Source of the DNA: Acidimicrobiia bacterium
Lineage (GTDB): Bacteria; Actinomycetota; Acidimicrobiia; IMCC26256; BP-133
Direction: 5' to 3'
Length of the DNA stretch: 64,000 bases
Assembly: GCA_044867425.1 (NCBI GenBank)
Contig: JBIOUX010000167.1
Location: 20,365-84,364, forward strand
How positions within the stretch are numbered: position 1 is the first letter of the stretch; every line of letters begins with the position of its first letter. A model generated the notes under the pieces. It worked only from the letters and a program-made list of their open reading frames with translations, was not told where the DNA came from and made no database searches. The translations under genes and the position numbers were made by a program. This document shows, piece after piece, positions 1 to 64,000 of this stretch.

Positions 1-978
1 TTCTCCTCCCACATCCACCGGGTGCAGCAGATCGCCCAGGCCGCCATGGAGTCGGGGCGGAGCGTGGCCTTCCTCGGGCGCTCCATGATCCAGAACGTGG
101 CCCTGGCCCGCTCCATGGGTCTGCTCCAGTTGCCCGACGACCGGATCGTCGACGTGGAGGAGATCGACAAGTTCGAACCGGGCGGCATCTGCGTGATCTG
201 CACCGGATCCCAGGGCGAGCCGATGAGCGCCCTGGCCCTCATGGCGGCCCACGAGAACCACAGGGTCAAGCTGGGCGCCGAGGACACCGTGATCATCTCC
301 GCCCATCCCATCCCCGGCAACGAGACGAACGTGTCCCGGGTCATCGGCGGCCTGCACCGGACCGGCGCCGACGTGGTGCACTCCGGGCTCGCCCCCGTGC
401 ACGTGTCGGGCCACGCCGCCCAGGAGGAGCTCAAGTTCCTCCTCAACCTGGTCAAGCCCGAGTACTTCGTGCCTGTCCACGGCGAGTACCGGCATCTCGT
501 CCACCACGCCCGTCTGGCCCGGGCCACCGGCATCGCCGAGTCCAACGTGATCGTGTGCGAGGACGGCGACTCCCTGGTGCTCGGCCCTGAGGGCATCGAC
601 GTGGAGCGGCGCTATGCCCCCGCCGGCTACCTCTACGTCGACGGCGTCGTCGGGGACGTGGGCCGGGGCGTGTTGCGGGACCGCCGGGCCCTGGCCAACG
701 AGGGGATCGTGGTGGTCATCGTGACGCTGGACGCCCACACCGGCGAGGTGGTGACCGGCCCGGAGATCGTGACCCGAGGCTGGGTCCACGCCCCCGAAGC
801 CGAGTTGCTGCTCGAAGAGGCCAAGGGCGCCGTGCTGCGCTCCCTGCAGGAAGCGATTGACGAGAACGCCCTCGACATCGAGACCCTCAAGCGACACGCC
901 CGCTCCGGCCTGTCCAGGTTCATCAACGAGCGGACCCGCCGGCGCCCCATCGTCGTCCCCGTGGTCATGGAGGTCTGA
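1..978 (+). CDS. rnj: Ribonuclease J, 5'-truncated by window edge
   Basis: Frame open from base 1 (FSSHIHRVQQ); motifs CTGSQGEPMSAL, HVSGHA, PVHGEYRH, RRRPIVVPVVMEV. Confidence 0.93.
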   Translation, partial: FSSHIHRVQQIAQAAMESGRSVAFLGRSMIQNVALARSMGLLQLPDDRIVDVEEIDKFEPGGICVICTGSQGEPMSALALMAAHENHRVKLGAEDTVIISAHPIPGNETNVSRVIGGLHRTGADVVHSGLAPVHVSGHAAQEELKFLLNLVKPEYFVPVHGEYRHLVHHARLARATGIAESNVIVCEDGDSLVLGPEGIDVERRYAPAGYLYVDGVVGDVGRGVLRDRRALANEGIVVVIVTLDAHTGEVVTGPEIVTRGWVHAPEAELLLEEAKGAVLRSLQEAIDENALDIETLKRHARSGLSRFINERTRRRPIVVPVVMEV

Positions 979-1072
979 CCGGGGCAAATCCGTAACGGTA
1001 CGGATCCGCCACTCCCCCCGATGTGGGAGGTTCAGCCGGCCGGACACCGAGAACACGACGTCGGGAGCTGCC

Positions 1073-4000
1073 ATGGCGCAGACGCGCGTCGTCGTCCTGG
1101 GCGCAGGCCTGGGTGGCTTCACCGCCGCTAACCACCTCTCGTCCAGCCCTGAGCTGCGGGACCGCTTCGAGGTCACCGTGTACCAGTGCGGCTGGCGAGT
1201 GGGCGGCAAAGGGGCCAGCGGGCGCAACTGCCACTCCCACCAGCGCATCGAGGAGCACGGGCTCCACGTCTGGTTCGGCTTCTACGACAACGCCTTTCGC
1301 CTCATGCAGGATTGTTACGGCGCCCTCGGCCGTCCGTCCGGCTCGCCCCTCGACTCGTGGCGGGCGGCCTTCGAGCCCTGCAGCAGCTTCGTGCTGTACG
1401 AAGCGAAAGGACGCGGCTGGGACCCGTGGGTCATCAACATCCCGGAGAACCGGAACCGTCCTGGCGAGCCTCGGCCCTTCCGGTACTGGCACGTGGTCGC
1501 CGTCGTCATCAGGTGGTTCCGGGCCGGCTGGGTGAGGCTCCTCGACGAGGTTCCTGGCCTGATGGGGCGGAGCTGCGGACGCATACTTCAGGAGCTGGCA
1601 GCATCCGCCCTGGCCAGAGCCGAGAACCTGGCCGCCCCCGCTTTCAGCATTGTGGGCGGTCCAATCGATGACGGCCTGGTCCAGGCCGAACGGGTGGTCC
1701 GGAGATGGGCGGCCGGCGTTGACGCCAGCCTCGTCGGCCGCCAGTTCACCTCGGCGCTGCGGGAGTTGAAAGATCTCGCCTGGCTCGTCGGGCGTCCGCT
1801 GATGGAACACCCGACACTGCGGCGCTATCTGTTCCTCTTCGACCTGGCAGTCACGACAATGCACGGCATCTCCCACGACCGCCTGGAGGAAGGCACCTAT
1901 GGAGCCGACGAGCTTGACCTGCGGGTCTGGCTCGACCGGCACGGGGCCAAGGCCGAGACGCTCGAGAGCGGGCCGGTGCGGGCTCTCTACGATCTGGTCT
2001 TTGCCTTCGAGGAGGGCGATGTCACCCGCCCCAACCTGGCGGCGGGCAAGGCGGTCGCCGCCCTGGTGCGCATAGCCTTCGATTACAAGGGGGCGATCAC
2101 CTGGAAGATGCAGGCGGGCATGGGGGACGTCGTGTTCACACCCCTCTACCAGCTCCTTCGCCACCGGGGGGTGCGCTTTCAGTTCTTCCACTGGGCCACC
2201 CAACTACGCGCCTCCTCCGACGGCCAGGCTGTGGATCGCATCGAACTCATCCGCCAGGTCGACCTCGCCGGCGGAGCGATCAGCTACGACCCGCTCGTCA
2301 ACGTGAAAGGCCTCGGCTGTTGGCCGAGCGAACCCAAGTGGGAGCTCTTGGCCGGAGGTCCCGAATTGGCCGCCCGGCCCCAGCCACCCGCCTTCGAGCA
2401 TGAGGCGAACCCCTTGGGACGGGCTGACGGCGCGGTGACCCTGCGCCGGGGCTCGGAATTCGAGGTGGTCGTACTGGCCATCCCGGTGGGGGCGCTCCCC
2501 GCGCTGTGCCCAGAACTGGTCGCCGCCAACGAGGACTTCGCCGCCATGGTCGACGGAGCTGTGACCGTTTCCACGCAAGCCTTCCAGTTGTGGTTCAACA
2601 AGCCTCTCCCCGAGCTCGGCTGGGGGTTCGCCGCCGACTCCATCGCCGGCGCCTACGACGATCCGGTGGACACCTACTGCAACATGAGCCACCTGCTCGA
2701 GCGGGAGGATTGGGCGCCGGATGAGGCGTGCAGTGTCGCCTATTTCTGTGGCGTCTACCCCGATCGCGCTGAGACCCAGGTGCAGGCCAACGGCCGGGCC
2801 AAGGGCACTGCTCTCGACTATATGGACACCCGTATGGGGCCGCTGTGGCCCGCCGCCGTGACCCAGGACGGGATCGGTCACATCCAGTGGGACCTGCTCG
2901 TGGATGACTCCGGCGCCAGCGGGCGTTCTCGCTTCGACGCCCAGTACTGGCGGGCGAACACCAGTCCCTGGGAGCGCTACGTACGCACTCCCGCGGGCAG
3001 TACCAAGACGCGGTTGCGATCAGACGAGTCCGGGTTCGAGAACGTCTTCCTGGCGGGCGACTGGACGCGAAATGGCATCGACGGCGGCTGCCTGGAGGCC
3101 GCCGTCATCTCTGGCATGCAGGCGGCCCGGGCCATCTCCGGGGACCCGCTCGCCATTGCCAATGAGGACAGCTGGCTCCAGGGGGCGTCGGCATCGATTC
3201 GGGAGGTCGAAATGGCGACAGCACCACCGGCGATGGTGGGGCGGTGGGCGGACGCGGCGGTCGGTGCAGGCGCTGGCTTGGCGGGCGCCGCCCTGCGCCC
3301 CCCCGTGCGACTTGTCCAAGGCCTTCGGCAGCTGCTGTTCAGCGGGCGGCCTCCGGGCGTTCCCGCCGCCCCCACGCCGGTGCCCTACGTCGACTTCGGC
3401 GGGCTCACCAATTTCCCCGGGCCGTATCGGTGCCAGGGCACGAAGCTGTGGGTATGGTTCCCCCGGGTTGACCAGAAGAAGGTGGCCGAGCTGTGCACCC
3501 GTGCCCTGTCCAGACCCACCGGCGGGGCTTGGCACTACCGGCCTGTGTGGCCCCGGGTCATGCTGACGTTCGGGGAGATCGCCGAGGTGATCCCCGAGCC
3601 AGTCCCCTTCGACAGCTACGGCTCACTCACCGAGCGCCAGGTCGCCTTGTGGGTGCCCACCATCGCCACTCGAGACGTCCCCGGTCCCTTCGACGAGGCG
3701 GCCGGGGTCGCCATGTTCGTCCCCTACATCTGGCTCGACAACGGAATGTCGTTCGCCACCGGGAGAGAGGGCGTCGGCTGGCCCAAGACGTCGGGCTGGC
3801 CCCAGTTCCCTGGCGACGACGGGCTGGCCAGCTTCAGACTGGACGTCTTCGGTCTGAAGAAGTTCGGCGCCCATCAGCACCCCGATCGCTACCCACTCCT
3901 GGAGGTCAACCCTCCAGCCGCGGCCCAAGAGGCCGGCCCGGAGTGGGTGGCGGGCGCCATCCAGGGTCTCGATGACGTCGTGGAGGCGCTGCGGGGCCTG

Positions 4001-4345
4001 GCCGGGGACAAGCCTCTTTTTCCGCTGGGACTGGGGCGAAACCTGTTGGAGTCCGTCCTCCATCGGCGGCTGCGCCAGGTGTTCCTCAAGCAGGTGCGAG
4101 GGGCCGGCGACGGGCGCCAGGCCGCCCTGCAGCAGATCGTGGAGGCCGCGGCCCGGGTCATCAAGATCGATCGAGTCAGCCGCCTGCCCGCCGCCGAGCT
4201 CGTGATCCATCAGGTGGAGAGCCAGCCGGTGACCCGGGAACTCGGCTTGGATTCGCAAGACCTCGACTTCGGGCTGTTGATCGAGATGGATTTCGTCCAG
4301 GAAACCGGAACCGTGGTGTGGGACGCCTACGGCCACCGAATCTAG
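1073..4345 (+). CDS. FAD/NAD(P)-binding oxidoreductase (carotenoid-desaturase-like fold) fused to a C-terminal acetoacetate-decarboxylase-like domain, ~1090 aa
   Basis: N-terminal GAGLGG dinucleotide motif, GGKGASGR, IEEHGLHVWFGFYDNAF, FLAGDWT..GCLEAAVISG; C-terminal third has ADC-like FVPYIWLDNGMSFATGREGVGWPK and QVFLKQ; ATG 1073 preferred over ORF-track start 857, which overlaps rnj. Confidence 0.7.
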   Translation: MAQTRVVVLGAGLGGFTAANHLSSSPELRDRFEVTVYQCGWRVGGKGASGRNCHSHQRIEEHGLHVWFGFYDNAFRLMQDCYGALGRPSGSPLDSWRAAFEPCSSFVLYEAKGRGWDPWVINIPENRNRPGEPRPFRYWHVVAVVIRWFRAGWVRLLDEVPGLMGRSCGRILQELAASALARAENLAAPAFSIVGGPIDDGLVQAERVVRRWAAGVDASLVGRQFTSALRELKDLAWLVGRPLMEHPTLRRYLFLFDLAVTTMHGISHDRLEEGTYGADELDLRVWLDRHGAKAETLESGPVRALYDLVFAFEEGDVTRPNLAAGKAVAALVRIAFDYKGAITWKMQAGMGDVVFTPLYQLLRHRGVRFQFFHWATQLRASSDGQAVDRIELIRQVDLAGGAISYDPLVNVKGLGCWPSEPKWELLAGGPELAARPQPPAFEHEANPLGRADGAVTLRRGSEFEVVVLAIPVGALPALCPELVAANEDFAAMVDGAVTVSTQAFQLWFNKPLPELGWGFAADSIAGAYDDPVDTYCNMSHLLEREDWAPDEACSVAYFCGVYPDRAETQVQANGRAKGTALDYMDTRMGPLWPAAVTQDGIGHIQWDLLVDDSGASGRSRFDAQYWRANTSPWERYVRTPAGSTKTRLRSDESGFENVFLAGDWTRNGIDGGCLEAAVISGMQAARAISGDPLAIANEDSWLQGASASIREVEMATAPPAMVGRWADAAVGAGAGLAGAALRPPVRLVQGLRQLLFSGRPPGVPAAPTPVPYVDFGGLTNFPGPYRCQGTKLWVWFPRVDQKKVAELCTRALSRPTGGAWHYRPVWPRVMLTFGEIAEVIPEPVPFDSYGSLTERQVALWVPTIATRDVPGPFDEAAGVAMFVPYIWLDNGMSFATGREGVGWPKTSGWPQFPGDDGLASFRLDVFGLKKFGAHQHPDRYPLLEVNPPAAAQEAGPEWVAGAIQGLDDVVEALRGLAGDKPLFPLGLGRNLLESVLHRRLRQVFLKQVRGAGDGRQAALQQIVEAAARVIKIDRVSRLPAAELVIHQVESQPVTRELGLDSQDLDFGLLIEMDFVQETGTVVWDAYGHRI

Positions 4346-4421
4346 GTGTGAGCAGCATCGGCGTCGGCCGGCCCCGGCTGGATGTCCGTTGTGCGCATGT
4401 TGCTGCTGTTACCTTTGTGAC

Positions 4422-6749
4422 ATGGCCTCGAGTACCAGACACCGGCCCGGGCAGTCCCGCCCTTCGGTGAAGCGCCGCCCGGCCGGCGTCCCCCGGCGCC
4501 CGGCCCGGACCAAGGCGCCCAAGCGGCAACCCCTGGTTCGCCGCCTACTCGCCTCCCTCGTCGCGTCTTTGGGCCGTCACGGCGAAGGGGTCCTTGGCGT
4601 GTCGCTGGCCACGGCCGCCGTCCTTGCCGCCATCATCCTCTGGTTCGAGATCCCCTTTACCGGCTTCGCTGACTACCTCGCGGGCGTCGCCCTCGGCATT
4701 GCCCGCTACGCCCTGCCCCTCGCTTTCGGGGTCTTGGCCGGAGTCGTCCTCACCGGCCGCCGTCACCAACTCTTCCGCTTGAGCATCGGCCTCTTCCTCG
4801 TCACGGCCGCCCTGGCGGGGGTGCTCCACCTCGCCCGATTCGACGGCGGGGGATCGACCTTCAACGCCTGGCGCCGGGCCGGCGGCCTCCTCGGCGGAAT
4901 GTCGGCCACGCCGCTGCGGGCGGCCGGGGGCCGGTGGGCGGCAGGGCTGGTCCTGGCCGCTGCCGGTGCCCTCGGCGTCCTGGTCGTGCTCCACCTCTCC
5001 TTCGGCCAGGTCGCCTCCGGCGTGAAGAGGGCCGGCATGCTGACGCTCGGCGCCGTGCGTCTCGGTCTCCGCCGGCTGACGACGCTCTCCGCCGACAAGG
5101 AGGCGGAGCCGGACGGGCCGCCGGCCAAGCCGAAGCGGGCGCGCCCGCCCAAGCCGGGCGCCGACGCCACGGGGGGACAGGCCGTCCCCGCCATCCCCGT
5201 CTCCGGCGAGAACCTCATCCTGCAGACGGCGGCCTACAAGGGGGAGAAGCGAGAGGCACACCAGCTCGAGTTGGGACTGCCCGCCCCCGACACGCGCTGG
5301 AAGCTGCCGCCCGTCTCGGTGCTCAGCCGCCGGGCGGCCAAGCCCATCGACCGCCGGCTCATCGAGAAGGGCGGCCAGGCCCTGGAGGCCACGCTGGGCG
5401 AGTTCGGTGTCGACGCCCGCCTGGTGGGCATGACCGTCGGGCCGACGGTCACCCGCTACGAGCTGGAGCTGGGGCCCGGTGTCCAGGTCAAGAAGGTCAC
5501 CAGCCTGTCGCATGACATCGCCTACGCCATGGCCAGCCCGGACGTGCGGATCATCGCCCCCATTCCCGGGCGGAGTGCGATCGGGGTGGAGGTCCCCAAC
5601 GTCCAGCGCCAGCTGGTGAACCTGGGCGACATCCTCGAGTCGGAAGAGGTGGTGCGGGCCAGCCATCCCCTCGAGGTCGGTCTCGGGCGTGACATCGCCG
5701 GGCGGGCCTGCACCGTCAACCTGGCCACCATGCCCCACCTGCTCATCGCCGGGGCCACGGGGGCGGGCAAGTCGTCGTGCATCAACTCGCTCATCACCTC
5801 GATCCTCATGCGGACCACGCCCGAGCAGGTGAGGATGATCCTGGTCGACCCCAAGCGGGTGGAGCTCGGCCAGTACAACGACGTGCCCCACCTGCTCACC
5901 CCGGTGGTGGTCAATCCCAAGAAGGCGGCCAACGCCCTCGACTGGGCCGTGCGGGAGATGGACCTGCGCTACGAGCTGCTCCACGAGGTGGGGGTGCGGG
6001 ACATCACCGGCTACAACGCCGCCTACGACCGGGGCGACCTGCGGGCCGACGAGGAGACGGGCACCACCTACGAGCGCCTGCCCTTCATCGTGGTGGTCGT
6101 CGATGAGCTGGCCGACCTCATGATGGTGGCCGCCCGGGACGTGGAGACGAGCATCTGCCGGATCGCCCAGATGGCCCGGGCGGTGGGCATCCACCTGGTG
6201 ATCGCCACCCAGCGACCGTCGGTCGACGTCATCACCGGCGTGATCAAGGCCAACATCCCCTCCCGCCTGGCCTTCTCGGTGTCGTCGCTGGCCGACTCCC
6301 GGGTCATCCTCGACGCCGCCGGCGCCGAGAAGCTGATCGGCCAGGGCGACATGCTGGTGGCCACCGCCAGCTCCAGCCGGGCGCAGCGCATCCAGGGAGC
6401 GTGGGTGGAGGAGGCCGACGTCCACAAGGTCGTGGCCCACTGGAAGCGCCAGACCACCGAGCTGCGCTACGTCGAGGGCCTGGCCGGCGAGGAGACGGAG
6501 GTCGGGAGGGAGGGTCCCGACCTCGACGAGCACGACGACCTGCTCGAGGAGGCCATGGAGCTGGTGGTCCGCAGCCGTCTGGGATCGACCAGCATGCTGC
6601 AGCGGAAGTTGCGGGTAGGCTTCGCCCGGGCGGGACGGCTCATGGACCTGCTGGAGCGGCGGGGGGTGGTCGGACCGTCCCAGGGATCGAAGGCCCGAGC
6701 GGTCCTGATGACCGTGGAAGAGCTGGAAGCGCTCCAGGAACGAAGCTAA
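4422..6749 (+). CDS. ftsK: DNA translocase FtsK
   Basis: N-terminal TM segments, GPTVTRYE, Walker A AGATGAGKS, VVDELADLM, ATQRPSVDVITG, gamma domain STSMLQRKLRVGFARAGRLMD. Confidence 0.96.
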   Translation: MASSTRHRPGQSRPSVKRRPAGVPRRPARTKAPKRQPLVRRLLASLVASLGRHGEGVLGVSLATAAVLAAIILWFEIPFTGFADYLAGVALGIARYALPLAFGVLAGVVLTGRRHQLFRLSIGLFLVTAALAGVLHLARFDGGGSTFNAWRRAGGLLGGMSATPLRAAGGRWAAGLVLAAAGALGVLVVLHLSFGQVASGVKRAGMLTLGAVRLGLRRLTTLSADKEAEPDGPPAKPKRARPPKPGADATGGQAVPAIPVSGENLILQTAAYKGEKREAHQLELGLPAPDTRWKLPPVSVLSRRAAKPIDRRLIEKGGQALEATLGEFGVDARLVGMTVGPTVTRYELELGPGVQVKKVTSLSHDIAYAMASPDVRIIAPIPGRSAIGVEVPNVQRQLVNLGDILESEEVVRASHPLEVGLGRDIAGRACTVNLATMPHLLIAGATGAGKSSCINSLITSILMRTTPEQVRMILVDPKRVELGQYNDVPHLLTPVVVNPKKAANALDWAVREMDLRYELLHEVGVRDITGYNAAYDRGDLRADEETGTTYERLPFIVVVVDELADLMMVAARDVETSICRIAQMARAVGIHLVIATQRPSVDVITGVIKANIPSRLAFSVSSLADSRVILDAAGAEKLIGQGDMLVATASSSRAQRIQGAWVEEADVHKVVAHWKRQTTELRYVEGLAGEETEVGREGPDLDEHDDLLEEAMELVVRSRLGSTSMLQRKLRVGFARAGRLMDLLERRGVVGPSQGSKARAVLMTVEELEALQERS

Positions 6750-6931
6750 TCACTCTCCGTGTTCGGTAAGTGACATGTACTCACGCTGCGCTCATAGTCT
6801 CTGAGAAATTTCCTTCCCCTTGAGCCCAGATGTGCCTATTGTGGCCTTTGTGACGGTTACGCACTGTTGGTACCCCCATCCAAGGGGTAGGTTGCTCGTC
6901 GCCGGGGAGAGGGTTTGACCGGGAGGGTCTG

Positions 6932-9010
6932 ATGAAGCGAGTCTCCGCAGCACTGGCTGTCGTCTCTGCCGTGCTTCTGATGGGCACGGCGTCCGCCAAG
7001 GTGCCCGACACGTCGGCCGCATCCCGCCTGCGCCAGCTGGGGATCATGCACCCCGAGGGCATCCCGGGGGCACCCGGTTCGGTCGCCCAACCAGAAGTCT
7101 CCGATCTCACCGATCCCGCCCCGGGTGTCGACGCCGGCGTGGTCAACACGGTCAACGACGCGGTCGAGAACGGCACGCCGCTGACCGACGAGCTGCTCGC
7201 CGGCCTGCCGCCGGAGGTGGCCGAGATCCTGAGCGCCCTGCCGTTCATGCCGGGCCCCGCCGCAGATCTCCTGCCGGTCCCACCGCCGGCCGGGCTGGCT
7301 CCGGAACCGGCGCCCGAGCCGGCACCCGCCGCGGAGCCCAAGCAGGAGCCGAAGTCGCCCCCGGCGCCGATCGTCCGGGCCCTGCCGAAGCTGCGGACGG
7401 CGGCCGGTGACCTGGCCAGTGTCTTCCCCGGCCTTCCCGCCACCGGCCACGCCGGGACGACGACCGGCAGCGTGATCCACGCCGACACGGTCACGAGTCC
7501 CGGCGACGGCACGCAGCTCGAGAAGATCGACGAGGCCTTCTCCGCTTCGACCTTCACGTCGTCTCCGATCTCGACGGCGCTCAACAACGAGTTCGCCCGC
7601 ATCACCTCCCAGGCTCTGGGCGCCAATTCCGGGTTCGGCCGGGGCAGCGGGCTCGAGGTCGGGCTGGCCCAGACGTCAAGCGCCGAGCCCCAGCTCAGCC
7701 TCCAGCGGGCCGAGGCCAAGTCGCCGCCGAGCACGCCCCTCGTCACCAACCAGACCGGCCCGGTCAACGCCGATCCGGTCGCCGCCGCCAGCGCGCTGCT
7801 GGGGCAGGCCCAGAGCCGGGCTGCCGCCGCCTGCACCACCGGTGTCGACCTGTCGTTCGGCCGGGGCTACGCCGCCGATGCCAACCTGGTCAGCAGCGGT
7901 AACGCACACCTCATCGAGAGCACGAGTCCGACCCCGCCCGCCCCGGCCGTTTCGGAGTCGAGGTCGGGGACCCGCCTGGTTCCGCAGGCGAACTCGACGC
8001 CGGGCCCCATCGCCAAGTTCGGGCTGCAGAGCGAGACCCGCCAGATCATCGCCCCGGTGACCTTCTTCAAGGGCACGCCCAGCGAGTTCACCCTCAAGTT
8101 CGCAGGGGAATGGGTGCTGCGGGCCGTCGCCGACGGCAAGGGCGTCGGCGATGTGTTCTTCGGGCCGGGCACGGTGGAGCCTTCCGCCCCCCTGCTGACC
8201 ATCCTCCAGGGCACCACCGTCACGGAAGAGCTCACATTCGAGGACCTCTTCGGTCAGACCGGCCTCAACGTCACCCTCCCCGGTGTGGCCGAGATCGCCA
8301 TCGGCGAGGAACCCCGGGCTATCGGTGGCAACACGGACTCCAAGCCGACGGAAACCACGACCTACGCGGCGGGTGCGGTCGACGTGGCCCGAGTGGTCCT
8401 GGGCCCCGACGGCGAGTTCGGCGACATCCGCATCGGGCACATGGAGGCGGCCGTCGCCGTCCCCGCCGGGGGTATCGAGTGCGGCATCGGTCTGGTGAAG
8501 AAGTCGAGTCATGAGATCGTGAGGCCGAGCGACTCGTTCACCTGGACCGTCACCGTCACCAACCCGAACGACTGCGTCCTGACCAGCGTGAAGGTCGTCG
8601 ACACGATCACCGCCGACTCGCCCATCCGCTACTCCCTCACGTCCTCCGATCCGAAGGCCAACACGGAGTCGGACAAGGGGTTGACCTGGAACGACGTCGG
8701 GCCCATCCAGCCCGGCGGGACGAAAGACCTCCTCATCAACATGAAGGTGGCGTCCAACTCGGGCGGCGGGCTCTTCCTCGATGAGGCGGTGGCTACCGGG
8801 GTGTGCGGCCCGGCCGCCGGGGCGGCCGACGCCGGCGTCGGTGTTCCTCTCGAAGCCCGGGTGTCCCTGAACATCCCCCGGGTGCTCGGTCTGGCCGAGG
8901 CGCCGCTGAAGGGTGAGCTGCCCCGGACCGGTGGCCTGCTCGCCACCCTGCCCGCCTTCGCCCTGCTCGGTGTCGGGCTGGCGCTGCGGCGCCTGAAGGG
9001 CCGCAACTAG
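6932..9010 (+). CDS. Secreted Pro-rich surface protein with DUF11-like Ig domain and LPXTG-type sorting signal
   Basis: Signal peptide MKRVSAALAVVSAVLLMGTASA; DUF11-like FTWTVTVTNPNDCVLTSVKVVD; C-terminal LPRTG + hydrophobic helix + RRLKGRN. Confidence 0.75.
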   Translation: MKRVSAALAVVSAVLLMGTASAKVPDTSAASRLRQLGIMHPEGIPGAPGSVAQPEVSDLTDPAPGVDAGVVNTVNDAVENGTPLTDELLAGLPPEVAEILSALPFMPGPAADLLPVPPPAGLAPEPAPEPAPAAEPKQEPKSPPAPIVRALPKLRTAAGDLASVFPGLPATGHAGTTTGSVIHADTVTSPGDGTQLEKIDEAFSASTFTSSPISTALNNEFARITSQALGANSGFGRGSGLEVGLAQTSSAEPQLSLQRAEAKSPPSTPLVTNQTGPVNADPVAAASALLGQAQSRAAAACTTGVDLSFGRGYAADANLVSSGNAHLIESTSPTPPAPAVSESRSGTRLVPQANSTPGPIAKFGLQSETRQIIAPVTFFKGTPSEFTLKFAGEWVLRAVADGKGVGDVFFGPGTVEPSAPLLTILQGTTVTEELTFEDLFGQTGLNVTLPGVAEIAIGEEPRAIGGNTDSKPTETTTYAAGAVDVARVVLGPDGEFGDIRIGHMEAAVAVPAGGIECGIGLVKKSSHEIVRPSDSFTWTVTVTNPNDCVLTSVKVVDTITADSPIRYSLTSSDPKANTESDKGLTWNDVGPIQPGGTKDLLINMKVASNSGGGLFLDEAVATGVCGPAAGAADAGVGVPLEARVSLNIPRVLGLAEAPLKGELPRTGGLLATLPAFALLGVGLALRRLKGRN

Positions 9011-9031
9011 AAGCGGGCACATCCGAACGCG

Positions 9032-9067
9032 ACAGCGGGGCGTCTCGAGGAAGAGACGCCCCGCTGT
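9032..9067. terminator. Intrinsic terminator hairpin between convergent genes
   Basis: Perfect 15-bp stem ACAGCGGGGCGTCTC / GAGACGCCCCGCTGT, 6-nt loop, followed by TT. Confidence 0.8.
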
Positions 9068-9095
9068 TTGTGCGCGGTAGGCGCGTGGCTTGGCG

Positions 9096-9419
9096 CTAGG
9101 CCGCCCGCAGGCCCTTGGAGCCGCCGAGGGTCTCGTCGGCGGCGGCCCGGTCGTGGGTCATCCAGCCGAAGAGGGCGCGCCAGGGGCTGGTGAGGCCGGC
9201 CACGATGAAGCCGGTCATCCACATGCCCGTGTTGGCGTCGCGCACGGTGACGCCGAACCCGTTGAACACGGAGTAGTCGAGCGCCCACACGGCGGCGAGA
9301 GCGAGAATGAAGGTGAACAGCGAGCGGAACCCGGCGATGGCAGGGACCGCACCGTCGATGAAGTCAACGACTTTGACGACGGCGAGAGCCAGCAGCGCCA
9401 CGATGGCGAACTGGTACAT
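9096..9419 (-). CDS. Small membrane protein (107 aa), function unknown
   Basis: Strong SD (CAGGAGGTG) upstream of ATG, host-like codons, several hydrophobic segments. Confidence 0.75.
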   Translation of the reverse strand: MYQFAIVALLALAVVKVVDFIDGAVPAIAGFRSLFTFILALAAVWALDYSVFNGFGVTVRDANTGMWMTGFIVAGLTSPWRALFGWMTHDRAAADETLGGSKGLRAA

Positions 9420-9446
9420 GCAACACCTCCTGGGAGAGTTTTTTCA

Positions 9447-9468
9447 TCGGGGACACCCCGAACCCCGG
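9447..9468 (-). repeat. Short palindromic repeat family R27, intergenic copy
   Basis: Reverse complement reads CCGGGGTTCGGGGTGTCCCCGA, identical to the dapD copies. Confidence 0.8.
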
Positions 9469-9568
9469 AGAAACCTTCATTGGCCTCTCAACGAATTGGA
9501 CTGGGCAATGTGTCCAGAGGTGACATTCTGGCCCGTTACATTTGTCCAAATTGGACATGGCCCTGCGG

Positions 9569-10018
9569 CTAACCCCCGTTGTTCTGCAAGCGGGTGCGCA
9601 GCTCGTCGAGGAGGGAGCCGATGGCGGAGAGGTGCTCCTCGATCCGGGCCACGTAGGCCTCGGGCGAACTGTCGGGCACCTCGTCGTCCACCTCGATCTC
9701 GTTGATCACGGCTTCGGCGAACTCGGCCTGCGCGTCCGGGACGAGGATGGTGCCGGTGGCGTCCGCCCCCGGGCCGGTCCACTCGACCATGACCGAGATG
9801 CCGGCCGACTCGAGGCGGCGGCGCAGGATCTGGGCCGACAGGCGGGGGTAGTCGCCCATCTCCACCAGGTCGGTGGCGTCCAGCACATCTTCGTCATTGT
9901 CGGCCGGCTGGGCGTCGGGTGGCTCGGCCACCAGGGCGACCCGGCAGTCGCTGCAATAGCGCGAGCCCACGGTGTACTCGGCTCCGCACGACGGGCACCA
10001 CACGGCGGGGGCACTCAT
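9569..10018 (-). CDS. Zn-ribbon plus DUF2007-like hypothetical protein (149 aa)
   Basis: CPSCG..YCSDC ribbon followed by LRRRLESAGISVMV; lies at the 3' end of the long ORF-track frame 9569..11299. Confidence 0.65.
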   Translation of the reverse strand: MSAPAVWCPSCGAEYTVGSRYCSDCRVALVAEPPDAQPADNDEDVLDATDLVEMGDYPRLSAQILRRRLESAGISVMVEWTGPGADATGTILVPDAQAEFAEAVINEIEVDDEVPDSSPEAYVARIEEHLSAIGSLLDELRTRLQNNGG

Positions 10019-10120
10019 GCACGGCAGTCTACGAAAGGACCGGGCGTGCTGGAGGTACGGCTCGTGGCGGTGAGGGTCGTAAAGGGGGGAAGCGGCGGGG
10101 CCCGGTACGCTTAGCTCGTT

Positions 10121-11449
10121 ATGTCCACTCCTGCCCGTCCGCCGGGGACGACCTTCTTCATCGAAACCCTGGGCTGTCCCAAGAACGCCGTCGACTCCGA
10201 CAAGGTGGCGGCCACGCTCTTGGCCGACGGCCTGCGGCCGGCGGAAACCGCCGGCGACGCCGACCTGGTGGTGGTCAATACGTGCGCCTTCGTGGAGGCG
10301 GCGCGGGCCGAGTCGATCGAGACGGTGCTCGCCCTGGCCCGGGCCCGGCGGCCGGGGGCGCAGCTGGTGGTGACGGGCTGCCTGGCCGAGCGCCACGGCG
10401 CCGAGCTGGCCGCCGCCCTGCCCGAGGCCGATGCCGTGATCGGCTTCGCCGGGGAAGGGTCGATCTCGGAGGTCGTCGTGCGCCGGCCGCCCCGGGGCGG
10501 TCCCCGTGACCTGCTGGAGCTGCCCCGGCCGGCGCCGTCGGCGCCCTGGGCCTACGTCAAGGTGGCCGAGGGCTGCGACCGGACGTGCGCCTTCTGCGCC
10601 ATCCCGTCGTTCCGGGGGAAGCAGCGCTCGCGCTCCCCGGAAGCCATCGAGGCCGAGGCCCGGGCGCTGGTGGCCGGAGGGGCCCGGGAGCTCGTCCTGG
10701 TGGCGCAGGACCTGGCCTGGTACGGCCGGGACACCGGCGAGCCCGGAGCGCTGACCCCCCTGCTGGTGCGGCTGGACCGGCTCTCGGCCGAAGGCCTCGT
10801 CCGCCTCCGGCTCCTCTACCTGTACCCGTCCCAGGTGCGGGATCCGCTGGTGGCGACCATGCTCGAGCTGCCCACGGTCGTGCCCTACTTCGACCTGTCC
10901 CTCCAGCACGCCGCCCCCGGTCTCCTGCGGCGCATGCAGCGGTGGGGGAGCGGCGAGCGCTTCGCCACCATCATCGACGGCATCCGGAGCCAGGAGCCGG
11001 CGGCCGCCTTCCGGTCGTCCTTCATCGTCGGGTTTCCCGGCGAGACCGAGGACGACCACGAGGAGCTGTGCGCCTTCCTGGAGGCGGCGGGGCTCGACTG
11101 GGCCGGCTTCTTCCCGTTCTCGTCCGAGGAGGGCACGCCGGCGGCCACCATGGACGGGACCGTCCCGGCCGAGGTCGTGTCCGAGCGGCTGTCCGAGCTG
11201 GGCGAGATCCAGGACCGCATCACCCAGGCCGGACGTGACGCTTTGGTGGGGGAGAGGGTCGAAGTGCTGGTGGACAGGGGGGACGAGGGGCGCACCCACC
11301 GGGAGGCGCCGGAGATCGACGGTGTCGTGCGCCTGAGCGGGCGGCGCCGCTTCGACCCCGGCAGTGTGGTGGAGGCCGAGGTGACCGAGGCGATCGGTCC
11401 TGACCTGGTGGCGGCTCCGGTGCGGGGCCGCCTCCCCCGGGCCGGCTGA
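10121..11449 (+). CDS. rimO: Ribosomal protein S12 methylthiotransferase RimO
   Basis: LGCPKNAVDS, VVNTCAFV, radical-SAM CDRTCAFC, APEIDG; precedes pgsA. Confidence 0.92.
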   Translation: MSTPARPPGTTFFIETLGCPKNAVDSDKVAATLLADGLRPAETAGDADLVVVNTCAFVEAARAESIETVLALARARRPGAQLVVTGCLAERHGAELAAALPEADAVIGFAGEGSISEVVVRRPPRGGPRDLLELPRPAPSAPWAYVKVAEGCDRTCAFCAIPSFRGKQRSRSPEAIEAEARALVAGGARELVLVAQDLAWYGRDTGEPGALTPLLVRLDRLSAEGLVRLRLLYLYPSQVRDPLVATMLELPTVVPYFDLSLQHAAPGLLRRMQRWGSGERFATIIDGIRSQEPAAAFRSSFIVGFPGETEDDHEELCAFLEAAGLDWAGFFPFSSEEGTPAATMDGTVPAEVVSERLSELGEIQDRITQAGRDALVGERVEVLVDRGDEGRTHREAPEIDGVVRLSGRRRFDPGSVVEAEVTEAIGPDLVAAPVRGRLPRAG

Positions 11450-12051
11450 TGAGCACCGTGCCGGGGGGGACCTCGGGCTCGTCGGCGGTGCCGGGGTTCC
11501 GTTTCGGTCCCAGCGCGCTCCTCACGCCGGCGAACTTCGTCACCGTCTTGCGCTTCGCCCTCACCCTTCCCCTGCTGGCCGTGATCTCGGCTGAAGGTGC
11601 GTCGTGGCGGGCCTGGGTGGGCTGGTGCATCCTCGGCTCGACCGACGGGCTCGACGGCTGGCTGGCCCGGCGGGACGGCACCACCCGCTCCGGGGCTTTC
11701 CTGGACCCGCTGGCCGACAAGTTCCTGGCCATCGGCGGTCTCGTCGCCCTTGCCGCCCAGGAGGTCTTCCCCTGGCTGGCGGTGGTCTTGATCGCCACCA
11801 GAGAGGTGACCGTGTCCGGCTACCGCACCTGGGCCGGGCGCCAGGGTGTGTGCATCCCCGCCCGGCGCCTGGGCAAGTTCAAGACCGTGTTCCAGCTGGT
11901 GGCGGTAGGGGTGGCGCTGTGTCCGTTGACTGACTCGCCGCCCTGGATGGCGCTGGCCGTCCTCTGGGTGGCGGTGGGGCTCACCCTGGTGTCGGGCCTC
12001 GACCTGCTCCGGAATCTCGGCCCAGCTGAGGCGGGACCGAAACCGAGGTGA
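11449..12051 (+). CDS. pgsA: CDP-alcohol phosphatidyltransferase (PgsA family)
   Basis: PANFVT, TDGLDGWLARR..GAFLDPLADK motif; TGATG overlap with rimO. Confidence 0.9.
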   Translation: MSTVPGGTSGSSAVPGFRFGPSALLTPANFVTVLRFALTLPLLAVISAEGASWRAWVGWCILGSTDGLDGWLARRDGTTRSGAFLDPLADKFLAIGGLVALAAQEVFPWLAVVLIATREVTVSGYRTWAGRQGVCIPARRLGKFKTVFQLVAVGVALCPLTDSPPWMALAVLWVAVGLTLVSGLDLLRNLGPAEAGPKPR

Positions 12052-13295
12052 GGTGTGACGTCCTGGCCGTGGGCACGGAGCTGCTCCTCGGCCAGCTGGT
12101 CGACACCAACAGCGCCTGGATCGGCGAGCAGCTGGCGGCGGTGGGCATCGACAGCCACCTGCACGTCGTGGTGGGCGACAACCAGGACCGCGTGGTGGAG
12201 ACCATGGGCTGGCTCCTGGCCCAGAGCGACGCCCTTCTCGTGTGCGGTGGGCTCGGCCCCACGCCCGACGACCTGACCCGGGAGGCCATCGCTGAGGTGA
12301 TGGGGGTCGGGCTGGTGCGCCACGAGCACCTGGTCGACCACATCCGGGAGCTGTTCATGAGCCGGGGCCGTCCCATGTCGCCGTCCAACGAGCGCCAGGC
12401 CGACGTTCCCGAGGGGGGCCGGGCCATCGACAATCCCCTGGGCACCGCGCCGGGGCTGGCCTGTCCGGTGGACGGGAAGGTCATCTACGCCGTGCCCGGG
12501 GTGCCCTACGAGATGCAGGCCATGGTCACCGACGACGTCATCCCCGACCTGCTGGCCCGGGCCGGGGAGCGGGCCACCATCGTGTCCCGGTCCCTGCGGA
12601 CGTGGGGCTCGGCGGAGTCGACGCTGGCCGAGCGCATCGCCGGCCGGGTCGACGCCCAGACGAACCCCACCATCGCCTTCCTGGCCCGGGGCATCGAGGG
12701 GCTCTACGTCCGCATCACGGCCAAGGCCGCCAGCGAAGCCGAGGCCCGCAAGCTGATCGAGGCGGAGGAAGCGGAGCTGCGGGCCGTCCTGGGCGACCTG
12801 GTCTTCGGGGTTGACGAGGAGACCATGGAGGCCGTCGTGCTTGGCCTGCTCCGGGAACGGGGCTGGACCCTGGCCGTGGCCGAGTCCGTCACCGGCGGGC
12901 TGGTCAGCGCCCGCCTGGTCGACGCCCCCGGCGCCAGCGACACCTTCCGCGGCGGGCTGGTGACCTACGCCACCGACGTCAAGCGCCCGGTGCTGGGGGT
13001 GACCGCGGAGAAGGTGGTGAGCGGGGAGTGCGCCATCCAGATGGCCGAGGGGATCCGCCGCGTGATGGGCGCCGACGTCGGCCTGGGCGTGACCGGCGTG
13101 GCCGGGCCCACCGAGCAGGACGGGGAGCCGGTGGGCACGGTGTGGTTCGGGGTGGCGCTTCCCGGCATGGCGCCCGAGGCCGTCCGGGGCCGGTTGCCCG
13201 GCGACCGGGAGCGGGTCCGGCAGTTCTCCACCATCTCGCTGCTCAATCTGCTGCGCCTCCGGCTCCTGGCCCGGGAGGGCAGCGGACTCCTCTGA
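12048..13295 (+). CDS. cinA: Competence/damage-inducible protein CinA (molybdopterin-binding + NMN deamidase domains)
   Basis: VGTELLLG..DTN, GGLGPTPDDLTRE, AVAESVTGG, TGVAGP. Confidence 0.93.
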   Translation: MRCDVLAVGTELLLGQLVDTNSAWIGEQLAAVGIDSHLHVVVGDNQDRVVETMGWLLAQSDALLVCGGLGPTPDDLTREAIAEVMGVGLVRHEHLVDHIRELFMSRGRPMSPSNERQADVPEGGRAIDNPLGTAPGLACPVDGKVIYAVPGVPYEMQAMVTDDVIPDLLARAGERATIVSRSLRTWGSAESTLAERIAGRVDAQTNPTIAFLARGIEGLYVRITAKAASEAEARKLIEAEEAELRAVLGDLVFGVDEETMEAVVLGLLRERGWTLAVAESVTGGLVSARLVDAPGASDTFRGGLVTYATDVKRPVLGVTAEKVVSGECAIQMAEGIRRVMGADVGLGVTGVAGPTEQDGEPVGTVWFGVALPGMAPEAVRGRLPGDRERVRQFSTISLLNLLRLRLLAREGSGLL

Positions 13296-13352
13296 TGGCT
13301 CTTCGCCTGGCGGCTCATCGCGATGCGGCCGGGGACCCCAGCCCCGGCCGCC
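13295..13352 (+). repeat. 58-bp junction repeat R58, copy 1
   Basis: ATGGCTCTTCGCCTGGCGGCTCATCGC...GCGGCCGGGGACCCCAGCCCCGGCCGCC; near-identical at 25602 and 29751. Confidence 0.9.
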
Positions 13353-13374
13353 CGGTCCAGCGGCCGCACCGGCT

Positions 13375-14016
13375 GTGACCAGGCGGCCCGGCCGGCCGGC
13401 CTACCGGCCCGGGGCGCCCAGCCGGGCGCGCTCCGCCTCAGAGCGGAGGGGGCCGCCGCCCGAGGTGGGCCGGGCCTTCGTGGCCGTCCGGCCGCCCGAC
13501 GCGGTCCTGGAGGCGATCGAGGCGACGCTCGCCCCCGCCCGGAAGGCGATGGTCGGGCCCCGCTGGGCGGGCCGGGACCAGTGGCACGTGACCCTGCAGT
13601 TCCTCGGCCCGGTGGCCACCCTGGCGCCGGTGGTCGAGGGGTTGGGAGCGGCCGTGGCCAGCCTTGCACCCTTCAGGTTCCAGCTGGGTGGATCGGGCGC
13701 CTTCCCCAACCCGCGGCGGGCCCGGGTCGTCTGGATCGGATCCGAGGAAGGCGCGGGCCCGATGGCCGGCCTGGCCGGCGCCGTGACTGGTGTGCTGGCC
13801 CCGCTGGGCTATGAGGCCGAGACCCGTCCCTTCCGCTCCCACCTCACCGTGGCCCGCCTGCGGGACCCGGGCGACGTCACGCCCGTCCTGGCCACCCTGG
13901 GGGACGGCGTCGTCGGGGAGGCGTGGACCGTCGAGGAGATCGTGCTCTACCAGAGCCGCCTGTCGCCGTCGGGCTCGCAGTACAGCGTGCTGGCCCGGTT
14001 CCCCCTCGGCATCTGA
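13375..14016 (+). CDS. thpR: RNA 2',3'-cyclic phosphodiesterase (2H family); true start may be GTG near 13465
   Basis: Two HxT motifs (WHVTLQFLG, SHLTVAR), RAFVAV N-terminus. Confidence 0.85.
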   Translation: MTRRPGRPAYRPGAPSRARSASERRGPPPEVGRAFVAVRPPDAVLEAIEATLAPARKAMVGPRWAGRDQWHVTLQFLGPVATLAPVVEGLGAAVASLAPFRFQLGGSGAFPNPRRARVVWIGSEEGAGPMAGLAGAVTGVLAPLGYEAETRPFRSHLTVARLRDPGDVTPVLATLGDGVVGEAWTVEEIVLYQSRLSPSGSQYSVLARFPLGI

Positions 14017-14087
14017 ACGGGCACCGGAGCAGTTGCCGTCCCGACAGCTGGTGCTTACCGTTTGCCTCGAGGGAGAGGGGGTGGCGG

Positions 14088-15170
14088 ATGGGCGACATGC
14101 GGCTCACTCGTCGTCAGGTGCTGGGGGCGGGAGCGGCGGCGCCGCTCTCCTTGATGCTGGCCCGGATGGGACTGGACGGGGCCGTGGCGCGGGCGTCAGC
14201 GGCCAGCGCCGCCAATCCCGCCGACCTGAGTCTGGTCGAGCTGCTGCCCCGGCTTGAACGCAGGGAGCTCTCGGCCCGGGAGCTGGTGGAGGCCTGCATC
14301 GCCCGGGTTGAGCGTCTCGACCCCACCATCAAGGCCTTCGAGCGACCGACCTTCGATCTGGCCCGGGCCGGAGCGGCGGCGGCCGATGAGGCGCGCGCCG
14401 CCGGCCGGCCGGTGGGGCCACTGGCGGGCGTGCCCATCGGCCTGAAGGACACGTACTACACCAAGGGCATCCCCACCACGGCCAGCTCCCGGGTGCTGGA
14501 GGATTTCGTCCCCGAGTTCGACGCCACGGTGTGGGCCCGGCTGCAGCAGGCGGGCATGGTGCTGCTCGGCAAGCTGAGCAGCACGGAGTTCGCCTACGGC
14601 ACCAACAGCCCGCCGACGGTGAACCCCTGGGACACCGACCTGAGTCCGGGCGGCAGCTCGGGCGGGTCGGGGGCGGCGCTGGCGGCCCGGATGCTGCCCG
14701 CCGCCCTGGGCGGGGACACGGGCGCCTCCATCCGGGTCCCGGCGGCCTGCTGCGGGGTTTCGGGAGTCAAGCCGACCTACGGCCGATGCTCCCGCCACGG
14801 GGGGATCGTCCTCGCCTGGTCGTTGGACACCGTCGGGCCCATGACCCGGCGGATGGCCGACTCGGCCGTGCTGCTCTCGATCATGGCCGGCGCCGACCCG
14901 GCCGATCCGACCGCCCTGACCGCCCCCGTGCCTGCGTATCCGACTGTGGCGCCGCCCGACCTGGCCGGCGTCCGGGTCGGCATCCCCGACCGGTTCTTCT
15001 GGGAGGACGTCGACGCCGACATCGCCCGGGTCTGCCACGAGGGGGTGGCCCGGCTGGTGGAGATGGGCGCCGAGGTGGTCGATTTCCCGGTGCCGGCGTC
15101 GACCGACGCCGTCCTCGGCCGGGGGCCACAGCCCTACGGAGCGGCCACGCTCTATGACGGTGGAGGCTGA
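14088..15170 (+). CDS. Tat-exported amidase-signature enzyme, N-terminal part of a split gene
   Basis: LTRRQVL twin-arginine signal; GLKD, PGGSSGGSGAA, GGDTGASIRVPA catalytic motifs; stops before the C-terminal region. Confidence 0.8.
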   Translation: MGDMRLTRRQVLGAGAAAPLSLMLARMGLDGAVARASAASAANPADLSLVELLPRLERRELSARELVEACIARVERLDPTIKAFERPTFDLARAGAAAADEARAAGRPVGPLAGVPIGLKDTYYTKGIPTTASSRVLEDFVPEFDATVWARLQQAGMVLLGKLSSTEFAYGTNSPPTVNPWDTDLSPGGSSGGSGAALAARMLPAALGGDTGASIRVPAACCGVSGVKPTYGRCSRHGGIVLAWSLDTVGPMTRRMADSAVLLSIMAGADPADPTALTAPVPAYPTVAPPDLAGVRVGIPDRFFWEDVDADIARVCHEGVARLVEMGAEVVDFPVPASTDAVLGRGPQPYGAATLYDGGG

Positions 15171-15172
15171 GC

Positions 15173-15655
15173 GTGTACGAGACCGTCGTGGTGGCCGAGG
15201 CGACCAGCTACCACCGCCGCCTGGCCGAGGAGCGGGGCCACCTCTATTCCCCCGAGGTGCTGGCGAACATCAAGTTCGGGGAGACGGTCTCGGCCCCGGA
15301 CTACATCGACGGTCAGCGGTTGCGCTCGACGTGGACGAGGGAGTGCACCGAGGCGTTCGCCGCCCACCGGCTCGATGTGGTGGCCAACCCGGTGGTGCCG
15401 GCTCCGTCCACACGCCAGACGCCGTCGCAGAGCTTCATCTTCGGGCCCTCCTTCAACCTCACCAAGCCCTGGAACCTGAACGGGTTCCCTGCCCTGTCCG
15501 TACCGGTGGGACTCGACGGCCGGGGCCTCCCCGTCGGGCTACAGCTCGCGGCCCTGCCGCTCGAGGAGGCCCGGCTCCTGTCGATCGCCATCGCCCTCGA
15601 CGAGGAGGTCGGCTTCTTCAACCAGAAGCCCCCGATCCTGGAGGGAGTCGAATGA
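15173..15655 (+). CDS. Amidase C-terminal part (different frame from 14088..15170)
   Basis: NLNGFPALSVPVG..GLPVGLQL..EEARLLSIA; GGAGG 6 nt upstream of GTG. Confidence 0.75.
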   Translation: MYETVVVAEATSYHRRLAEERGHLYSPEVLANIKFGETVSAPDYIDGQRLRSTWTRECTEAFAAHRLDVVANPVVPAPSTRQTPSQSFIFGPSFNLTKPWNLNGFPALSVPVGLDGRGLPVGLQLAALPLEEARLLSIAIALDEEVGFFNQKPPILEGVE

Positions 15656-15858
15656 GTCCGCAGACTCCGGCCCAGCCTGCGTCGCCGGGATCGTCGTCGG
15701 GGCCGGGGGACCGGCCCGGCATCCCCCTCGAGACCGAGCCGTTCGTGTTCTTCCATCCCCTCGTCGCCGGGCACGCGACGCCCGGGCCGGTGCAGCCGGC
15801 GCCGGGCCTTCCCCTGCTGGAAGAGGAGCCTTCGGCCTGGCCTGAGCTTCCCGGCTGA
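15652..15858 (+). CDS. Possible small Pro-rich protein (68 aa)
   Basis: ATGA overlap with the amidase stop; no family recognised. Confidence 0.3.
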   Translation: MSPQTPAQPASPGSSSGPGDRPGIPLETEPFVFFHPLVAGHATPGPVQPAPGLPLLEEEPSAWPELPG

Positions 15859-15941
15859 GACGGCCCGGCTGAGGACGGCCGTCGCGGGCGCCGGCGGCCG
15901 AGGGCGGATCCCGGAGGGTTGAAACGCGGCATTCCTTGTGC

Positions 15942-15955
15942 CGAACAGCTGTTCG
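15942..15955. promoter_or_regulatory. LexA (SOS) box upstream of recA
   Basis: Perfect palindrome CGAACAGCTGTTCG matching Gram-positive GAAC-N4-GTTC, ~120 bp before recA start. Confidence 0.88.
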
Positions 15956-16072
15956 TTCTAGGATTTCTTCCAACGGTGGAATTCCACGGGTGTAAATTGT
16001 CACACCCCGTCGGTACGCTGCCCCGGACGAGCTTCCCCCGCTGAATGATCGCCAAGTCCAGGAGGATGCGCA

Positions 16073-18184
16073 GTGGAGCGTGACAAGGCCCTCGAGATGG
16101 CTCTGGGTCAGATCGAGAAGCAGTTCGGCAAAGGTTCGATCATGAGGATGGGCGAGAACGCCCACATGCGGGTGGAGACGATCTCGACGGGAGCCCTCTC
16201 ACTCGATGTGGCCCTCGGGGTGGGAGGGCTCCCGCGGGGCCGGATCGTGGAGATCTACGGTCCGGAGTCCTCGGGCAAGTCCACGCTGGCCATGCACGTG
16301 GTGGCCGAGGCGCAGCGCAACGGCGGGGCCTGCGCCTACATCGACGCCGAGCACGCCATGGACCCGGTCTACGCCAAGGCCATCGGCGTCGACATCGACG
16401 AGCTGCTCATCTCCCAGCCCGACACCGGGGAGCAGGCCCTCGAGATCGCCGACATGCTCATCCGCTCCGGCAGCCTCGACGTGATCGTCATCGACTCGGT
16501 GGCGGCCCTCGTACCCCGGGCCGAGATCGAGGGCGAGATGGGCGACACCCACGTCGGCCTCCAGGCCCGGCTGATGAGCCAGGCGCTGCGGAAGCTGACC
16601 GCCAACCTCAACAAGTCCGACACCATCGCCATCTTCATCAACCAGCTCCGGGAAAAGATCGGGGTCATGTTTGGATGCATGTCATACGGCACCAGAGTGA
16701 CGCTGGCCGATGGCACCCAGGAGAAGATCGGCAAGATCGTCAACCAGAAGCTCGCGGTCGAGGTGCTCTCCTACGACCGTGTTCTCGACGCGGTCGTACC
16801 CAAGAAGGTCGTGAACTGGTTCGACAACGGCCGGACGGATCGGTTCCTCAAGTTCACCGTGGCGAAGCCGGGCGGAAACGGCCGGGCCCAGTTCGCATGT
16901 ACGCCCAACCATCAGGTCCGCACTCCTGGAGGCTGGCGTGAAGCTGCGGAACTGTCCGTTGGTGACCGGGTACTCCAGGCCGTGCCGCACTACCTCTCGG
17001 GTTTTCAATGGGACGTGCTGCTCGGCGGTCTCATGGGTGACGGTGCCCTGTCCCCGACGCGCAGCGGTCACGGCGCCCGCTACCGGTTCGGACACGGCGC
17101 CAGGCAGGTTGAGTACGGGGACTGGAAGGCCTCCCTCTTCGCCAATGTCGGCGTGTCCCGGAGCACCAACAGCAACGGTGCGACCTTTTACGACCTGCGT
17201 CCCCTACCGGAGTTGGCCGGTCTGAGGGACGCCGTCTATGTCGGGAAGAAGAAGGTGTTCAGCGAGGACTATCTCAAGCTGCTCACACCGCTCTCGCTTG
17301 CTATCTGGTACATGGACGATGGTTGCTTCTCGCTGCGGGCGAAGGGTTTGCAGGAGCGGACACGGGAGGGAAGTGGACGGTCCGAGATCTGCATCGAGGC
17401 CATGCATCCGGCGACGAGGTCAAGCCTCGTCGCGCACCTTGGCGACACCTGGGATCTTCATCCCACGCTGATCTCCCGCCGAGACAAGGCCGTGCTCGTC
17501 TTCCCGAAGGATGAGACGGCGAAGCTCCATGCTCTCATCGCACCCTTCGTGCATCCGTCGATGGAATACAAGCTCCTTCCGCGCTATCGAGGGCGGTTCA
17601 ACGTCACTCCGACCTTTGCTCGAATGCGGTGCGAACTTGTGCCAATGCCGATCACGGCTGCCGGCCGGAAGCCGCCGACTCGGAGCATGCACCGTTTCGA
17701 CATCGAGGTGGAGGGGTCGCACAACTACTTCGTTGACGGAGTGATGGTGCACAACTCACCGGAGACGACGCCTGGCGGCCGGGCGCTCAAGTTCTACTCG
17801 TCGGTCCGGCTCGACATCCGCCGTATCGAGAGCATCAAGGACGGCATGGAGGTCGTCGGAAACAAGACCCGTGTGAAGGTCGTCAAGAACAAGGTAAGTC
17901 CTCCTTTCAAAAGTTGTGAGATGGACATCATGTACGGCAAGGGGATCAGCCGAGAGGGGTCGGTCCTGGACCTTGGCGTCGACCTCGGCATCCTGAAGAA
18001 GTCGGGCGCCTGGTACACCTACGAGGGCGAGCAGCTGGGGCAGGGACGGGAGAAGGCCAAGGAGTTCCTGGCCGAGAGCCCCGAGCTCATGGTCGACATC
18101 ACCGAGAAGATCCTGCGGAAAGCGGGTATTGGCGCAGTCGACGAAGAAGTAGCTGAGGAGGCTACTGAGGTGGCCGAGGCATAG
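16073..18184 (+). CDS. recA: RecA precursor containing one intein
   Basis: [39 protein letters not shown]|intein|[20 protein letters not shown]. Confidence 0.97.
16676..17755 (+). mobile_element. RecA intein with LAGLIDADG homing endonuclease (360 aa), M. leprae-type insertion site
   Basis: Starts CMSYGTRV, ends VMVHN followed by Ser; LLGGLMGDG and AIWYMDDG blocks; less GC3-biased codons. Confidence 0.93.
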
Positions 18185-18187
18185 ACC

Positions 18188-18228
18188 TGGGCGGCCCCGG
18201 GGATCCCACCCGCCCCCGGGGCCGCCCA
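18188..18228 (+). terminator. Hairpin after recA
   Basis: 15-bp stem TGGGCGGCCCCGGGG / CCCCGGGGCCGCCCA, 11-nt loop, followed by TT. Confidence 0.65.
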
Positions 18229-18534
18229 TTCACACTCCGCGGGGACTCTCCAACCACGGGCACCAGGGAACCGGGTCGGCCGGCGTCGTGGAACGGTGGT
18301 TTGCACGTTTTTCTTCCGTGACGCGTGGAAAAGACTGTTAAGGCCCGGTAAATGCTGGTCCCCGCGGTCAACGAGTGCGTGTTACCATTCGGTAACTCTC
18401 CTAGTATTGATGTGGCTCGGAGGGCCCTCGAAGGTTGACGGAGAGGGGTTGACGGGTGACGGACGGAGAGTAAGGTTTGGTCGAAGAGCTGGGCGGAAGG
18501 CCCTGCTCTGCTCCCCATAGGAAGGGCTCGGCCC

Positions 18535-18864
18535 ATGGATGTCCTGAAGGTGTCCTCCAGGTCCAACCCCAATTCGGTGGCTGGTGCACTGGCGGGGGTA
18601 GTCCGTCAGATGGGCAGTGTGGAGGTACAGGTGATCGGGGCCGGCGCCCTGAACCAGGCGATCAAAGCCATTGCCATCGCCCGGGGATATGTGGCGCCGT
18701 CGGGAATCGATTTGGTGTGCATCCCGACCTTCGCTGACGTTGAGATCGCAGGCGAGGGTCGCACCGCCATCCGCCTCTCGGTGGAGAACCGCAGCCGGGT
18801 TCCCGTCCAGGTCCAGTCGCCGGGGGCAACGGTCCCCGTCGACATGTCCCGCTTGTCAGTCTGA
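18535..18864 (+). CDS. spoVS: Stage V sporulation protein S family (Alba-like fold)
   Basis: MDVLKVSSRSNPNSVAGALAG..IGAGALNQAIKAIAIARG..PTFADVEI. Confidence 0.88.
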   Translation: MDVLKVSSRSNPNSVAGALAGVVRQMGSVEVQVIGAGALNQAIKAIAIARGYVAPSGIDLVCIPTFADVEIAGEGRTAIRLSVENRSRVPVQVQSPGATVPVDMSRLSV

Positions 18865-18948
18865 GCCCGCCGGCCCCCGGGCCGGCCGAGGTTCGCGGCG
18901 ACGCGCCCTCCGGGGCGCGTCTGCGCGTCCGGAGGCAAGCACCCGCCG

Positions 18949-20319
18949 GTGACTCCCTACACTGAGGCCGTGGCCCGGCGCTTCTACATCCGCACCTTCG
19001 GGTGCCAGATGAACGAGCATGACTCGCAGCGTCTGGCCGGGCTGCTCGCCGCCGAGGGCCTCGAGGAGGCGGCCACGCCCGAGGATGCCGACGTGGTGGT
19101 GCTCAACACCTGCTGCGTGCGGGAGAACGCCGACAACAAGCTCTACGGCCATCTGGGGCACCTCAAGTCGCTCAAGGCGGCGAACCCCGACCTGCAGATC
19201 GCCGTGGGCGGCTGCCTGGCCCAGAAGGACCGGGAGCTCATCCAGGCCAGGGCCGGGCACGTCGACGTCGTCTTCGGAACCCACAACCTCAGCCACGCGC
19301 CGGCGCTGCTCGACCGGGCCCGGCTCGAGGGCCCGGTGATGGAGATCCTCGAGGAGTCGGAGGCTTTCCCCTCCGCCCTGCCCGCCCGCCGGGACGTGGC
19401 CCACTCCGCCTGGGTGACCATCCAGATCGGCTGCGACAACACCTGTGCCTTCTGCATCGTCCCCGCGGTGCGGGGCAAGGAGCAGAGCCGGCGCCTGGGC
19501 GACGTCGTGCGCGAGGTCGAAGAGCTGGCCGCCGACGGCGTGTCGGAGATCACGCTGCTCGGCCAGAACGTCAACTCCTATGGCCGGGACCTCGGCGCCG
19601 GCCAGTACCGGCCCCGCTTCGCCGACCTGCTCCGGGCCGTCGACGCCGTCCCCGGGATCCGCCGGGTGCGCTTCACCTCGCCCCACCCCAAGGATCTGCG
19701 CCCCGAGACGATCGCCGCCATGGCCGAGTGCGAGGCGGTGTGCGAGCACCTCCACCTCCCCCTCCAGGCCGGCAGCGACCGCACCCTGGCCCGCATGCAC
19801 CGGGGCTACACCGCCGCCCGCTACCTGGACCGCCTGGCCGCGGCCCGGGCCGCCATCCCCGACCTCGCCGTCACCACCGATCTCATCGTCGGCTTCCCGG
19901 GCGAGACGGACGACGACTTCGCCGCCACCCTGGAGGTGGTGGAGGAAGCCGGCTACGACGCCGCCTACACCTTCGTCTTCTCGGCCCGGCCCGGCACCGA
20001 GGCGGCCGCCTGGACCGACGACTTCGTCCCCGCCGACGTGACCAGGGAACGGATGACGCGCCTCACCGAGGCGGTGGAACGCTCGGCCCTCGCCCGCCAC
20101 GAAGCGAGGGTGGGGCGGGTGGAGGAGGTCCTGGTCGAAGGTCCGTCCAAGAAGGACCCCTCCCTCACCACCGGACGCACCCGCCAGAACAAGCTGGTCC
20201 ACTTCGCCGCCGACCTGTCCCCCGGAAGCTTCACCAACGTCAGGGTGGAGGGCGCCGCCCCCCACCACCTGCGGGGGTCCCTGGCCACCCGGACGCCCCT
20301 GGCCGTCTCGCCCGCTTGA
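18949..20319 (+). CDS. miaB: tRNA-2-methylthio-N6-dimethylallyladenosine synthase MiaB
   Basis: RTFGCQMNEHDS, GCDNTCAFCIVP, RFTSPHPKD, GRTRQNK. Confidence 0.95.
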   Translation: MTPYTEAVARRFYIRTFGCQMNEHDSQRLAGLLAAEGLEEAATPEDADVVVLNTCCVRENADNKLYGHLGHLKSLKAANPDLQIAVGGCLAQKDRELIQARAGHVDVVFGTHNLSHAPALLDRARLEGPVMEILEESEAFPSALPARRDVAHSAWVTIQIGCDNTCAFCIVPAVRGKEQSRRLGDVVREVEELAADGVSEITLLGQNVNSYGRDLGAGQYRPRFADLLRAVDAVPGIRRVRFTSPHPKDLRPETIAAMAECEAVCEHLHLPLQAGSDRTLARMHRGYTAARYLDRLAAARAAIPDLAVTTDLIVGFPGETDDDFAATLEVVEEAGYDAAYTFVFSARPGTEAAAWTDDFVPADVTRERMTRLTEAVERSALARHEARVGRVEEVLVEGPSKKDPSLTTGRTRQNKLVHFAADLSPGSFTNVRVEGAAPHHLRGSLATRTPLAVSPA

Positions 20320-21272
20320 CCGGGCCGCGAACCCACCTGGCGCTGGTCGGGCCCACCGCCACGGGGAAATCGGCGCTGGCGATGGCGGCGGCCGCCGAGC
20401 TGGGCGACGTGGAGATCGTCACCGTCGACTCCATGCAGGTCTACCGGGGCATGGACATCGGCACGGCCAAGCCGACGGCGGCTGAGCGGGCGGCCGTGCC
20501 CCACCACGTCCTCGACGTGGCCGACCCCATCGACCAGTTCTCCGTCGCCTGCTTCCAGCGGGCGGCCGCCCAGGCCATCGCCGGCATCGAGGCCCGGGGG
20601 CACCGCGCCCTGCTGGTGGGCGGGACTGGCCTGTACTACCAGGCGGTGGTGGACGGTCTCACGCCGCCGGGCCGGGACGCCGCGCTGGCCGAGACCCTCG
20701 AGGCCCGAGCCGAGGACGAGCTCTCGGAGATGTATGCCGAGCTGTCCCGGCTCGACCCGGTGGCCGCCGGCCGCATCGAGCCCGGCAACCGGCGCCGGGT
20801 GGTGCGGGCCCTGGAGGTCACCCTGGCGACCGGCCGGCCCTTCTCGTCCTTCGGCCCGGGGATGTTCGTCCCGCCGGCCGGGGAGGCCGCACCGACCCCC
20901 GGGGGGCGTGGTCTCTCCGTGCGGAGCGTGGGTCTGTGGCTGCCCCGGGCCGTCACCGCCGCTCGCATCACCGAGCGCGTGGTGGCCATGGCCCGCCAGG
21001 GACTGGTGGACGAGGTCCGGCGCCTCGCCGCCGCCCCCGCCGGGCTCTCGCGGACCGCCCGCCAGGCCATCGGCTACAAGGAGATCCTCGACCACCTGGA
21101 GGGGAGGACGACGCTGGAGGCGGCGCTGTCCAAGGCGGCGGACCGCACCCGGGCCCTGGCCCGGCGCCAGCGCATGTGGTTCCGGCGCGACCCCCGCATC
21201 CGGTGGCTGGGGACGGCCGAGAATCCGCTCGCCGTCCTCCCCGCCCTTCTGGCAACGTGGACCCGGTCATGA
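20316..21272 (+). CDS. miaA: tRNA dimethylallyltransferase MiaA
   Basis: GPTATGKS, DSMQVYRGMDIGTAKP, VGGTGLY, QAIGYKE, ARRQRMWFR; TTG start overlaps miaB stop. Confidence 0.93.
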   Translation: MTGPRTHLALVGPTATGKSALAMAAAAELGDVEIVTVDSMQVYRGMDIGTAKPTAAERAAVPHHVLDVADPIDQFSVACFQRAAAQAIAGIEARGHRALLVGGTGLYYQAVVDGLTPPGRDAALAETLEARAEDELSEMYAELSRLDPVAAGRIEPGNRRRVVRALEVTLATGRPFSSFGPGMFVPPAGEAAPTPGGRGLSVRSVGLWLPRAVTAARITERVVAMARQGLVDEVRRLAAAPAGLSRTARQAIGYKEILDHLEGRTTLEAALSKAADRTRALARRQRMWFRRDPRIRWLGTAENPLAVLPALLATWTRS

Positions 21273-22207
21273 CCACGCTCCATCTCTCCAAGCTCCACGC
21301 CACCGCCAACGACTTCCTGGTGCTGGCCGACCTCGAGGCCGCCTTCGGCCCCGCCGGGCACGGGGGTGCGGGGGTGTCCCCCGGAGGCACAGCGCGCCTG
21401 TCGCCCGCCCTGCGGGCCGCCCTGTGCGACCGTCGCCGGGGCATCGGCGCCGATGGATTCATCCGACTCCTGCCCGGCGGCGACGGGGCCGACTGCGCCA
21501 TGGAGCTCACCAACGCCGACGGCGGCCTGGCCGAGATCAGCGGCAACGGCCTGCGTTGCCTGGCTTGGGTGGCCGCCGCCCACGGCCTGGGCGCGGACGG
21601 CCGGATGGTGGTCGACACCGCCGCCGGACCCCGTCACATCACGTTCACCCGCCGCCCCGACACCGGCGAGGTCGACTTCGCCGAGGTGGACATGGGGGCT
21701 GTGACCTTCGTGCCCGGCGACATCCCCCTCGACGCCCCCGACCCCTTCGACCTCGAGGCGGTGGTCGATGGCGTGGTCTATCGGGGCGACGCCGCCGGCG
21801 CCGGCAACCCGCACTTCGTCCTCCTGGTCGACGACCCGGCCACTGTCCCCCTGGACCGCCATGGGCCGGTGCTCGAGACCGACGCCCGCTTCCCCCGCCG
21901 CACCAACGTGGAGATGGTCGCCGCCCGGGCCGGCGGCCTGCACATGCGGGTCTGGGAGCGGGGGGTGGGAGAGACCGCCTCCTGCGGATCGGGGGCCTGC
22001 GCGGCGGCCGCCGTCGCCCACCGCCGGGGCCTGGTGCCCGCCCGTTCGGTGGTGGCCGTGCCCGGCGGGGAGCTGAGTGTGGAGGTGGGCGACACGGTGC
22101 GCCTCGGCGGTCCCGTCGTCCACGTGTTCGACGTGGACATCGACCTCGAGCGGTTCCCCGAGAACCCCGGGGCCCGGGGTGTCCCCGAGAACATGGAGAT
22201 CCCATGA
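21269..22207 (+). CDS. dapF: Diaminopimelate epimerase (first catalytic Cys appears as Ser)
   Basis: NDF, GIGADG, NADGGLAEISGNGLRC, GNPH, NVE, VWERGVGETASCGSGAC. Confidence 0.88.
   Translation: MTTLHLSKLHATANDFLVLADLEAAFGPAGHGGAGVSPGGTARLSPALRAALCDRRRGIGADGFIRLLPGGDGADCAMELTNADGGLAEISGNGLRCLAWVAAAHGLGADGRMVVDTAAGPRHITFTRRPDTGEVDFAEVDMGAVTFVPGDIPLDAPDPFDLEAVVDGVVYRGDAAGAGNPHFVLLVDDPATVPLDRHGPVLETDARFPRRTNVEMVAARAGGLHMRVWERGVGETASCGSGACAAAAVAHRRGLVPARSVVAVPGGELSVEVGDTVRLGGPVVHVFDVDIDLERFPENPGARGVPENMEIP
21361..21390 (+). repeat. Degenerate R27 copy inside dapF (loop peptide GGAGVSPGG)
   Basis: CGGGGGTGCGGGGGTGTCCCCCGGAGGCAC resembles the dapD unit. Confidence 0.5.
22166..22192 (+). repeat. 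R27 copy in dapF 3' end (27 nt, PGARGVPEN)
   Basis: CCCGGGGCCCGGGGTGTCCCCGAGAAC; the 11-mer TCCCCGAGAAC occurs at 22155 and 22182, a 27-nt period. Confidence 0.85.
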
Positions 22208-23502
22208 CCCCGCCCCAGGGACGCCAGCGCCGCCGGCTCACGGCCACCGAAGTCGACCTCGGGGTCGTCCGCCAGCGCGCCCTGCTGGTGGGCGTGGACG
22301 GCGACTCCATCGAAGAGGCGGAAGTCTCCCTGGACGAGCTCGCCCTGCTTACCGACACGGCTGGAGCCGACCCGGTGGAGCGGGCGGCGCAGCGGCGCGA
22401 GACCCCCGATCCCGCCACCTACATCGGCAAGGGCAAGGCGGCCGAGCTGGCCGACCTGGCCGAGGTCCTGGACATCGACGTGGTCGTCTTCGACGTGGAT
22501 CTCTCGCCCGCCCAGCAGCGCAACCTGGAGAAGCTCTTCGAACGGGATGTCGTCGACCGCGAGGCCGTGATCCTCGACATCTTCGCCCAGCACGCCCACA
22601 GCCGGGCCGGCATGCTCCAGGTCGAGCTGGCCCAGCTGCGCTACCGGCTCCCCCGGCTGCGGGGCCGGGGCGTGCAGATGAGCCGCCAGGAGGGCGGCAT
22701 CGGCGCCAAGCGGGGCCCCGGCGAGACGAAGCTGGAGGTCGACCGGCGCCGCATCCTGTCCCGCATCGCCAAGCTGGAGCGGGAGCTGGCCGAGGTGGCC
22801 AAGAACCGCACCACCCAGCGCAAGGCCCGTCGCAAGGCCGAGCACCCCCAGGTGGCGCTGGTGGGCTACACCAACGCCGGCAAGTCGACGCTCCTCAACC
22901 ACCTCACCGGCGCCGGGGTGCTGGTCGAGGACCGGCTCTTCTCCACGCTCGACTCCACCGTCCGCCGCCTGACCCTCCCCGGCGGGGAGACCGTGCTCGT
23001 CTCCGACACGGTGGGGTTCGTGCGCAAGTTGCCCCATCAACTGGTGGAGTCGTTCCGCTCCACGCTGGAGGAGGTGCGCGACGCCGACATCGTCCTCCAC
23101 GTGGTGGATGCCTCCGTGGCCGATCCCGGGCGCCAGATCCGGGCGGTGCGGGCCGTCCTGGCCGAGATCGATGCCGGTGACATCCCCGAGCTCATGGTCA
23201 TCAACAAGATCGACGTGGCCGATCCCGAGGCCGTCGCCGATCTGGTGGACGACAACGGAGCGGTGGCCATCTCGGCCGTCTCCGGCGAGGGCACCGACAA
23301 GCTCCTCGAGACCCTGGGCGCCCGCCTGCGGGCCCTGAACGCGGTGGTGGAGCTGACCGTGCCCTACGACCGGGGTGATGTGATCGCCGCCCTGCACCGG
23401 GAGGGCGAGGTCCTCGTCGAGGTCCACGACGAGTCGGGCAGCCGCATCCGGGCCCGCCTTCCCCGCCAGGGGCTGGAGCGTTTCGCGCCATACATGGCCT
23501 AG
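22204..23502 (+). CDS. hflX: GTPase HflX
   Basis: YIGKGK, ILDIFAQHA, GPGETKLEVDRR, VGYTNAGKST, LFSTLD, DTVGFV, NKID. Confidence 0.95.
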   Translation: MTPPQGRQRRRLTATEVDLGVVRQRALLVGVDGDSIEEAEVSLDELALLTDTAGADPVERAAQRRETPDPATYIGKGKAAELADLAEVLDIDVVVFDVDLSPAQQRNLEKLFERDVVDREAVILDIFAQHAHSRAGMLQVELAQLRYRLPRLRGRGVQMSRQEGGIGAKRGPGETKLEVDRRRILSRIAKLERELAEVAKNRTTQRKARRKAEHPQVALVGYTNAGKSTLLNHLTGAGVLVEDRLFSTLDSTVRRLTLPGGETVLVSDTVGFVRKLPHQLVESFRSTLEEVRDADIVLHVVDASVADPGRQIRAVRAVLAEIDAGDIPELMVINKIDVADPEAVADLVDDNGAVAISAVSGEGTDKLLETLGARLRALNAVVELTVPYDRGDVIAALHREGEVLVEVHDESGSRIRARLPRQGLERFAPYMA

Positions 23503-23515
23503 GCTTTTCAGTTCC

Positions 23516-24721
23516 ATGTTTGCTGCCGATTCCTCGCGCGGCTTCGTGCCGCCTCCCTATCCCTACGCCCGCCTCGACGACCTGCGCCGCCAGGCGGCCG
23601 CCGTCGAGGGCGGGATCGTCGACCTATCGGTGGGCACGCCCTGCGATCCGGTCCCGCCGGCGGTGGCCGCCGCCCTGGCCGACGCCGGCCCCCGCTGGGC
23701 CGGATACCCCTCGGCGGTGGGCCTGCCCCCGCTGCGGGAGGCGGCGGCGGGCTGGATCGAGCGCCGCTTCGGTGTCACCCTCGACCCCGCCCAGGTGGTG
23801 GCCTGCACCGGCACCAAGGAGCTGGTGGCCTCGCTGCCCCACGTGCTGGCCCTGCGGGACCGGTCGCGGGACACGGTGCTCTACCCGGCGGTCTCCTACC
23901 CGACCTACGAGATGGGGGCCATCCTGGCCGGCTTGCGGGCCGTGCCCGTCCCCCTCACCAAAGACTGGCACCTCGACCTCACGGCCGTGGCCGAGGAAGA
24001 CGCCGCCCGAGCCCTGCTGCTGTGGGTCAACGAGCCCGGCAACCCCACCGGCTCGGCCGCCAAGACCGCCGACCTGGCCGCCACGGTCGATTGGGCCCGG
24101 GCCCGAGGCATCATCGTGGCCAGCGACGAGTGCTACGTGGAGTTCACCTACAACGCCTTCGGCCGGCCCACGACCGGAGCCACCGCGCTGTCCGCCGGAG
24201 AGGACGGAGTGCTGGTGGTCCACTCCCTGTCCAAGCGCTCCAACATGGCCGGCTACCGCTGCGGCTTCCTGGCCGGCGACGGCGAACTCGTCGCCTACAT
24301 CGGCCAGGTCCGCACCCACGCCGGGTGCATGGTGCCCGGCCCGGTGCAGGCCGCCGCCACCGTGGCCTGGGCCGATGACGACCACGTGGAGCTCCAACAG
24401 CTCATCTACGGGGAGCGGCGGGCCTACGCCCGGTCCCGCCTGCGCCAGGCCGGCCTGGACGAAGCCGGCGGTCCCGCCACCTTCTACCTGTGGGCCGGCT
24501 CCAAGAACGATGAGGACGGGTGGACCATGGCCGCCCGCCTGGCCGCCACCGGCACCCTCGTCTCCCCCGGCGACCTCTACGGTCCCGCCGGCGCACCCCA
24601 CATCCGTATCGCCCTCGTCCATCCCCTGGACCGGCTGCAGCTGGCCTTCGACCGCCTGGCCGGCGAGGTCAAGCGCCGCGCCGGCGTGCGGGGCGTTCCG
24701 TCGAAGAGAGCCGCGCCGTGA
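23516..24721 (+). CDS. dapC: N-succinyldiaminopimelate aminotransferase (class I/II PLP)
   Basis: DLSVGTP, YPTYEMGA, NEPGNPTG, ASDECY, SLSKRSNMAGYR; dap operon context. Confidence 0.85.
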   Translation: MFAADSSRGFVPPPYPYARLDDLRRQAAAVEGGIVDLSVGTPCDPVPPAVAAALADAGPRWAGYPSAVGLPPLREAAAGWIERRFGVTLDPAQVVACTGTKELVASLPHVLALRDRSRDTVLYPAVSYPTYEMGAILAGLRAVPVPLTKDWHLDLTAVAEEDAARALLLWVNEPGNPTGSAAKTADLAATVDWARARGIIVASDECYVEFTYNAFGRPTTGATALSAGEDGVLVVHSLSKRSNMAGYRCGFLAGDGELVAYIGQVRTHAGCMVPGPVQAAATVAWADDDHVELQQLIYGERRAYARSRLRQAGLDEAGGPATFYLWAGSKNDEDGWTMAARLAATGTLVSPGDLYGPAGAPHIRIALVHPLDRLQLAFDRLAGEVKRRAGVRGVPSKRAAP

Positions 24722-25599
24722 GCCCCGGGGTTCGGGGTGTCCCCGAAGGACACGGGGTTCGGGGTGTCCCCGAAGGACACGATGAGTTGGCCAAGCTGAT
24801 CACCGCCGCCTGGGAGGCCAAGGACGACCCGGCCGGGCTCGCCCCCGAGGTCCCCGGCCTGGTGGCCGACGCCGTCGACCTGCTCGACTCCGGTCAGGTC
24901 CGGGTGGCCGAGGTGGTCGACGGCCAGGTCGTGGTCCACGAGTGGCTGAAGCTCGCCATCCTCCTCTGCTTCCGCACCCGGGGCCTGGAGACCATCGAAC
25001 TCGGGCCGTTCGAGTACTGCGACCGCATCCCGCTCAAGCGCGACTACGCCGCCGCCCGGGTGCGGGTGGTCCCCGGGGCCTCCGCCCGCTGGGGCGCCTA
25101 CCTCGCCCCCGGGGTCACCCTCATGCCGTCCTACGTCAACATCGGCGCCCGCGTCGGCGAGGGCACCCTGGTGGACACCTGGGCCACGGTGGGCTCCTGC
25201 GCCCAGATCGGCTCCGGTGTCCACCTCTCGGGGGGCGTGGGTATCGGCGGGGTCCTGGAACCGCCCCAGGCCGCCCCGGTGGTCATCGAGGACGACGTCT
25301 TCGTCGGCTCCCGCTCCATCGTGGTGGACGGAGCCCGGATCCGCCGGGGGGCCAAGCTGGGTGCCGGTGTCGTCCTCACCTCCTCCGTGCCGGTGATCGA
25401 CGCCCAGACGGGCGACGAGCTGGCCCGGGGTGAGATCCCCGAGCGGGCGGTGGCCGTCCCCGCCACCCGGGCCCGCGCCTTCCCCGGGGGCGAGTTCGGC
25501 CTGGCCTGCGTCCTGGTGCTGCGGACCCTGGCCGTCGGTGAGGAGCACGACAAGCTGGCCCTGAACGCCGTCCTCCGGGAGCACGGCCTCGCTCAATGA
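24718..25599 (+). CDS. dapD: Tetrahydrodipicolinate N-succinyltransferase (E. coli-type); start uncertain
   Basis: LMPSYVNIGA..DTWATVGSCAQIG..HLSGGVGIGGVLEP; GTGA overlap with dapC. Confidence 0.92.
   Translation: MSPGVRGVPEGHGVRGVPEGHDELAKLITAAWEAKDDPAGLAPEVPGLVADAVDLLDSGQVRVAEVVDGQVVVHEWLKLAILLCFRTRGLETIELGPFEYCDRIPLKRDYAAARVRVVPGASARWGAYLAPGVTLMPSYVNIGARVGEGTLVDTWATVGSCAQIGSGVHLSGGVGIGGVLEPPQAAPVVIEDDVFVGSRSIVVDGARIRRGAKLGAGVVLTSSVPVIDAQTGDELARGEIPERAVAVPATRARAFPGGEFGLACVLVLRTLAVGEEHDKLALNAVLREHGLAQ
24727..24780 (+). repeat. Two tandem 27-nt R27 units at the dapC/dapD junction
   Basis: (GGGGTTCGGGGTGTCCCCGAAGGACAC)x2, encoding (GVRGVPEGH)x2 if dapD starts at 24718. Confidence 0.95.
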
Positions 25600-25601
25600 C
25601 T

Positions 25602-25659
25602 ATGGCTCTTCGCCTGGCGGCTCATCGCTGTGCGGCTGGGGACCCCAGCCCCAGCCGCC
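25602..25659 (+). repeat. 58-bp junction repeat R58, copy 2
   Basis: ATGGCTCTTCGCCTGGCGGCTCATCGCTGTGCGGCTGGGGACCCCAGCCCCAGCCGCC. Confidence 0.9.
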
Positions 25660-25695
25660 GCGCCCGGGCTGCGCCAGTACCGGGGAGGCTCAGAG

Positions 25696-26766
25696 GTGGG
25701 TGACCTGTCAATCCCCGCCGGCGACCTGCTCGGCCTGACCGCCGCCCTGTGCGCCGTGCCCTCGGTGAGCCGTCACGAGGAGGACCTGGCCGCGGCGGTG
25801 GAGGTTCGCCTGGCCGCCTGCGCCCTCCACGTGGAACGGGTGGGGAACACCGTCGTGGCCCGCACCCAGGCCGGACGGGATCGCCGGGTGGTGCTGGCCG
25901 GGCATCTGGACACCGTGCCGCCCAACGGCAACGAGGTGCCGAAAGTGGAAGGCGACACCCTCTACGGCCTGGGCGCCGCCGACATGAAGGGCGGACTGGC
26001 GGTGCTCCTGCGCCTGGCCGAGGAGGTGGCGCCGGCCGCCCGCTTCGACGTGACCCTCGTCTTCTACGAGAGCGAGGAGATCGCCGACGAGTACAACGGG
26101 CTGCGCCACCTCTTCGAGGTCCGCCCCGACCTGGTGGCGGGCGACTTCGCCGTCCTCCTCGAACCCACCGACAACTGGCTCGAGGCCGGCTGCCAGGGTT
26201 CGATCCGTCTCGAGGCCACCTTCACCGGGGAGCGGGCTCACACCGCCCGGCCCTGGCGGGGGCGCAACGCCGTTCACCGGGCGGCACCCGTCCTCAGCCG
26301 CCTGGCCGGCCACCAGCCCCCCGAGATCGAGGTGGACGGGCTGTGCTTCCGCCAGGCCCTCCAGGTCGTCGACATCCACGGCGGGGTGGCGGGCAACGTG
26401 GTGCCCGACCGCTGCACCATCGCCGTCAACCGCCGCTACGCCCCCAGCCTCAGCCTGGAGGAGGTGGAGGCCGAGGTGCGGGCCCTGCTCGCCGGCGCCG
26501 ACGAGGTGGCGCTGACCTCAGTGTCGCCCGCCGCCCACCCCAACCTGTCCGACCCGCTGGTGGCCGAGTTCGCCGCCAGCCTCGGGGTCCCGGTGCGGCC
26601 CAAGCTGGGCTGGACCGACGTGGCCCGGTTCAGCGCCCACGGCGTGCCGGCGGTGAACTTCGGGCCCGGCGATCCCGAGGTGTCCCACACCGCCGGCGAA
26701 CACGTCAGCCGATCGTCACTCGAGGCCTGCCATCAGGCGCTGGCCCGGTTCCTTTCGCCCACCTGA
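25696..26766 (+). CDS. dapE: Succinyl-diaminopimelate desuccinylase (M20)
   Basis: LAGHLDTVP, GLGAADMKGG, YESEE, EPT, GWTDVARF, NFGPGD; GGGGAGG SD before GTG 25696. Confidence 0.9.
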   Translation: MGDLSIPAGDLLGLTAALCAVPSVSRHEEDLAAAVEVRLAACALHVERVGNTVVARTQAGRDRRVVLAGHLDTVPPNGNEVPKVEGDTLYGLGAADMKGGLAVLLRLAEEVAPAARFDVTLVFYESEEIADEYNGLRHLFEVRPDLVAGDFAVLLEPTDNWLEAGCQGSIRLEATFTGERAHTARPWRGRNAVHRAAPVLSRLAGHQPPEIEVDGLCFRQALQVVDIHGGVAGNVVPDRCTIAVNRRYAPSLSLEEVEAEVRALLAGADEVALTSVSPAAHPNLSDPLVAEFAASLGVPVRPKLGWTDVARFSAHGVPAVNFGPGDPEVSHTAGEHVSRSSLEACHQALARFLSPT

Positions 26767-28997
26767 GGAGCACCGACACGGACGACGCCACCCGCGCCCG
26801 CCTCGAGGAGCTCGAAGCCGAACGCCGCTTCGTAGCCGGGCTCTACGAGCTGCTCGACCAGCATCGGGCCCGGACCTCCCAGCACCTGTCGTCGGTCTAC
26901 GGGTCCTCGGCGGCGGGCACCCCCCAGTGGCGCAGCGAGCGCGATGCCCTGGCGGTGTCCTTCGAGAAACGTCTGGCGGGGATGACCATCGGCGACCTGC
27001 CGCTGTGCTTCGGGCGGCTCGACATGGTCGCCGGCGGTCGCTTCCACGTCGGCCGCCTGGCCCTCTCCGACGAGCACCACGAGCCCCTGCTGGTCGACTG
27101 GCGGGCGCCGGCGGCCCAGCCCTTCTACCAGGCCACGGCCGGCGACCCCCAGGGCGTGGTCCGCCGCCGGCACCTCCTGACCCGGGGCCGGGAGGTGATC
27201 AGCCTCGACGACGAGGTCTTCGATCTCGACTCCCTCTCCGAGGAGGAACGGGCCGGCCTCCAGGGCGACGCCGCCCTGCTGGCCGCCCTGGGCCGGGAGC
27301 GCACCGGCCGGATGGGCGACATCGTGGCCACCATCCAGGCCGACCAGGACCGGATCATCCGCTCCGACCTGGGCGGCGCCCTGGTGGTGCAGGGCGGTCC
27401 GGGAACCGGGAAGACGGCCGTGGCGCTGCACCGGGCCGCCTATCTCCTGTACACCCACCGCCGCCAACTGGCCGGCAGCGGCGTCCTCATCGTCGGTCCC
27501 AACGGCGTGTTCCTGCGCTACATCGAGCAGGTGCTGCCCTCCCTGGGCGAGACCGGAGCCCTCCTGGTCACGCCCGGCGAGCTGTTCCCCGGCGTGACCG
27601 CCCGGCGAAGCGACCCACCGGCCGTGGCCCGGGTGAAGGGCGACCTGCGGATGGTCGACGTGCTGCGCAAGGCGGTGGCCGATCGCCAGCGCCTCCCCCG
27701 CCTGGACCTCACCGTCGACTTCGAGGGGCAGCGCCTGCGGCTCGACCGGCGGACGGCCCGGAGCATCCGGGCCGCGGCCCGGCGCAGCCGCCGGCCCCAC
27801 AACCGGGCCCGGGAGGTGGTGGAGCGCCTGGTCCTCGAGGCCCTGGCCGCCCAGCTGGAGGAGCCGGCGCGCCGGGGGGAGGTGCGCCGGACCCGGGCCT
27901 TCAAGGAGGTGATGGAGCGCCTCTGGCCCCTCCTCAGTCCCCAGGAGCTGCTCAACGACCTCTTCGGCTTCCCCGCCCTGCTGCGGTCGGCGGCTCCGGA
28001 TCTGAGCGCGGCGGAGCGGGAGGCGCTGGCCCGGCCCCGGCAGCGCAACGCCGCCGATGTCGATTGGTCGGTGGAGGACGTCGCCCTCCTGGACGAGGCG
28101 GCGGAGATCCTGGGTACGCCCGCCACCGGGCGACGCCGGCGGCGCCGCGGGGATGCCCAGGAGGCGTACGCCCGCAGGGTCCTGGCCGGGCTGGACCTCG
28201 GGTTCCCGGTCGACGCCGAGGCCATGGCCGCCCGCTACGCCGGGGAGAAGGGCCCCGAGCCGCTGTCGGAGCGGGCCCGGGCCGACCGGACGTGGGCCTT
28301 CGGCCACGTCATCGTGGACGAGGCCCAGGAGCTCTCCCCCATGGTGTGGCGGGTGCTGTTCCGGCGCTGCCCGTCGCGGTCGATGACCATCGTCGGTGAC
28401 CTGGCCCAGGCCGGGGTGGCCTGGCGGCCGTCGAGCTGGGCGGAGGTGCTCGACCGTCACGCCCGGGGCCGCTGGCGGGTCTCCGAGCTCACCGTCAACT
28501 ACCGGACCCCCCGGGAGATCATGGACGTGGCGGCCACGGTCCTGGCGGCCAGCGATCCGGGCGTGGAGCCGCCGGTGTCCATGCGCGACGGCGGCGAGGA
28601 GCCCTGGGCCCGGCAGCTGGACACGCCGCTCGACGGGCAGCTGGTCGACGTCGTGCGCCGGGAACTGGACGTCATCGGGACCGGCCGCCTGGCCGTCCTC
28701 ACGCCCGCGGCCCGGCGCGACGAGGTGGAGTCGGCGGTGCGGGGGGCGCTGCCCGAGGCGGTGGCCGGGGGCGTGCTCGACTCACCGGTGGCCGTGCTGG
28801 CCGTGAAGGAGGCCAAGGGCCTCGAGTTCGACTCGGTGGTGCTGGTGGAACCGGGCGAGATCGTGGACGAGTCCGAGCGGGGGCTGTCGGACCTCTACGT
28901 CGCCCTCACCCGGGCCACCCGCCGCCTCGGCGTCCTCCACTCCCAGCCGCTTCCCGAGGTGCTCGGTGGGCTCACCGGGAACGGCGGCGCTCAGTAG
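26763..28997 (+). CDS. HelD/HelR-family RNA-polymerase-associated SF1 helicase-like ATPase; start approximate
   Basis: DWRAPAA, DIVATIQADQD, QGGPGTGKTAVALHRAAYLLY, IVDEAQE, VGDLAQ, NYRTP, KGLEFD, YVALTRAT. Confidence 0.85.
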   Translation: MRSTDTDDATRARLEELEAERRFVAGLYELLDQHRARTSQHLSSVYGSSAAGTPQWRSERDALAVSFEKRLAGMTIGDLPLCFGRLDMVAGGRFHVGRLALSDEHHEPLLVDWRAPAAQPFYQATAGDPQGVVRRRHLLTRGREVISLDDEVFDLDSLSEEERAGLQGDAALLAALGRERTGRMGDIVATIQADQDRIIRSDLGGALVVQGGPGTGKTAVALHRAAYLLYTHRRQLAGSGVLIVGPNGVFLRYIEQVLPSLGETGALLVTPGELFPGVTARRSDPPAVARVKGDLRMVDVLRKAVADRQRLPRLDLTVDFEGQRLRLDRRTARSIRAAARRSRRPHNRAREVVERLVLEALAAQLEEPARRGEVRRTRAFKEVMERLWPLLSPQELLNDLFGFPALLRSAAPDLSAAEREALARPRQRNAADVDWSVEDVALLDEAAEILGTPATGRRRRRRGDAQEAYARRVLAGLDLGFPVDAEAMAARYAGEKGPEPLSERARADRTWAFGHVIVDEAQELSPMVWRVLFRRCPSRSMTIVGDLAQAGVAWRPSSWAEVLDRHARGRWRVSELTVNYRTPREIMDVAATVLAASDPGVEPPVSMRDGGEEPWARQLDTPLDGQLVDVVRRELDVIGTGRLAVLTPAARRDEVESAVRGALPEAVAGGVLDSPVAVLAVKEAKGLEFDSVVLVEPGEIVDESERGLSDLYVALTRATRRLGVLHSQPLPEVLGGLTGNGGAQ

Positions 28998-29617
28998 CGG
29001 CGGAACAGGCCGACCACCTTCCCGTAGATGGCGACCTCGTCGGGACGGAACACCATGTCGTCCATCGCCGGGTTGGCCGGACGGAGGACCACCTTGTCGC
29101 CCTTGCGGCTGAGGGTCTTGACCGTGGCCTCGTCCCCGGGGATGCCGGCCACCACGATGTCGCCCTTCTCGGCGGTGGGCTGCTGGCGGACGATGACGTG
29201 GTCGCCGTCGAAGATCCCCGCTTCGATCATCGACTCGCCCCGGACCCGCAGCATGAAGACGGGACCCTCGCCCACGAAGTCGGCCGGGAGAGGGTGGACC
29301 TCCTCCACGTTCTCGGCCGCCAGAACGCCGGTACCGGCGGCCACGTCGCCCACCAGGGGCACGTGGCGTACCGGCCGCCGGCCCAGGTTGGCGCCCGACG
29401 ACGGCTCGAAGTGGACCTGCAAGGCCCGGGGCTTGGTCGGATCCCGGACCAGGTACCCCTTGGCCACCAACGCCGACAGATGGGAGTGGACGGTGGAGGT
29501 CGACGAGAGCCCCACGGCGGCGCCGATCTCGCGGACGCTGGGGGGGTAGCCGCGCTTGCGGGCCTCGGCGTCGACGAACTCGAGGATCTGGCGTTGGCGG
29601 GGGGTCAGGTCCTGCAT
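28991..29617 (-). CDS. lexA: SOS repressor LexA
   Basis: LTPRQRQILEF, YPPSVREIG, VAAG cleavage site, GESM (Ser), ATVK (Lys); AAGGAGGG SD. Confidence 0.96.
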   Translation of the reverse strand: MQDLTPRQRQILEFVDAEARKRGYPPSVREIGAAVGLSSTSTVHSHLSALVAKGYLVRDPTKPRALQVHFEPSSGANLGRRPVRHVPLVGDVAAGTGVLAAENVEEVHPLPADFVGEGPVFMLRVRGESMIEAGIFDGDHVIVRQQPTAEKGDIVVAGIPGDEATVKTLSRKGDKVVLRPANPAMDDMVFRPDEVAIYGKVVGLFRRY

Positions 29618-29677
29618 GCATGCCCTCCTTGCGACGTGCGCCCGGCGCCGTTGCCAGGCTTGTGGCGGACGGTAACA

Positions 29678-29708
29678 CGAATGCACATTCGGAGCAAACA
29701 TGGGTTCT
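29678..29708. promoter_or_regulatory. Two LexA-box-like sites between lexA and nrdR
   Basis: CGAATGCACATTCG (29678-29691) and CAAACATGGGTTCT (29695-29708; reverse complement AGAAC-CCAT-GTTTG). Confidence 0.65.
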
Positions 29709-29750
29709 ATATCGTGCTTTGGAAGCTCCGCCGGTACTTTGGCTGCGATC

Positions 29751-29808
29751 ATGGCTCTTCGCCTGGCGGCTCATCGCGTTGCGGCCGGGGACCCCAGCCC
29801 CAGCCGCC
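29751..29808 (+). repeat. 58-bp junction repeat R58, copy 3
   Basis: ATGGCTCTTCGCCTGGCGGCTCATCGCGTTGCGGCCGGGGACCCCAGCCCCAGCCGCC. Confidence 0.9.
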
Positions 29809-29830
29809 AGTCCCTGCTACGCAGGTCCTG

Positions 29831-30319
29831 ATGCGATGTCCTTACTGTCACGGGGTGGAGGACAAGGTGGTCGACTCCCGCCTGGCGGAGGGCGGAGCCA
29901 CCATCCGCCGCCGGCGGGAGTGCCTGGTCTGCAGCCGGCGCTACACCACCTTCGAGCGGGCCGAGGAGGCCGTCCTGGTGGTGGTGAAGCGGTCGGGGCT
30001 GCGGGAGCCCTTCGACCGGGCCAAGGTGGCGAGCGGCATCCGGAGGGCGACCAAGAACCGGCCCATCGACGATGCCGCCATCGAGGCGCTGGCCGCGGCG
30101 GTGGAGGAGCAGGTGCGCCAGGCCGGCGGACCGGACGTCGGGACCGAGGCCATCGGGCGGGCCGTGCTCGACGGGCTCCGCACGCTCGACCCGGTGAGCT
30201 ACCTGCGGTTTGCCTCCGTCTACAAGGGCTTCGACGACGTGACCGACTTCGCCCGGGAGGTCGGCGAGCTCCAGAAGACCACGTCCCCCAAGTCCGGATC
30301 CGGCCGGTCCGGCGCCTAG
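29831..30319 (+). CDS. nrdR: Transcriptional repressor NrdR
   Basis: MRCPYC..DSR..IRRRRECLVCSRRYTTFE, ATP-cone, YLRFASVY. Confidence 0.96.
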   Translation: MRCPYCHGVEDKVVDSRLAEGGATIRRRRECLVCSRRYTTFERAEEAVLVVVKRSGLREPFDRAKVASGIRRATKNRPIDDAAIEALAAAVEEQVRQAGGPDVGTEAIGRAVLDGLRTLDPVSYLRFASVYKGFDDVTDFAREVGELQKTTSPKSGSGRSGA

Positions 30320-30419
30320 CGTCGCGGCTGCTTCCCTGGGGTAGCTCCATGTGCACACGTGCACGATTGCAAACAATCGCGAACGGTCTCTGACCTGCCG
30401 GTTTGCCGACCCGCCGCTG

Positions 30420-30449
30420 TTGACACGTGTGTAGTTCTGGTGCTGTAAT
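30420..30449 (+). promoter_or_regulatory. Putative sigma70-type promoter for nrdJ
   Basis: TTGACA (30420-30425), 18 nt, TGTAAT (30444-30449) preceded by TG. Confidence 0.45.
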
Positions 30450-30450
30450 T

Positions 30451-30497
30451 ACCCTCCATCTCGCGGTTCGAAGTTCGTAGGACACAAGATATTGTGG
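30451..30497. promoter_or_regulatory. Tandem NrdR boxes
   Basis: ACACAAGATATTGTGG (30482-30497) closely fits acaCwAtATaTwGtgt; weaker ACCCTCCATCTCGCGG 31 bp upstream (canonical spacing). Confidence 0.7.
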
Positions 30498-30552
30498 TTG
30501 TACTCCGGGAGACGGGTACAGGGTCGGGGAGAGATCAGGGAGGTCAGGGCCG

Positions 30553-33500
30553 ATGGCGATGGCGCCGGAGCAGGTCGGGATCGGGGTCCGCAGGCACTTC
30601 ACGCGAGCGGGGGTGCATCCCTACGACTCGGTGGCGTGGGAGAAGCGGGACGCCCGCATCCCGAACTACAAGTCCGGCGGCGACGCCTTCTTCCAGCCCG
30701 GGGTCGAGTTCCCCGTCAGCTGGTCGCAGAACGCCACCAACATCGTGGCTCAGAAGTACTTCCGGGGGCAGTTGGGCACGCCCGGCCGGGAGTCGTCGCT
30801 GCGCCAGGTCATCGACCGGGTGGCCGACACCATCTCCGACTGGGGCGTGCGCGACGGCTACTTCGTCGACGAGGCGGAGGCCGACGCCTTCCGGGACGAG
30901 CTCAAGTACCTGCTCGTCCACCAGCGGGCGGCGTTCAACTCGCCGGTGTGGTTCAACATCGGGGTGAAGGGCGTGCCGGCCCAGGCCTCAGCCTGTTTCA
31001 TCCTGGCCGTCGACGACACCATGTCCTCCATCCTCAACTGGTACGTGGAGGAGGGCACGATCTTCAAGGGCGGGTCCGGCTCGGGGATCAACCTGTCCAA
31101 CATCCGCTCCTCGGTCGAGCCCCTGGCCGGCGGCGGGACGGCCAGCGGGCCGGTCAGCTTCATGCGGGGCGCCGACGCCTCGGCCGGCACCATCAAGTGC
31201 CTCCACGCCGACACCGAGCTGGTGACCGACCACGGGTCGGTGCCCATCCGCTCGGTGGCCGCGGGCTGGCAGGTGCTGACCCGCCACGGCTTCCGCACCG
31301 TCACCGCCGTCCACGACAACGGGGTCCGTCCCCTGGTCCGGGTGCGCACCGCGCTGGGCGACGAGATCACCTGCACGCCCGAGCACCGCTTCCGGGTGCG
31401 CACGACGCTGGGCGAGATGTGGCGCCAGGCGGGGGAGCTGGGGCCGGACGACTACGTCGTCGTCGACCTGGCCCACACCGACGCCGGCTCCCCCCAGCGC
31501 CTGGTGGCGGCCGAGCCCGGCAGCGCCGAGGTGGTCCTGCCCGAAGCGCTCGACGAGGCCTTCGCCGTCTGGCTGGGCTGGGCCCATGGCGAGGGGCGGC
31601 TGCGCCCGGTGGCGGGCAGCGGGGCCCTGGCCGTGCATCTCGACGGCGAGGACAAGGCGCTGGTCGAGCGCTACCGGGCCTTCACCACCTCGGTGTTCGG
31701 TCGCCGGGCGGTGGCGGGCATGTCCACCGCCCGGGGCGGGGCGGCGCCGCCGGCCACGCTGTGCGCTCCGACGGTGGCCCGCTTCCTGCGGGACAACGGG
31801 CTGTGGCGGCTGGGGGCGGCGACGGTGCCCCGGCCGGTGCGATCCTCGCCCGCCGCCGTGCGAGCCGCCTTCCTGGCCGGCCTGTTCGAGTCGGACGGCC
31901 ACGTCCAGCACGGGTGCCCGACGCTGTGGACCCGGCGCCGGGGGCTGGCCCTCGACGTCCACCGTCTCCTGCTGTCCATCGGCATCCCGTCCAAGGTGTC
32001 GCAGGCCCGTCCGCCGGTGTCGGTGAAGGCTGGGTTCGCAGAGCCGGGCGACGACGACGCTGCGCCCGGGGCCGCCCCCACGAGCGGTCCCGGGGAGCGA
32101 GGTGTCCCCGAGAAGCAGGGCCTCTGGCGGGTGCGGGTGGTCGGCGGTGAGGGCGTGCGGCGCTTCGCCAAGCTGGTGGGCTTCGTCTCCGAGGGGAAGG
32201 CGCGGCTGCTGGAGACGGCGCTGGAGGTGGCCAAGGAGGAGCCGGAGGCCTTCGAGGCGAGCTGGTTCTTCCCCCACGTCGACGCCGAGCTCGACCGGCT
32301 CGCCTTCGGGATCGGCGCCTCCCTGCGGGCGGCCATCGGGTCGTACCGCCACGACGCCCACCCCTACGGGATGAGCCTGCCCCGGGCGGCGGGCATCGCC
32401 GCCGCCTTCCCGGCCGAGCTCGAAGGGCCCCTGGCCCGCTTCGCCCGGGGCGAGGAGCTCTACGTCCCCGTCACCGTGGAGGCGGCGGGCGAGGGGCCGA
32501 CCTTCGACCTCACCGTCGAGGACGTGCACGAGTACCTCGTCCACTCGGTGGTCACCCACAACTCGGGGGGCAAGACCCGCCGGGCGGCCAAGATGGTCAT
32601 CCTCAACGCCGACCACCCCGACATCGAGACCTTCATCTGGTGCAAGGCGGTGGAGGAGCGCAAGGCCCGGGCCCTGGCCGCGGCCGGCTTCGACATGGAT
32701 CTCGACGGGGTCGACTCGCACTCCATCCAGTACCAGAACGCCAACAACTCGGTGCGGGTGACCGACGAGTTCATGCAGGCGGTCTTGGACGACGACGACT
32801 GGGACCTCAACGCCGTCACCACCGGCGAGGCGATGAAGACCATGAAGGCCCGGGCCCTGCTGCGCCAGATCTCGGAGGCGGCCTGGGAGTGCGCCGACCC
32901 GGGGATGCAGTTCGACACCACCATCAACCGCTGGCACACGGCGTCGAACACGGGACGGATCAACGCCAGTAACCCTTGCTTCCCCGGTGACGCCAAGGTC
33001 CACACCGACAAGGGCCTGATCCGCTTCGACGAACTGGTGGACCGGGTGCGCCTGGGCGAGAGCTTCGGCGTGTACACCCATGACGCCACCAGCCCCGACG
33101 CCCCCGCCGAGCGTCTCGAGATCACGACGCCCGAAGCCGTGATGATCACCGGCTTCAACGAGATCGTGAAGCTCTCGTTCTCGAACGGGATGGAGCTGCG
33201 CTGCACGCCGAACCACAAGATCTTCACCGTCAACCGCGGCTACGTGGCGGCATCGGAGCTGACCGCGGCCGACGACGTGAAGGTTCTCGACCTTCCGGCA
33301 CCGGCGGTCCACGCCGATTGGCGCCTTCCCGTGTCGACGGACATGCGCGATTACTCGGTGAAGGGCGACTGGTCACGTTCACTGCGTCTGCCCGAGAAGT
33401 GGAGCGAGGACTTCGCCCACTACCTCGGCTGGCTGGTCGGAGATGGCTGCATTTCCGAGAACATGGTCACCACCGTCTACGGCAACGGTGACGACCAGGA

Positions 33501-36500
33501 CGAGATCCTGTCCTGGCATCGTGAGTTGCTGACCTGGATGAATGGCGATCGCGAGCCGAAGCCTTCCGTGCAGCAGAACGGAACGCTCCAGCTTCGGCAG
33601 ACGAGGCGGGTGGTCGCCCGATTCCTCGAGGCGCTGGGCATTGGTCACTCCAAGGCATCCGAGAAGAAGATTCCCTGGGCGATCGAGCAGGCGCCGGCTG
33701 AGATCGTGGCTGCCTTCCTTCGGGGACTTTTCGATGCCGACGGGTGTGTCTACGACGGTGAGAACTCCCGTTACGTCGGCATGGGATCGGCATCGCGCGT
33801 GCTGGTGGAGGACGTCCAGCGGTTGCTCGCAACGTTTGGCGTGTTCAGCCGTATCTACGCCACGAGAAAGGGCGGGGAAGCGTGCTTCCCATACACCGGC
33901 AAGGACGGAGTCGACCGGACATATCGCAGTAAGCCGCTCTTCGATCTTCGGATCGCCAATCGCTCGATCGAGGCGTTCGCCGGGCACATCGGCTTCAGCG
34001 TGCCCGCCAAGCACAACAAGCTTGCGACCTTGCTCCTCAACCACGAGTTCTATGACACCTGCAGGACAGTGAAGCTTCTCGCCCGCTCCGAGGATGGAGT
34101 GGAACTCACGTACAACCTCTGTGAGCCTCGGAACCACTCTTACATTGTTAACAACATCATCATCCGTAACTGTAGTGAATACATGCATGTGGACAACTCC
34201 GCCTGCAACCTCGCCAGCCTCAACCTGCTCAAGTTCCTGAACGACGACGACATGTTCGACGTCGAGGGGTTCAAGGCCGCCGTCGAGGTGATCTTCACCG
34301 CTCAGGAGATCCTGGTCGGCAACGCCGACTACCCGACGCCGAAGATCGGCGAGAACTCGCGGGCCTTCCGCCAGCTGGGTATCGGCTACGCCAACCTCGG
34401 GGCCCTGCTCATGGCCCAGGGGCTTCCCTACGACTCCGACAAGGGCCGGGTCCTGGCCGGAGCCATCACCTCACTGATGACCGGCCACGCCTATGCCACG
34501 AGCGCCCGCACGGCTGGGCGGATGGGACCGTTCGCCGGGTTCGCCAAGAACAAGGAGCCGATGCTCAACGTGCTGCGGATGCACCGGGCCGAGGTCGACA
34601 AGATCGACCCGAGCCTGGCGCCGGCCGAGCTGGTCGAGGCGGCCCGCAGCTCCTGGGACGAGGCGGTCGAGATCAGCGAGACGCACGGGGTCCGCAACAG
34701 CCAGGCCAGTGTCTTGGCGCCCACCGGCACCATAGGCCTCATGATGGACTGTGACACCACTGGTGTCGAACCAGATCTGGCGCTCACCAAGGCCAAGAAG
34801 CTGGTCGGCGGCGGGACGATGTTCATCGTCAACCAGACGGTGCCCCGGGCCCTCCGGCGGCTCGGCTACTCCGACGAGCAGCGCGAAGCGATCATCGCCT
34901 GGATCGACGAGCACAAGACGATCCTCGGCGCACCGGGCCTGCGGGCGGAGGATCTGCCGGTCTTCGCCTGCGCCATGGGCGACAACACGATCCATTACAT
35001 GGGTCACGTTCGGATGATGGCGGCTGTCCAGCCCTTCATCTCGGGTGCCATCTCGAAATGCGTGGTGGGAGAGACGCTGCTGTCGACCGCCAACGGTCTC
35101 GTCCGGATCGGGAGCCTGCACCGCGGGGAGCCGGCGGACAGTTTCCGCGACGAATACATCGAGGTCGCCTCCCTGGGGGGCACGCACAAGACCGACGCCT
35201 TCTATTACGGCGGCGTGCGTCCGGTGCGGGAAGCCGTGCTCCGGTCAGGCCACCGCGTCGTCGGAACTCCCAACCACCGGCTCCTCGTAGCCGGCGACGG
35301 CGACGTGGCTTGGAAGCGGCTCGACGAGGTCGAACCGGGTGACCACGTCGCCGTTCACTATGGCGCCGAGATGTGGTCGACCCTGCCTGCCCGCTTCGAC
35401 GACTTCCGTCCCTCCGCTCGGTATGGCAGTCAGAAGCGGGTTCGCATCCCGGATGAGATGTCAGAGGAGCTGGCGTTCCTGCTCGGCGCCTACGTGGCGG
35501 AGGGTCACACCACCCGCTGCACGTGGACGGTCACCATCACGAACTCGGTGCCCGAGGTGCTCGAGCGGGTGGCGGCGGCGTGGCGCTCCCTGTTCGGCGT
35601 GGAGGCCCGCATCGCCCGGCCGGTTGACCGTTGCGCCAGCGTGATCGTGTCCTCCAAGACGATCGTGGAGTTCCTCGAGTACCTGGGCTGTGGCGATCGG
35701 GCGTCCTCCAAGCGCATCCCCGACGCGGTGCTGTGCTCGCCCCGCTCCATGGTTCTCGCCTTCCTCCAAGGCCTGTTCCTGGACGGCTACGGCGCCTGGA
35801 TGGGTCGCACCCCGAAGGCGGCGATCTGTGTTGATTCGCCTGCCCTGCTCGACGACCTCCAGGCCGTGTTGACCAACCTCGGCGTCGTCCACAGCCGGAA
35901 CAGCAAGCTGAACCGCCAGAACGGCAAGACCTGCGACGAGGTCTACGCCACTGGTGAGGCGGCTCAACGGCTCCTGCGACTCGTTCCCTTCGCCGAACCG
36001 GCCAAGGCGGCGCGGGCGGCAGAGCTACTGGCCGCGACCCCGTCGCAGAGCAACAGCGACGTGGTGCCGGGCATCACGCCCAGGGATCTTCTGCAGCTGA
36101 TCCCGAGGGGGAAGTGGGGCTCTGGCTCTAGGACCCGCACCGAGTTCGGCTTCCTCCATGACCCGCGGACCCAGCACGTCAGCCGGCGGACTCTTCAGAG
36201 GGTGGCGGCGATCCCGGGTGTCGAGCTCCCGTACTGGCTCCAGCTCGTGATCGTCGACGATCTGCACTTCAGCCCCATGGAGCGGATCGCCGATGCCGGC
36301 GAGCGCGAGGTCTACGACATCTCCGTCCCGCTGGTCCACGCCTTCGTGGGCAACGGGATCGTGAACCACAACACCATCAACATGCCCGAAGAGGCCACGG
36401 TCGAAGACGTGGAGGACCTCCACATCGAAGCCTGGAAACTGGGCATCAAGGCCATCGCCATCTACCGGGACAACTGCAAGGTGGCCCAGCCCCTGTCGAC

Positions 36501-37242
36501 GCAGAAGAAGGCGAGCGGGACCGCGGACACGGTGGTCCGTGAGGTGGAGCGGGTGGTGGAGACGATCGTCCTCCAGGAGCCCATCCGCCAGAAGCTGCCC
36601 CGGAAGCGGAACTCGAAGACGTTCTCCTTCCGGGTGGCCGACTGCCACGGCTACGCCACGGTGGGGGAGTACGAGGACGGCCGACCCGGCGAGATCTTCC
36701 TCAAGGTGGCGAAGCAGGGCTCCACCATGGCCGGGATCATGGACGCCTTCGCCATCTCGGTGTCCCACGGCCTGCAGTACGGCGTGCCCCTCAAGGCCTT
36801 CGTGGAGATGTTCATCAACATGCGCTTCGAGCCGGCGGGGATCACCGACGACCCCGAGATCCGCCTGGCCGCCAGCCTGGTGGACTACATCTTCCGGCGC
36901 CTGGCGGTGGAGTACCTGCCCTATGAGGACCGGGTCGACCTCGGCATCCTCACCGTGGGGGAGCGGACCCAGCCCACCCTGCCCGGGGTGGAGGAGGCGT
37001 CGATCCCGCCCGAGCCGTCGGCCGAGCTCAGCCTCGACCTGACCGACGGTCCGGGCACCCCGCCGCCGGCGGGGCCCAGCGCCCCGCCGCCTGCCGCGGC
37101 TCCCGGGCCGCAGGCAGCCGCCGTCCCCGAGGGCACCCGCCGCATCGACGCCCCCTTTTGCTACAACTGCGGCATGGAGATGCAGCGGGCCGGGAGCTGC
37201 TACGTCTGCTCCTCCTGCGGCGCCACCAGCGGCTGCTCCTAG
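30553..37242 (+). CDS. nrdJ: Vitamin B12-dependent class II ribonucleotide reductase precursor with three inteins (predicted mature 938 aa)
   Basis: FNSPVWFN, SACFI, SGGKTRRAAKM, NP|CSEY, APTGTI, GAISK|TINMP, AIYRD, C-terminal TSCPD/Zn-ribbon region. Confidence 0.96.
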   Translation: MAMAPEQVGIGVRRHFTRAGVHPYDSVAWEKRDARIPNYKSGGDAFFQPGVEFPVSWSQNATNIVAQKYFRGQLGTPGRESSLRQVIDRVADTISDWGVRDGYFVDEAEADAFRDELKYLLVHQRAAFNSPVWFNIGVKGVPAQASACFILAVDDTMSSILNWYVEEGTIFKGGSGSGINLSNIRSSVEPLAGGGTASGPVSFMRGADASAGTIKCLHADTELVTDHGSVPIRSVAAGWQVLTRHGFRTVTAVHDNGVRPLVRVRTALGDEITCTPEHRFRVRTTLGEMWRQAGELGPDDYVVVDLAHTDAGSPQRLVAAEPGSAEVVLPEALDEAFAVWLGWAHGEGRLRPVAGSGALAVHLDGEDKALVERYRAFTTSVFGRRAVAGMSTARGGAAPPATLCAPTVARFLRDNGLWRLGAATVPRPVRSSPAAVRAAFLAGLFESDGHVQHGCPTLWTRRRGLALDVHRLLLSIGIPSKVSQARPPVSVKAGFAEPGDDDAAPGAAPTSGPGERGVPEKQGLWRVRVVGGEGVRRFAKLVGFVSEGKARLLETALEVAKEEPEAFEASWFFPHVDAELDRLAFGIGASLRAAIGSYRHDAHPYGMSLPRAAGIAAAFPAELEGPLARFARGEELYVPVTVEAAGEGPTFDLTVEDVHEYLVHSVVTHNSGGKTRRAAKMVILNADHPDIETFIWCKAVEERKARALAAAGFDMDLDGVDSHSIQYQNANNSVRVTDEFMQAVLDDDDWDLNAVTTGEAMKTMKARALLRQISEAAWECADPGMQFDTTINRWHTASNTGRINASNPCFPGDAKVHTDKGLIRFDELVDRVRLGESFGVYTHDATSPDAPAERLEITTPEAVMITGFNEIVKLSFSNGMELRCTPNHKIFTVNRGYVAASELTAADDVKVLDLPAPAVHADWRLPVSTDMRDYSVKGDWSRSLRLPEKWSEDFAHYLGWLVGDGCISENMVTTVYGNGDDQDEILSWHRELLTWMNGDREPKPSVQQNGTLQLRQTRRVVARFLEALGIGHSKASEKKIPWAIEQAPAEIVAAFLRGLFDADGCVYDGENSRYVGMGSASRVLVEDVQRLLATFGVFSRIYATRKGGEACFPYTGKDGVDRTYRSKPLFDLRIANRSIEAFAGHIGFSVPAKHNKLATLLLNHEFYDTCRTVKLLARSEDGVELTYNLCEPRNHSYIVNNIIIRNCSEYMHVDNSACNLASLNLLKFLNDDDMFDVEGFKAAVEVIFTAQEILVGNADYPTPKIGENSRAFRQLGIGYANLGALLMAQGLPYDSDKGRVLAGAITSLMTGHAYATSARTAGRMGPFAGFAKNKEPMLNVLRMHRAEVDKIDPSLAPAELVEAARSSWDEAVEISETHGVRNSQASVLAPTGTIGLMMDCDTTGVEPDLALTKAKKLVGGGTMFIVNQTVPRALRRLGYSDEQREAIIAWIDEHKTILGAPGLRAEDLPVFACAMGDNTIHYMGHVRMMAAVQPFISGAISKCVVGETLLSTANGLVRIGSLHRGEPADSFRDEYIEVASLGGTHKTDAFYYGGVRPVREAVLRSGHRVVGTPNHRLLVAGDGDVAWKRLDEVEPGDHVAVHYGAEMWSTLPARFDDFRPSARYGSQKRVRIPDEMSEELAFLLGAYVAEGHTTRCTWTVTITNSVPEVLERVAAAWRSLFGVEARIARPVDRCASVIVSSKTIVEFLEYLGCGDRASSKRIPDAVLCSPRSMVLAFLQGLFLDGYGAWMGRTPKAAICVDSPALLDDLQAVLTNLGVVHSRNSKLNRQNGKTCDEVYATGEAAQRLLRLVPFAEPAKAARAAELLAATPSQSNSDVVPGITPRDLLQLIPRGKWGSGSRTRTEFGFLHDPRTQHVSRRTLQRVAAIPGVELPYWLQLVIVDDLHFSPMERIADAGEREVYDISVPLVHAFVGNGIVNHNTINMPEEATVEDVEDLHIEAWKLGIKAIAIYRDNCKVAQPLSTQKKASGTADTVVREVERVVETIVLQEPIRQKLPRKRNSKTFSFRVADCHGYATVGEYEDGRPGEIFLKVAKQGSTMAGIMDAFAISVSHGLQYGVPLKAFVEMFINMRFEPAGITDDPEIRLAASLVDYIFRRLAVEYLPYEDRVDLGILTVGERTQPTLPGVEEASIPPEPSAELSLDLTDGPGTPPPAGPSAPPPAAAPGPQAAAVPEGTRRIDAPFCYNCGMEMQRAGSCYVCSSCGATSGCS
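31198..32562 (+). mobile_element. NrdJ intein 1 (455 aa), degenerate endonuclease
   Basis: TIK|CLHADT...VVTHN|SGG; TPEHRF block B; LAGLFESDG present, first dodecapeptide decayed (WLGWAHGEG). Confidence 0.9.
32089..32113 (+). repeat. R27 copy inside intein 1 (GPGERGVPE)
   Basis: CCCGGGGAGCGAGGTGTCCCCGAGA. Confidence 0.65.
32977..34170 (+). mobile_element. NrdJ intein 2 (398 aa) with LAGLIDADG endonuclease, inserted just before the thiyl-radical Cys
   Basis: ASNP|CFPGDA...IIIRN|CSEY; TPNHKI; YLGWLVGDG and FLRGLFDADG. Confidence 0.92.
35059..36372 (+). mobile_element. NrdJ intein 3 (438 aa) with LAGLIDADG endonuclease
   Basis: GAISK|CVVGET...IVNHN|TINMP; TPNHRL; LLGAYVAEG and FLQGLFLDG. Confidence 0.92.
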
Positions 37243-37247
37243 AAACA

Positions 37248-37300
37248 GCGGCCGGCCCGGAGATCCACGCGAACGCGTGAGGTGCATCCGGGCCGGCTGC
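37248..37300. terminator. Long hairpin after nrdJ
   Basis: GCGGCCGGCCCGGA pairs with TCCGGGCCGGCTGC (14 bp, one G-U); inner CACGCG/CGCGTG. Confidence 0.55.
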
Positions 37301-37417
37301 ATCAGGGTGGAGCGGTACGACGGTGCCGACCCGAAAGCAGGCCCAATCATGAGTTTCACTGGATGGGGCGACGGCCTCGCCCTTCCCATCATTCCTGGAC
37401 GTGACCACATTCGCGGG

Positions 37418-38731
37418 GAGCGTGGTCAGTTGGCGGTTGTCGAAGCCGGCCACGAGGTGGGGGAAGCCGACGACGGCAGCCATGACCGCCATCACCCGGG
37501 GGTCCCCGAACCGCAGCGCGGGTGCGTGCTGGCCGTCGATCTCGGACGGCCGGGCCACCTCGTTGAAGGTGACCACGTCAGGGGCCGGCTGGGCATCGGC
37601 TGCTTGAGCGTCACACAGACGCTGGTTGGCGGAGTCGCCAACGGATCGGAGGGCGTGCCAGTTCTCGGCGTTGACCCGCCGGCCGATCCCGAAGTCCCGG
37701 GTGTCGCTGATCACCGTCTCGGTGCGTAGCGCCCGGTGCTCTTTGAAGTACTGCTTGATCCGCGACGACTTGAAGTAGCAGACCATCTCGGGGTCGACCC
37801 TTTTGGTGATCACCTTGGTGCGGAACGTCCCCGGCGTGCGGCTGGTGACCTTCTTGTCGAAGATCAACGCCACCGAAGAGGGCCGTCCCACGTCGAGGTG
37901 GTCGCGGATGACCCCCTCGAAGCAGGACCGTCCCGCTTGGGGCCGGTCGAAGACCCGGGTGTCGGAGACCTCGAACTGGCGGAAGGCGAGTTCGTCGACA
38001 TAGCCGGCCCGCAGATCCGCCCGGGTGAACGGGGACGGGAGCTGGTGGACCCACCGCCAAAAGAAGCTCTTCACCGCCCCTGGGCCGAGTCGGTCACAGA
38101 TCCGCCGCAACTCCCGAGGGTCCTCACAGGAGCGGAAGCCGTTGTCGAGGGCCTGGTAGCCGATCCCCGCCTTCTCCAACTGCCGCTTGGCCCACTCGTG
38201 GCCGTTGAGCCAGATCCAGATCGGCCAAGGGGCGTAGGCGTTGGTCTTCCAGAACGCTCCGCCCCAGTCCGGGTCCCACAGGTAAAAGTAGAAGTGGTTC
38301 ACGAACGCCATCTGCCGTCCCCACTCCATATGCGGATGGCGGGCCTTCTTCTGACCCTTCGCGACCCAGGACCGCCAGACGGATGCCTTCTCCTGGGCGA
38401 TGCCGATGAGGACCACCTTCCCGTCCCCACCCTCCCGGGCGGCCTCATCGATGAGCGGCCGGGCCACCGCTTCCTTGTTCTCCCCCTTCTGAAAATGGAC
38501 CACGGGGATGCCGTGGCGTTTGGCGAAGCGGTGGACGGTGGCCACGTAGCCGTCGCCGATCTTCCCGAACGCCGCCCCCGACGGGATGATGAACCGCCGC
38601 TGCCAGCGGAGGAACCGGCACACCAGGCCCACCCACTGCAGCTTGGGCACATAGGCCTGGAGGAAGATCCGGTCGATCGACCGGCAAGTGAGCGTCACAT
38701 GGTCCCGGAGTAGGGTCGCGTAGTCGGCCAT
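37418..38731 (-). pseudogene. 3'-truncated transposase-like gene of an uncharacterised family
   Basis: GGAGG SD before ATG; DRIFLQAYVPKLQ, FYFYLWDPDWG, LNGHEWAKRQL..DNGF, IKQYFKEHRALRTET; protein-like sequence ends near GFDNRQLTT and the frame runs on antisense into nrdJ; family assignment from memory. Confidence 0.55.
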
Positions 38732-38742
38732 CGCAACCTCCA

Positions 38743-38811
38743 CGGGTCTTGAGCGACCCGAAGGCTATGACCGACGCGACCGGGGTGGTTCCGCGGAACC
38801 GACCCCGTCGC
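38743..38811. other. Two hairpins upstream of the transposase-like gene (possible element end)
   Basis: CGGGTC-TTGAGC-GACCCG (38743-38760); GCGAC.GGGGT-GGTTCCGCGGAACC-.ACCCC.GTCGC (38776-38811). Confidence 0.55.
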
Positions 38812-38853
38812 GCTGTCTTGTTACTCGGCGGTATGAGGCTCGCTCGCTACCTG

Positions 38854-39342
38854 CTAGCTGACGACAACCGTCCCCGTCATCCCCAACGAGGCGTGGTGGA
38901 CGCAGAAGTAGCCGTAGGTCCCGGGCTGGTCGAACTTCGCGGTAAACGTGTTTCGGTTGCCGTCGGGCTTGACCAACTGGGTCTCGGTGACCTCCGGGTC
39001 GAACTCGCACTTGCAGGGCTGTCCGCCGTCGGTGCCCTTGATGTCACTCGACTGGAAGATCACGGAGTGGCAGAAGGGCACGTCCCAGCGCCAGGTGACG
39101 GAGTCGCCCACCTTCACCTGGCTGGTGGAGTTGCCGGTGGTCTCGTCGGTGAAGGTGAATAATCCGACGCCGATGTGAGTGGCCGACCCGCCCGGGTCGG
39201 ACTCGAGGGCGGCGGCGCAGTCACCCCCGGGGTCGCCGGGGAAGAGCGGGAAGAAGTGGACGGCCCCGGCGGGGACGGCCAGAGCCAAGAGCATGGCAAG
39301 AAGCAGCGGGGGGAAAGCGAGCGGGGCTCGACGAGCAAGCAT
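38854..39342 (-). CDS. Secreted cupredoxin / plastocyanin-like protein
   Basis: Signal peptide; VKVGDSVTW, CHSV (His), FDQPGTYGYFCVHHASLGM (type-1 Cu Cys-His-Met loop). Confidence 0.85.
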   Translation of the reverse strand: MLARRAPLAFPPLLLAMLLALAVPAGAVHFFPLFPGDPGGDCAAALESDPGGSATHIGVGLFTFTDETTGNSTSQVKVGDSVTWRWDVPFCHSVIFQSSDIKGTDGGQPCKCEFDPEVTETQLVKPDGNRNTFTAKFDQPGTYGYFCVHHASLGMTGTVVVS

Positions 39343-39651
39343 GGGTGCCTCACCTTCCAAGATCGCCTTTCAGACGCAGCCAGTTTGCCCGGATTGGCCT
39401 ACACCCGAAAGACCACGTCCTCGACCAAGCGCGCCGCTGGTCGGGATTCATGCGACAGCCTCTGACCTGCCAAAACGCAAACTACACGGGCGAAATTCGT
39501 CGTGAATGAAAGGGTCTGCAAAACCCTGTACAGCGGTTCAATTCCGCTCGCCGCCTCTGAGGTTCTCCCTGGTCAGGACCCGCCGCCTCTGGGGTGATCA
39601 CCCCCCGGAGGGGGCGACCAGATTCTGGGTATCCAAGGCGCAATAGGCGCG

Positions 39652-39930
39652 TCAGGCGCAGCCCTCGATGGCCTGCACCGAGCCTTCCTCGCCGGAACGG
39701 AAGGACTCGACCTTGGTGCCGTCGGTCTCGAAGATCCTCACCGGCCCGATGCCGTCCATGCGCAACCTGGACTCCGCCGTGAGGGCTTCGATAGTGGTGG
39801 TTGTGGTGGGAGTGGAGGTGGTGGTGGTGGTCTCCTCGGCGGCCGTGGTGCTGGAGGACGATTCCTCGACCCGCTCAGTCGTCCCACGGCGGGGACCGTG
39901 GCACGGACCGAGGATCTCCGCCATCCACAC
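39652..39930 (-). pseudogene. Remnant of a secreted/lipoprotein gene
   Basis: Thr/Ser-rich linker followed by LRMDGIGPVR joined directly to IFETDGTKV..AIEGCA; no clean start. Confidence 0.35.
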
Positions 39931-40291
39931 TGCGTGGCCGGCGAAAGACTTCGCGTATCTGACAAAGCCCCCTTGACCCACCCTGGGTCCCCCTTCAGAG
40001 TTAAAGGTCCCCACGGCATCGCTTCGGAAACGGGACGCTGGATCGAGCGACCACCAGCGGTGACCGGGGGATGCAGCACCTGAACAGGGCTCTCCCCGAA
40101 GGAGGTGCGAACGGCATGACCGTGGCGAGCAGCGAGGAGAGTCCGCCCCGCTGATCCCGCCGGCCGGAACAATCCGGCTGGCCAACATCTCGAAACACAG
40201 CTTCATGTCGAGCTGCCGGTCAGATCATGTGTGACCGGCAGCTCTATGTTTCTCAGGGGCCTCCGAGCCACGGCGCCCCTATGCTGCGCTC

Positions 40292-40933
40292 GTGATCAAC
40301 TACTGCCCCCGCTGTGGCGCCGCCTTCGAGGCCGAGATCATGGGCGAATGGATCCGGGCCAACATCCGCTGCCCGGACTGCCGCCTGGCCATCACCGAGC
40401 CTCCGGCCATGCTGGCACCTTCGGACGACGAGGTCGGCTACGTCCTGGAGGACTGGCCGGTCTCGGACCGGGGGGCGGTGAGCGCCGCCCTGGACGAGGT
40501 CGACATCCCCTTCCGCTGGGAGGAGGGCCTGGTGCTGGTCGTGCCCGGCTCCGTCGAGCAGCGGGTCGACCGGCTCCTCGACGACATCCAGGCCGAGTCG
40601 GCCGAAGCCGCCTCGCCCGACGCCGCCCTGGCGGCCGAAGGCGACTTCGAGGCCGACGGCGGCGAGGAGGCCCAGGCGGCCATGGCCGACGTGTTCGTGG
40701 CTGCCGACCGGCTCCGGCACGAGCCGTACGACAAGGGCGCCGCCAGCGATCTGGCGACCGCCGCCGACACCGTGGAGGCGGCGCCGCCCCCCTTCGGTAT
40801 CGACCGCCAGTTGTGGAGCCGGATCGCCACGATGGCGTCGACGGTCGTCGCGCAATTCGACGCCGAGGCCGACGGCGAGACGGTGGCCCAGAGCGCCCGG
40901 GAGCTGCGGGACCTCTTGCGCGACTACGTGTAG
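40292..40933 (+). CDS. Zn-ribbon plus DUF2007-like hypothetical protein
   Basis: YCPRCG..RCPDC, ALDEVDIPFRWE, acidic helical C-terminus. Confidence 0.7.
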   Translation: MINYCPRCGAAFEAEIMGEWIRANIRCPDCRLAITEPPAMLAPSDDEVGYVLEDWPVSDRGAVSAALDEVDIPFRWEEGLVLVVPGSVEQRVDRLLDDIQAESAEAASPDAALAAEGDFEADGGEEAQAAMADVFVAADRLRHEPYDKGAASDLATAADTVEAAPPPFGIDRQLWSRIATMASTVVAQFDAEADGETVAQSARELRDLLRDYV

Positions 40934-41045
40934 GACTCGGGGCTGGTTCGGGGTCGGCTCAGGGTCATTCCCGATACCCGAGCGCTCCTCGGGGCTTCAC
41001 GATGGTTGTGAGCGGAAGGTCCGCCTCACGAACCGGAGTAGCCGA

Positions 41046-41228
41046 ATGAACGACCTCGAACGTTCCGACTTCCTCTTCACCACGGCGGTGGTCTCGACGG
41101 CCGTGGTGGCGGTGGCCGTCGCCATCCTCATGCTCTTCGCCGCCTTGAGCCCCGAGATCAGCCTCGACATCCCCGGGGTGAGCCGGTGCCGGGGCGCCAG
41201 CTGCCTCTCCGGCGGCGGGGGCGACTGA
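41046..41228 (+). CDS. Small single-pass membrane protein (60 aa)
   Basis: GGAG upstream of ATG, one long hydrophobic stretch, host-like codons. Confidence 0.5.
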   Translation: MNDLERSDFLFTTAVVSTAVVAVAVAILMLFAALSPEISLDIPGVSRCRGASCLSGGGGD

Positions 41229-41257
41229 CCTGACCGCCGTCACGGGCCGCGCCGGGC

Positions 41258-44200
41258 TCAGGACGGGGCGGCCCGCAGGCGATCCATCTCCCGGCGGATG
41301 CGCTGCTCGCTCACCGGGTGGGCCGTGCCCAGGGTCTGGGCGAAGAGGCTGACCCGGAGCTCCTCCAGCATCCAGCGGACGGCTTCGACCTCGGCGTCGC
41401 CGGGCCGGGCGTCGCGCAGCTGGTGATACTCCCCCTCGAGGGCCTGGACCCGGCCCATCAGGTCGGTGTCGCGCCGGGTGCCCTGGGCCAGCTTGTCCAA
41501 CCGGCGCTCCATCGCCTCCAGGTAGCGCAACACATCGCCCAGGCGCTCCACCCCGGCGGCTCCGACGAAGCCGGGGAACACCAGGCCCGACAGCTGCCGG
41601 CGCATGTCCGCCACCGCCGGCCGCAGCGGGGCCGCCGTGGTGGCGTCCAGGCGGTCCTCGACCATGCCGGCCACCACCAGGATGCCGCCGGTCACGGTGG
41701 CCACGTAGACGGCGGTGTCGACCAGCCCGCGCTCGACGGCGGCCCGCAGCTCGGAGAAGCCGGACTCGTCCCACGCCGGCCCCCCGTGATCGGCCATCAG
41801 GCGGTCGACGGCGGCGCTGATGCAGTCGCCCAGCAGCTCGGCCGCACTGCCGTAGGGGCTGCGGGCCAGGACGAGCTTGGTGTCGTTGGCCAGCTGACGC
41901 TGCACCGCCTTGGCCGGCGACGGGACGGCCAGGAGGAGGAGGCGCCGGGTCCCCGTCCACATGGCCCGCTCCTGGGCGGCCGGGCTGGTGAGCACCCGCA
42001 CGGCCACGCTGTCGACCTCGTCGACCAGGGCGGGATAGGCCTCCACGGTATGGCCGGCCCAGCTCACCTCGACGGTGTGGGGCAGGCGGCCGAAGTCCCA
42101 GGCCCGCAACCCGCTTCGTTCGAAGGACCGGGCGGCGCCGGCGACGGCCGCCCGCATCCGGTCCGCCAGCCGGCGCCGGAGCTCGTCGAGGTCCCGGCCG
42201 GCGGCCAGGGTGCGGCCGGACTCGTCCTCCACCCGGAACGTGATCCGCAGGTGAGCGGGGAGACGTCCGGGATCGAAGTCGGCGCCGCCGACCGGCTCCC
42301 CGCTCATCCGGGTGAGCTCCCGGGCCAGCACCGGGAGCAGCGGCCCGTTCCCCGGGCCCGCCCGGGTGAGGAAGTCGCGGGCGTAGTCGGCGGCGGGCAC
42401 CAGGTTGCGCCGCAACGCCTTGGGCAGGGAGCGGATGAGGGCGGTGACCAGCTCGTGGCGCCAGCCCGGGATCTGCCAGTCGAAGCCGGCGCCCTCCAGC
42501 CCGTCGAGGAGCGGGAGGGGGACGGTGACCGTGATCCCGTCCGACTCGGACGTCGGGTCGAACTCGTATTCCAGCGCCAGCGTGGCCTCGCCCACCGCCC
42601 AGCGGTCCGGATGGTCGGCCCGGCTGACGGGGCCGGCGCCGGGATCGAGCAGCCCCTCCAGGGTGAAGTCGAACAGATGGGGCTGGGCCGGCTGCTCGTC
42701 CTTCCACCACCGGTCGAAGTGCCGGGCCGAGGTCACCACCCCGGGCAGGCGCTCGTCGTAGAAGGCGACGAGCACCTCCTCGTCCACCAGCAGGTCACGC
42801 CGGCGGGTCCTCGCCTCCAGGGTCCGGACCTCCTCCACCAGCCGGGCGTTGTGCTCCACGAACCGGTGATGGGTCCGCCACTCGCCCTCCACCAGGGCGT
42901 GGCGGATGAACAGCTCCCGGGCCCCGGCGGGGTCCACCCGCCCATAGCCCACCCGGCGGGCGGTGACGATGGGCAGGCCATAGAGGGCGACCCGCTCATA
43001 GGCCATGGCCTCGCCGTGCTCGGCGTCCCAGTGGGGCTCGCTGTAGCTGCGCTTCACCAGGTGGGCGCCCAGGCGTTCGGCCCACTCGGGCTGGATGCGG
43101 GCCGCCACCCGGGCCCACAGCCGGTTCGTCTCCACCAGCTCGGCGGCCATCACCCACCGGGGTGTGGCCTTGAACAGCGACGAGCCGGGGGCGATGGCGA
43201 AGCGGGCGCCGCGTGCCCCCTGATAGTCGCGGGTCGTCCCGTCCCGGGCCCCGATGTGGGACAGGAGGCCGGCCAGCAGCGACAGGTGGATCCGGTCCGG
43301 GTTGCCGGGCTGCGTGTTGACCTGGAGGCCGAGGCTGCGGGTCACCTGGCGGAGCTGGCCGTAGATGTCCTGCCACTCCCGGACCCGCAGGTAGTTGAGG
43401 AACTCGGCCCGGCACCGTTTGCGAAACTGGTTCGACGACAGGGCTTCGGCCTGCTCGGTCAGGTGGTCCCAGAGCCGGAGGTAGGCCAGGAAGTCGGAGT
43501 CACCGCCGGCGAAGCGGCCATGCCACTCGTCGGCCGCCTGCTGCTTGTCGGCCGGCCGCTCCCGGGGGTCCTGGATGGCCAGGGCGGCGGTGATGACCAT
43601 CACCTCGTGGATGCAGCCGTGGCTCTCGGCCTCGAGCACCATGCGGCCCAGCCGGGGATCCAGGGGGAGGCGGGCCAGCCGCCGGCCGAGCCGGGTGAGG
43701 CGCCGGCTCGGCTCGTGGGCCGCCGGGTCGAGTGCCCCCAGCTCCTCCAGCAGCGCCACGCCGTCCTTGATGTTGCGGGCATCGGGCGCCTCCACGAAGG
43801 GGAAGCGGGCCATGTCCCCCAGCCCCAGGGCCTCCATCTGGAGGATGACCGAGGCCAGGTTGGTGCGCAGGATCTCGGGCTCGGTGAACTCGGGGCGGGC
43901 GGCGAAGTCGTCCTCGGCGTACAACCGCAGGCAGATGCCGGGGGCCACCCGGCCACAGCGTCCGGCCCGCTGGTTGGCCGACGCCTGGGACACCGCCTCG
44001 ATGGGAAGGCGCTGCACCTTGGTCCGGCAGTTGTAGCGGGAGATCCGGGCCGTGCCCGGATCGACGACGTAGCGGATGCCCGGCACGGTGAGCGAGGTCT
44101 CGGCCACGTTGGTGGCCAGCACCACCCGGCGACCCGGGGCCCGGGGTGTCCCCGAAGAGACCGGGTGGGGTTGGAAGACCCGGTGTTGCTCGGCCGCTGA

Positions 44201-45040
44201 CAACCGGGCGTAGAGGGGCAGGATCTCGGTGGCGGGAAGGTCGACGGCCGCCAGGGCGTCGGCGGCGTCGCGGATCTCCCGTTCCCCGGAGAGGAACACC
44301 AGGATGTCGCCCGGCCCCTCCGTCATGAGCTCGGCTACCGCCTCGCAGATGGCCTCGGCCTGGTCGGTGTCCTCGGCCAGGGGCCGGTAGCGGACCTCCA
44401 CCGGGTAGGTACGTCCCGACACCTCCACCACCGGGGCGCCGTCGAAGTGGGCCGCGAACCGCTCGGTGTCGATGGTGGCTGAAGTGATCACCACCTTGAG
44501 GTCCGGTCGCTGGGGCAGCAGCTGCTTGAGGTAGCCGAGGAGGAAGTCGATGTTGAGGCTGCGCTCGTGGGCCTCGTCGATGATCAGCGTGTCGTAGCCG
44601 GACAGCAGGCGGTCACGCTGGATCTCGGCCAGGAGGATGCCATCGGTCATGACCTTGACCAGGGTGGCGTCGCCCACCCGGTCGGTGAAGCGCACGGCGT
44701 AGCCGACGGCGCCGCCCACCTCCGTCCCGAGCTCGGTGGCGATCCGCTCGGCGATGGTGCGCGCCGCCAGCCGGCGGGGCTGGGTGTGGCCGATGAGACC
44801 CTCGGTGCCCCGGCCCAGTTCCAGGCACATCTTGGGCAGCTGGGTGCTCTTCCCCGAACCCGTCTCCCCGGCGACGATCACCACCTGGTGGTCGCCGATG
44901 GCGCCCAGGATGTCGTCCTTCCTGGCGGTGATGGGCAGCTCGGCCGGGTACTGCGGAACGGGCCGGGCGGAGCGCCGGAGCTCCAGCCGGCGCCGCTCCG
45001 CCGGCGACGGCCGGCCCGGCTCGGCCGATCTCGGGGACAC
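41258..45040 (-). CDS. hrpA: ATP-dependent RNA helicase HrpA; start approximate (GTG 45040)
   Basis: GETGSGKSTQLPK, HTQPRRLAAR, IIDEAHERS, SATID, ATNVAETS, QRAGRCGR, EELRVSLFAQ C-terminus. Confidence 0.95.
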   Translation of the reverse strand: MSPRSAEPGRPSPAERRRLELRRSARPVPQYPAELPITARKDDILGAIGDHQVVIVAGETGSGKSTQLPKMCLELGRGTEGLIGHTQPRRLAARTIAERIATELGTEVGGAVGYAVRFTDRVGDATLVKVMTDGILLAEIQRDRLLSGYDTLIIDEAHERSLNIDFLLGYLKQLLPQRPDLKVVITSATIDTERFAAHFDGAPVVEVSGRTYPVEVRYRPLAEDTDQAEAICEAVAELMTEGPGDILVFLSGEREIRDAADALAAVDLPATEILPLYARLSAAEQHRVFQPHPVSSGTPRAPGRRVVLATNVAETSLTVPGIRYVVDPGTARISRYNCRTKVQRLPIEAVSQASANQRAGRCGRVAPGICLRLYAEDDFAARPEFTEPEILRTNLASVILQMEALGLGDMARFPFVEAPDARNIKDGVALLEELGALDPAAHEPSRRLTRLGRRLARLPLDPRLGRMVLEAESHGCIHEVMVITAALAIQDPRERPADKQQAADEWHGRFAGGDSDFLAYLRLWDHLTEQAEALSSNQFRKRCRAEFLNYLRVREWQDIYGQLRQVTRSLGLQVNTQPGNPDRIHLSLLAGLLSHIGARDGTTRDYQGARGARFAIAPGSSLFKATPRWVMAAELVETNRLWARVAARIQPEWAERLGAHLVKRSYSEPHWDAEHGEAMAYERVALYGLPIVTARRVGYGRVDPAGARELFIRHALVEGEWRTHHRFVEHNARLVEEVRTLEARTRRRDLLVDEEVLVAFYDERLPGVVTSARHFDRWWKDEQPAQPHLFDFTLEGLLDPGAGPVSRADHPDRWAVGEATLALEYEFDPTSESDGITVTVPLPLLDGLEGAGFDWQIPGWRHELVTALIRSLPKALRRNLVPAADYARDFLTRAGPGNGPLLPVLARELTRMSGEPVGGADFDPGRLPAHLRITFRVEDESGRTLAAGRDLDELRRRLADRMRAAVAGAARSFERSGLRAWDFGRLPHTVEVSWAGHTVEAYPALVDEVDSVAVRVLTSPAAQERAMWTGTRRLLLLAVPSPAKAVQRQLANDTKLVLARSPYGSAAELLGDCISAAVDRLMADHGGPAWDESGFSELRAAVERGLVDTAVYVATVTGGILVVAGMVEDRLDATTAAPLRPAVADMRRQLSGLVFPGFVGAAGVERLGDVLRYLEAMERRLDKLAQGTRRDTDLMGRVQALEGEYHQLRDARPGDAEVEAVRWMLEELRVSLFAQTLGTAHPVSEQRIRREMDRLRAAPS
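44133..44164 (+). repeat. R27 copy inside hrpA, read antisense as PVSSGTPRA
   Basis: CCCGGGGCCCGGGGTGTCCCCGAAG, matching the dapF copy core. Confidence 0.85.
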
Positions 45041-45053
45041 CCCGACCCCCGGG
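45031..45053 (-). repeat. R27 copy at the pabB/hrpA junction
   Basis: Reverse complement CCCGGGGGTCGGGGTGTCCCCGA; contains the in-frame GTG proposed as hrpA start. Confidence 0.75.
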
Positions 45054-45060
45054 CGCCCGG

Positions 45061-46338
45061 CTACCGGGTCCCGCCGGGGGTCCCCGACGGAACCTCTGGT
45101 TCCGGCGGGTTCGGGCCGGCGGCGGCCAGGAGGCGGGCCACCTTGAGCTCGGTCTCGCGCCACTCGGCCACCGGGTCGGAGTCGGCCACGATGCCCGCCC
45201 CGACCCCCAGCTCGGTGCCCGCGGCCGTGACCACGAAGGTACGGATGGCGACGTTGAGGTCCAGCGCCGCCCGATCGGCGTCGATCCAGCCCACCGCCCC
45301 GCAGTAGGCGCCCCGGGGGGAGGCCTCCAGGTCCTCGATGGCCTGGAGGACCCGGGGCTTGGGTGCCCCCGTCACCGAGGCCGGCGGGAAGGTGGCCCGC
45401 AGCAGGGCGCCGGTCCCCACTCCGGCCCGCAGGGTTCCCTGCACCGTGCTCACCAGGTGGTGCAGGCCCGGGTGCGGCTCCACCCGGCACAGCTCGGGGA
45501 CGGTCACGGAGCCGAACTCGCACACCCGGCCGAGATCGTTGCGGGCCAGGTCGACGATCATCACGTTCTCGGCCCGGTCCTTGGCGCTGCCGGCCAGCAC
45601 GGCCGCCTCCGCCGCCGTGCCCTTGATGGGCCGGGTCTCGACGCGGCGTCCCTGGCGGCGCAGGAAGCGCTCGGGTGAGGCCGACACCACCGCCATCCCG
45701 CCGAGTCGGACCAGGGCGGCATGGGGGGCGGGATTGTGGCGGGCCAGGGCGGCAAAGAGTCCCACCGGGTCGGCGGCGACGGGGCAGGTGAGGCGACGGG
45801 TGAGGTTGACCTGGTAGCACTCGCCCGCCTCGATGAGGTCCAGCGCCGCTCGCACGCCGGACTCGAAGGCATCCCGGGACAGGTCCGATGACCACGGCCC
45901 GAGCGGCGCCGGTGGGGCGAGGATGGCCTGGCCGGCGCCTGCGACGAGGCCGGCCAGGACGGGCGCCGTCCGGCCGTCGCCTTCCACCCGGGCGCCGTCG
46001 GGGTCGATGACGAGCCGGGCGTCGAAGCGGGCCAGGGCCAGGTCGGGCAACCACGGGGCCGTCGCCCGCCGGGGGCACACCCGCTCCACCGCCCGCCCGA
46101 GGTCGTAGCCGGCAGAGCCGGCCCACCAGCCCGACGTGAGCGCGTCGAGCACGGCGAAGGCGTCCGCCCCCCGGGCCGTCACCGTCTCCTCCGGCTCGAC
46201 GGCCACCACCCAGGCGGCGCCGTCGCGCACCACGGCCATGTCGACGCCGGCCGGGAGGCCGGCCAGCACCCCGAGGAGCGACGCCGGGGGCGCATCCTCC
46301 CGGCCCAGGAAGGCGGCGACGGTGGCGGCGGGGGGCAT
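45061..46338 (-). CDS. Chorismate-binding enzyme (aminodeoxychorismate synthase component I / anthranilate synthase family)
   Basis: GECYQVNL, SASPERFL, TRPIKGT, KDRAENVMIVDLARNDLG, FPPASVTGAPK, LNVAIRT, GAGIVADS. Confidence 0.88.
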   Translation of the reverse strand: MPPAATVAAFLGREDAPPASLLGVLAGLPAGVDMAVVRDGAAWVVAVEPEETVTARGADAFAVLDALTSGWWAGSAGYDLGRAVERVCPRRATAPWLPDLALARFDARLVIDPDGARVEGDGRTAPVLAGLVAGAGQAILAPPAPLGPWSSDLSRDAFESGVRAALDLIEAGECYQVNLTRRLTCPVAADPVGLFAALARHNPAPHAALVRLGGMAVVSASPERFLRRQGRRVETRPIKGTAAEAAVLAGSAKDRAENVMIVDLARNDLGRVCEFGSVTVPELCRVEPHPGLHHLVSTVQGTLRAGVGTGALLRATFPPASVTGAPKPRVLQAIEDLEASPRGAYCGAVGWIDADRAALDLNVAIRTFVVTAAGTELGVGAGIVADSDPVAEWRETELKVARLLAAAGPNPPEPEVPSGTPGGTR

Positions 46339-46392
46339 AGCCAGCAAGGTAATCCGCCCGGCCCGGCGCCGGACCGGGGCAGCGCTCGCGGC

Positions 46393-47196
46393 CTAGTGGT
46401 CGATCAGCACGCCGGCCCGGGCCCGGCGTTCGGCGGCGGCGCCCACGACCGCGAAGCCGAGAGCCAGGACTCCCCACAGCAGCAGGTTCCCGCCCAGGGA
46501 GGCGAGACGGAACCGCCACAACAGGGTCGCCGGCACGGCGATCTCGTCGGGCGGCGGGGGCATGAGGGCGTAGATCACGGCCATGGGGAGGACCACGGTG
46601 AGAGCCACCAGCAGCAGGCGCTGCTCGTCGACCCAGCCCGCGGTGCGCAGCCGGGCCGAGAGCTGGGCGGCGACGATGAGCACGAGAAGCGTCAGGACGA
46701 TGACGGCGGCGTAGAGGGTCTGGCGCTCGGAGAGGGTGGCGGGATCGCCGACCGCCGGGGGGTTGGGCGGGTACTTGAGCCAGGGGGAGACGGTGATGGC
46801 GCCGGCCAGCACCGCCCCCGCCACCAGCGCCCGGGAGGGCAGGCGGGGTATCCGCTTGCGCAGGGCGAGGAAGGTCACACCGAACAGGGCGCCGAAGGCG
46901 GCGCCGGCCAGGGCGTAGGCGCCGAAGAGTCCCACGCCCCGCTGGACGTCCCGGGACACCTCGGGCGCCTCCTCGTGGCCCGGACTCCCGAGCCCCTCCT
47001 GGTCGAGCCCCGTGGCACCGGTGTGATCGGCGCCCTGGGCGGCATTGGCCTCCTCGATGGCGATGGCGTCCTCGATTGACGGCTCGCCCGTCACGGAGAG
47101 GAAGGCGGCGCTCACCAGCCCGGCGAGCACGCCGAGGAGCACCGCCCCCAGGAGGGCGGAGCTTGGCCGAGCCGGGTCGAACCGGCGGAACATCAC
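46393..47196 (-). CDS. cbtA: CbtA-family cobalt transporter subunit
   Basis: GEPSIEDAIAIEE, VSRDVQ, PWLKYPPNPPAVG, LLWRFRLASL; adjacent cbtB. Confidence 0.85.
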   Translation of the reverse strand: MMFRRFDPARPSSALLGAVLLGVLAGLVSAAFLSVTGEPSIEDAIAIEEANAAQGADHTGATGLDQEGLGSPGHEEAPEVSRDVQRGVGLFGAYALAGAAFGALFGVTFLALRKRIPRLPSRALVAGAVLAGAITVSPWLKYPPNPPAVGDPATLSERQTLYAAVIVLTLLVLIVAAQLSARLRTAGWVDEQRLLLVALTVVLPMAVIYALMPPPPDEIAVPATLLWRFRLASLGGNLLLWGVLALGFAVVGAAAERRARAGVLIDH

Positions 47197-47220
47197 TGGC
47201 CCATCACCGGCGCCGGCGGG

Positions 47221-47421
47221 TCAGTGGCAGGGCACGCCGAGGAGGTGGCGACCGTCGTGGAAGGCCTCGTGCAGGAAGCTGGCGGAGCCGCTGAGCGCCC
47301 GTGACAGGGAGCCACCCTCGAAGGTCACCAGCCACAGAACACCGACCGCCAGGGCCACGGCCAGCCACACCCAGCGGGGGACCGGTAGAGCGACGGGACG
47401 GGTGGTGGTGATCGCAGTCAT
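47221..47421 (-). CDS. cbtB: CbtB-family cobalt transporter subunit (66 aa)
   Basis: TM helix then LHEAFHDGRHLLGVPCH; GGAGG SD. Confidence 0.88.
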   Translation of the reverse strand: MTAITTTRPVALPVPRWVWLAVALAVGVLWLVTFEGGSLSRALSGSASFLHEAFHDGRHLLGVPCH

Positions 47422-47438
47422 CGAACCTCCATTGGACA

Positions 47439-47481
47439 GGACCATGCCGGCCCGCACCGGCTTCCCGGACGCCTCGGCGCC
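47439..47481 (-). promoter_or_regulatory. Partial cobalamin-riboswitch-like sequence (5' half only)
   Basis: GGCGCCGAGGCGTCC-GGGAA-GCCGGTGCGGGCCGGC-ATGGTCC upstream of cbtB; 3' B12-box elements not found. Confidence 0.45.
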
Positions 47482-47510
47482 GTACGTTAGCCCAGCCCTC
47501 CGGCGACCGC

Positions 47511-48590
47511 TCACCTGTCCTTGTCGGTCACCCCGGCGGCGTCGAAGGTGGCCATCTCGCCCAGCAGGCGGGCGGCCGACTCGAGGACGGGCAGGGCCAG
47601 GCAGGCGCCCGTCCCCTCACCCAGGCGCAGGCCGAGGTCGAGGACCGGCTCCAGCCCCAGCTCGTCCAGCACGACGGCGGCGCCGGGCTCGACGGAGCGG
47701 TGGCCGGCGACGCAGCGGGCCGCCACGCCGGGGACGAGGCGCTCGGCCACCAGCAGGGCGGCGTCGGCGATGACCCCGTCGATGACGACCGGGACTCCGG
47801 CCGCCGCTCCGCCCACCACGAAGCCGGTGAGAGCGGCCAGCTCCAGCCCGCCGACGGCGGCCAGGGTGGCCCGCGGACCGGCCGCCAGCGCCCCGGCATG
47901 GACGGTCAGCGCCCGGTCCACTACCGCCACCTTGCGGGCCAGGGTGGCGTCGTCGACGCCCGTTCCCCGCCCGGTGACCTCGGCCGCCGGCCGGCCGGTG
48001 AGGGCGGCGATCACCGCCGCCGCCGGCGTGGTGTTGCCGATGCCCATCTCGCCGGTCACCAGCGCCCGGGCCCCCCCGGCCGCCAGCTCGGTGGCCGTTT
48101 GCGCGCCCACGTCCAGCGCCGCCCCGCACTGGTCGCGGGTCATGGCCGGGGCCACGGCGAGGTTGGCGGTACCCAACGCCACCTTGCGGACCAACAGGCC
48201 GGCGGTGTCGCCACCGGCGACCGGGATCGGTGTCGCCACCCCGACGTCGATCACCACCACCCTGGCTCCCACCTGGCGGGCCAGCACGTTGATGGCGGCC
48301 CCGCCGGCCAGGAAGTTGGCCACCATCTGGGCGGTCACGTCCTGGACCCAGGGCGTCACGCCCTCGGCCACCACCCCGTGATCGCCGGCGAAGACCGCTA
48401 CCGCCCCGGGATGGGGCACCGGGGGCGGGCACCGCCCGGCGATGCCGGCGAGCTGGACCCCGAGCGCCTCCAGGCGTCCCAGGGCTCCCCGGGGCTTGGT
48501 CAGGCGGTCCTGGAGGGCGGCCGCTTCGGCGGCGGCGCCCGGATCGGTGGGTTGTACGGCGCCCGCCGCCTGTTCGAACGCTCCCGTCAT
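47511..48590 (-). CDS. cobT: Nicotinate-nucleotide-dimethylbenzimidazole phosphoribosyltransferase
   Basis: LTKPRGALGRLE, FAGDHGV, GGAAINVL, GEMGIGNTT, GRGTG, LRLGEGTGA. Confidence 0.95.
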   Translation of the reverse strand: MTGAFEQAAGAVQPTDPGAAAEAAALQDRLTKPRGALGRLEALGVQLAGIAGRCPPPVPHPGAVAVFAGDHGVVAEGVTPWVQDVTAQMVANFLAGGAAINVLARQVGARVVVIDVGVATPIPVAGGDTAGLLVRKVALGTANLAVAPAMTRDQCGAALDVGAQTATELAAGGARALVTGEMGIGNTTPAAAVIAALTGRPAAEVTGRGTGVDDATLARKVAVVDRALTVHAGALAAGPRATLAAVGGLELAALTGFVVGGAAAGVPVVIDGVIADAALLVAERLVPGVAARCVAGHRSVEPGAAVVLDELGLEPVLDLGLRLGEGTGACLALPVLESAARLLGEMATFDAAGVTDKDR

Positions 48591-48661
48591 CGGCCGCCGG
48601 CTCCTGGGCTTCCCGGTCGCCACCGAGGCTCTGATCCTGTGACCAGCGGGTTCGCGCCGGG

Positions 48662-48897
48662 GTCGAAAATTCCCGTCACTGGTAAGCCTTCCCTGGCAGG
48701 AACGACATCAGATATGTCGAAATTGTGACGGGCCGAGCACTTGAGCGTGGTAACGGGGGGAACCACGACTGGTGCTCGTCACGGAGCCCGAGCCCCCCTC
48801 GGCACATGGCGTTTTGCGGAACTCTGGTGCGGTGTCGGCCTCGCGGCCTTGATACCCCGGAGTGAGAGCAATTCTCCGCCGGGGTGGGGCCGGGCTC
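48662..48897. ncRNA. Candidate structured RNA of unknown class
   Basis: Multiple nested stems and complementary G6/C6 loops (see findings); no known family recognised. Confidence 0.35.
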
Positions 48898-49780
48898 AAC
48901 TTTGTCCGGGCCGCTGGCGCACGGGCGGGCGCTAGCTTCGCCGGTCGTGCCCGCCATTCCCGCCGAGGTCGCCGCCCTCCTCGGCCCCGTGCCCGAGGAC
49001 CGCTCGGGCGAAGGCGGCGGCTGCGTGCTGGCCGGCAACGGACACGTGGCCCGGATCGGTCCCCCGGAGGTCGTGGGTCGGGAGGCGTTCGTCCTCGGCC
49101 TCGACGCCCTGCCCGTCGCCCGGCCCGCCCTGGTGGCCGCCGGCGAGGGTTGGGTGGTCACCGCCGAGGTGGCCGACCATGACGGCAGCTGGAGCCGGGG
49201 CGACCTCCACGGCGCCCTGTCCGACCTCGGCCGGCTCCACGACCATTACCAGGCGGCGCTTCCCACCGGCGCCGGCGCTGTCCTGCGCCGGCCCTTCGAC
49301 GGTGCCACCACCGACCGGTTGCTGGCCGGGTCACGGCCGCACACCCACCTCCTCCCGCCGCTCCTGGCCCGCCTGCTGGGCGACCCCGAACCGTTGCTGG
49401 ACGTGCTGAGCCGGGAGCCGGTGACGCTCCTGCACGGCGACCCGTGGCCGGCCAACGTCCGCCGGCCCGGGCCCGGGCGCCGGGTGTGGGTGGACTGGGA
49501 GCAGGCGTCGGTGGGCCCGGCGGCGGCCGACCTGGCCACCTGGCTCGACCAGACCCCGTGGTACCTGCGCCGGGAGATCGACGTCGACGAGCACGTGGCG
49601 GACTACCTGGGCGCCCGCCGCCGTCCGGTCGACCCGGCGGCCTTCCGCCAGGCGGTCGACGCCGCCGCCGTGGTGTGGTTCCTGGCCTTCGACGTGCCCC
49701 GGCTCTCCGAGGCGCCGCCGTGGCTGGCGGAGCACATGGTGGGGGCCAAGGACGAAGCGGCCCATCGGGTCCTCGGCTGA
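48884..49780 (+). CDS. APH/choline-kinase-like phosphotransferase; start uncertain
   Basis: TLLHGDPWPANV, WVDWEQASVGPAAADLA. Confidence 0.75.
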   Translation: MGPGSTLSGPLAHGRALASPVVPAIPAEVAALLGPVPEDRSGEGGGCVLAGNGHVARIGPPEVVGREAFVLGLDALPVARPALVAAGEGWVVTAEVADHDGSWSRGDLHGALSDLGRLHDHYQAALPTGAGAVLRRPFDGATTDRLLAGSRPHTHLLPPLLARLLGDPEPLLDVLSREPVTLLHGDPWPANVRRPGPGRRVWVDWEQASVGPAAADLATWLDQTPWYLRREIDVDEHVADYLGARRRPVDPAAFRQAVDAAAVVWFLAFDVPRLSEAPPWLAEHMVGAKDEAAHRVLG

Positions 49781-49852
49781 CACGTTCGGGAACCGCGGGG
49801 CTGCCCGCGTCGTCCCAACCGGCAGTTGCATATCCGAGGAAGGGACCACACC

Positions 49853-51979
49853 ATGCGCCGCTCCCGCTGCCGCCGCTCCCGCCGAACCACCCTCGCCGCC
49901 ACCGCCGCCGCCCTGGCCGTCCTGACCGGCGCCTGCACGTCCGGGGCCGGGCCGGGCAAGGTCATCGCCGAGGTCGGCGTCGACCTGCGCCTCGCCTCCG
50001 CCCTGCGACCCTTCGACGCCTGCGGCGATTTCCTCGACCACGTCCGGTCGGAGGCGCTCACCCACCACGCCTTCGGCGAGGTGGCCTTCTACGGGTGGGG
50101 CCAGCGCGGCGACGTCATCGCCCTCGAGGGCCGGGCCACGGCCGCGCCCCGGCCGGTGTCGGCGCCGGTCAACGACGCGGCGGGAGAGAGCGCGGCCAAG
50201 ACCGCCGCTCCCCAGGCGTCGGGCACCAACGTCCAGGAGGCAGGGGTCGACGAGCCCGACGTGGTCAAGACCGACGGGCGGCGCATCGTCACCGTGACGT
50301 CGGGGACACCCGGAGCCCCGGAGGCCGGCGGGCGCCTCCAGGTGCTGGTGGTGGAGGACGGCCGGCACCGCCTGGCCGGTTCCCTCCCGCTGCCCGGCAA
50401 CGGCGGCGACCACGACCTGCTGCTCAGTGGGAACCGGGTGCTCGTCCGATCCTCCACGTGGTCCCCCGAGCCCGCATCCGGCTCCGTCTTCCGTGAGGCC
50501 CCGGCCTCGGACCTGATGATCGCTCCGGGCCGCCAGCGCACCGTCCTCACGCTGGTCGACATCTCCGATCCCGCCGCCCCCGCCGTCGTGTCCACCTTCG
50601 AGATCGACGGCCATGTCCTGGGCGCCCGCCTGGTGGGAGACGTGGCCCGGGTCGTGACCGGCGCCGAGCCCCAGGGCTTCACCCCCACGTACCCGACCGA
50701 CGGCTCCCCGGCCGAGCAGTCCCGGGTGGAGGCCGCCAACCGGACCCAGGTGGAGGGATCCACGCTGCGCAACTGGCTTCCGGAGTACACGCTGCGGTCG
50801 TCCGCCCCGGACGCCCCCACGGTCTCGGGCGTGGCCGTGGAGTGCGCCCGGGTGAGCCGGCCGGCCGAGTTCTCCGGGCTGGGCACCATCTCCGTGCTCA
50901 CCTTCGATCTCTCCGAGGGGCTCTCCGACGGCGACGCCGTCACCGTGCTGGCTGACGGCCAGACGGTCTACGCCTCGGAGGAGGCCCTCTACGTGGCCAC
51001 CACCCGCTACCCCGAGATCGCCCCCATGGCTGACGGCACCCTCTCCGGCGCCCCCATGGCCGGCCCCGGGGCGGCGCCGCCGGTGGTGTCCGAGGAAACC
51101 ACCGAGATCCACAAGTTCGACATCACCGGGACGGGTCCGGCCCGCCACGTCGCCTCCGGCCGGGTGCGGGGCCACCTCCTCAACCAGTTCTCCATATCGG
51201 AATTCGACGACCGCCTCCGGGTCGCCACCACGGTCTCGGCGACCGCCGCTCCGGTTCCCGGTGGCGGTACCTCCGAGAGCCTCGTCACCGTGCTCGAGGA
51301 CCGGTCCGGCGTGCTGGAGCAGGCGGGCGAGGTCGGCGGCCTGGGGCGGGGCGAGCAGATCTACGCCGTGCGCTTCATCGGCGCCGTCGGCTACGTCGTC
51401 ACCTTCCGCCAGACCGACCCGCTCTACACCATCGATCTCTCCGACCCGTCGACCCCCCGGGTGGTGGGCGAGCTCAAGATCCCCGGCTACTCGGCCTACC
51501 TCCACCCGGTGGGGGACGGGCTCCTGCTCGGGATCGGCCAGGACGCCACCGACACGGGGCGGCGCACCGGCGCCCAGGCGTCACTCTTCGACGTGAGCGA
51601 CCCGGCGCAGCCCCGCCGCCTCGACCAGGTCGCCCTCGGTGTCGGTTCGTCCGCCGCCGAGTTCGACCACCACGCCTTCTTGTGGTGGGCGCCCCGGGGC
51701 CTGGCCGTCCTGCCCCTCCAGACCTACGACCCGGTGTACTCCAGCGTGGCCGTGGGCCTGTCGGTGGACCGGGGCCGGGGTCTGGGTGAGGCCGGCCGGA
51801 TCACCCATCCCGGCGGAGCTCCCGACGGTGCGACCGGCAAGGTCGCCGGCGACGGGTCCAATTCCATCCAGCGCTCGCTGGTGATCGACGACGCCCTCTA
51901 CACCCTCTCCTCGGCCGGGATCCTGGCCAGCAACCTCGGCGATCTCACCACCCGCCAGTGGGTCGCCTTCCAGCCCTAG
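49853..51979 (+). CDS. Lipoprotein with beta-propeller (Beta_propel-type) domain
   Basis: Lipobox LTGAC; SGTNVQEAGVDEPDVVKTDG, LLNQFS, GEQIYAVRF, TFRQTDPLY, LKIPGYSAYLHP. Confidence 0.85.
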   Translation: MRRSRCRRSRRTTLAATAAALAVLTGACTSGAGPGKVIAEVGVDLRLASALRPFDACGDFLDHVRSEALTHHAFGEVAFYGWGQRGDVIALEGRATAAPRPVSAPVNDAAGESAAKTAAPQASGTNVQEAGVDEPDVVKTDGRRIVTVTSGTPGAPEAGGRLQVLVVEDGRHRLAGSLPLPGNGGDHDLLLSGNRVLVRSSTWSPEPASGSVFREAPASDLMIAPGRQRTVLTLVDISDPAAPAVVSTFEIDGHVLGARLVGDVARVVTGAEPQGFTPTYPTDGSPAEQSRVEAANRTQVEGSTLRNWLPEYTLRSSAPDAPTVSGVAVECARVSRPAEFSGLGTISVLTFDLSEGLSDGDAVTVLADGQTVYASEEALYVATTRYPEIAPMADGTLSGAPMAGPGAAPPVVSEETTEIHKFDITGTGPARHVASGRVRGHLLNQFSISEFDDRLRVATTVSATAAPVPGGGTSESLVTVLEDRSGVLEQAGEVGGLGRGEQIYAVRFIGAVGYVVTFRQTDPLYTIDLSDPSTPRVVGELKIPGYSAYLHPVGDGLLLGIGQDATDTGRRTGAQASLFDVSDPAQPRRLDQVALGVGSSAAEFDHHAFLWWAPRGLAVLPLQTYDPVYSSVAVGLSVDRGRGLGEAGRITHPGGAPDGATGKVAGDGSNSIQRSLVIDDALYTLSSAGILASNLGDLTTRQWVAFQP
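50300..50321 (-). repeat. R27 variant inside the beta-propeller gene (SGTPGAP)
   Basis: Reverse complement CCGGGGCTCCGGGTGTCCCCGA. Confidence 0.65.
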
Positions 51980-51995
51980 GTGTCGCTCTGGTGCG

Positions 51996-52430
51996 CTATC
52001 CCCGGCGGGCGCGCTCGACCGTCCGCCGGTGGAGGCGCACCCCGAAACGGGCCTCCACCTCGGCAGCCAGCACCGACGCCGGCCGGCCGGCCTCGGCGTG
52101 GAGGAAGGCAAGGATCTCGTCGTTGAGCTTGAGGGGGCCTTTGCGACCCCGGCGCTCATCGAGGAGGCCGACCATGCCGGCGGAGTCGAAGGCGGCTTCG
52201 ACGAGATAGAACGCGGCCCGGGAATAGCCGTGGCTCTGGGCGGCTGCGGTGGCGCTGAGGCCGTCGACGACGTGGGCCCGGAGCATCTCGTATTTCACCT
52301 GCACCTTGTCGGCGGGCAGGAAAAAGCTCCCCGGCCCCGCGAACAAGGGGGCGGCGACCCCAGTCGGGTCGGGATGCAACAACCCGGCCACCGCCAAGAT
52401 CTGCCACCGGTCCGACTCCGATTGTGTCAA
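51996..52430 (-). CDS. Helix-turn-helix protein of a type usually found in mobile elements
   Basis: FF.PADKVQVKYEMLRAH, GYSRAAFY, GLLDERRGRKGPLKL, LHRRTVER. Confidence 0.7.
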   Translation of the reverse strand: MTQSESDRWQILAVAGLLHPDPTGVAAPLFAGPGSFFLPADKVQVKYEMLRAHVVDGLSATAAAQSHGYSRAAFYLVEAAFDSAGMVGLLDERRGRKGPLKLNDEILAFLHAEAGRPASVLAAEVEARFGVRLHRRTVERARRG

Positions 52431-52672
52431 CTGATCTCCGCCGCTGATCTCCAGTGAACCTCTATAGCTAGCGCCAATTTGCGCCTATGTGAGCGGCATT
52501 CTTTCTTAGACACCTTACCGCGGTTGGCCGAAGTGGATCGTTGACTATTCCTAACGTTCGTCATTTTTGTCAAATAACGGTTGTTGAATTCCACTTGAAG
52601 AGGTGCCTCTGTTGCTTTAGTTTTTGATGTGGGAAATGTTGGAAATCAGGAGAATTGAGAAGTTCTGCGCTG

Positions 52673-53230
52673 ATGAGATCACCTGCTGCCACCACCACCA
52701 CTGCCATCCGGGTGGGCATCGTGGACGAGAACGAGATGTTCGCCCTCGGGCTGCGGGCCGCCCTGGCCGGACAGCCGCGGATCGAGGTGACCACCGGGGA
52801 GCCCGCCGACGTCGCCGTCGTCTCCTGCACCGTCGCCGGCGAGCGCGCCTTCTCCTGCCCGCTGGTGGTGTGCGGCGATACCCCCACCCGCCTGGCCGAA
52901 GGCAATCAGGTGCTCGCCGTCCTGCCCCGCTCGACCCTCACCGCCGAGCAGCTGCTGGCCGGCATCCACGCCGCCGCGGCCGGGCTGCGGGTGATCCCGC
53001 TACCGGTGGCGCCGGTGGTCTCCCGGCTGGACGGCCGCCGTCTTGAAGTGCTCCGGCTCCTGGCCTCCGGCGCCGACACCCGCGAGATCGCCCAGCATCT
53101 CGGATACTCGGACCGGACCATCAAGAGCGTGGTCCGCGAGATCCAGCTGGCGCTCGGCACCCGCAACCGGGCCCAGGCGGTGGCCGAAGGGGTACGCCAA
53201 GGTCTCATCGGTCTGAGCGCCGAGGCCTGA
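52673..53230 (+). CDS. LuxR-family regulator with atypical receiver-like domain
   Basis: RVGIVDENEMFALGL; LDGRRLEVLRLLASG..IAQHLGYSDRTIK..RNRAQAVA. Confidence 0.85.
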   Translation: MRSPAATTTTAIRVGIVDENEMFALGLRAALAGQPRIEVTTGEPADVAVVSCTVAGERAFSCPLVVCGDTPTRLAEGNQVLAVLPRSTLTAEQLLAGIHAAAAGLRVIPLPVAPVVSRLDGRRLEVLRLLASGADTREIAQHLGYSDRTIKSVVREIQLALGTRNRAQAVAEGVRQGLIGLSAEA

Positions 53231-53405
53231 GCTCGGGCGCACCCGCCCCGCCGGGCGGTCCCTGCGGGCAGCCGGGCTGCCCCGCCTGCCCCCGGAGCCC
53301 GTATCGACCGGGTACCCGCCGGGACTTTCCCGCCCGCCCAGCCACACCCCAAAGACCGTCCGAAGGCATCTAGGAGCGGGTCGCCCGGATTGGTTGGATC
53401 GGCGC

Positions 53406-54029
53406 GTGATCGAGGAACGCCCCGTCCGTGTCTGGGTGGATGACGAGAACGACATCTTCCGCCTGGGGCTCACCGCTTGTTTGGAAACCCCCGGGTTCGT
53501 GGTGTCGGGTGAGAGCCGGTCCCTCGTTCCCGCTCCCGATCTCGCCCGCACCGACATCCTCGTCTTCGACCTCGCCGGCGGACGGCTGGGGGAGGTGGTG
53601 CGCCTCACCAAGGGCAACACCACCCGGCTGCTGGCCATCGCCGCCAGCGCGTCCGACGGGCTCCTGGTCGACGCCGTGGAGGCCGGGGTGGCCGGCGCCC
53701 TGGTCCGTTCCGAGGTCACGCCCTCGGCCTTGCTGCACTGCCTGCGCTCGGTCGCCCGGGGCAACGGTTCCGTTCCGGCCACAGTCCTGGCCAGCATCCT
53801 GACGGGGCAGGGCGGCGGGCGTCGGGGCGGGTCCTCCGGACACCTCACCGGCCGGGAGCTCGAGGTGCTGCGCCTCCTGTCGCGCGGTGAGAGCACCCGG
53901 GAGATCGCCGCGGGACTCTCCTACTCCGAGAAGACGGTCAAGAACATCGTGCACGACCTGCTCGTCCGGATGAACTGCCGCAACCGGGCCCAGGCCGTGG
54001 CCCTCGCCACCCAGCGGGGTCTCATCTGA
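53406..54029 (+). CDS. LuxR-family regulator with receiver-like domain
   Basis: VWVDDENDIFRLGL, DILVFD; LTGRELEVLRLLSRG..SYSEKTVKNIVH..RNRAQAVA. Confidence 0.88.
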   Translation: MIEERPVRVWVDDENDIFRLGLTACLETPGFVVSGESRSLVPAPDLARTDILVFDLAGGRLGEVVRLTKGNTTRLLAIAASASDGLLVDAVEAGVAGALVRSEVTPSALLHCLRSVARGNGSVPATVLASILTGQGGGRRGGSSGHLTGRELEVLRLLSRGESTREIAAGLSYSEKTVKNIVHDLLVRMNCRNRAQAVALATQRGLI

Positions 54030-54415
54030 TGTCCGCCAACCGGGTGGTGATCGGGGACTTCGGGGCCGTCGCCAGGATGGGACTGCTGGACCTCCTGGCC
54101 GCAGAGGGTCTCGAGGTGGTGGGGCGCGCCGAGCCGGCGGAGAGTCCCGGGGGGACAGGGGAGCGGGACCGCCCCGGCCAGGAGGGAATCGTCAGCCTCG
54201 TCAACGAAGTGCGCCCCGACGTCGTGGTGCTCGACCTCGACGACGAGTCCGCTCTGGAGGTGGCCGTCCAGATCACCTCCGCCTTCCCGGCGATCAAAGT
54301 CGTCGCCTGCTCCTCCGAGGAACCCGTCATGCAGGTGTTCCCCCCCTTTCACCACGGGGAGTCCTACCTGTCCCAGCTGACCCGGGCCCACCTGGCCCAG
54401 GCCCTGCAGCACTGA
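54029..54415 (+). CDS. Stand-alone receiver-like protein
   Basis: TGATG coupling; PDVVVLDLD, IKVVACSS. Confidence 0.7.
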   Translation: MSANRVVIGDFGAVARMGLLDLLAAEGLEVVGRAEPAESPGGTGERDRPGQEGIVSLVNEVRPDVVVLDLDDESALEVAVQITSAFPAIKVVACSSEEPVMQVFPPFHHGESYLSQLTRAHLAQALQH

Positions 54416-54437
54416 AGAAACGAAAGGAGCAACAAGC

Positions 54438-54749
54438 ATGCGTAGAAGCAGTTGCGTGTGGGTGGCGCTGCTGGCCCTGGTGTCCCTGGTGGCCACCGTT
54501 GGTCCCGTGAGCGCTTCCCCGACCGGGGACGGCACGTACGTGCCGGCCGCCCGAGGGTCCCAGGACCCCAACAATCCCGACAACTCGTCCTCCGAGACCA
54601 AGAAGAAGCCGCAGCAAGAGCCGTGCCCGCAGGAGCTGTGGAACATTGCCCTGCCCATCGAGGGTCTGGCCTGCATCCTCCTGCTGCCCAAGTCGGAGCC
54701 GCCCGACGGGAAGAAGGGAGAGGAGAACCGGAGAGGACTGTTCGGCTAG
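54438..54749 (+). CDS. Small secreted protein (103 aa)
   Basis: AAAGGAG SD; signal peptide ending VSA; two Cys in PCPQELWNIALPIEGLACILL. Confidence 0.7.
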   Translation: MRRSSCVWVALLALVSLVATVGPVSASPTGDGTYVPAARGSQDPNNPDNSSSETKKKPQQEPCPQELWNIALPIEGLACILLLPKSEPPDGKKGEENRRGLFG

Positions 54750-55032
54750 CCCATCCGTCTGGGACACCCCGGAAGGGGACGTCGTCCCGACGACGAGGAG
54801 TACCGGCTCCGGCCCTCATGTCGGTGCTGCTCGTCGTCGCCGCCGGCGCCCTTTCCGGGGCTTTTTCGCGTCCGGAGCCCGTCGGCGCCCCGGAGCCAGC
54901 CGGCGGGCCAACAGGCCCCCGGGCGGGGAACCGTCCGTCCCCCCCGGGGGGCCGGAAGACACCGGGCGGGGAACCGAGAACTGCCCCGGGGCCTCTGGGA
55001 GTGGGGTCCGGGGCCTGGTTGCATCCAGGGTC

Positions 55033-55458
55033 ATGGACATACGGGTGTGGATCGACGATCCCAACGTCATCTTCCGGATGGGGCTCGCCTGCTCCCTGCG
55101 CCGGTCCGGGTTCGTGCTCGTCGGCGAGAGCTGTGACTTCGTTCCGCAACCGGACCTGGACCGGACTGACATCCTCGTCTTCGATCTGGGGGAGCAGAGC
55201 CTGGGGTGGGCGCTGGGGCGGGCTGGGGAGCGCCGCCCCACACGGCTGCTGGGCCTGGTGGGCCCGGGCGGTCCGGACGGAGAGCTGACCCGCGGGCTCT
55301 GCACCGTGCTGGTGCGCTCCGAGCTCACCCCGACCGTGTTCGTCGACTGCCTCCAGTCGCTGGCCGACCTGGCCTCGCCGATCCCGCAGTCCCCGCCCCG
55401 GAGCCGGATCGGGCTCGTCCAACGACTGGGCCGGGCGATGCGGGAAGGGATGATGTGA
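55033..55458 (+). CDS. Receiver-like protein paralogous to the N-terminal domain of 53406..54029, no HTH
   Basis: IRVWIDDPNVIFRMGL..PDLDRTDILVFDL..LVRSELTP aligns by eye with the LuxR protein. Confidence 0.72.
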   Translation: MDIRVWIDDPNVIFRMGLACSLRRSGFVLVGESCDFVPQPDLDRTDILVFDLGEQSLGWALGRAGERRPTRLLGLVGPGGPDGELTRGLCTVLVRSELTPTVFVDCLQSLADLASPIPQSPPRSRIGLVQRLGRAMREGMM

Positions 55459-56336
55459 CGGTGGCCCGGGGCCAACGGCGCAGGGTGCTGGTGGCCGGCA
55501 TCCCCCGCTCGGGCACCACCTGGGTGGGCCGGGTGCTCGGCCAGGCCCGCGGAGCCTGCTACGTCCACGAGCCCGACAACCATCTCGTCCGGCCCCAGGC
55601 GTGGTGGGTCAAGCGCCGGCTGGGGGCCTACCCCCGCCTCCTGCCCGGGCAGCCGGCACCCGACTACGAGCGCCTCTTCCGAGTCGCCTTCGCCGGTGGC
55701 GCCCGGCCCTCCCTGGTCTCCACCTGGGCCCGGTCGGGCGACGTCGTGGTCAAGTCGATCTTCTGCGCCCGCTCGCTGGAGTGGCTGGCGGAGCGCTTCG
55801 AACCCGCCGTGGTCGTCGTCGAACGGCACCCGTTCGCCGTGATCGGCAGTTGGGCCGAACTCGGTTGGAACGGCTTCCTCGACGCCGATCCCGCGGCGGT
55901 GGCCGAGTGCCGGGCGGTCTTCGGGGTGCAACCGCCCCGAATCGGTGCCTCGTGGGTGGACCGGGCCGCCTGGCACTACGGCTTCCTCGCCGCCCTGCTG
56001 GGGCGGGCCCGGCACCGTCACCCGGAATGGCAGGTGGTGAGCCATGAAACGCTCTGCGCCGGACCGGAGAGGGAGTTCGAGGAGCTGAGTGACCGCCTCG
56101 GGTTGCGCTTCGGGGCCGGCGCCCGACAGTTCCTGCTGGCCTCCAACCGTCCGGGAGGGGGCTACTCCACCAACCGGGTCTGGGCCGAGCAGATCGGGGG
56201 TCGGTGCCGGCTGAACCCGTCCGAACAGGAACGGGTGACCGAGGTGCTGTCGCGGTTCGCGCCCGCGCCCGTCGCCGCTTCCCGCCGGGGACGGGCGCCG
56301 GCCCGTGTGCCCGCCCTCGTTCCCACCCGCCTGTGA
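55455..56336 (+). CDS. Sulfotransferase family protein
   Basis: VAGIPRSGTTW (5'-PSB loop), YVHEP, VVKS, RHP..VIGS; GTGA overlap with upstream gene. Confidence 0.8.
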   Translation: MTVARGQRRRVLVAGIPRSGTTWVGRVLGQARGACYVHEPDNHLVRPQAWWVKRRLGAYPRLLPGQPAPDYERLFRVAFAGGARPSLVSTWARSGDVVVKSIFCARSLEWLAERFEPAVVVVERHPFAVIGSWAELGWNGFLDADPAAVAECRAVFGVQPPRIGASWVDRAAWHYGFLAALLGRARHRHPEWQVVSHETLCAGPEREFEELSDRLGLRFGAGARQFLLASNRPGGGYSTNRVWAEQIGGRCRLNPSEQERVTEVLSRFAPAPVAASRRGRAPARVPALVPTRL

Positions 56337-57220
56337 GGCAGCCTGGGTCCCCCCGGGGCCGCCGTCGTCACGCCGGCGCCCTGGCCCTCCTGATGGCCGT
56401 CGTGACGGCGGCGCCGGGGGCCGGCGCCCAGACACCGGCGCCTGTCTGCCCGCCGGGGCGGGCGGGGGCGCTGCCGACGGGGACGGGGGAGACGTCGGGA
56501 ATCACCGCCTCGAGCCGGTTTCCGGGATGGGGATGGCTGATCCGCGATTCCGGGCACCCGCCGAGCCTCTACGCCGTCCGCTTCCTGGCCCGCGGGCGGT
56601 CCATCCTCCGGGAGGTCCGGGTCCGAGGGGCCGACAACACCGACTGGGAAGACGTGGCCTACGCCCGCAACCGGGACGGCACGGGGCGCCTCTACGTGGT
56701 GGAGAGCGGCCAGACGGGGCGGGACCACTACATCTACAAGATCCCCGAGCCCGATCCCCTGGGCCGGGGACGGTCGGTTGGGTTCCGCCGCTACCGCTAC
56801 GCCTATCCGACGGGCCGCCACTTCAACACCGAGGCCGCCTTCTTCCACCAGGACCGCCTGGTGCTGGTGACCAAGACGAGCCCGGCCCGGGTCTACCGGT
56901 TCGAAGGTCTGCTGTCGGAGCGGCGGGTGAACCGGCCCCGGTTCGTGGGGCTGCTGCGCGGCGCCCGGACGGTCTCCGTCACCCGGGTGTCGCCCGACGG
57001 GCGGGTGCTGGTGGCGGCCAACCACAACCGGCTCTACATCTACCGGTCCTCCGTCCCGAGTGCCGACCTGGCCCAGTTTGTGTTCCGCCGGCCGGACCAG
57101 TCCGAGCTGGTGGGCACCGGCGACAACATCGAAGCGGGCGACTTCTTCCCCTTCCGGCGCTGCGCACTGCTCCTGGCTGCGGAATCGAAGAACGTCTACC
57201 GGCTGGCGCCCGGCGGCTGA
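56333..57220 (+). CDS. Secreted propeller-like protein of unknown function
   Basis: GTGA overlap; signal peptide ending AGA; ETSG, IRDSG, DWEDVA, NTEA, LVTK motifs. Confidence 0.65.
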   Translation: MRQPGSPRGRRRHAGALALLMAVVTAAPGAGAQTPAPVCPPGRAGALPTGTGETSGITASSRFPGWGWLIRDSGHPPSLYAVRFLARGRSILREVRVRGADNTDWEDVAYARNRDGTGRLYVVESGQTGRDHYIYKIPEPDPLGRGRSVGFRRYRYAYPTGRHFNTEAAFFHQDRLVLVTKTSPARVYRFEGLLSERRVNRPRFVGLLRGARTVSVTRVSPDGRVLVAANHNRLYIYRSSVPSADLAQFVFRRPDQSELVGTGDNIEAGDFFPFRRCALLLAAESKNVYRLAPGG

Positions 57221-57226
57221 CCGTGG

Positions 57227-57670
57227 CTAGACGCTGCCCGTTTCCAGCAGCCGCTTGAGCCGCCCGTAGTCGCGGCGCACGCTGCGCCGCACCATGAGCC
57301 GGAGCAGCGGCTGGGCCAGGCGGTAGTAGCCCTGAGGGTCGCCCTCGACGGTCTCGTGGACATGGGTCCGCCCCGAGGCCACCGCTTCGGTCGTCCGGGT
57401 GACCGTCAAGGGGAATGTGCTCTTGGTGGTCTTGATGGTGACCCGCTTGCCAGGCTGGTGCTCGGTGACCACGAACGACGAGGCGATCTCCTTGCCCAGG
57501 AAGGCGGCCACCTGGTCGTAGGTGGACCCGACCCGGACTGGCGGCTCGGACGTCCACTTGCACGACTTCATGCCCTGGAGCCACCTGGGGTTGTTCTCGA
57601 CGTCCTCCAGGAAAGCGAAGACCTCGGGGACCGGACGGTCGATGTCGACGTCGGCAGTGACGGTGAGCAT
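57227..57670 (-). CDS. SRPBCC / polyketide-cyclase-like protein
   Basis: IDRPVPEVFAFLEDVENNPRW, VGST, RDYGRLKRLLE. Confidence 0.85.
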   Translation of the reverse strand: MLTVTADVDIDRPVPEVFAFLEDVENNPRWLQGMKSCKWTSEPPVRVGSTYDQVAAFLGKEIASSFVVTEHQPGKRVTIKTTKSTFPLTVTRTTEAVASGRTHVHETVEGDPQGYYRLAQPLLRLMVRRSVRRDYGRLKRLLETGSV

Positions 57671-58326
57671 GGCGCCAAACGTACCCGGTTGCGCTGCTGG
57701 CGAAGGTGGTTGCGCTTGACCCCCTGTGACGGGGAGAAACGCGACCACCTTGGTCGGGTGGCGCTGCAGTTGCCCGGGTTACCGTCCTGACGACGCAGGA
57801 CCTTCCCGGCGGCGGATGGAAGCAGGCCGATCAGAGGACCTGGCGCTCGGGTGAAGCTGATCCCGACAGGGCCTGGGCACGCCGCGCGCGCGACATCGGG
57901 AGCGTTACCGGCTGGCGTTCCTTTGAGAATGCCGGCGCCTCACGCTGGCTGTGGTGCCAGGCAACACCGCTCGCCTCCGCTTCCGACGCGGAGGCGGCGC
58001 TCAGCGATCTGCCACTCAAGCTGCTGAAGAATCTTCGAGCTGAGGTCAGCGTTGTGGGGAGCAGCGACGTGGACCCGCCCGCCCTCGAGCACGCGGATCA
58101 AGTCTGGGCACACGAGCAGGAGACCGAGTGCCCGACCGGTCGAGACGTGGCGCTCTACGTGGCCGCGGCGGTCGGCCGCATCGTCACCGTTGTCTCTGGC
58201 TCGAGTTCGGGTGAGGGCTGGAGTTGGGACGCCTTCGGTATCGTCGCCCGCCTCCAGGCCGAGCGAGCCGCCCACACCCTGGAGTGACGGGAGACAGCGT
58301 CCCTCAGGAGATGCGCCTGTCCGGGC

Positions 58327-59691
58327 TCAGAACAGCGAGAGGTACTTCCTGATCTCCCAGTCGCTGACCTGCTCGTGGTACTCGGCCCACTCCTGCTGCT
58401 TGACCCGCACGTAGTAGTCGACGTAGTCCTCGCCGACCACCGGCCCCAGGGCCTCCCGGAGCACCCGGTCCTCGGCCAGGTTCCTGGTGGCGTCGAGGAG
58501 GTTGCCGGGCAGGACGCCGATGCCCCGGCGCCGGATCTCGTCCTCTCCCACCTCGTAGAGGTTGTCGTGGTTGGGTTCGCCGGGATCCAGCTTGCGGGCG
58601 ATGCCGTCCAGGCCCGAGGCGATGACCACGGTGGCGGCCAGGTAGGGGTTGCAGCTCCCGTCGACGGTGCGGTCCTCGAACCGGTCGGGGGCGGGGGTGC
58701 GGATCATCTGGGTCCGGTTGTTGCCGCCGTAGGTGATGTAGACCGGCGACCACGTGGCCCCCGAGGCCGGCGCCGCCACCTTGAGCCGCTTGTAGGAGTT
58801 GACGGTGGGGGCGGTCACGGCGATGTAGGCCTTGGCGTGCTCGAGCAGCCCGCCCACGAACTGGTACGACAGCTCGGAGTGCCCGAGGCCGCGGGTGTCG
58901 TCGGGGTCGGTGAAGAGGTTGGTGTCGGTCTCGGCGTCCCACAGGCTCAGGTGCATGTGGCAGCCGGTGCCGGTCAGGTGCCCGAAGGGCTTGGGCATGA
59001 ACGTGGCCAGGATCCCCTGCTGCTGAGCCAGGGTGTGGACCATGTAGCGGAAGAACACCACCCGGTCGGCGGTGGTGAGGGCGTCGTTGAAGACGAAGTT
59101 GGATTCGAACTGGCTGTTGGCGTCCTCGTGGTCGTTGGCGTAGTTGTCCCAGCCCAGTTCGGTCTCGTAGCGGGAGAGCGTGGTGATGAAGTCGTAGCGG
59201 CGGGTGAGGCCCTTCATGTCGTAACAGGGCCGGTCCAGGGTGTCGAGCGGGTCGGCGATCTCGAGCTTGCCGCCCTCCTGGCGGACGAGGAAGAACTCCG
59301 CCTCCATGCCCGTCTTGGCCACATAGCCGAGCGACCGGACCCGGGCCAGCTGTCGGCGCAGGATGGTCCGGGGGCAGTAGGGCCAGGGCTCGCCCTCCAC
59401 GTAGATGTCACACGCCAGGCGGGCCAGGTTCGGCTGCCAGGGCACCGGGGTGAAGCTGGCCGGGTCGGGCATGGCCGCCATGTCCGGGCTGTGGGGGCCC
59501 TGGCCGATCTCGCCGGCGGCGAACCCGGCGAACCCGGCCCCGTCGGCGAAGAGGTCGTCGAGGTGGCGGGCGGGGACGAGCTTGCCCGAAGGCTTGCCCC
59601 ACATGTCGACGAACTGGGCGAAAAGGAACTCGATGCCGCGTTCCTCGATCTCGGCCCGGACGTCCTCCATGGTCTGCGGCCGCTCAAGCAT
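58327..59691 (-). CDS. gmaS: Glutamine-synthetase-like enzyme, probable gamma-glutamylmethylamide synthetase
   Basis: DGAGFAGFAA, DHEDANSQFE, FMPKPF, GTGCHMH, PTVNSYKRL, NNRT, DGSCNPYL; divergent from mgsABC. Confidence 0.8.
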   Translation of the reverse strand: MLERPQTMEDVRAEIEERGIEFLFAQFVDMWGKPSGKLVPARHLDDLFADGAGFAGFAAGEIGQGPHSPDMAAMPDPASFTPVPWQPNLARLACDIYVEGEPWPYCPRTILRRQLARVRSLGYVAKTGMEAEFFLVRQEGGKLEIADPLDTLDRPCYDMKGLTRRYDFITTLSRYETELGWDNYANDHEDANSQFESNFVFNDALTTADRVVFFRYMVHTLAQQQGILATFMPKPFGHLTGTGCHMHLSLWDAETDTNLFTDPDDTRGLGHSELSYQFVGGLLEHAKAYIAVTAPTVNSYKRLKVAAPASGATWSPVYITYGGNNRTQMIRTPAPDRFEDRTVDGSCNPYLAATVVIASGLDGIARKLDPGEPNHDNLYEVGEDEIRRRGIGVLPGNLLDATRNLAEDRVLREALGPVVGEDYVDYYVRVKQQEWAEYHEQVSDWEIRKYLSLF

Positions 59692-59774
59692 GCCGTCCCC
59701 CCCTCTGGGCGCTGACAATAGGGAGAGTGCAAAGCTAGCTTCAACGGCGTTGTCCGGATTCTGAAGGAGATCGT

Positions 59775-60686
59775 GTGTGCGGCCTGGTCGGGATCTTCTA
59801 CAAGCAGGCTGACGAAACCGGACCGGGTCCGGTGGGCGACGTGCTCGTCCGCATGGCTCAGGACCTGTACCGGCGGGGACCCGACTCCACCGGATTCGCC
59901 GTCTACGGCGAGCCGCGGCCCGGCACGCTCGTCGTCCGGGTGGATATCGACGGGCCGGAACCCGTCTCCGCCCTCGACCTGGTTGCGATCGCCGCCGAGC
60001 AACTCGTGCCGGTCAGGGGCGGGCAGGTCATCGGGCGCAGCGTCCGCCTCCAGGTCGCCTCCGACGCCGAGGGCAAGCTGGCCGACTGGATCGAGGAGCG
60101 GGTCCCGGGGGCCCGGGTCTTCTCCGTGGGCACGGCCATGGAGATCGTCAAAGACGTCGGCCCGGCCACCCACGTCGACGGGACCTACGGGGTGTCGGCC
60201 CTGGTTGGGACGCACGGGATCGCCCACACCCGGATGGCCACGGAGTCGAGGGTGGACATCGCCCACTCCCACCCCTTCTGGGCCCGTCCCTTCCCCGACA
60301 TCGCCGTCGTCCACAACGGGACGATCACGAACTACCACCAGCTCCGGCGCCGGCTGGAGATGAAGGGCCATCGCTTCTCCACCCACAACGACTCGGAGGT
60401 GATCGCCGTCTACATCGCCGACCGGCTGCAGCGGGGGTCGTCGCTGGAGGAGGCGCTGCGGGCGTCGGTCCGGGAGCTGGACGGCACCTTCGCCTACCTC
60501 ATCTCCACCGACCGGGGGATCGGGTTGGCCCGGGACCAGTTCGCCACCAAGCCGCTGCTCTACGCCGAGAACGACGAGGTTGTGGTCCTGTCCTCGGAGG
60601 AAGTCGCCGTGCGCAGCGTCTTTGCCGACCCGGGGCTCGTCCCGGATGAGCTCGGGGCCAAGGAGGTCCGCTGGTGGCTCAGGTAG
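59775..60686 (+). CDS. mgsA: Class II glutamine amidotransferase-like N-methylglutamate synthase subunit A (GlxB-like)
   Basis: N-terminal (M)CGLVG, HTRMATES, HSHPF, HNG, NDSEV; AAGGAG SD. Confidence 0.82.
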   Translation: MCGLVGIFYKQADETGPGPVGDVLVRMAQDLYRRGPDSTGFAVYGEPRPGTLVVRVDIDGPEPVSALDLVAIAAEQLVPVRGGQVIGRSVRLQVASDAEGKLADWIEERVPGARVFSVGTAMEIVKDVGPATHVDGTYGVSALVGTHGIAHTRMATESRVDIAHSHPFWARPFPDIAVVHNGTITNYHQLRRRLEMKGHRFSTHNDSEVIAVYIADRLQRGSSLEEALRASVRELDGTFAYLISTDRGIGLARDQFATKPLLYAENDEVVVLSSEEVAVRSVFADPGLVPDELGAKEVRWWLR

Positions 60687-61387
60687 CGGCCTTCGCTCCG
60701 GTTGTCGACTGCGCCGAGCTGACGACCCGGGAGATCAACCAGGCGATCCGGCTCCTCGTGAACGAGGGCAGCGGCGACATCTTCGTCAGCCATCCGGCGG
60801 CCCGGCACAACCTGGCCGTGGCCCTGGTGGGGCACAGCCGGATCCGCTTCGACGGCCCCGTGGGCTGGTACGCCGCCGGGATGAACGACGGCCCCCATGT
60901 CGTCGTCAACGGCAACTGCGGGTGGGGCGTGGCCGAGTGCATGATGAGCGGGCAGGTCGAGGTCCACGGCCATGCCGGCTCCGGCGCCGCCGCCTCCATC
61001 CGCGGGGGTCTGGTCTACGTCGCCGGCAACGCCGGCGCCCGGGCCGGCATCGCCATGAAGGGCGGCACCCTCATCGTCGGCGGAGACGTCGGTTACATGT
61101 CGGGGTTCATGATGCAGCGAGGCACGATGATCATCTGCGGCAACGCCGCCGACGGCTTGGGCGACTCCATGTACGAGGGGATCATCTACATCGCCGGCGC
61201 CGTCGAGAGCTACGGGGCCGATGCCGTCGAGGCCCCGCTGACCGACGAGGACCGGGGAACGCTCACCGCCGCCCTCGCCCCCTTCGGGATTCCCACGCCC
61301 CCCGAGGCGTTCAGGAAGATCGAGGCCGGCCGGCGGTTGTGGAACTTCTCCACCAAGGAGCCCGAGCTCTGGAGGGGAGCGCTGTGA
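60674..61387 (+). CDS. mgsB: GXGXG-repeat N-methylglutamate synthase subunit B (GlxC-like)
   Basis: ARHNLAV, repeated GxAG motifs, GDSMYEG. Confidence 0.82.
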   Translation: MAQVAAFAPVVDCAELTTREINQAIRLLVNEGSGDIFVSHPAARHNLAVALVGHSRIRFDGPVGWYAAGMNDGPHVVVNGNCGWGVAECMMSGQVEVHGHAGSGAAASIRGGLVYVAGNAGARAGIAMKGGTLIVGGDVGYMSGFMMQRGTMIICGNAADGLGDSMYEGIIYIAGAVESYGADAVEAPLTDEDRGTLTAALAPFGIPTPPEAFRKIEAGRRLWNFSTKEPELWRGAL

Positions 61388-62745
61388 GCCCCCCCAAAGA
61401 GCGCCCGCCGCTGTGGAACCGGGATGTGGTCGAGGACATCTGGACGAAGGCGACGCTCGGGCGCTACCGCATCCAGGGCGGCGCCACCCGGCTCCGGGTG
61501 CCCTGCTTCGACGACCTGACCTTCGTGCCCTGCACGCTGTCGCGCCTTCCCCTCGAGGGGTACCGGGAGCGCTGCGAGACCCGGACCGTCCTCGGCGACC
61601 GGTGTGCTTCCAAGCCGATCGTGCTCGAGCGGCCGATCACCATTACGGGCATGTCGTACGGCGCCTTGTCCAAGACCGCCAAGACGGCGCTGGGAACGGC
61701 CGCCACCAGGCTCGGGATCTCCACCACCACCGGCGACGGCGGCATGCTGGCGGAGGAGCGCGCCGCCTCCCACCTCCTCGTCTACCAGGTGCTGCCCAGC
61801 CGCTACGGGTTCGACCCCGCCCACCTCAAGATGGCCGATGCCATCGAGGTCGTGGTGGGCCAGGGCGCCAAGCCGGGGACGGGCGGCCTCCTCCTCGGGG
61901 CCAAGGTCTCTCCCGTCATCGCCGAGCAGCGCACGCTGCCAGAAGGCGTCGACCAGCGCAGCCCCGTCCGGCATCCCGACTTCATCGGCCCCGACGACCT
62001 CCAGATCAAGATCGAGGAGCTGCGGGAGGCAACCAATTGGGAGAAGCCCATCTACGTCAAGATGGGCGCCAGCCGGGTGGCCGACGACATCAAGCTGGCC
62101 GTCAAGGCCGGAGCCGACGTCATCGTCCTCGACGGCCTCGAGGGCGCCACCGGTGCCTCCCCCGAGATCCTCCTCGACCACACCGCCATCCCGACGATGA
62201 GCGCACTGGTCGAGGCGGTGCGGGCCCTGGAGGAGCTGCGGGTGCTGGGAGAGGTCCAGCTCGTCGTCTCCGGCGGGATCAAGCACGGTGCCGACGCCGC
62301 CAAAGCGCTGGCCCTCGGCGCTGACGCCGTCTCGATCGGCACCGCCGCTCTCACGGCCATGGGCGCCGACGCTCCCCGCTACGCCGACGAGTATCACCGG
62401 CTCGGCTACGAGCCGGGCGACGGCTCCATCTGGCACACCGGGCTGGATCCGACGGGGATCGCCACCCAGGAGCCGGAGCTCGAGGCCCGCCTCGACCTGG
62501 AGCAGGCGGCCGATCGGGTCTTCAACTTCGTCTCCGCCATGACCATGGAGTTGCAGATGCTGGCCCGGGCCTGCGGCAAGGCCGACGTCCATGATCTCGA
62601 GCCGGAGGACCTGCGGGCCCTCACCCTGGAAGCCTCCATCATCACCGGCATCCCCCTGGCCGGCACCGACTTCGTGCTCACGCCGGACGCCATCGCCCAG
62701 CGGGTGGTGGAGCTCCTCAGCAAGGACGGGCGCGACGAGGTCTGA
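61384..62745 (+). CDS. mgsC: FMN-binding glutamate-synthase-family N-methylglutamate synthase subunit C (GlxD-like)
   Basis: GMSYGALS, TTGDGG, GQGAKPGTGG, VYVKMG, SGGI..GADAAKALALGAD. Confidence 0.85.
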   Translation: MSPPKERPPLWNRDVVEDIWTKATLGRYRIQGGATRLRVPCFDDLTFVPCTLSRLPLEGYRERCETRTVLGDRCASKPIVLERPITITGMSYGALSKTAKTALGTAATRLGISTTTGDGGMLAEERAASHLLVYQVLPSRYGFDPAHLKMADAIEVVVGQGAKPGTGGLLLGAKVSPVIAEQRTLPEGVDQRSPVRHPDFIGPDDLQIKIEELREATNWEKPIYVKMGASRVADDIKLAVKAGADVIVLDGLEGATGASPEILLDHTAIPTMSALVEAVRALEELRVLGEVQLVVSGGIKHGADAAKALALGADAVSIGTAALTAMGADAPRYADEYHRLGYEPGDGSIWHTGLDPTGIATQEPELEARLDLEQAADRVFNFVSAMTMELQMLARACGKADVHDLEPEDLRALTLEASIITGIPLAGTDFVLTPDAIAQRVVELLSKDGRDEV

Positions 62746-62749
62746 GCGG

Positions 62750-63994
62750 ATGCGCTACTCGGCCCTCGGTTTGATCCGCCACGGCCTGACGGGCGAGGAC
62801 TGGCCCCGGGCGTGGCGGACCCACGACCTGGCCCCCGCCTACGACGTGGTCATCGTCGGCGCCGGAGTGCACGGGCTGGCCACCGCCTACTCGCTGGCCG
62901 CCGGCCACGGCATCACCCGGGTGGCGGTGGTGGATCGGGGTTACGTGGGCGGCGGCGCCTCGGGCCGCAACACCGCCATCCTCCGCTCCAACTACCTCAC
63001 CCCCGAGGGGGTGGCGTTCTATGACCGGTCCCTCAAGCTCTACGAGGACCTGGCGGCCGAGCTCAACTTCAACGTGATGTTCTCCCAGCGGGGGCATCTC
63101 ACCCTGGCCCACAACGACACCTCATTGCGGACCATGCGCTGGCGGGCCGAGGTCAACAAGCTCTGCGGGGTCGACTCCGAGGTCATCGGACCGGCGGAGA
63201 TCAAGGCCCTCGTCCCCTTCATGGACACCTCCGAGCGAACCCGCTATCCCATCCTGGGCGCCCTCTACCATCCGCCGGGCGGGATCATCCGCCACGACGC
63301 CGTCAACTGGGGCTACGCCCGGGGCGCCGACGCCCTCGGCGTCCACATCCACCAGAACACCGAGGTGACGGGCATCGACGTGGCCGGCGGCCGGGTGCGG
63401 GGCGTGCACACCACCCGGGGCCCCATCGCCGCCCCGGTGGTGGTGAACTGCACGGCGGGCTGGGCGTCGCTCATCGCTTCCATGGCCGGGGTGGATCTGC
63501 CCATCACCACCCACCCCTTGCAGGCGGCGGTGACCGAGCCGGTGAAGATGTTCCTGGGGACGGTGGTCGTCTCGGGCACCCTCCACGTCTACGTGAGCCA
63601 GACCGACCGGGGCGAGGTCGTCTTCGGGGCCAGCGTCGATCCCTTCTCCTCCTACTCGATGCGGGCCTCGCTCGAGTTCCTGGAGGAGGTGGCCGGCCAC
63701 GTCCTCCAGCTCATGCCCGGGATGGCCCAGCTGCGGGTGCTGCGCCAGTGGGCGGGCCTGTGCGACATGACGCCCGACTTCTCGCCCATCATCGGCCCCA
63801 CACCGGTGGAGGGGTTCGTGGTCGACGTGGGCTGGGGCACCTACGGGTTCAAGGCCGGGCCGGCGGCCGGCGAGGCGGTGGCCGAGCTCGTGGCCACCGG
63901 CCGGGTCCCCGACCTCATCGCCGGCTTCGGCCTGGACCGCTTCGGCGCCGGCCGCCTGGTGGGGGAGAAGGGCGCGGCGGCGGTGGGCCACTGA
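62750..63994 (+). CDS. Sarcosine oxidase beta / N-methylglutamate dehydrogenase subunit A-like flavoprotein
   Basis: YDVVIVGAGVHGLATAY, GRNTAILRSNY, RHDAVNWGYA, WGTYGFKAGP, EKGAAAVGH. Confidence 0.88.
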   Translation: MRYSALGLIRHGLTGEDWPRAWRTHDLAPAYDVVIVGAGVHGLATAYSLAAGHGITRVAVVDRGYVGGGASGRNTAILRSNYLTPEGVAFYDRSLKLYEDLAAELNFNVMFSQRGHLTLAHNDTSLRTMRWRAEVNKLCGVDSEVIGPAEIKALVPFMDTSERTRYPILGALYHPPGGIIRHDAVNWGYARGADALGVHIHQNTEVTGIDVAGGRVRGVHTTRGPIAAPVVVNCTAGWASLIASMAGVDLPITTHPLQAAVTEPVKMFLGTVVVSGTLHVYVSQTDRGEVVFGASVDPFSSYSMRASLEFLEEVAGHVLQLMPGMAQLRVLRQWAGLCDMTPDFSPIIGPTPVEGFVVDVGWGTYGFKAGPAAGEAVAELVATGRVPDLIAGFGLDRFGAGRLVGEKGAAAVGH

Positions 63995-64000
63995 GGCCGT

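Follow-up and report, generated by a model that had tools for sequence, protein, structure and literature searches.

R27, a 27-nt palindromic repeat found in frame in genes of an uncultured Acidimicrobiia group, probably represents a REP/RPE-like family of miniature insertion units

A 64,000-nt stretch of DNA from an uncultured Acidimicrobiia group (hereafter the window) contains a short palindromic sequence, R27, both between and within protein-coding genes, which raises the question of what kind of repeat this is and how it comes to lie in frame in so many places. A search of the window with a 23-nt motif, allowing up to 3 mismatches, gave 8 matches, at 9447(-), 22166(+), 24724(+), 24751(+), 32089(+), 44133(+), 45031(-) and 50300(-), compared to 0 in 100 dinucleotide shuffles used as control. 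For the 13-nt hairpin core, 9 matches were obtained in the window where 1.07 were expected. The whole genome, a 227-contig MAG, contained 133 exact 13-mers and 224 R27 copies. Genomes of this group hold about 200 copies each. Counts were 129-179 in each of four congeners; of two sister genera, one had 82 copies and the other 10-31. The same 22-nt core is kept across the three genera, and a reversed-pattern control gave 0 matches. The original prediction that the motif is more frequent than expected by chance was thus borne out against both the shuffled and the reversed-pattern controls. R27 was present in 0 of 300 other Acidimicrobiia genomes searched at ≤1 mismatch, an exact search of viral contigs yielded none, and no description of R27 was found in the searchable literature.

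The unit is 27 nt long and consists of a 22-nt core, CCCGGGGYYCGGGGTGTCCCCG, and a purine-rich tail of ~5 nt. The core is made up of CCCGGGG, two pyrimidines and a hairpin, CGGGG-TGT-CCCCG, whose 5-bp stem encloses a loop of 3 nt. In the position matrix, the 5' side is CCCGGGGYY and the 3' side is RRGR. This internal hairpin is the sole inverted repeat of R27, and it showed no extra stability over shuffled sequence of equal composition (z about 0). The tail is purine-rich alike in sense, antisense and intergenic copies. R27 is therefore a small imperfect palindrome in high copy number, of a length that falls within the 20-40 bp range of REPs. Since its length is a multiple of three and all six of its frames are free of stop codons, it can be tolerated in genes.

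All copies listed in the original prediction exist, the one at 21361 as a variant and the one at ~54760 as a weak match; genes in the window were assigned by Pfam. The copy at 9443..9469 (-) precedes a small gene that starts with ATG at 9419, as part of its 5' leader. Together with its flanks, this copy is conserved in the related genomes G001, G002 and G004, and the whole leader is nearly identical in four species. In dapF, a variant copy with a GGGGGTGTCCCCC stem (21356..21385, (+)) forms a 30-nt in-frame insertion near the N-terminus, which is missing in all four congeners, the empty site being CCCGCC^GGTGGG. Another copy (22166..22192, (+)) is in frame in the last 14 codons of dapF, ..FPEN[PGARGVPEN]MEIP followed by the stop (R27-derived residues in brackets here and below), directly precedes the hflX start (22204) and is absent from G002-G004. 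The sequence TTCCCCGAGAAC upstream of this copy appears to be what is left of the 3' end of an earlier tandem copy. What had been described as an 11-mer duplication in dapF is most readily understood as what remains of a second tandem R27 copy after partial deletion. Two tandem copies (24724-24750 and 24751-24777, (+)) are located between the stop codon of an aminotransferase gene and the conserved N-terminus of dapD. The empty orthologue at this junction reads ..CCCATGACCCACGACGACCTGGCC, which implies a dapD start at GTG 24717 (GTGA overlap); with this start, both copies would be in frame after codon 2. G001 is empty at the same place (ATGA overlap), and G003 has two copies in the opposite orientation.

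A diverged copy with 3 mismatches (32089..32115, (+)) is in frame in nrdJ, ..TSG[PGERGVPEK]QGLW.., and is present in G001; in G002-G004, where exactly 27 nt are missing, the sequence is GGTCCCGGG^CTCTGG. The copy at 44133..44159 (+) is antisense in hrpA and adds VSSGTPRAP between RVFQPHP and GRRVVLATNVAETS. These nine residues are missing in 13 distant orthologues, from Haemophilus to Streptomyces, and they lie in a loop with pLDDT below 50 in the predicted structure. The same site is empty in G001, G002 and G005 (CCCCA-CCCGGG-AAG) and holds one copy in G003 and two in G004. A further copy (45027..45053, (-)), which follows the stop (45061) of a chorismate-binding-enzyme gene and precedes the conserved portion of hrpA, is either a leader or an N-terminal extension of hrpA, whose predicted GTG start at 45040 is the R27 hairpin loop itself. 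In a beta-propeller gene, ..TV[TSGTPGAPE]AGG.., a diverged antisense copy with 2 mismatches was found (50296..50322, (-)); this site is empty in G001 and occupied by decayed copies in G002 and G004. At 54759..54771 (-), only the 13-nt hairpin core matches, with 1 mismatch and no flanking CCCGGGG, which may be chance or a decayed remnant.

Orthologous positions were compared at 60 sites in four congeners, giving 175 comparisons, 57 of which were exactly empty, 31 exactly +27 nt and 4 at +54; the length differences were multiples of 3 in 160. A difference of +27 was seen 31 times, versus 6 and 5 times for +24 and +30, and motif-less orthologues were shorter by 27 nt rather than of the same length, in agreement with the predicted frame-preserving 27-nt unit. 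The idea of a very short, REP-like repeat that lies in frame and in both orientations was likewise supported, at the nucleotide level, by a family with exact 27-nt presence or absence at orthologous sites. Presence and absence vary freely among close species, essential genes included. Recurrent insertion is indicated by two loci, the dapD junction and C207:38734, at which different species carry opposite orientations, and by presence patterns that fail the four-gamete test; this homoplasy also implies clean losses. Many copies are old, being shared across species at about 84% identity. R27 also forms 20 head-to-tail arrays of 2-4 units, with identical spacers within an array and a spacing of 27 nt in 24 of 26 intervals genome-wide, genic and intergenic alike. 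Such arrays, whose period is divisible by 3, would fit a coding minisatellite (VNTR), but the >170 unlinked single copies in both orientations do not, as a minisatellite would be generated locally at one or a few loci. R27 gains copies in two ways: the whole unit inserts, in either orientation, into loci unrelated to one another, or a copy is duplicated locally in tandem with the 27-nt period.

The distribution over genes and frames was determined with a purpose-made crude gene caller, and about 40 sites were confirmed by orthologue alignment. Predicted CDS hold 176 of the 224 copies (about 79%), 96 in sense and 80 in antisense, and 43 copies are intergenic, mostly between co-directional genes (19 vs 22 by orientation). 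Copies are enriched towards both gene ends, in the first and in the last decile, which, with the hrpA copy in its low-confidence predicted loop, supports the earlier expectation of loops and termini as preferred locations; many are found at gene junctions or immediately upstream of start codons. The host proteins are functionally unrelated and share no gene class, and genes between inverted copies look housekeeping as judged by sequence rather than by family search (e.g. NUDIX, MurF). The three frames are used very unevenly, at 80:2:14 for sense and 4:33:43 for antisense copies; this skew is still present ≥200 nt from gene ends, and the phases of natural CCCGG sequences are skewed the opposite way. 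Two of the six frames are nearly missing, namely those encoding Cys or His with two Arg. Sense copies encode PGxRGVPE and antisense copies SGTPRxPG or GDTPxPG, the peptide types anticipated for the two orientations. Among sense copies, frame 0 is far commoner than frame 2 (80 vs 14).

At the junctions, no target-site duplication was detected, and clean young insertions lacked any duplication. CCGG at +6 was found in only 8 of 175 single copies, and ≥4/5 flank identity in 12 of 175. Several of these 12, no fewer than four, are array remnants, and directly around the core flank identity exceeds chance only weakly. Among 28 empty junctions resolved by hand, 13 had (C)CCGG (about 46%, possibly inflated if CCGG-flanked copies are lost more easily) versus about 15% estimated by chance. 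Clean insertions specific to genome G000, such as C105:38058 and C46:4844, showed no microhomology at either junction. At orthologous sites the core has diverged by 12.8%, compared to 26.9% for the near flank and 34.3% for the tail. The core thus evolves 2-2.7 times slower than the sequence next to it, and the hairpin's closing base pair covaries (13 compensated pairs vs 1.36 expected, p<5e-5). This conservation could reflect a host function rather than a requirement for mobility; since the core is conserved more than its surroundings, R27 is only possibly purely selfish.

A REP-associated tyrosine transposase (RAYT) or an IS with matching end hairpins had been suggested as a mobiliser, and neither was found: the Y1 genes are ordinary IS200/IS605 genes with unrelated hairpins. 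The matches to PF01797 are IS200/IS605 genes, of which two lie beside TnpB-sized genes and three at contig ends, no R27 copy lies within 6 kb of them, and the left-end hairpin of the resident element, GCCCACGGCTTCGGCCGTGGGT, does not match that of R27, CGGGGTGTCCCCG. Only three of five congeners have Y1 transposase genes, and the sister genera have none. The window also contains an IS-like gene restricted to the family, but this candidate was rejected as well, since its ends are unrelated and it is missing from G002 and G004.

These results suggest that R27 is probably a lineage-specific REP/RPE-like family of miniature palindromic insertion units. Insertion would prefer CCGG/CCCGG sites, which are able to pair with the self-complementary CCCGGG arm of R27, and such pairing without target duplication would point to a single-strand, hairpin-guided route. 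The unit could be moved by an HUH/Y1-type enzyme supplied in trans, or by template switching at replication forks under the guidance of microhomology; a DDE transposase would not fit. Each copy in a gene adds a Pro/Gly-rich nonapeptide, and copies persist chiefly in loops, at termini and at gene junctions, the near-missing frames having presumably been removed by selection. The core and at least the closing pair, which are held constant, may be read by the spreading machinery or a host factor, and flanking CCGG repeats may permit occasional clean loss. A bolder reading, possible but doubtful in our judgement, is that R27 is active mobile DNA of an undescribed kind, namely a 27-bp single hairpin that inserts at CCGG-containing sites by pairing of its CCCGGG arm, in either orientation and without target duplication, by means of a putative family-specific enzyme and with occasional clean excision. 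If so, R27 would be among the smallest mobile elements known and, being 3n long and stop-free, would naturally generate nonapeptide insertions in loops throughout the proteome. It is unlikely that the repeat spread from a 27-nt minisatellite seed by slippage and microhomology-mediated template switching between G/C runs and CCGG- or CCCCG-like sequences elsewhere, with no dedicated transposase. The missing linked enzyme, the CCGG or CCCCG-type microhomology often seen at junctions, the common tandem arrays with their strict period and identical spacers and the clean losses implied by homoplasy all agree with such enzyme-free spread, but template switching predicts variable lengths and partial units where +27 dominates, the insertions at C105:38058 and C46:4844 have no microhomology, and an identical 22-nt core in three genera, evolving more slowly than its flanks, is not expected from passive drift.

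That slow evolution, the covarying closing pair and the retention of the same sequence across three genera would also be expected of a DNA or RNA motif with a host function, be it a site bound by a nucleoid or topoisomerase protein, a role proposed for REP/BIME, or an mRNA hairpin that tunes stability or translational coupling at operon junctions, with the presence in genes being incidental. The nearly identical leader around 9443-9469 in four species and the many copies at gene junctions or directly 5' of start codons point the same way. We nevertheless regard this explanation as decidedly improbable, given that the orientation relative to transcription is random in CDS and between co-directional genes alike, that close species, even in their essential genes, differ freely in which copies they have, that genomes of one family have anywhere from 10 to 185 copies and that most copies lie in coding sequence of no shared gene class. 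Least credible is a peptide-level module, in which the nonapeptide PGxRGVPE would be useful as a flexible linker, protease site or modification site. The strong preference for one sense frame (80/96) and the Pro/Gly-rich, loop-like character of the encoded peptides speak for it, whereas conservation extends to synonymous positions in unrelated genes, the host proteins have no function in common, and nearly half of the genic copies are antisense and encode unrelated peptides; the antisense and the intergenic copies already largely refute it.

The REP/RPE-like reading, which we favour, can be set against the known families of small repeats. Mycobacterial MIRUs are 46-101 bp long, essentially intergenic and located at operon junctions, with frames overlapping neighbouring stops and starts and tandem copies of fixed period. 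R27 is likewise actinobacterial, occurs at operon junctions with frames overlapping stops and starts and forms fixed-period tandem copies, but it lies mostly inside genes and in both orientations. Elements of the IS200/IS605 type (IS608/ISDra2) move by a hairpin-reliant, single-strand peel-and-paste mechanism that makes no target duplication and reads a short target by base pairing. R27 shares the hairpin and the lack of target duplication, and it may also prefer a short target able to pair with it, a preference that extends to only about 46% of junctions. It differs in being a single hairpin without distinct left and right ends and in a hairpin sequence unlike that of the resident IS200/IS605 copies. 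The Coxiella elements QMITE1/2 are 150-400 bp long, with direct repeats of 2-11 nt, and produce in-frame fusions (PMC5896051). R27, too, is non-autonomous, overlaps ORFs and extends or interrupts proteins in frame, but has only 27 bp, no target duplication and no recognisable parent IS. A DDE-dependent MITE does not fit, since R27 has neither a target duplication of fixed length nor terminal inverted repeats matching a parent IS.

REPs of the GTAG- and CGTC-tagged superfamilies are GC-rich hairpin repeats of 20-40 bp in tens to hundreds of copies and are lineage-restricted (Di Nocera et al. 2013, PMC3733652). They are located predominantly downstream of genes, are sometimes intragenic, adding residues without inactivating the gene, and make no target duplication; their defining tag is an unpaired GTAG or CGTC at one end, and in the GTAG type the RAYT gene is flanked by repeats (PMC3733652). 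As a short GC-rich hairpin in high copy number that is lineage-restricted, adds residues in genes and makes no target duplication, R27 resembles REPs. It differs from them in having no GTAG or CGTC tag, in being mostly intragenic (about 79%), in forming head-to-tail arrays of strict 27-nt period instead of head-to-head dimers, and in that no RAYT or REPtron was found for it. Rickettsia palindromic elements (RPEs; Ogata et al. 2000; RPE-4/RPE-6 are mentioned in PMC3733652; see also PMC1779305) are palindromic repeats that reportedly sit in frame in a wide range of unrelated protein genes in a manner compatible with protein function. Classic RPE-1 is roughly 100-150 bp long (30-50 residues), and the hosts of RPEs are Alphaproteobacteria. 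R27 is equally palindromic, in frame in many unrelated protein genes and compatible with protein function, but with its 27 bp (9 residues), its tandem arrays and its occurrence in Actinomycetota it is set apart from RPEs as these are described in length and host. R27 would thus be an unusually small, gene-invading relative of REP and Rickettsia palindromic elements.

In the window, the 23-nt motif CCCGGGGYYCGGGGTGTCCCCGA was matched eight times with at most three mismatches, as compared to no match in 100 dinucleotide-preserving shuffles, and the 13-nt hairpin core CGGGG-TGT-CCCCG was found nine times against 1.07 expected, which agrees with the original prediction that the motif exceeds chance. 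The assembly holding the window (C167:20365-84364, C numbers denoting its contigs) comprises 5.33 Mb in 227 contigs with 71.5% G+C, and it contains 224 copies of the repeat, R27, on both strands at up to three mismatches to the 22-mer. In an alignment of 131 exact cores, positions -9 to about +18 (numbered from the 13-mer) are conserved, with the pattern CCCGGGG, two pyrimidines, CGGGGTGTCCCCG and a purine-rich tail of consensus AAGA(S)A. Since the tail is purine-rich alike in sense, antisense and intergenic copies, we regard it as part of the element and not as a product of protein-level selection. Of the 26 intervals within the twenty arrays (two to four units each, both genic and intergenic), 24 measure 27 nt, and period-27 arrays are present also in the other R27-bearing genera.

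With regard to distribution, the 22-mer was found at up to two mismatches in 185 copies in the source genome (G000), in 129-179 copies in each of its four congeners (G001-G004), in 82 and 10-31 copies, respectively, in two other genera of this family, as compared to 0-3 copies in 29 genomes from other families of the order; the compared genomes are metagenome-assembled, with completeness between 61 and 97%. A reversed-pattern control gave zero in every genome scanned, and 300 further genomes of the class, from 136 genera, had no match at one mismatch or fewer. R27 is thus confined to one lineage. A phage vector was rejected as there was no exact match in viral contigs, and a known RNA family was rejected as Rfam gave no match in the window. 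The searchable literature yielded no account of the motif, nor of repeats of this kind in Acidimicrobiia.

In order to compare orthologous sites, the joined flanks of 60 sites of the source genome were queried against the four congeners, which are approximately 81-85% identical to it and roughly equidistant from each other, and the recovered loci were aligned. Among the 175 site-by-genome comparisons, 57 were exactly empty, 31 were exactly 27 nt longer than the empty state, and 4, 6 and 5 were longer by 54, 24 and 30 nt, respectively; at 32 of the sites, at least one orthologue was exactly empty. Orthologues without the motif therefore carry no sequence of the same length in its place, as the original prediction would have it. 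The length differences were multiples of three in 160 of the comparisons. Site C207:38734 holds forward copies in G000 and G001, reverse copies in G002 and G003 and none in G004; opposite orientations across species, here and at the dapD junction (pair at 24724), show that insertion has recurred. Other copies are inherited, as they share derived variants between species (CCACG at C69:14632 in G000 and G001; CTGGGG at C87:26123 in G000 and G002). Moreover, the presence patterns across sites fail the four-gamete test, e.g. {G000,G003} versus {G000,G002}, and clean loss, re-insertion or recombination must thus occur too. Rather than a peptide motif reached by convergence or a GC-rich word arising by chance, R27 is an insertion element in dispersed copies: a defined 27-nt unit, inserted at unrelated loci in both orientations, amplified in tandem and neutral with regard to reading frame.

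Within the window, the copy in hrpA (44133) is present as an exact 27-nt excess in G000 and G003 and as a 51-nt excess in G004, and the site is empty in G001, G002 and the more distant R27-bearing genome G005 (..CAGCCCCA|CCCGGG|AAG..). Thirteen HrpA orthologues, among them those of Haemophilus, Serratia and Streptomyces, read RVFQxHxGRR(I/V)VLATNVAETS without an insert. AlphaFold, with a mean pLDDT of 71 for the modelled helicase core, places the insert (residues 265-273) between a helix (253-258) and a strand (275-280), with pLDDT below 50 for residues 265-272. The hrpA gene of G002 (locus L002, about 2700-2774) has 54 extra nucleotides after ..GGGGCACTCGAC, at a position different from that of the G000 insert; this segment contains GGCTTCTTCGGCGGCGTCC-like sequence and may represent two decayed antisense R27 units. 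The copy in nrdJ (32089) is shared with G001; G002-G004 lack these 27 nt and read GGTCCCGGG^CTCTGG there. It lies inside an ORF of 2209 codons (30613-37242) with a lower G+C of approximately 66.5%, and both length and composition are consistent with the multiple inteins originally proposed for this gene. Only G000 has the variant insertion of 30 nt in dapF (21356-21385), and the copy at the C-terminus of this gene (22166) is missing from G002-G004. G001 is empty at the beta-propeller gene (50300) and at the dapD junction, where G003 has two copies in opposite orientation. At the empty dapD junction of G001, stop and start codons overlap in ATGA, and the protein continues as M-T-H-D-D-L-A-K; dapD of G000 therefore most likely starts at GTG 24717, with 18 extra residues after codon 2. 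A leader at 9400-9500, upstream of a small gene (9419..9096), has hardly changed among four species whose divergence elsewhere is about 16%. It spans an R27 copy and AAAAAACTCTCCCAGGAGGTGT, and may be a conserved regulatory leader with a co-opted R27 copy.

According to our own codon-score gene caller (coding density 87%), 176 of the 224 copies lie wholly inside coding sequence, 43 are intergenic and 5 extend across a gene end. Orientation is neutral to transcription, with 96 sense and 80 antisense copies in genes and 19 versus 22 between co-directional genes. Sense copies occupy frames 0, 1 and 2 in a ratio of 80:2:14, frame 0 encoding PGxRGVP, and antisense copies in a ratio of 4:33:43; the skew holds for copies at least 200 nt from gene ends (43:1:5 and 2:15:16, respectively). 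Two reading frames, which encode xRGxGCPR and RGHPxPR, are thus depleted to the point of being almost unused. The phases in which CCCGG or purine runs naturally occur were rejected as an origin of this bias, since their distributions do not match; CCCGG phases in coding sequence (6200:13045:8255) are opposite to the R27 pattern, so that target phase does not account for the skew. Most likely, it reflects selection acting on the peptide that is added. Among sense copies, the preponderance of frame 0 over frame 2 (80 vs 14) is left without explanation. R27 is enriched in loops and at gene termini, the first and last gene deciles holding 31 and 39 copies versus 5-24 in the middle deciles. Several called starts fall on the GTG of the hairpin loop (CGGG-GTG-TCCCCG; window 45038-45040, C130:29275 and C169:22299 of G000), giving N-termini VSPE.. 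or VSPR..; R27 copies may supply start codons, or these starts could be an artefact of the caller.

The search for a mobiliser yielded Y1 transposases (PF01797) in G000 (5-6 copies), G002 and G004 (2 copies each), and none in G001, G003 and G005-G011. The original prediction had suggested a REP-associated transposase or an IS with matching end hairpins, which was not borne out: the PF01797 genes are of the IS200/IS605 type, and their left-end hairpin in G000, GCCCACGGCTTCGGCCGTGGGT, is unrelated to R27. The tnpA genes of G000 (C151:24939-25292, C36:5305-5658, C150:66594-66952, C34:9909-10259 and C190:12274-12627) have no R27 copy within 6 kb. Two adjoin TnpB-sized genes, and three, approximately 95% identical to each other, lie at contig ends and are probably the cause of these assembly breaks. 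RAYTs or IS200/IS605 elements were rejected as mobilisers because of the unrelated hairpins, the lack of adjacency and their absence from several R27-rich genomes. An uncharacterised IS-like gene on the minus strand (37430-38743, left end near 38820; no Pfam match) has a second copy in G000 (C11:1032-2342; 87% amino-acid identity), compared to which the window copy is 3'-truncated. This gene is multi-copy in G001, G003 and the more distant genome G007, weak in G005 and not found outside this bacterial family. It was likewise rejected, since its ends, including the palindrome GGTTCCGCGGAACC upstream, are unrelated to R27 and since it is absent from the R27-rich G002 and G004. A hidden transposase flanked by inverted R27 copies was also rejected, because the tightly flanked genes resemble housekeeping genes (e.g. 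NUDIX, MurF and a CDP-alcohol transferase by the look of their sequence), with R27 at their termini. The second junction repeat of the original prediction, R58, occurs at 13295-13361, 25602-25668 and 29751-29817 (about 67 nt, 87-91% identity), the copies at 13295 and 25602 lying at gene ends. Its copies start with ATGGCTCTTCGCCTGGCGGCTCATCGC and each have a 10-bp stem GCGGCCGGGG/CCCCGGCCGC; the part CCGGGGAC..CCCCGG loosely resembles reversed R27, possibly by chance in such GC-rich sequence.

As to the junctions, a 5-nt target-site duplication around the 22-nt core was rejected as a general feature despite a weak diagonal. The 5-nt tail resembles the 5 nt that precede the core only a little more than chance would give (diagonal Z 1.3-2.9), identity reaching at least 4/5 in 12 of 175 copies versus 3.6 expected. 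At least four of these 12 have upstream ..TCCCCG plus 5 nt, with which a decayed unit next to them ends. One of them is the repeated sequence in dapF, which is best read as the remnant of such a unit and not as the 11-mer duplication it was described as. A duplication of CCGG(G) (23+4 or 22+5) fits hrpA, C18:12091, C58:4273 and a few others, but was rejected as just 8 of 175 single copies have CCGG at +6; tandem arrays had given rise to the CCGGG signal of the first position matrix. Clean G000-specific insertions, e.g. C105:38058 (GCTC^GACGGAGCC) and C46:4844, consist of the bare 27-nt unit without a repeat. In alignments resolved by hand on sequences about 15% different, (C)CCGG was located at or beside the junction in 13 of 28 empty sites (among them hrpA, nrdJ, dapF 21356, C18:12091, C58:4273, C87:26123, C98:794, C35:60196, C162:4548, C163:51920 and C169:24668), as compared to roughly 15% that we estimate by chance if CCGG, present at about 2% of positions, may fall anywhere within some 8 positions; flanking CCGG repeats would favour precise deletion and could thereby inflate this share among polymorphic sites. 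As the filled allele reads CCGG-23 nt-CCGG, such a site can be parsed as an overlap of the target with the CCCGGGG of the element, and since CCCGGG is self-complementary, the 5' arm of R27 could pair with single-stranded CCGG targets in either orientation. We propose that insertion would be single-stranded, hairpin-dependent and without duplication, partly guided by CCGG pairing, and carried out by an enzyme or by template switching. Spread by microhomology without any enzyme, a reading to be set beside the CCGG junctions and the rejected mobilisers on the one hand and the constraint on the core described below on the other, appears rather unlikely.

As DNA, the hairpin has a modest folding energy of -4.9 to -6.9 kcal/mol, and its stability was rejected as evidence, being no better than that of shuffles of the same composition. 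Its closing pair covaries (C-G 185 times, G-C 8 times, T-A 5 times), with 13 compensated pairs versus 1.36 expected (p<5e-5), a signal to which common subfamily ancestry may contribute. In 21 orthologous filled pairs, a small sample of non-independent pairs, divergence was 12.8% in the core, 34.3% in the tail, 26.9% in the adjoining 10 nt and 14.1% in the distal flanks, the CCCGGGG heptamer being the most conserved part. The core is thus constrained, and its low divergence, the covariation of the closing pair and a consensus that is the same in three genera jointly indicate maintenance at the nucleotide level. That R27 is a DNA or RNA site with a function for the host, a reading to be considered alongside this maintenance and the neutral orientation, seems improbable to us. 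A module acting at the peptide level, for which the frame skew might be cited, is very improbable indeed, since antisense and intergenic copies largely rule it out.

For the annotation of metagenome-assembled Acidimicrobiia genomes, these results imply that R27 inserts should be expected, in the form of longer termini, hairpin start codons and 27-nt indels between relatives. The exact presence or absence of 27 nt within one genus provides dozens of natural pairs with and without nine residues for the study of loop tolerance, and R27 is a clean system for REP-like spread without a RAYT, to which its biased targets, its duplication-free junctions and the covariation in its hairpin offer handles. 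Most known palindromic repeats inside genes come from Rickettsia and a few genomes rich in REPs, in which the intragenic copies are in the minority. Unlike these, R27 is far smaller (nine codons) and mostly intragenic, and is found even in highly conserved motor and biosynthetic enzymes such as HrpA, NrdJ, DapF, DapD and an apparent MurF, the last assigned by sequence only. The closest known systems are intragenic REPs and Rickettsia palindromic elements. REPs, as defined by Di Nocera et al. (PMC3733652), are palindromes of 20-40 bp bearing a GTAG or CGTC tag. They are mostly located downstream of genes and only occasionally intragenic, and those of the GTAG type are associated with RAYTs (PMC3733652). 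MITEs that fuse in frame with genes, e.g. in Coxiella, measure 150-400 bp and have direct repeats (PMC5896051), whereas R27 measures 27 nt and has no regular target-site duplication. R27 agrees with REPs in size and palindromic structure but differs in tag, location and RAYT association, and we therefore place it as an element that works in a REP- or RPE-like manner and is not a member of either class.

Follow-up and report, generated by a model that had tools for sequence, protein, structure and literature searches.

The palindromic elements of Rickettsia are small non-autonomous repeats that reside inside transcription units. The same holds for the Correia/NEMIS, ERIC and RU-1/2/3 repeats (PMC3184786, PMC2229807, PMC2759123). 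REP sequences and REPINs are GTAG- or CGTC-tagged palindromes that are mobilised by RAYT (Y1/HUH) transposases (PMC3733652). Two further systems involve translation starts directly. MIRUs are short (40-100 bp) dispersed repeats that, according to the summary of Supply et al. (1997) given in PMC12548453, insert at start codons and carry a coupled ORF. In the engineered bicistronic-design (BCD) cassettes, as cited in the same source, a short leader cistron that contains the Shine-Dalgarno sequence hands ribosomes to an overlapping start and renders expression robust to local structure.

Here we analyze R58, a repeat present in three copies in a 64-kb stretch of DNA (hereinafter, the window) from a 5.3-Mb uncultured Acidimicrobiia MAG (G000), which is quite probably the conserved part of a non-autonomous, MIRU-like insertion element of ~83-86 nt that passes on ribosomes. 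Like MIRUs, R58 is a short, many-copy repeat that lies inside transcription units, is inserted exactly at start codons and carries an ORF overlapping its neighbors, and the family forms tandem 91-nt arrays in other Acidimicrobiia genera (G357, G362); we claim this likeness for function only and not for descent, the host being one of the Acidimicrobiia and not a Mycobacterium. Unlike MIRUs, the copies in G000 are solitary, without VNTR-type arrays (TRF found only one 45-nt x2 partial duplication), and more numerous (>100); furthermore, R58 has two strong covarying hairpins and a modular build in which the invariant 27-nt core is joined to hairpin modules that differ from lineage to lineage, many of the copies have replaced a leaderless start, and there are dedicated antisense-adapted subfamilies. 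As is the case with REP/REPIN sequences, the family is high-copy, and hairpin 1 is an imperfect, GC-rich palindrome of 27 nt in which compensatory changes have occurred; one subfamily opens with CGTC at the stem foot, and the mismatch pattern described below suggests single-strand recognition. In contrast to these sequences, R58 has a conserved, non-palindromic core and a phase-defined ORF, and sits on start codons rather than in extragenic 3' regions. The Correia/NEMIS, ERIC, RU and Rickettsia elements, some of which have open frames and, as is also true of a few R58 copies, are tolerated as in-frame insertions in genes, differ in having terminal inverted repeats and target duplications or in inserting within coding regions, and none of them is defined by start-codon replacement and a rebuilt stop/start overlap. 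As for the BCD cassettes with their internal Shine-Dalgarno sequence, the A-type R58 element differs in having at most a weak AGG and would rely on the UGAUG/NUGA overlap.

The 27-nt core, ATGGCTCTTCGCCTGGCGGCTCATCGC, has exactly three matches in the window (13295, 25602 and 29751), always on the + strand, whereas none is expected from shuffled sequences; the three 58-mers vary solely at positions 28-30, 36 and 52. The original prediction of three copies, each opening a mini-ORF, proved accurate in coordinates, peptide lengths and junctions (Table 1). The predicted hairpin GCGGCYGGGG-ACCCCAG-CCCCRGCCGC is indeed perfect in copy 1 (C-G) and in copy 2 (T-A), and copy 3 has a C.A mismatch in hairpin 1. 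At the 5' junction of copy 1, CTCCTCTG is followed by ATGG and the usual 3-nt linker is absent. The GTG at 13375, which the stop of this mini-ORF overlaps, is not the real start of thpR: in the ORF from 13375, the Pfam LigT_PEase match sets in only at residue 40, and the thpR N-terminus GRAFVAV is conserved in all relatives, which start at ...GAGGTGGGCCGGGCCTTCGTGGCC. The true thpR start thus lies 87 nt past the mini-ORF stop, so copy 1 is not coupled at its 3' end, exactly as a caveat attached to the original prediction had allowed. The 3' part of copy 2 has diverged and contains GGGGAGG 7 nt upstream of the dapE GTG.

Table 1. Coordinates of the R58 copies and adjoining features in the 64-kb window
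Feature	Position	Strand	Details
Copy 1 with mini-ORF	13287-13378	+	mini-ORF 13295-13378, 27 aa; cinA stop TGA (13293-13295) shares its A with the copy 1 ATG (TGATG); 3' part non-canonical, ends CTGTGA; mini-ORF stop within GTGA 13375-13378
Copy 1 58-mer	13295-13352	+	core 13295-13321; spacer 13322-13324; hairpin 1 13325-13351 (perfect stem, variable pair C-G)
thpR (LigT-like 2'-5' RNA ligase)	13465-14016	+	start is the GTG near 13465
Copy 2 with mini-ORF	25596-25703	+	35 aa; begins at the ATG of the dapD-terminal ATGA; core 25602-25628; hairpin 1 25632-25658 (variable pair T-A); stop TGA 25701-25703, 8 nt into the dapE ORF (GTG 25696)
-10-like box TACTTT, leaderless nrdR promoter	29735-29740	+	nrdR start codon 6-7 nt downstream in empty alleles
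Copy 3, canonical 83-nt A-type	29748-29830	+	core 29751-29777; hairpin 1 29781-29807; hairpin 2 CCTGC-TAC-GCAGG, 29813-29825; terminal TCCTG; mini-ORF 29751-29831, 26 aa, stop TGA 29829-29831 overlapping the nrdR ATG 29831 (TGATG)
nrdR	29831-30283	+	start 29831 verified: Pfam Zn_ribbon_NrdR positions 1-42 align to residues 1-42

A search of the whole of G000 with the core yielded 117 matches at <=5 mismatches, of which 62 are exact and 31 have one mismatch; an nhmmer profile search gave 115 matches, including 94 full 58-mers. The window copies are therefore members of a dispersed family of 115-117 copies, as had been anticipated. The 58-mer combines the near-invariant core, which consists of two direct GGCTCWTC repeats flanking the palindrome GCCTGGC, with a covarying 27-nt hairpin. 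To this the full element adds a short, variable 5' leader (consensus CTGTGCTC, with an in-frame GTG/ATG within it), a variable, subfamily-specific second hairpin, and a terminal stop/start, which is either ...TCCTG followed by ATG or ...GGTCCNR followed by TGA (the TGATG and NTGA types, respectively). The mini-ORF is 22-31 codons long across the family, and five internally deleted copies, reduced to 6-9 codons, still end on or beside a start. Conceivably, what has been duplicated around the genome is the mini-ORF itself, which would encode a small protein with a function or a family of N-terminal tags (MALRLAAHR...): its first nine residues are conserved, and a few copies read in frame into the gene (16 'long' frames in the relatives and the D-type in G000). 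We consider this extremely improbable, because the synonymous positions of the core are also conserved (the 62 identical 27-mers), the remainder of the peptide changes without constraint as the hairpin covaries and from one subfamily to another, antisense copies use another frame, and the 6-9-codon remnants persist.

The gene models in G000 come from a purpose-made crude codon-usage caller, with which 109 copies were evaluable. A strong strand bias is present: 76 copies lie upstream of the neighboring gene in the sense orientation and 29 are antisense (p=5e-6). In 52 of the 76 sense copies, the mini-ORF stop directly overlaps the downstream start (30 NTGA and 22 TGA-NTG), compared to 0.45% per allowed phase, or ~1% in all, expected from random intergenic insertion with exact position and orientation. 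Another 12 sense copies have the stop 4-13 nt from a start, and the remaining 12 have no nearby start; among the copies in relatives, the stop is at or near a start in 31 of 50 sense copies. On the 5' side, 17-19 copies overlap the stop of the upstream gene. The two junctions are matched, 5' NTGA being paired with 3' NTGA in 16 of 17 copies and promoter-side copies with TGATG in 16 of 21 (Fisher p=2.6e-4). Antisense copies hold an antisense frame of their own, with an equivalent stop/start arrangement in ~13. Coupling is not universal. Some copies are found in spacers between convergent genes, behind a tRNA, or as in-frame insertions in coding sequence. The earlier suggestion that the element is tolerated in operons is in part sustained, in that the strand and phase bias suits translation passing through, but many copies occupy leaderless, promoter-proximal starts and not operons.

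An alternative is a REP-like DNA hairpin that inserts without regard to genes and whose mini-ORF has no role; the position at start codons and the open frame would then be pure survivorship, because only harmless insertions remain. Stops are rare in GC-rich sequence, some copies do occupy neutral intergenic sequence or lie within genes without breaking the frame, and the hairpin covaries with a wobble bias to the opposite strand in any orientation, all of which fits this scenario. Neutral DNA should then dominate, yet the spacers between convergent genes (74 kb, 14% of the intergenic bp) hold only 4 of the 109 copies, and single-nucleotide-precise start positions hold about half of the copies instead of ~1%. 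The matched junction types, the TGATG or NTGA ends that are built into the subfamilies, and the remnants that keep both frame and overlap also speak against it, as does the lack of an associated RAYT or Y1 transposase, and we regard this scenario as unlikely. Insertion is probably targeted rather than random.

In a survey of possible mobilizing functions, the IS200/IS605 and ISL3 transposases showed no link to R58, with the ISL3 ends being unrelated; the Y1_Tnp loci are regular tnpA+tnpB elements of the IS200/IS605 type, whose end hairpins bear no relation to those of R58 and which have no R58 copy in their vicinity, and the element-positive genomes G357, G362 and G377 lack any Y1_Tnp, even though G357 has 16 copies. 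Identity with REP/RAYT (REPIN) elements was accordingly rejected despite the compensatory palindrome. R58 was rejected as a MITE as well: it lacks both terminal inverted repeats, since CTGTGCTCATGG... at one end is not the inverse of ...GGTCCTGATG at the other, and a fixed target-site duplication, the variable junction positions, compared by eye, agreeing in 3 of 12 and 7 of 12 cases, which is no better than chance.

The element is polymorphic between sister species and located exactly at translation start sites. Among 58 mapped sites that are filled in relatives, 37 (64%) are empty in G000 and ~11 are filled. The empty orthologous alleles, including those at nrdR, dapD-dapE, L021, L035 and L071, place the insertion exactly at start codons, namely those of leaderless genes such as nrdR or those in ATGA stop/start overlaps such as dapD-dapE. 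The first start codon of the element occupies the position of the host gene's own start codon, which is 6-8 nt past the -10 box if the gene is leaderless and otherwise within an NTGA overlap with the upstream stop, and a start codon is rebuilt at the 3' end of the element, overlapping the mini-ORF stop. At dapD-dapE, the site is a plain, element-free ATGA in G003, G004, G006 and G009 and is filled in G000, G001 and G002, the last of which carries the canonical form (ATGA overlap vs GTGACC-ATGG...GGTCC-TTGACC). At nrdR, the empty alleles (G003, G005, G006, G009 and G011) have TACCTT, TACCGT or TACGGT, then 6-7 nt and ATG or GTG; the contrast is between TACCTTggcccgc followed by ATG and, in the filled form, TACCTTggcgccATGCCC-ATGACTC...GGTCCTG followed by ATG. 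The spacing from the -10 box to the first start codon is unchanged in the filled alleles of G001, G002 and G004, and in G000 the 5' end of the element, ATC-ATGGCTC, fills the place of the empty-allele start codon. The cinA site, which is empty in G003, G004, G005, G006 and G009 (cinA ends CT[CG]TGA) and filled in G000 and G002, is an exception, with the element at the stop codon and the downstream start further on. A C is present at -8 in 95% of the copies; in the empty sites, compared by eye, it occurs only at approximately chance frequency.

The same geometry is seen at leaderless promoters throughout G000. The ends of TANNNT motifs cluster ~13-15 nt upstream of the core, with a smaller cluster at ~10-11 nt (34 of 111 copies in all), and TANNNT is found 6-8 nt ahead of an in-frame NTG in 15 of 31 promoter-side copies. 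Empty and filled alleles have equal spacing, 8 nt in both at L021, L035 and L071 and 6-7 nt in both at nrdR.

Hairpin 1, with a predicted stability of ~-19.7 kcal/mol, covaries throughout the family, as proposed from the compensatory change in the window: 91.9% of the positions are paired vs 84.1% in shuffles (0/500), and there are 120 double-sided changes vs 41 (0/500), the signature of an imperfect palindrome with compensatory changes. On the mini-ORF strand, the mismatches are 50 C.A vs 2 G.U, so the stem is fully paired only on the opposite strand; this bias holds in either orientation to the gene, and the hairpin accordingly has the appearance of a property of the element's own DNA. In all likelihood, the hairpins act on behalf of the element, either in its DNA or in opposite-strand RNA, rather than as mRNA attenuators. 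The latter possibility, in the form of a host cis-regulatory leader, an attenuator or uORF switch (MALRLAAHR...) that would co-regulate a regulon of ~100 genes, draws on the location of copies directly upstream of genes, with an ORF and two stable hairpins, and on the alternative pairing of the core GGCGGCT with the 3' arm, which can form in the main subfamily. This alternative helix does not covary (86.7% paired vs 86.6% in shuffles), and about one-third of the sequences lack 2 of its 7 pairs; moreover, no U-tract follows either hairpin, and a search of Rfam found nothing with a threshold as permissive as E<=1. Sister species do not share most of the sites (64% are unshared within the genus, where the copy number ranges from 30 to 108), which counts against a regulon; the nrdR, dapE and cinA junctions are element-free in sister species and other genera and still work, the downstream genes are functionally unrelated, 29 copies are antisense, and conservation is at the nucleotide rather than the peptide level, the peptide changing wherever the hairpin covaries. 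Both the alternative pairing and the attenuator-like role put forward for it are thus unsupported, and a regulatory leader appears very improbable.

From the arrangement of the junctions, we infer that the mini-ORF is translated and coupled to the host gene. Under this mechanism, ribosomes would enter at the mini-ORF, by leaderless initiation or by coupling from the gene upstream, melt both hairpins while translating, terminate at UGA and re-initiate on the overlapping AUG or GUG, so that expression of the host gene would survive the insertion. For the subfamilies inserted in antisense, the same outcome could be reached via the open antisense frame that ends ...GAGCC-ATGA.

The distribution of the element is patchy. 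All five genomes of the genus carry it (30-108 copies); among the 121 genomes searched in the order, a sister genus has 3 partial copies and the other 115 genomes have none; and in the class it occurs in 7 of 401 genomes and 6 of 177 genera, in some cases as the 91-nt arrays. A bolder joint reading, which we put forward only tentatively, is that of an active, horizontally mobile start-codon-homing element that would recognize the 27-nt core together with a short motif at the junction, C-N-R-T-G plus an optional A, and would have diversified into separate subfamilies for leaderless starts, for -4 overlaps and for antisense insertion. If true, R58 and analogous repeats would together make up a class of mobile 'translation relay' cassettes that is widespread but has not been described. 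Such an element could have been transferred horizontally between orders of Acidimicrobiia, and possibly to other phyla, because MAG contigs labelled as Myxococcota and Acidobacteria contain the identical core.

The three copies of R58, the 58-bp junction repeat, are real and lie where they were first noticed, at the cinA/thpR and dapD-dapE junctions and upstream of nrdR, and their mini-ORFs (short frames inside the element) overlap the cinA stop, the dapD stop, the dapE ORF and the nrdR start as initially described. The host assembly (G000; 5.33 Mb, 227 contigs, 71.5% GC) contains 117 matches to the R58 core at five or fewer mismatches, 62 of them exact and 31 with one mismatch; a search with a profile built from 133 distinct 58-mers yielded 115 matches, of which 94 are full length. 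The 58-mer consists of the 27-nt core ATGGCTCTTCGCCTGGCGGCTCATCGC, 3 variable nucleotides and a 27-nt hairpin (hairpin 1: 6 variable pairs plus GGGG, a 7-nt loop NCCCCNN, and CCCC plus 6). The core comprises two direct repeats GGCTC(T/A)TC flanking the palindrome GCCTGGC and, judging from its sequence, is likely to be a protein-binding site. It is preceded by a conserved stretch of 8-9 nt with the consensus (G)CTGTGCTC (C at -8, 95%; T at -5, 89%; G at -4, 91%; Y at -2, 98%); at -6, the G/A/C/T counts are 54/26/21/10, so that an in-frame GTG or ATG is usually found at this position. A second hairpin, 3' of the 58-mer, varies by subfamily (CCTGC-YYC-GCAGG, CCTGC-TGGC-GCAGG, GGCGCCAC-TAGC-GTGGCGCC, GGCCGACG-CAAG-CGTCGGCC or CGTGC-TYC-GCACG); automated calling of this hairpin left many copies without a subfamily, and junction types were used in its place. 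The element ends with ...TCCTG directly before ATG or with ...GGTCCNR directly before TGA. Some variant copies have, after the core, an extra in-frame hairpin with a length of ~57 nt, and others a foreign repeat nested in the loop of hairpin 1 or a duplicated core. No Rfam family matched the window at gathering thresholds, or the surroundings of the nrdR copy even at E<=1.

The position of R58 relative to genes was assessed with gene models from a simple, home-made codon-usage caller (4,925 genes, 89% coding). The 109 evaluable copies in G000 comprise 76 in the sense orientation with a co-directional gene downstream, 29 in the antisense orientation and 5 within genes (the classes overlap slightly). 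Both the strand bias towards neighboring genes (76 vs 29, binomial p=5e-6) and an overlap of mini-ORF stops with downstream starts above chance, the two regularities implied by the original prediction of a coupling-preserving element, are thus borne out, although the copies share descent, so that independent events are fewer than the counts suggest: the mini-ORF stop directly overlaps a start codon of the downstream coding frame in 52 of the 76 sense copies (30 NTGA, 22 TGA-NTG), whereas an element inserting at random within the intergenic DNA (543 kb) would meet one exact position and orientation with a chance of 0.45%. In a further 12 sense copies the stop lies 4-13 nt from the start. Convergent spacers, which account for 14% of intergenic base pairs, hold only 4 copies. 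The copies in relatives follow the same trend more weakly (50 sense vs 32 antisense, with the stop at or near the start in 31 of the 50).

On the 5' side, the TGA of the upstream gene at -5 to -3 overlaps the NTG at -6 in 13 copies, and is found at -2 in 4. When no co-directional gene precedes the copy (31 cases), a TANNNT box is located 6-8 nt ahead of an in-frame NTG in 15; over all copies, the ends of such boxes are concentrated ~13-15 nt upstream of the core and, to a lesser degree, at ~10-11 nt (34 of 111 copies). In three leaderless pairs (L021, L035, L071) and at nrdR, alleles with the element (filled) and without it (empty) have the same spacing between the -10 box and the first start codon, which implies that the start codon of the element replaces that of the gene. 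The two end types are correlated (p=2.6e-4): 5' NTGA occurs with 3' NTGA in 16 of 17 cases, and the promoter-side type with TGATG in 16 of 21. Nor are the antisense copies random: 21 of the 29 read ...GAGCCATGA on the gene strand, and a strongly coding ORF begins at that ATG in ~13 of the 21; a subfamily with the hairpin 2 AAGCCGTGC..GCACGTCTTG has its own antisense ORF of 28-29 codons from the host start codon. One copy outside G000 is inserted immediately 3' of a tRNA gene, so not every insertion is at a start codon.

Comparison of genomes, all of them MAGs, showed 108, 105, 60, 30 and 37 copies in the five members of the genus and 3 partial copies in a sister genus; R58 is absent from the remaining 115 of the 121 genomes of the order that were searched. 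Among 58 sites of relatives with flanks that map to G000, 37 are empty there (two with a 29-nt remnant) and ~11 are filled, the rest being other repeats or decayed copies. Filled and empty alleles define a standard insert of 83-86 nt with a 5' boundary anywhere between -9 and -3; the 8-nt leader is element-borne where the flanks are unambiguous, yet the -10-to-start spacing at leaderless sites is unchanged. Leaderless nrdR genes (TACCTT, TACCGT or TACGGT, 6-7 nt, ATG or GTG) are found in five genomes from four genera; R58 lies between the 6-7-nt spacer and the nrdR ATG in G000, G002 and G004, and G001 has the internally deleted remnant ATGACGGCTCGGCGCAGGTCCTGATG, with a 7-codon ORF and the TGATG end kept. 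The dapD-dapE junction is a bare ATGA overlap in G003, G004, G006 and G009 and contains R58 in G000, G001 and G002; after the cinA stop codon (CT[CG]TGA), R58 is present solely in G000 and G002. Five deletion remnants retain a short ORF ending on or beside the start. At two G000 sites another short repeat, GCCCGGGGCCCGGGGTGTCCCCGA, is found where relatives have R58, and several repeat families seem to strike the same junctions.

Locations of R58 copies, remnants and associated features (C, G000 contigs; L, sites or contigs outside G000)
Feature	Sequence	Position
R58 copy 1, cinA/thpR	window	from 13295
R58 copy 2, dapD-dapE	window	from 25602
R58 copy 3, nrdR	window	from 29751
R58 copy 3' of tRNA gene (...GGTTCGAGTCCTGCCGGGCCCACA)	L053	7090-7190
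Remnant, nrdR	G001	
Remnant	C103	
Remnant	C159	3994
Remnant	C112	12178
Remnant	C184	31711
Repeat GCCCGGGGCCCGGGGTGTCCCCGA	C207	~36421
Repeat GCCCGGGGCCCGGGGTGTCCCCGA	C209	~22426
Second family	C178	10678-10770
Second family	C163	38350-38440
Second family	C93	20386-20470
Second family	C190	21980-22070
Third repeat	C24	38616(-)
Third repeat	C109	5927(+)
Third repeat	C34	16419(-)
Third repeat (also)	C169	13022
Third repeat (also)	C209	27142
Third repeat (also)	C211	9943
IS200/IS605 (tnpA, some with tnpB)	C34	9909-10259
IS200/IS605	C190	12274-12627
IS200/IS605	C151	24939-25292
IS200/IS605	C36	5305-5658
IS200/IS605	C150	66594-66952
Core-only array, contig binned Myxococcota	L044	475-640
Core-only array	L023	2217-2290
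Hairpin CTCCGC-CTCAGA-GCGGAG	window	within 13379-13464
Palindrome GGGGTCCCC	window	37499-37507
Palindrome GGGGTCCCC	window	45077-45085
Palindrome CGAATGCACATTCG	window	~29678-29692
Palindrome CGAATGCACATTCG	L001, L003, L004	

Hairpin 1 covaries, with 91.9% of cells paired vs 84.1 +/- 0.4 in shuffled alignments (0/500) and 120 double-sided changes vs 41 expected. The alternative helix, in which the 3' arm was proposed to pair upstream so that the element might act as an attenuator, shows no covariation (86.7% paired vs 86.6% in shuffles; 255/500), and about a third of the sequences fail to form two of its pairs; attenuation through alternative pairing was accordingly rejected. The mismatches are skewed in type. 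The pair adjoining GGGG is T-A in 36, C-G in 28, C.A in 24 and T.G in 0 copies in G000 (C.A 34, T.G 1 in relatives), and hairpin 1 overall has 50 C.A-type vs 2 G.U-type cells; owing to this excess, pairing in the stem reaches 95.5% on the strand opposite the mini-ORF vs 91.9% on the mini-ORF strand. The asymmetry is independent of the orientation of the copy to the gene, as expected of a property of the element and not of an mRNA device. Hairpin 1 may then function at the level of the element, as single-stranded DNA or opposite-strand RNA, a reading that is suggestive only because the copies are not independent events. The asymmetry is confined to mismatch type: folding energy does not pick a strand (-19.7 kcal/mol for both the sense and the antisense hairpin).

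With regard to movement, R58 has no terminal inverted repeats and no consistent target duplication, the variable positions agreeing at chance level in 12 operon-type copies; at cinA and at dapD-dapE of G002, the hexamers of the two junctions are similar to the one hexamer present when the site is empty. A CNRTG target motif did no better than chance (~5 of 12 empty sites have C at -2 relative to the start). The Y1_Tnp transposase (IS200/IS605) is present in G000, G002 and G004, and three of the G000 copies have a common left-end hairpin, GACCGAAATCGAGCGGCAAGCCCACGGCTTCGGCCGTGGGTCAAGGCGAC; these end hairpins are unrelated to R58 and Y1_Tnp is absent from three element-positive genomes (G357, G362 and G377), so that IS200/IS605 or RAYT was rejected as a required mobilizer. 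A resemblance to the terminal repeat of ISL3, GGCTCTTCG, was discarded too, since no such ends are found on the ISL3 elements of G000. The overrepresentation of start codons relative to neutral DNA points to either targeting or strong positive retention.

Outside the genus, the exact core was detected in Acidimicrobiia genera that belong to other families (7 of 401 genomes, 6 of 177 genera), where it is paired with different hairpins and, in G357 (CBDCGU01) and G362, is repeated in tandem with a period of 91 nt; none of the G000 copies is in such an array. The 5' leader CTGTGNTN is, in these arrays, the linker from hairpin 2 to the core of the next unit, which accounts for the related ends (CTG...ATG) of the solo element. 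The exact core is also found in 61-64% GC contigs assigned to Myxococcota or Acidobacteria bins, where binning errors are possible. The core-only arrays, on contigs in this GC range that show no similarity to G000, have a 33-nt unit, CTGGCTCTTCGC[CTTGCGG/GCGAGCG]CTCATCGCGTGATT, which can be read in frame as 11 codons; either the core module has spread horizontally or the contigs are mis-binned.

Of the systems described so far, MIRU is the closest, and R58 probably works in a similar way, without any claim of descent; it differs in its strong hairpins, the takeover of leaderless starts, antisense-adapted forms, a modular core and the solitary copies in G000. MIRUs have been typing markers for 25 years and, to our knowledge, their movement and the relay of ribosomes by their ORFs are still unsettled. 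R58 is a richer natural data set, with >100 copies per genome, dozens of filled/empty/remnant allele triplets inside one genus, and separate subfamilies fitted to leaderless starts, 4-nt overlaps and antisense insertion. R58 illustrates that a selfish element can hold the start codon, the most sensitive nucleotides of a gene, by supplying a start of its own and reconstituting that of the host, and it supplies concrete constructs for work on termination-reinitiation and leaderless initiation in actinobacteria. R58 sites will also mislead gene callers into wrong starts or spurious small ORFs: the true start of thpR is the GTG at ~13465, separated from the mini-ORF stop of copy 1 by a gap (13379-13464), and callers that start the gene at 13375 append a spurious low-complexity N-terminus of 30 aa. 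This gap contains a further GC hairpin.

A second dispersed family in G000, CTGGCGGCTTCGCCGCC-CCGCCTGGGGCCCCAACCCCAGGCTCCTCCG-GAGCGTGGGGCCCCTGCCCCACGCCC-GGCCGT, with ~20 copies beyond those tabulated, has two hairpins in the style of GGGGnCCCCnnCCCC and has CTGGCGGCT in common with the R58 core; at C178 it occupies a site where a relative has R58 (L070). A third small repeat, CCGCCGGAACCTCCGGTTCCGGTGGGGTGG, is nested in the hairpin 1 loop of R58 and also lies beside hairpins of the second family, which suggests that GGGG/CCCC loops are themselves insertion targets. Two more GGGGTCCCC palindromes in the window, outside R58, may be the 'R27' that the original prediction likened to the core; hairpin 1 of R58 is exactly 27 nt long. 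In the divergent lexA-nrdR spacer, where the divergent gene starts MQELTPRQRQILEFVD, the palindrome CGAATGCACATTCG, conserved across the genus, is probably a LexA (SOS) box.
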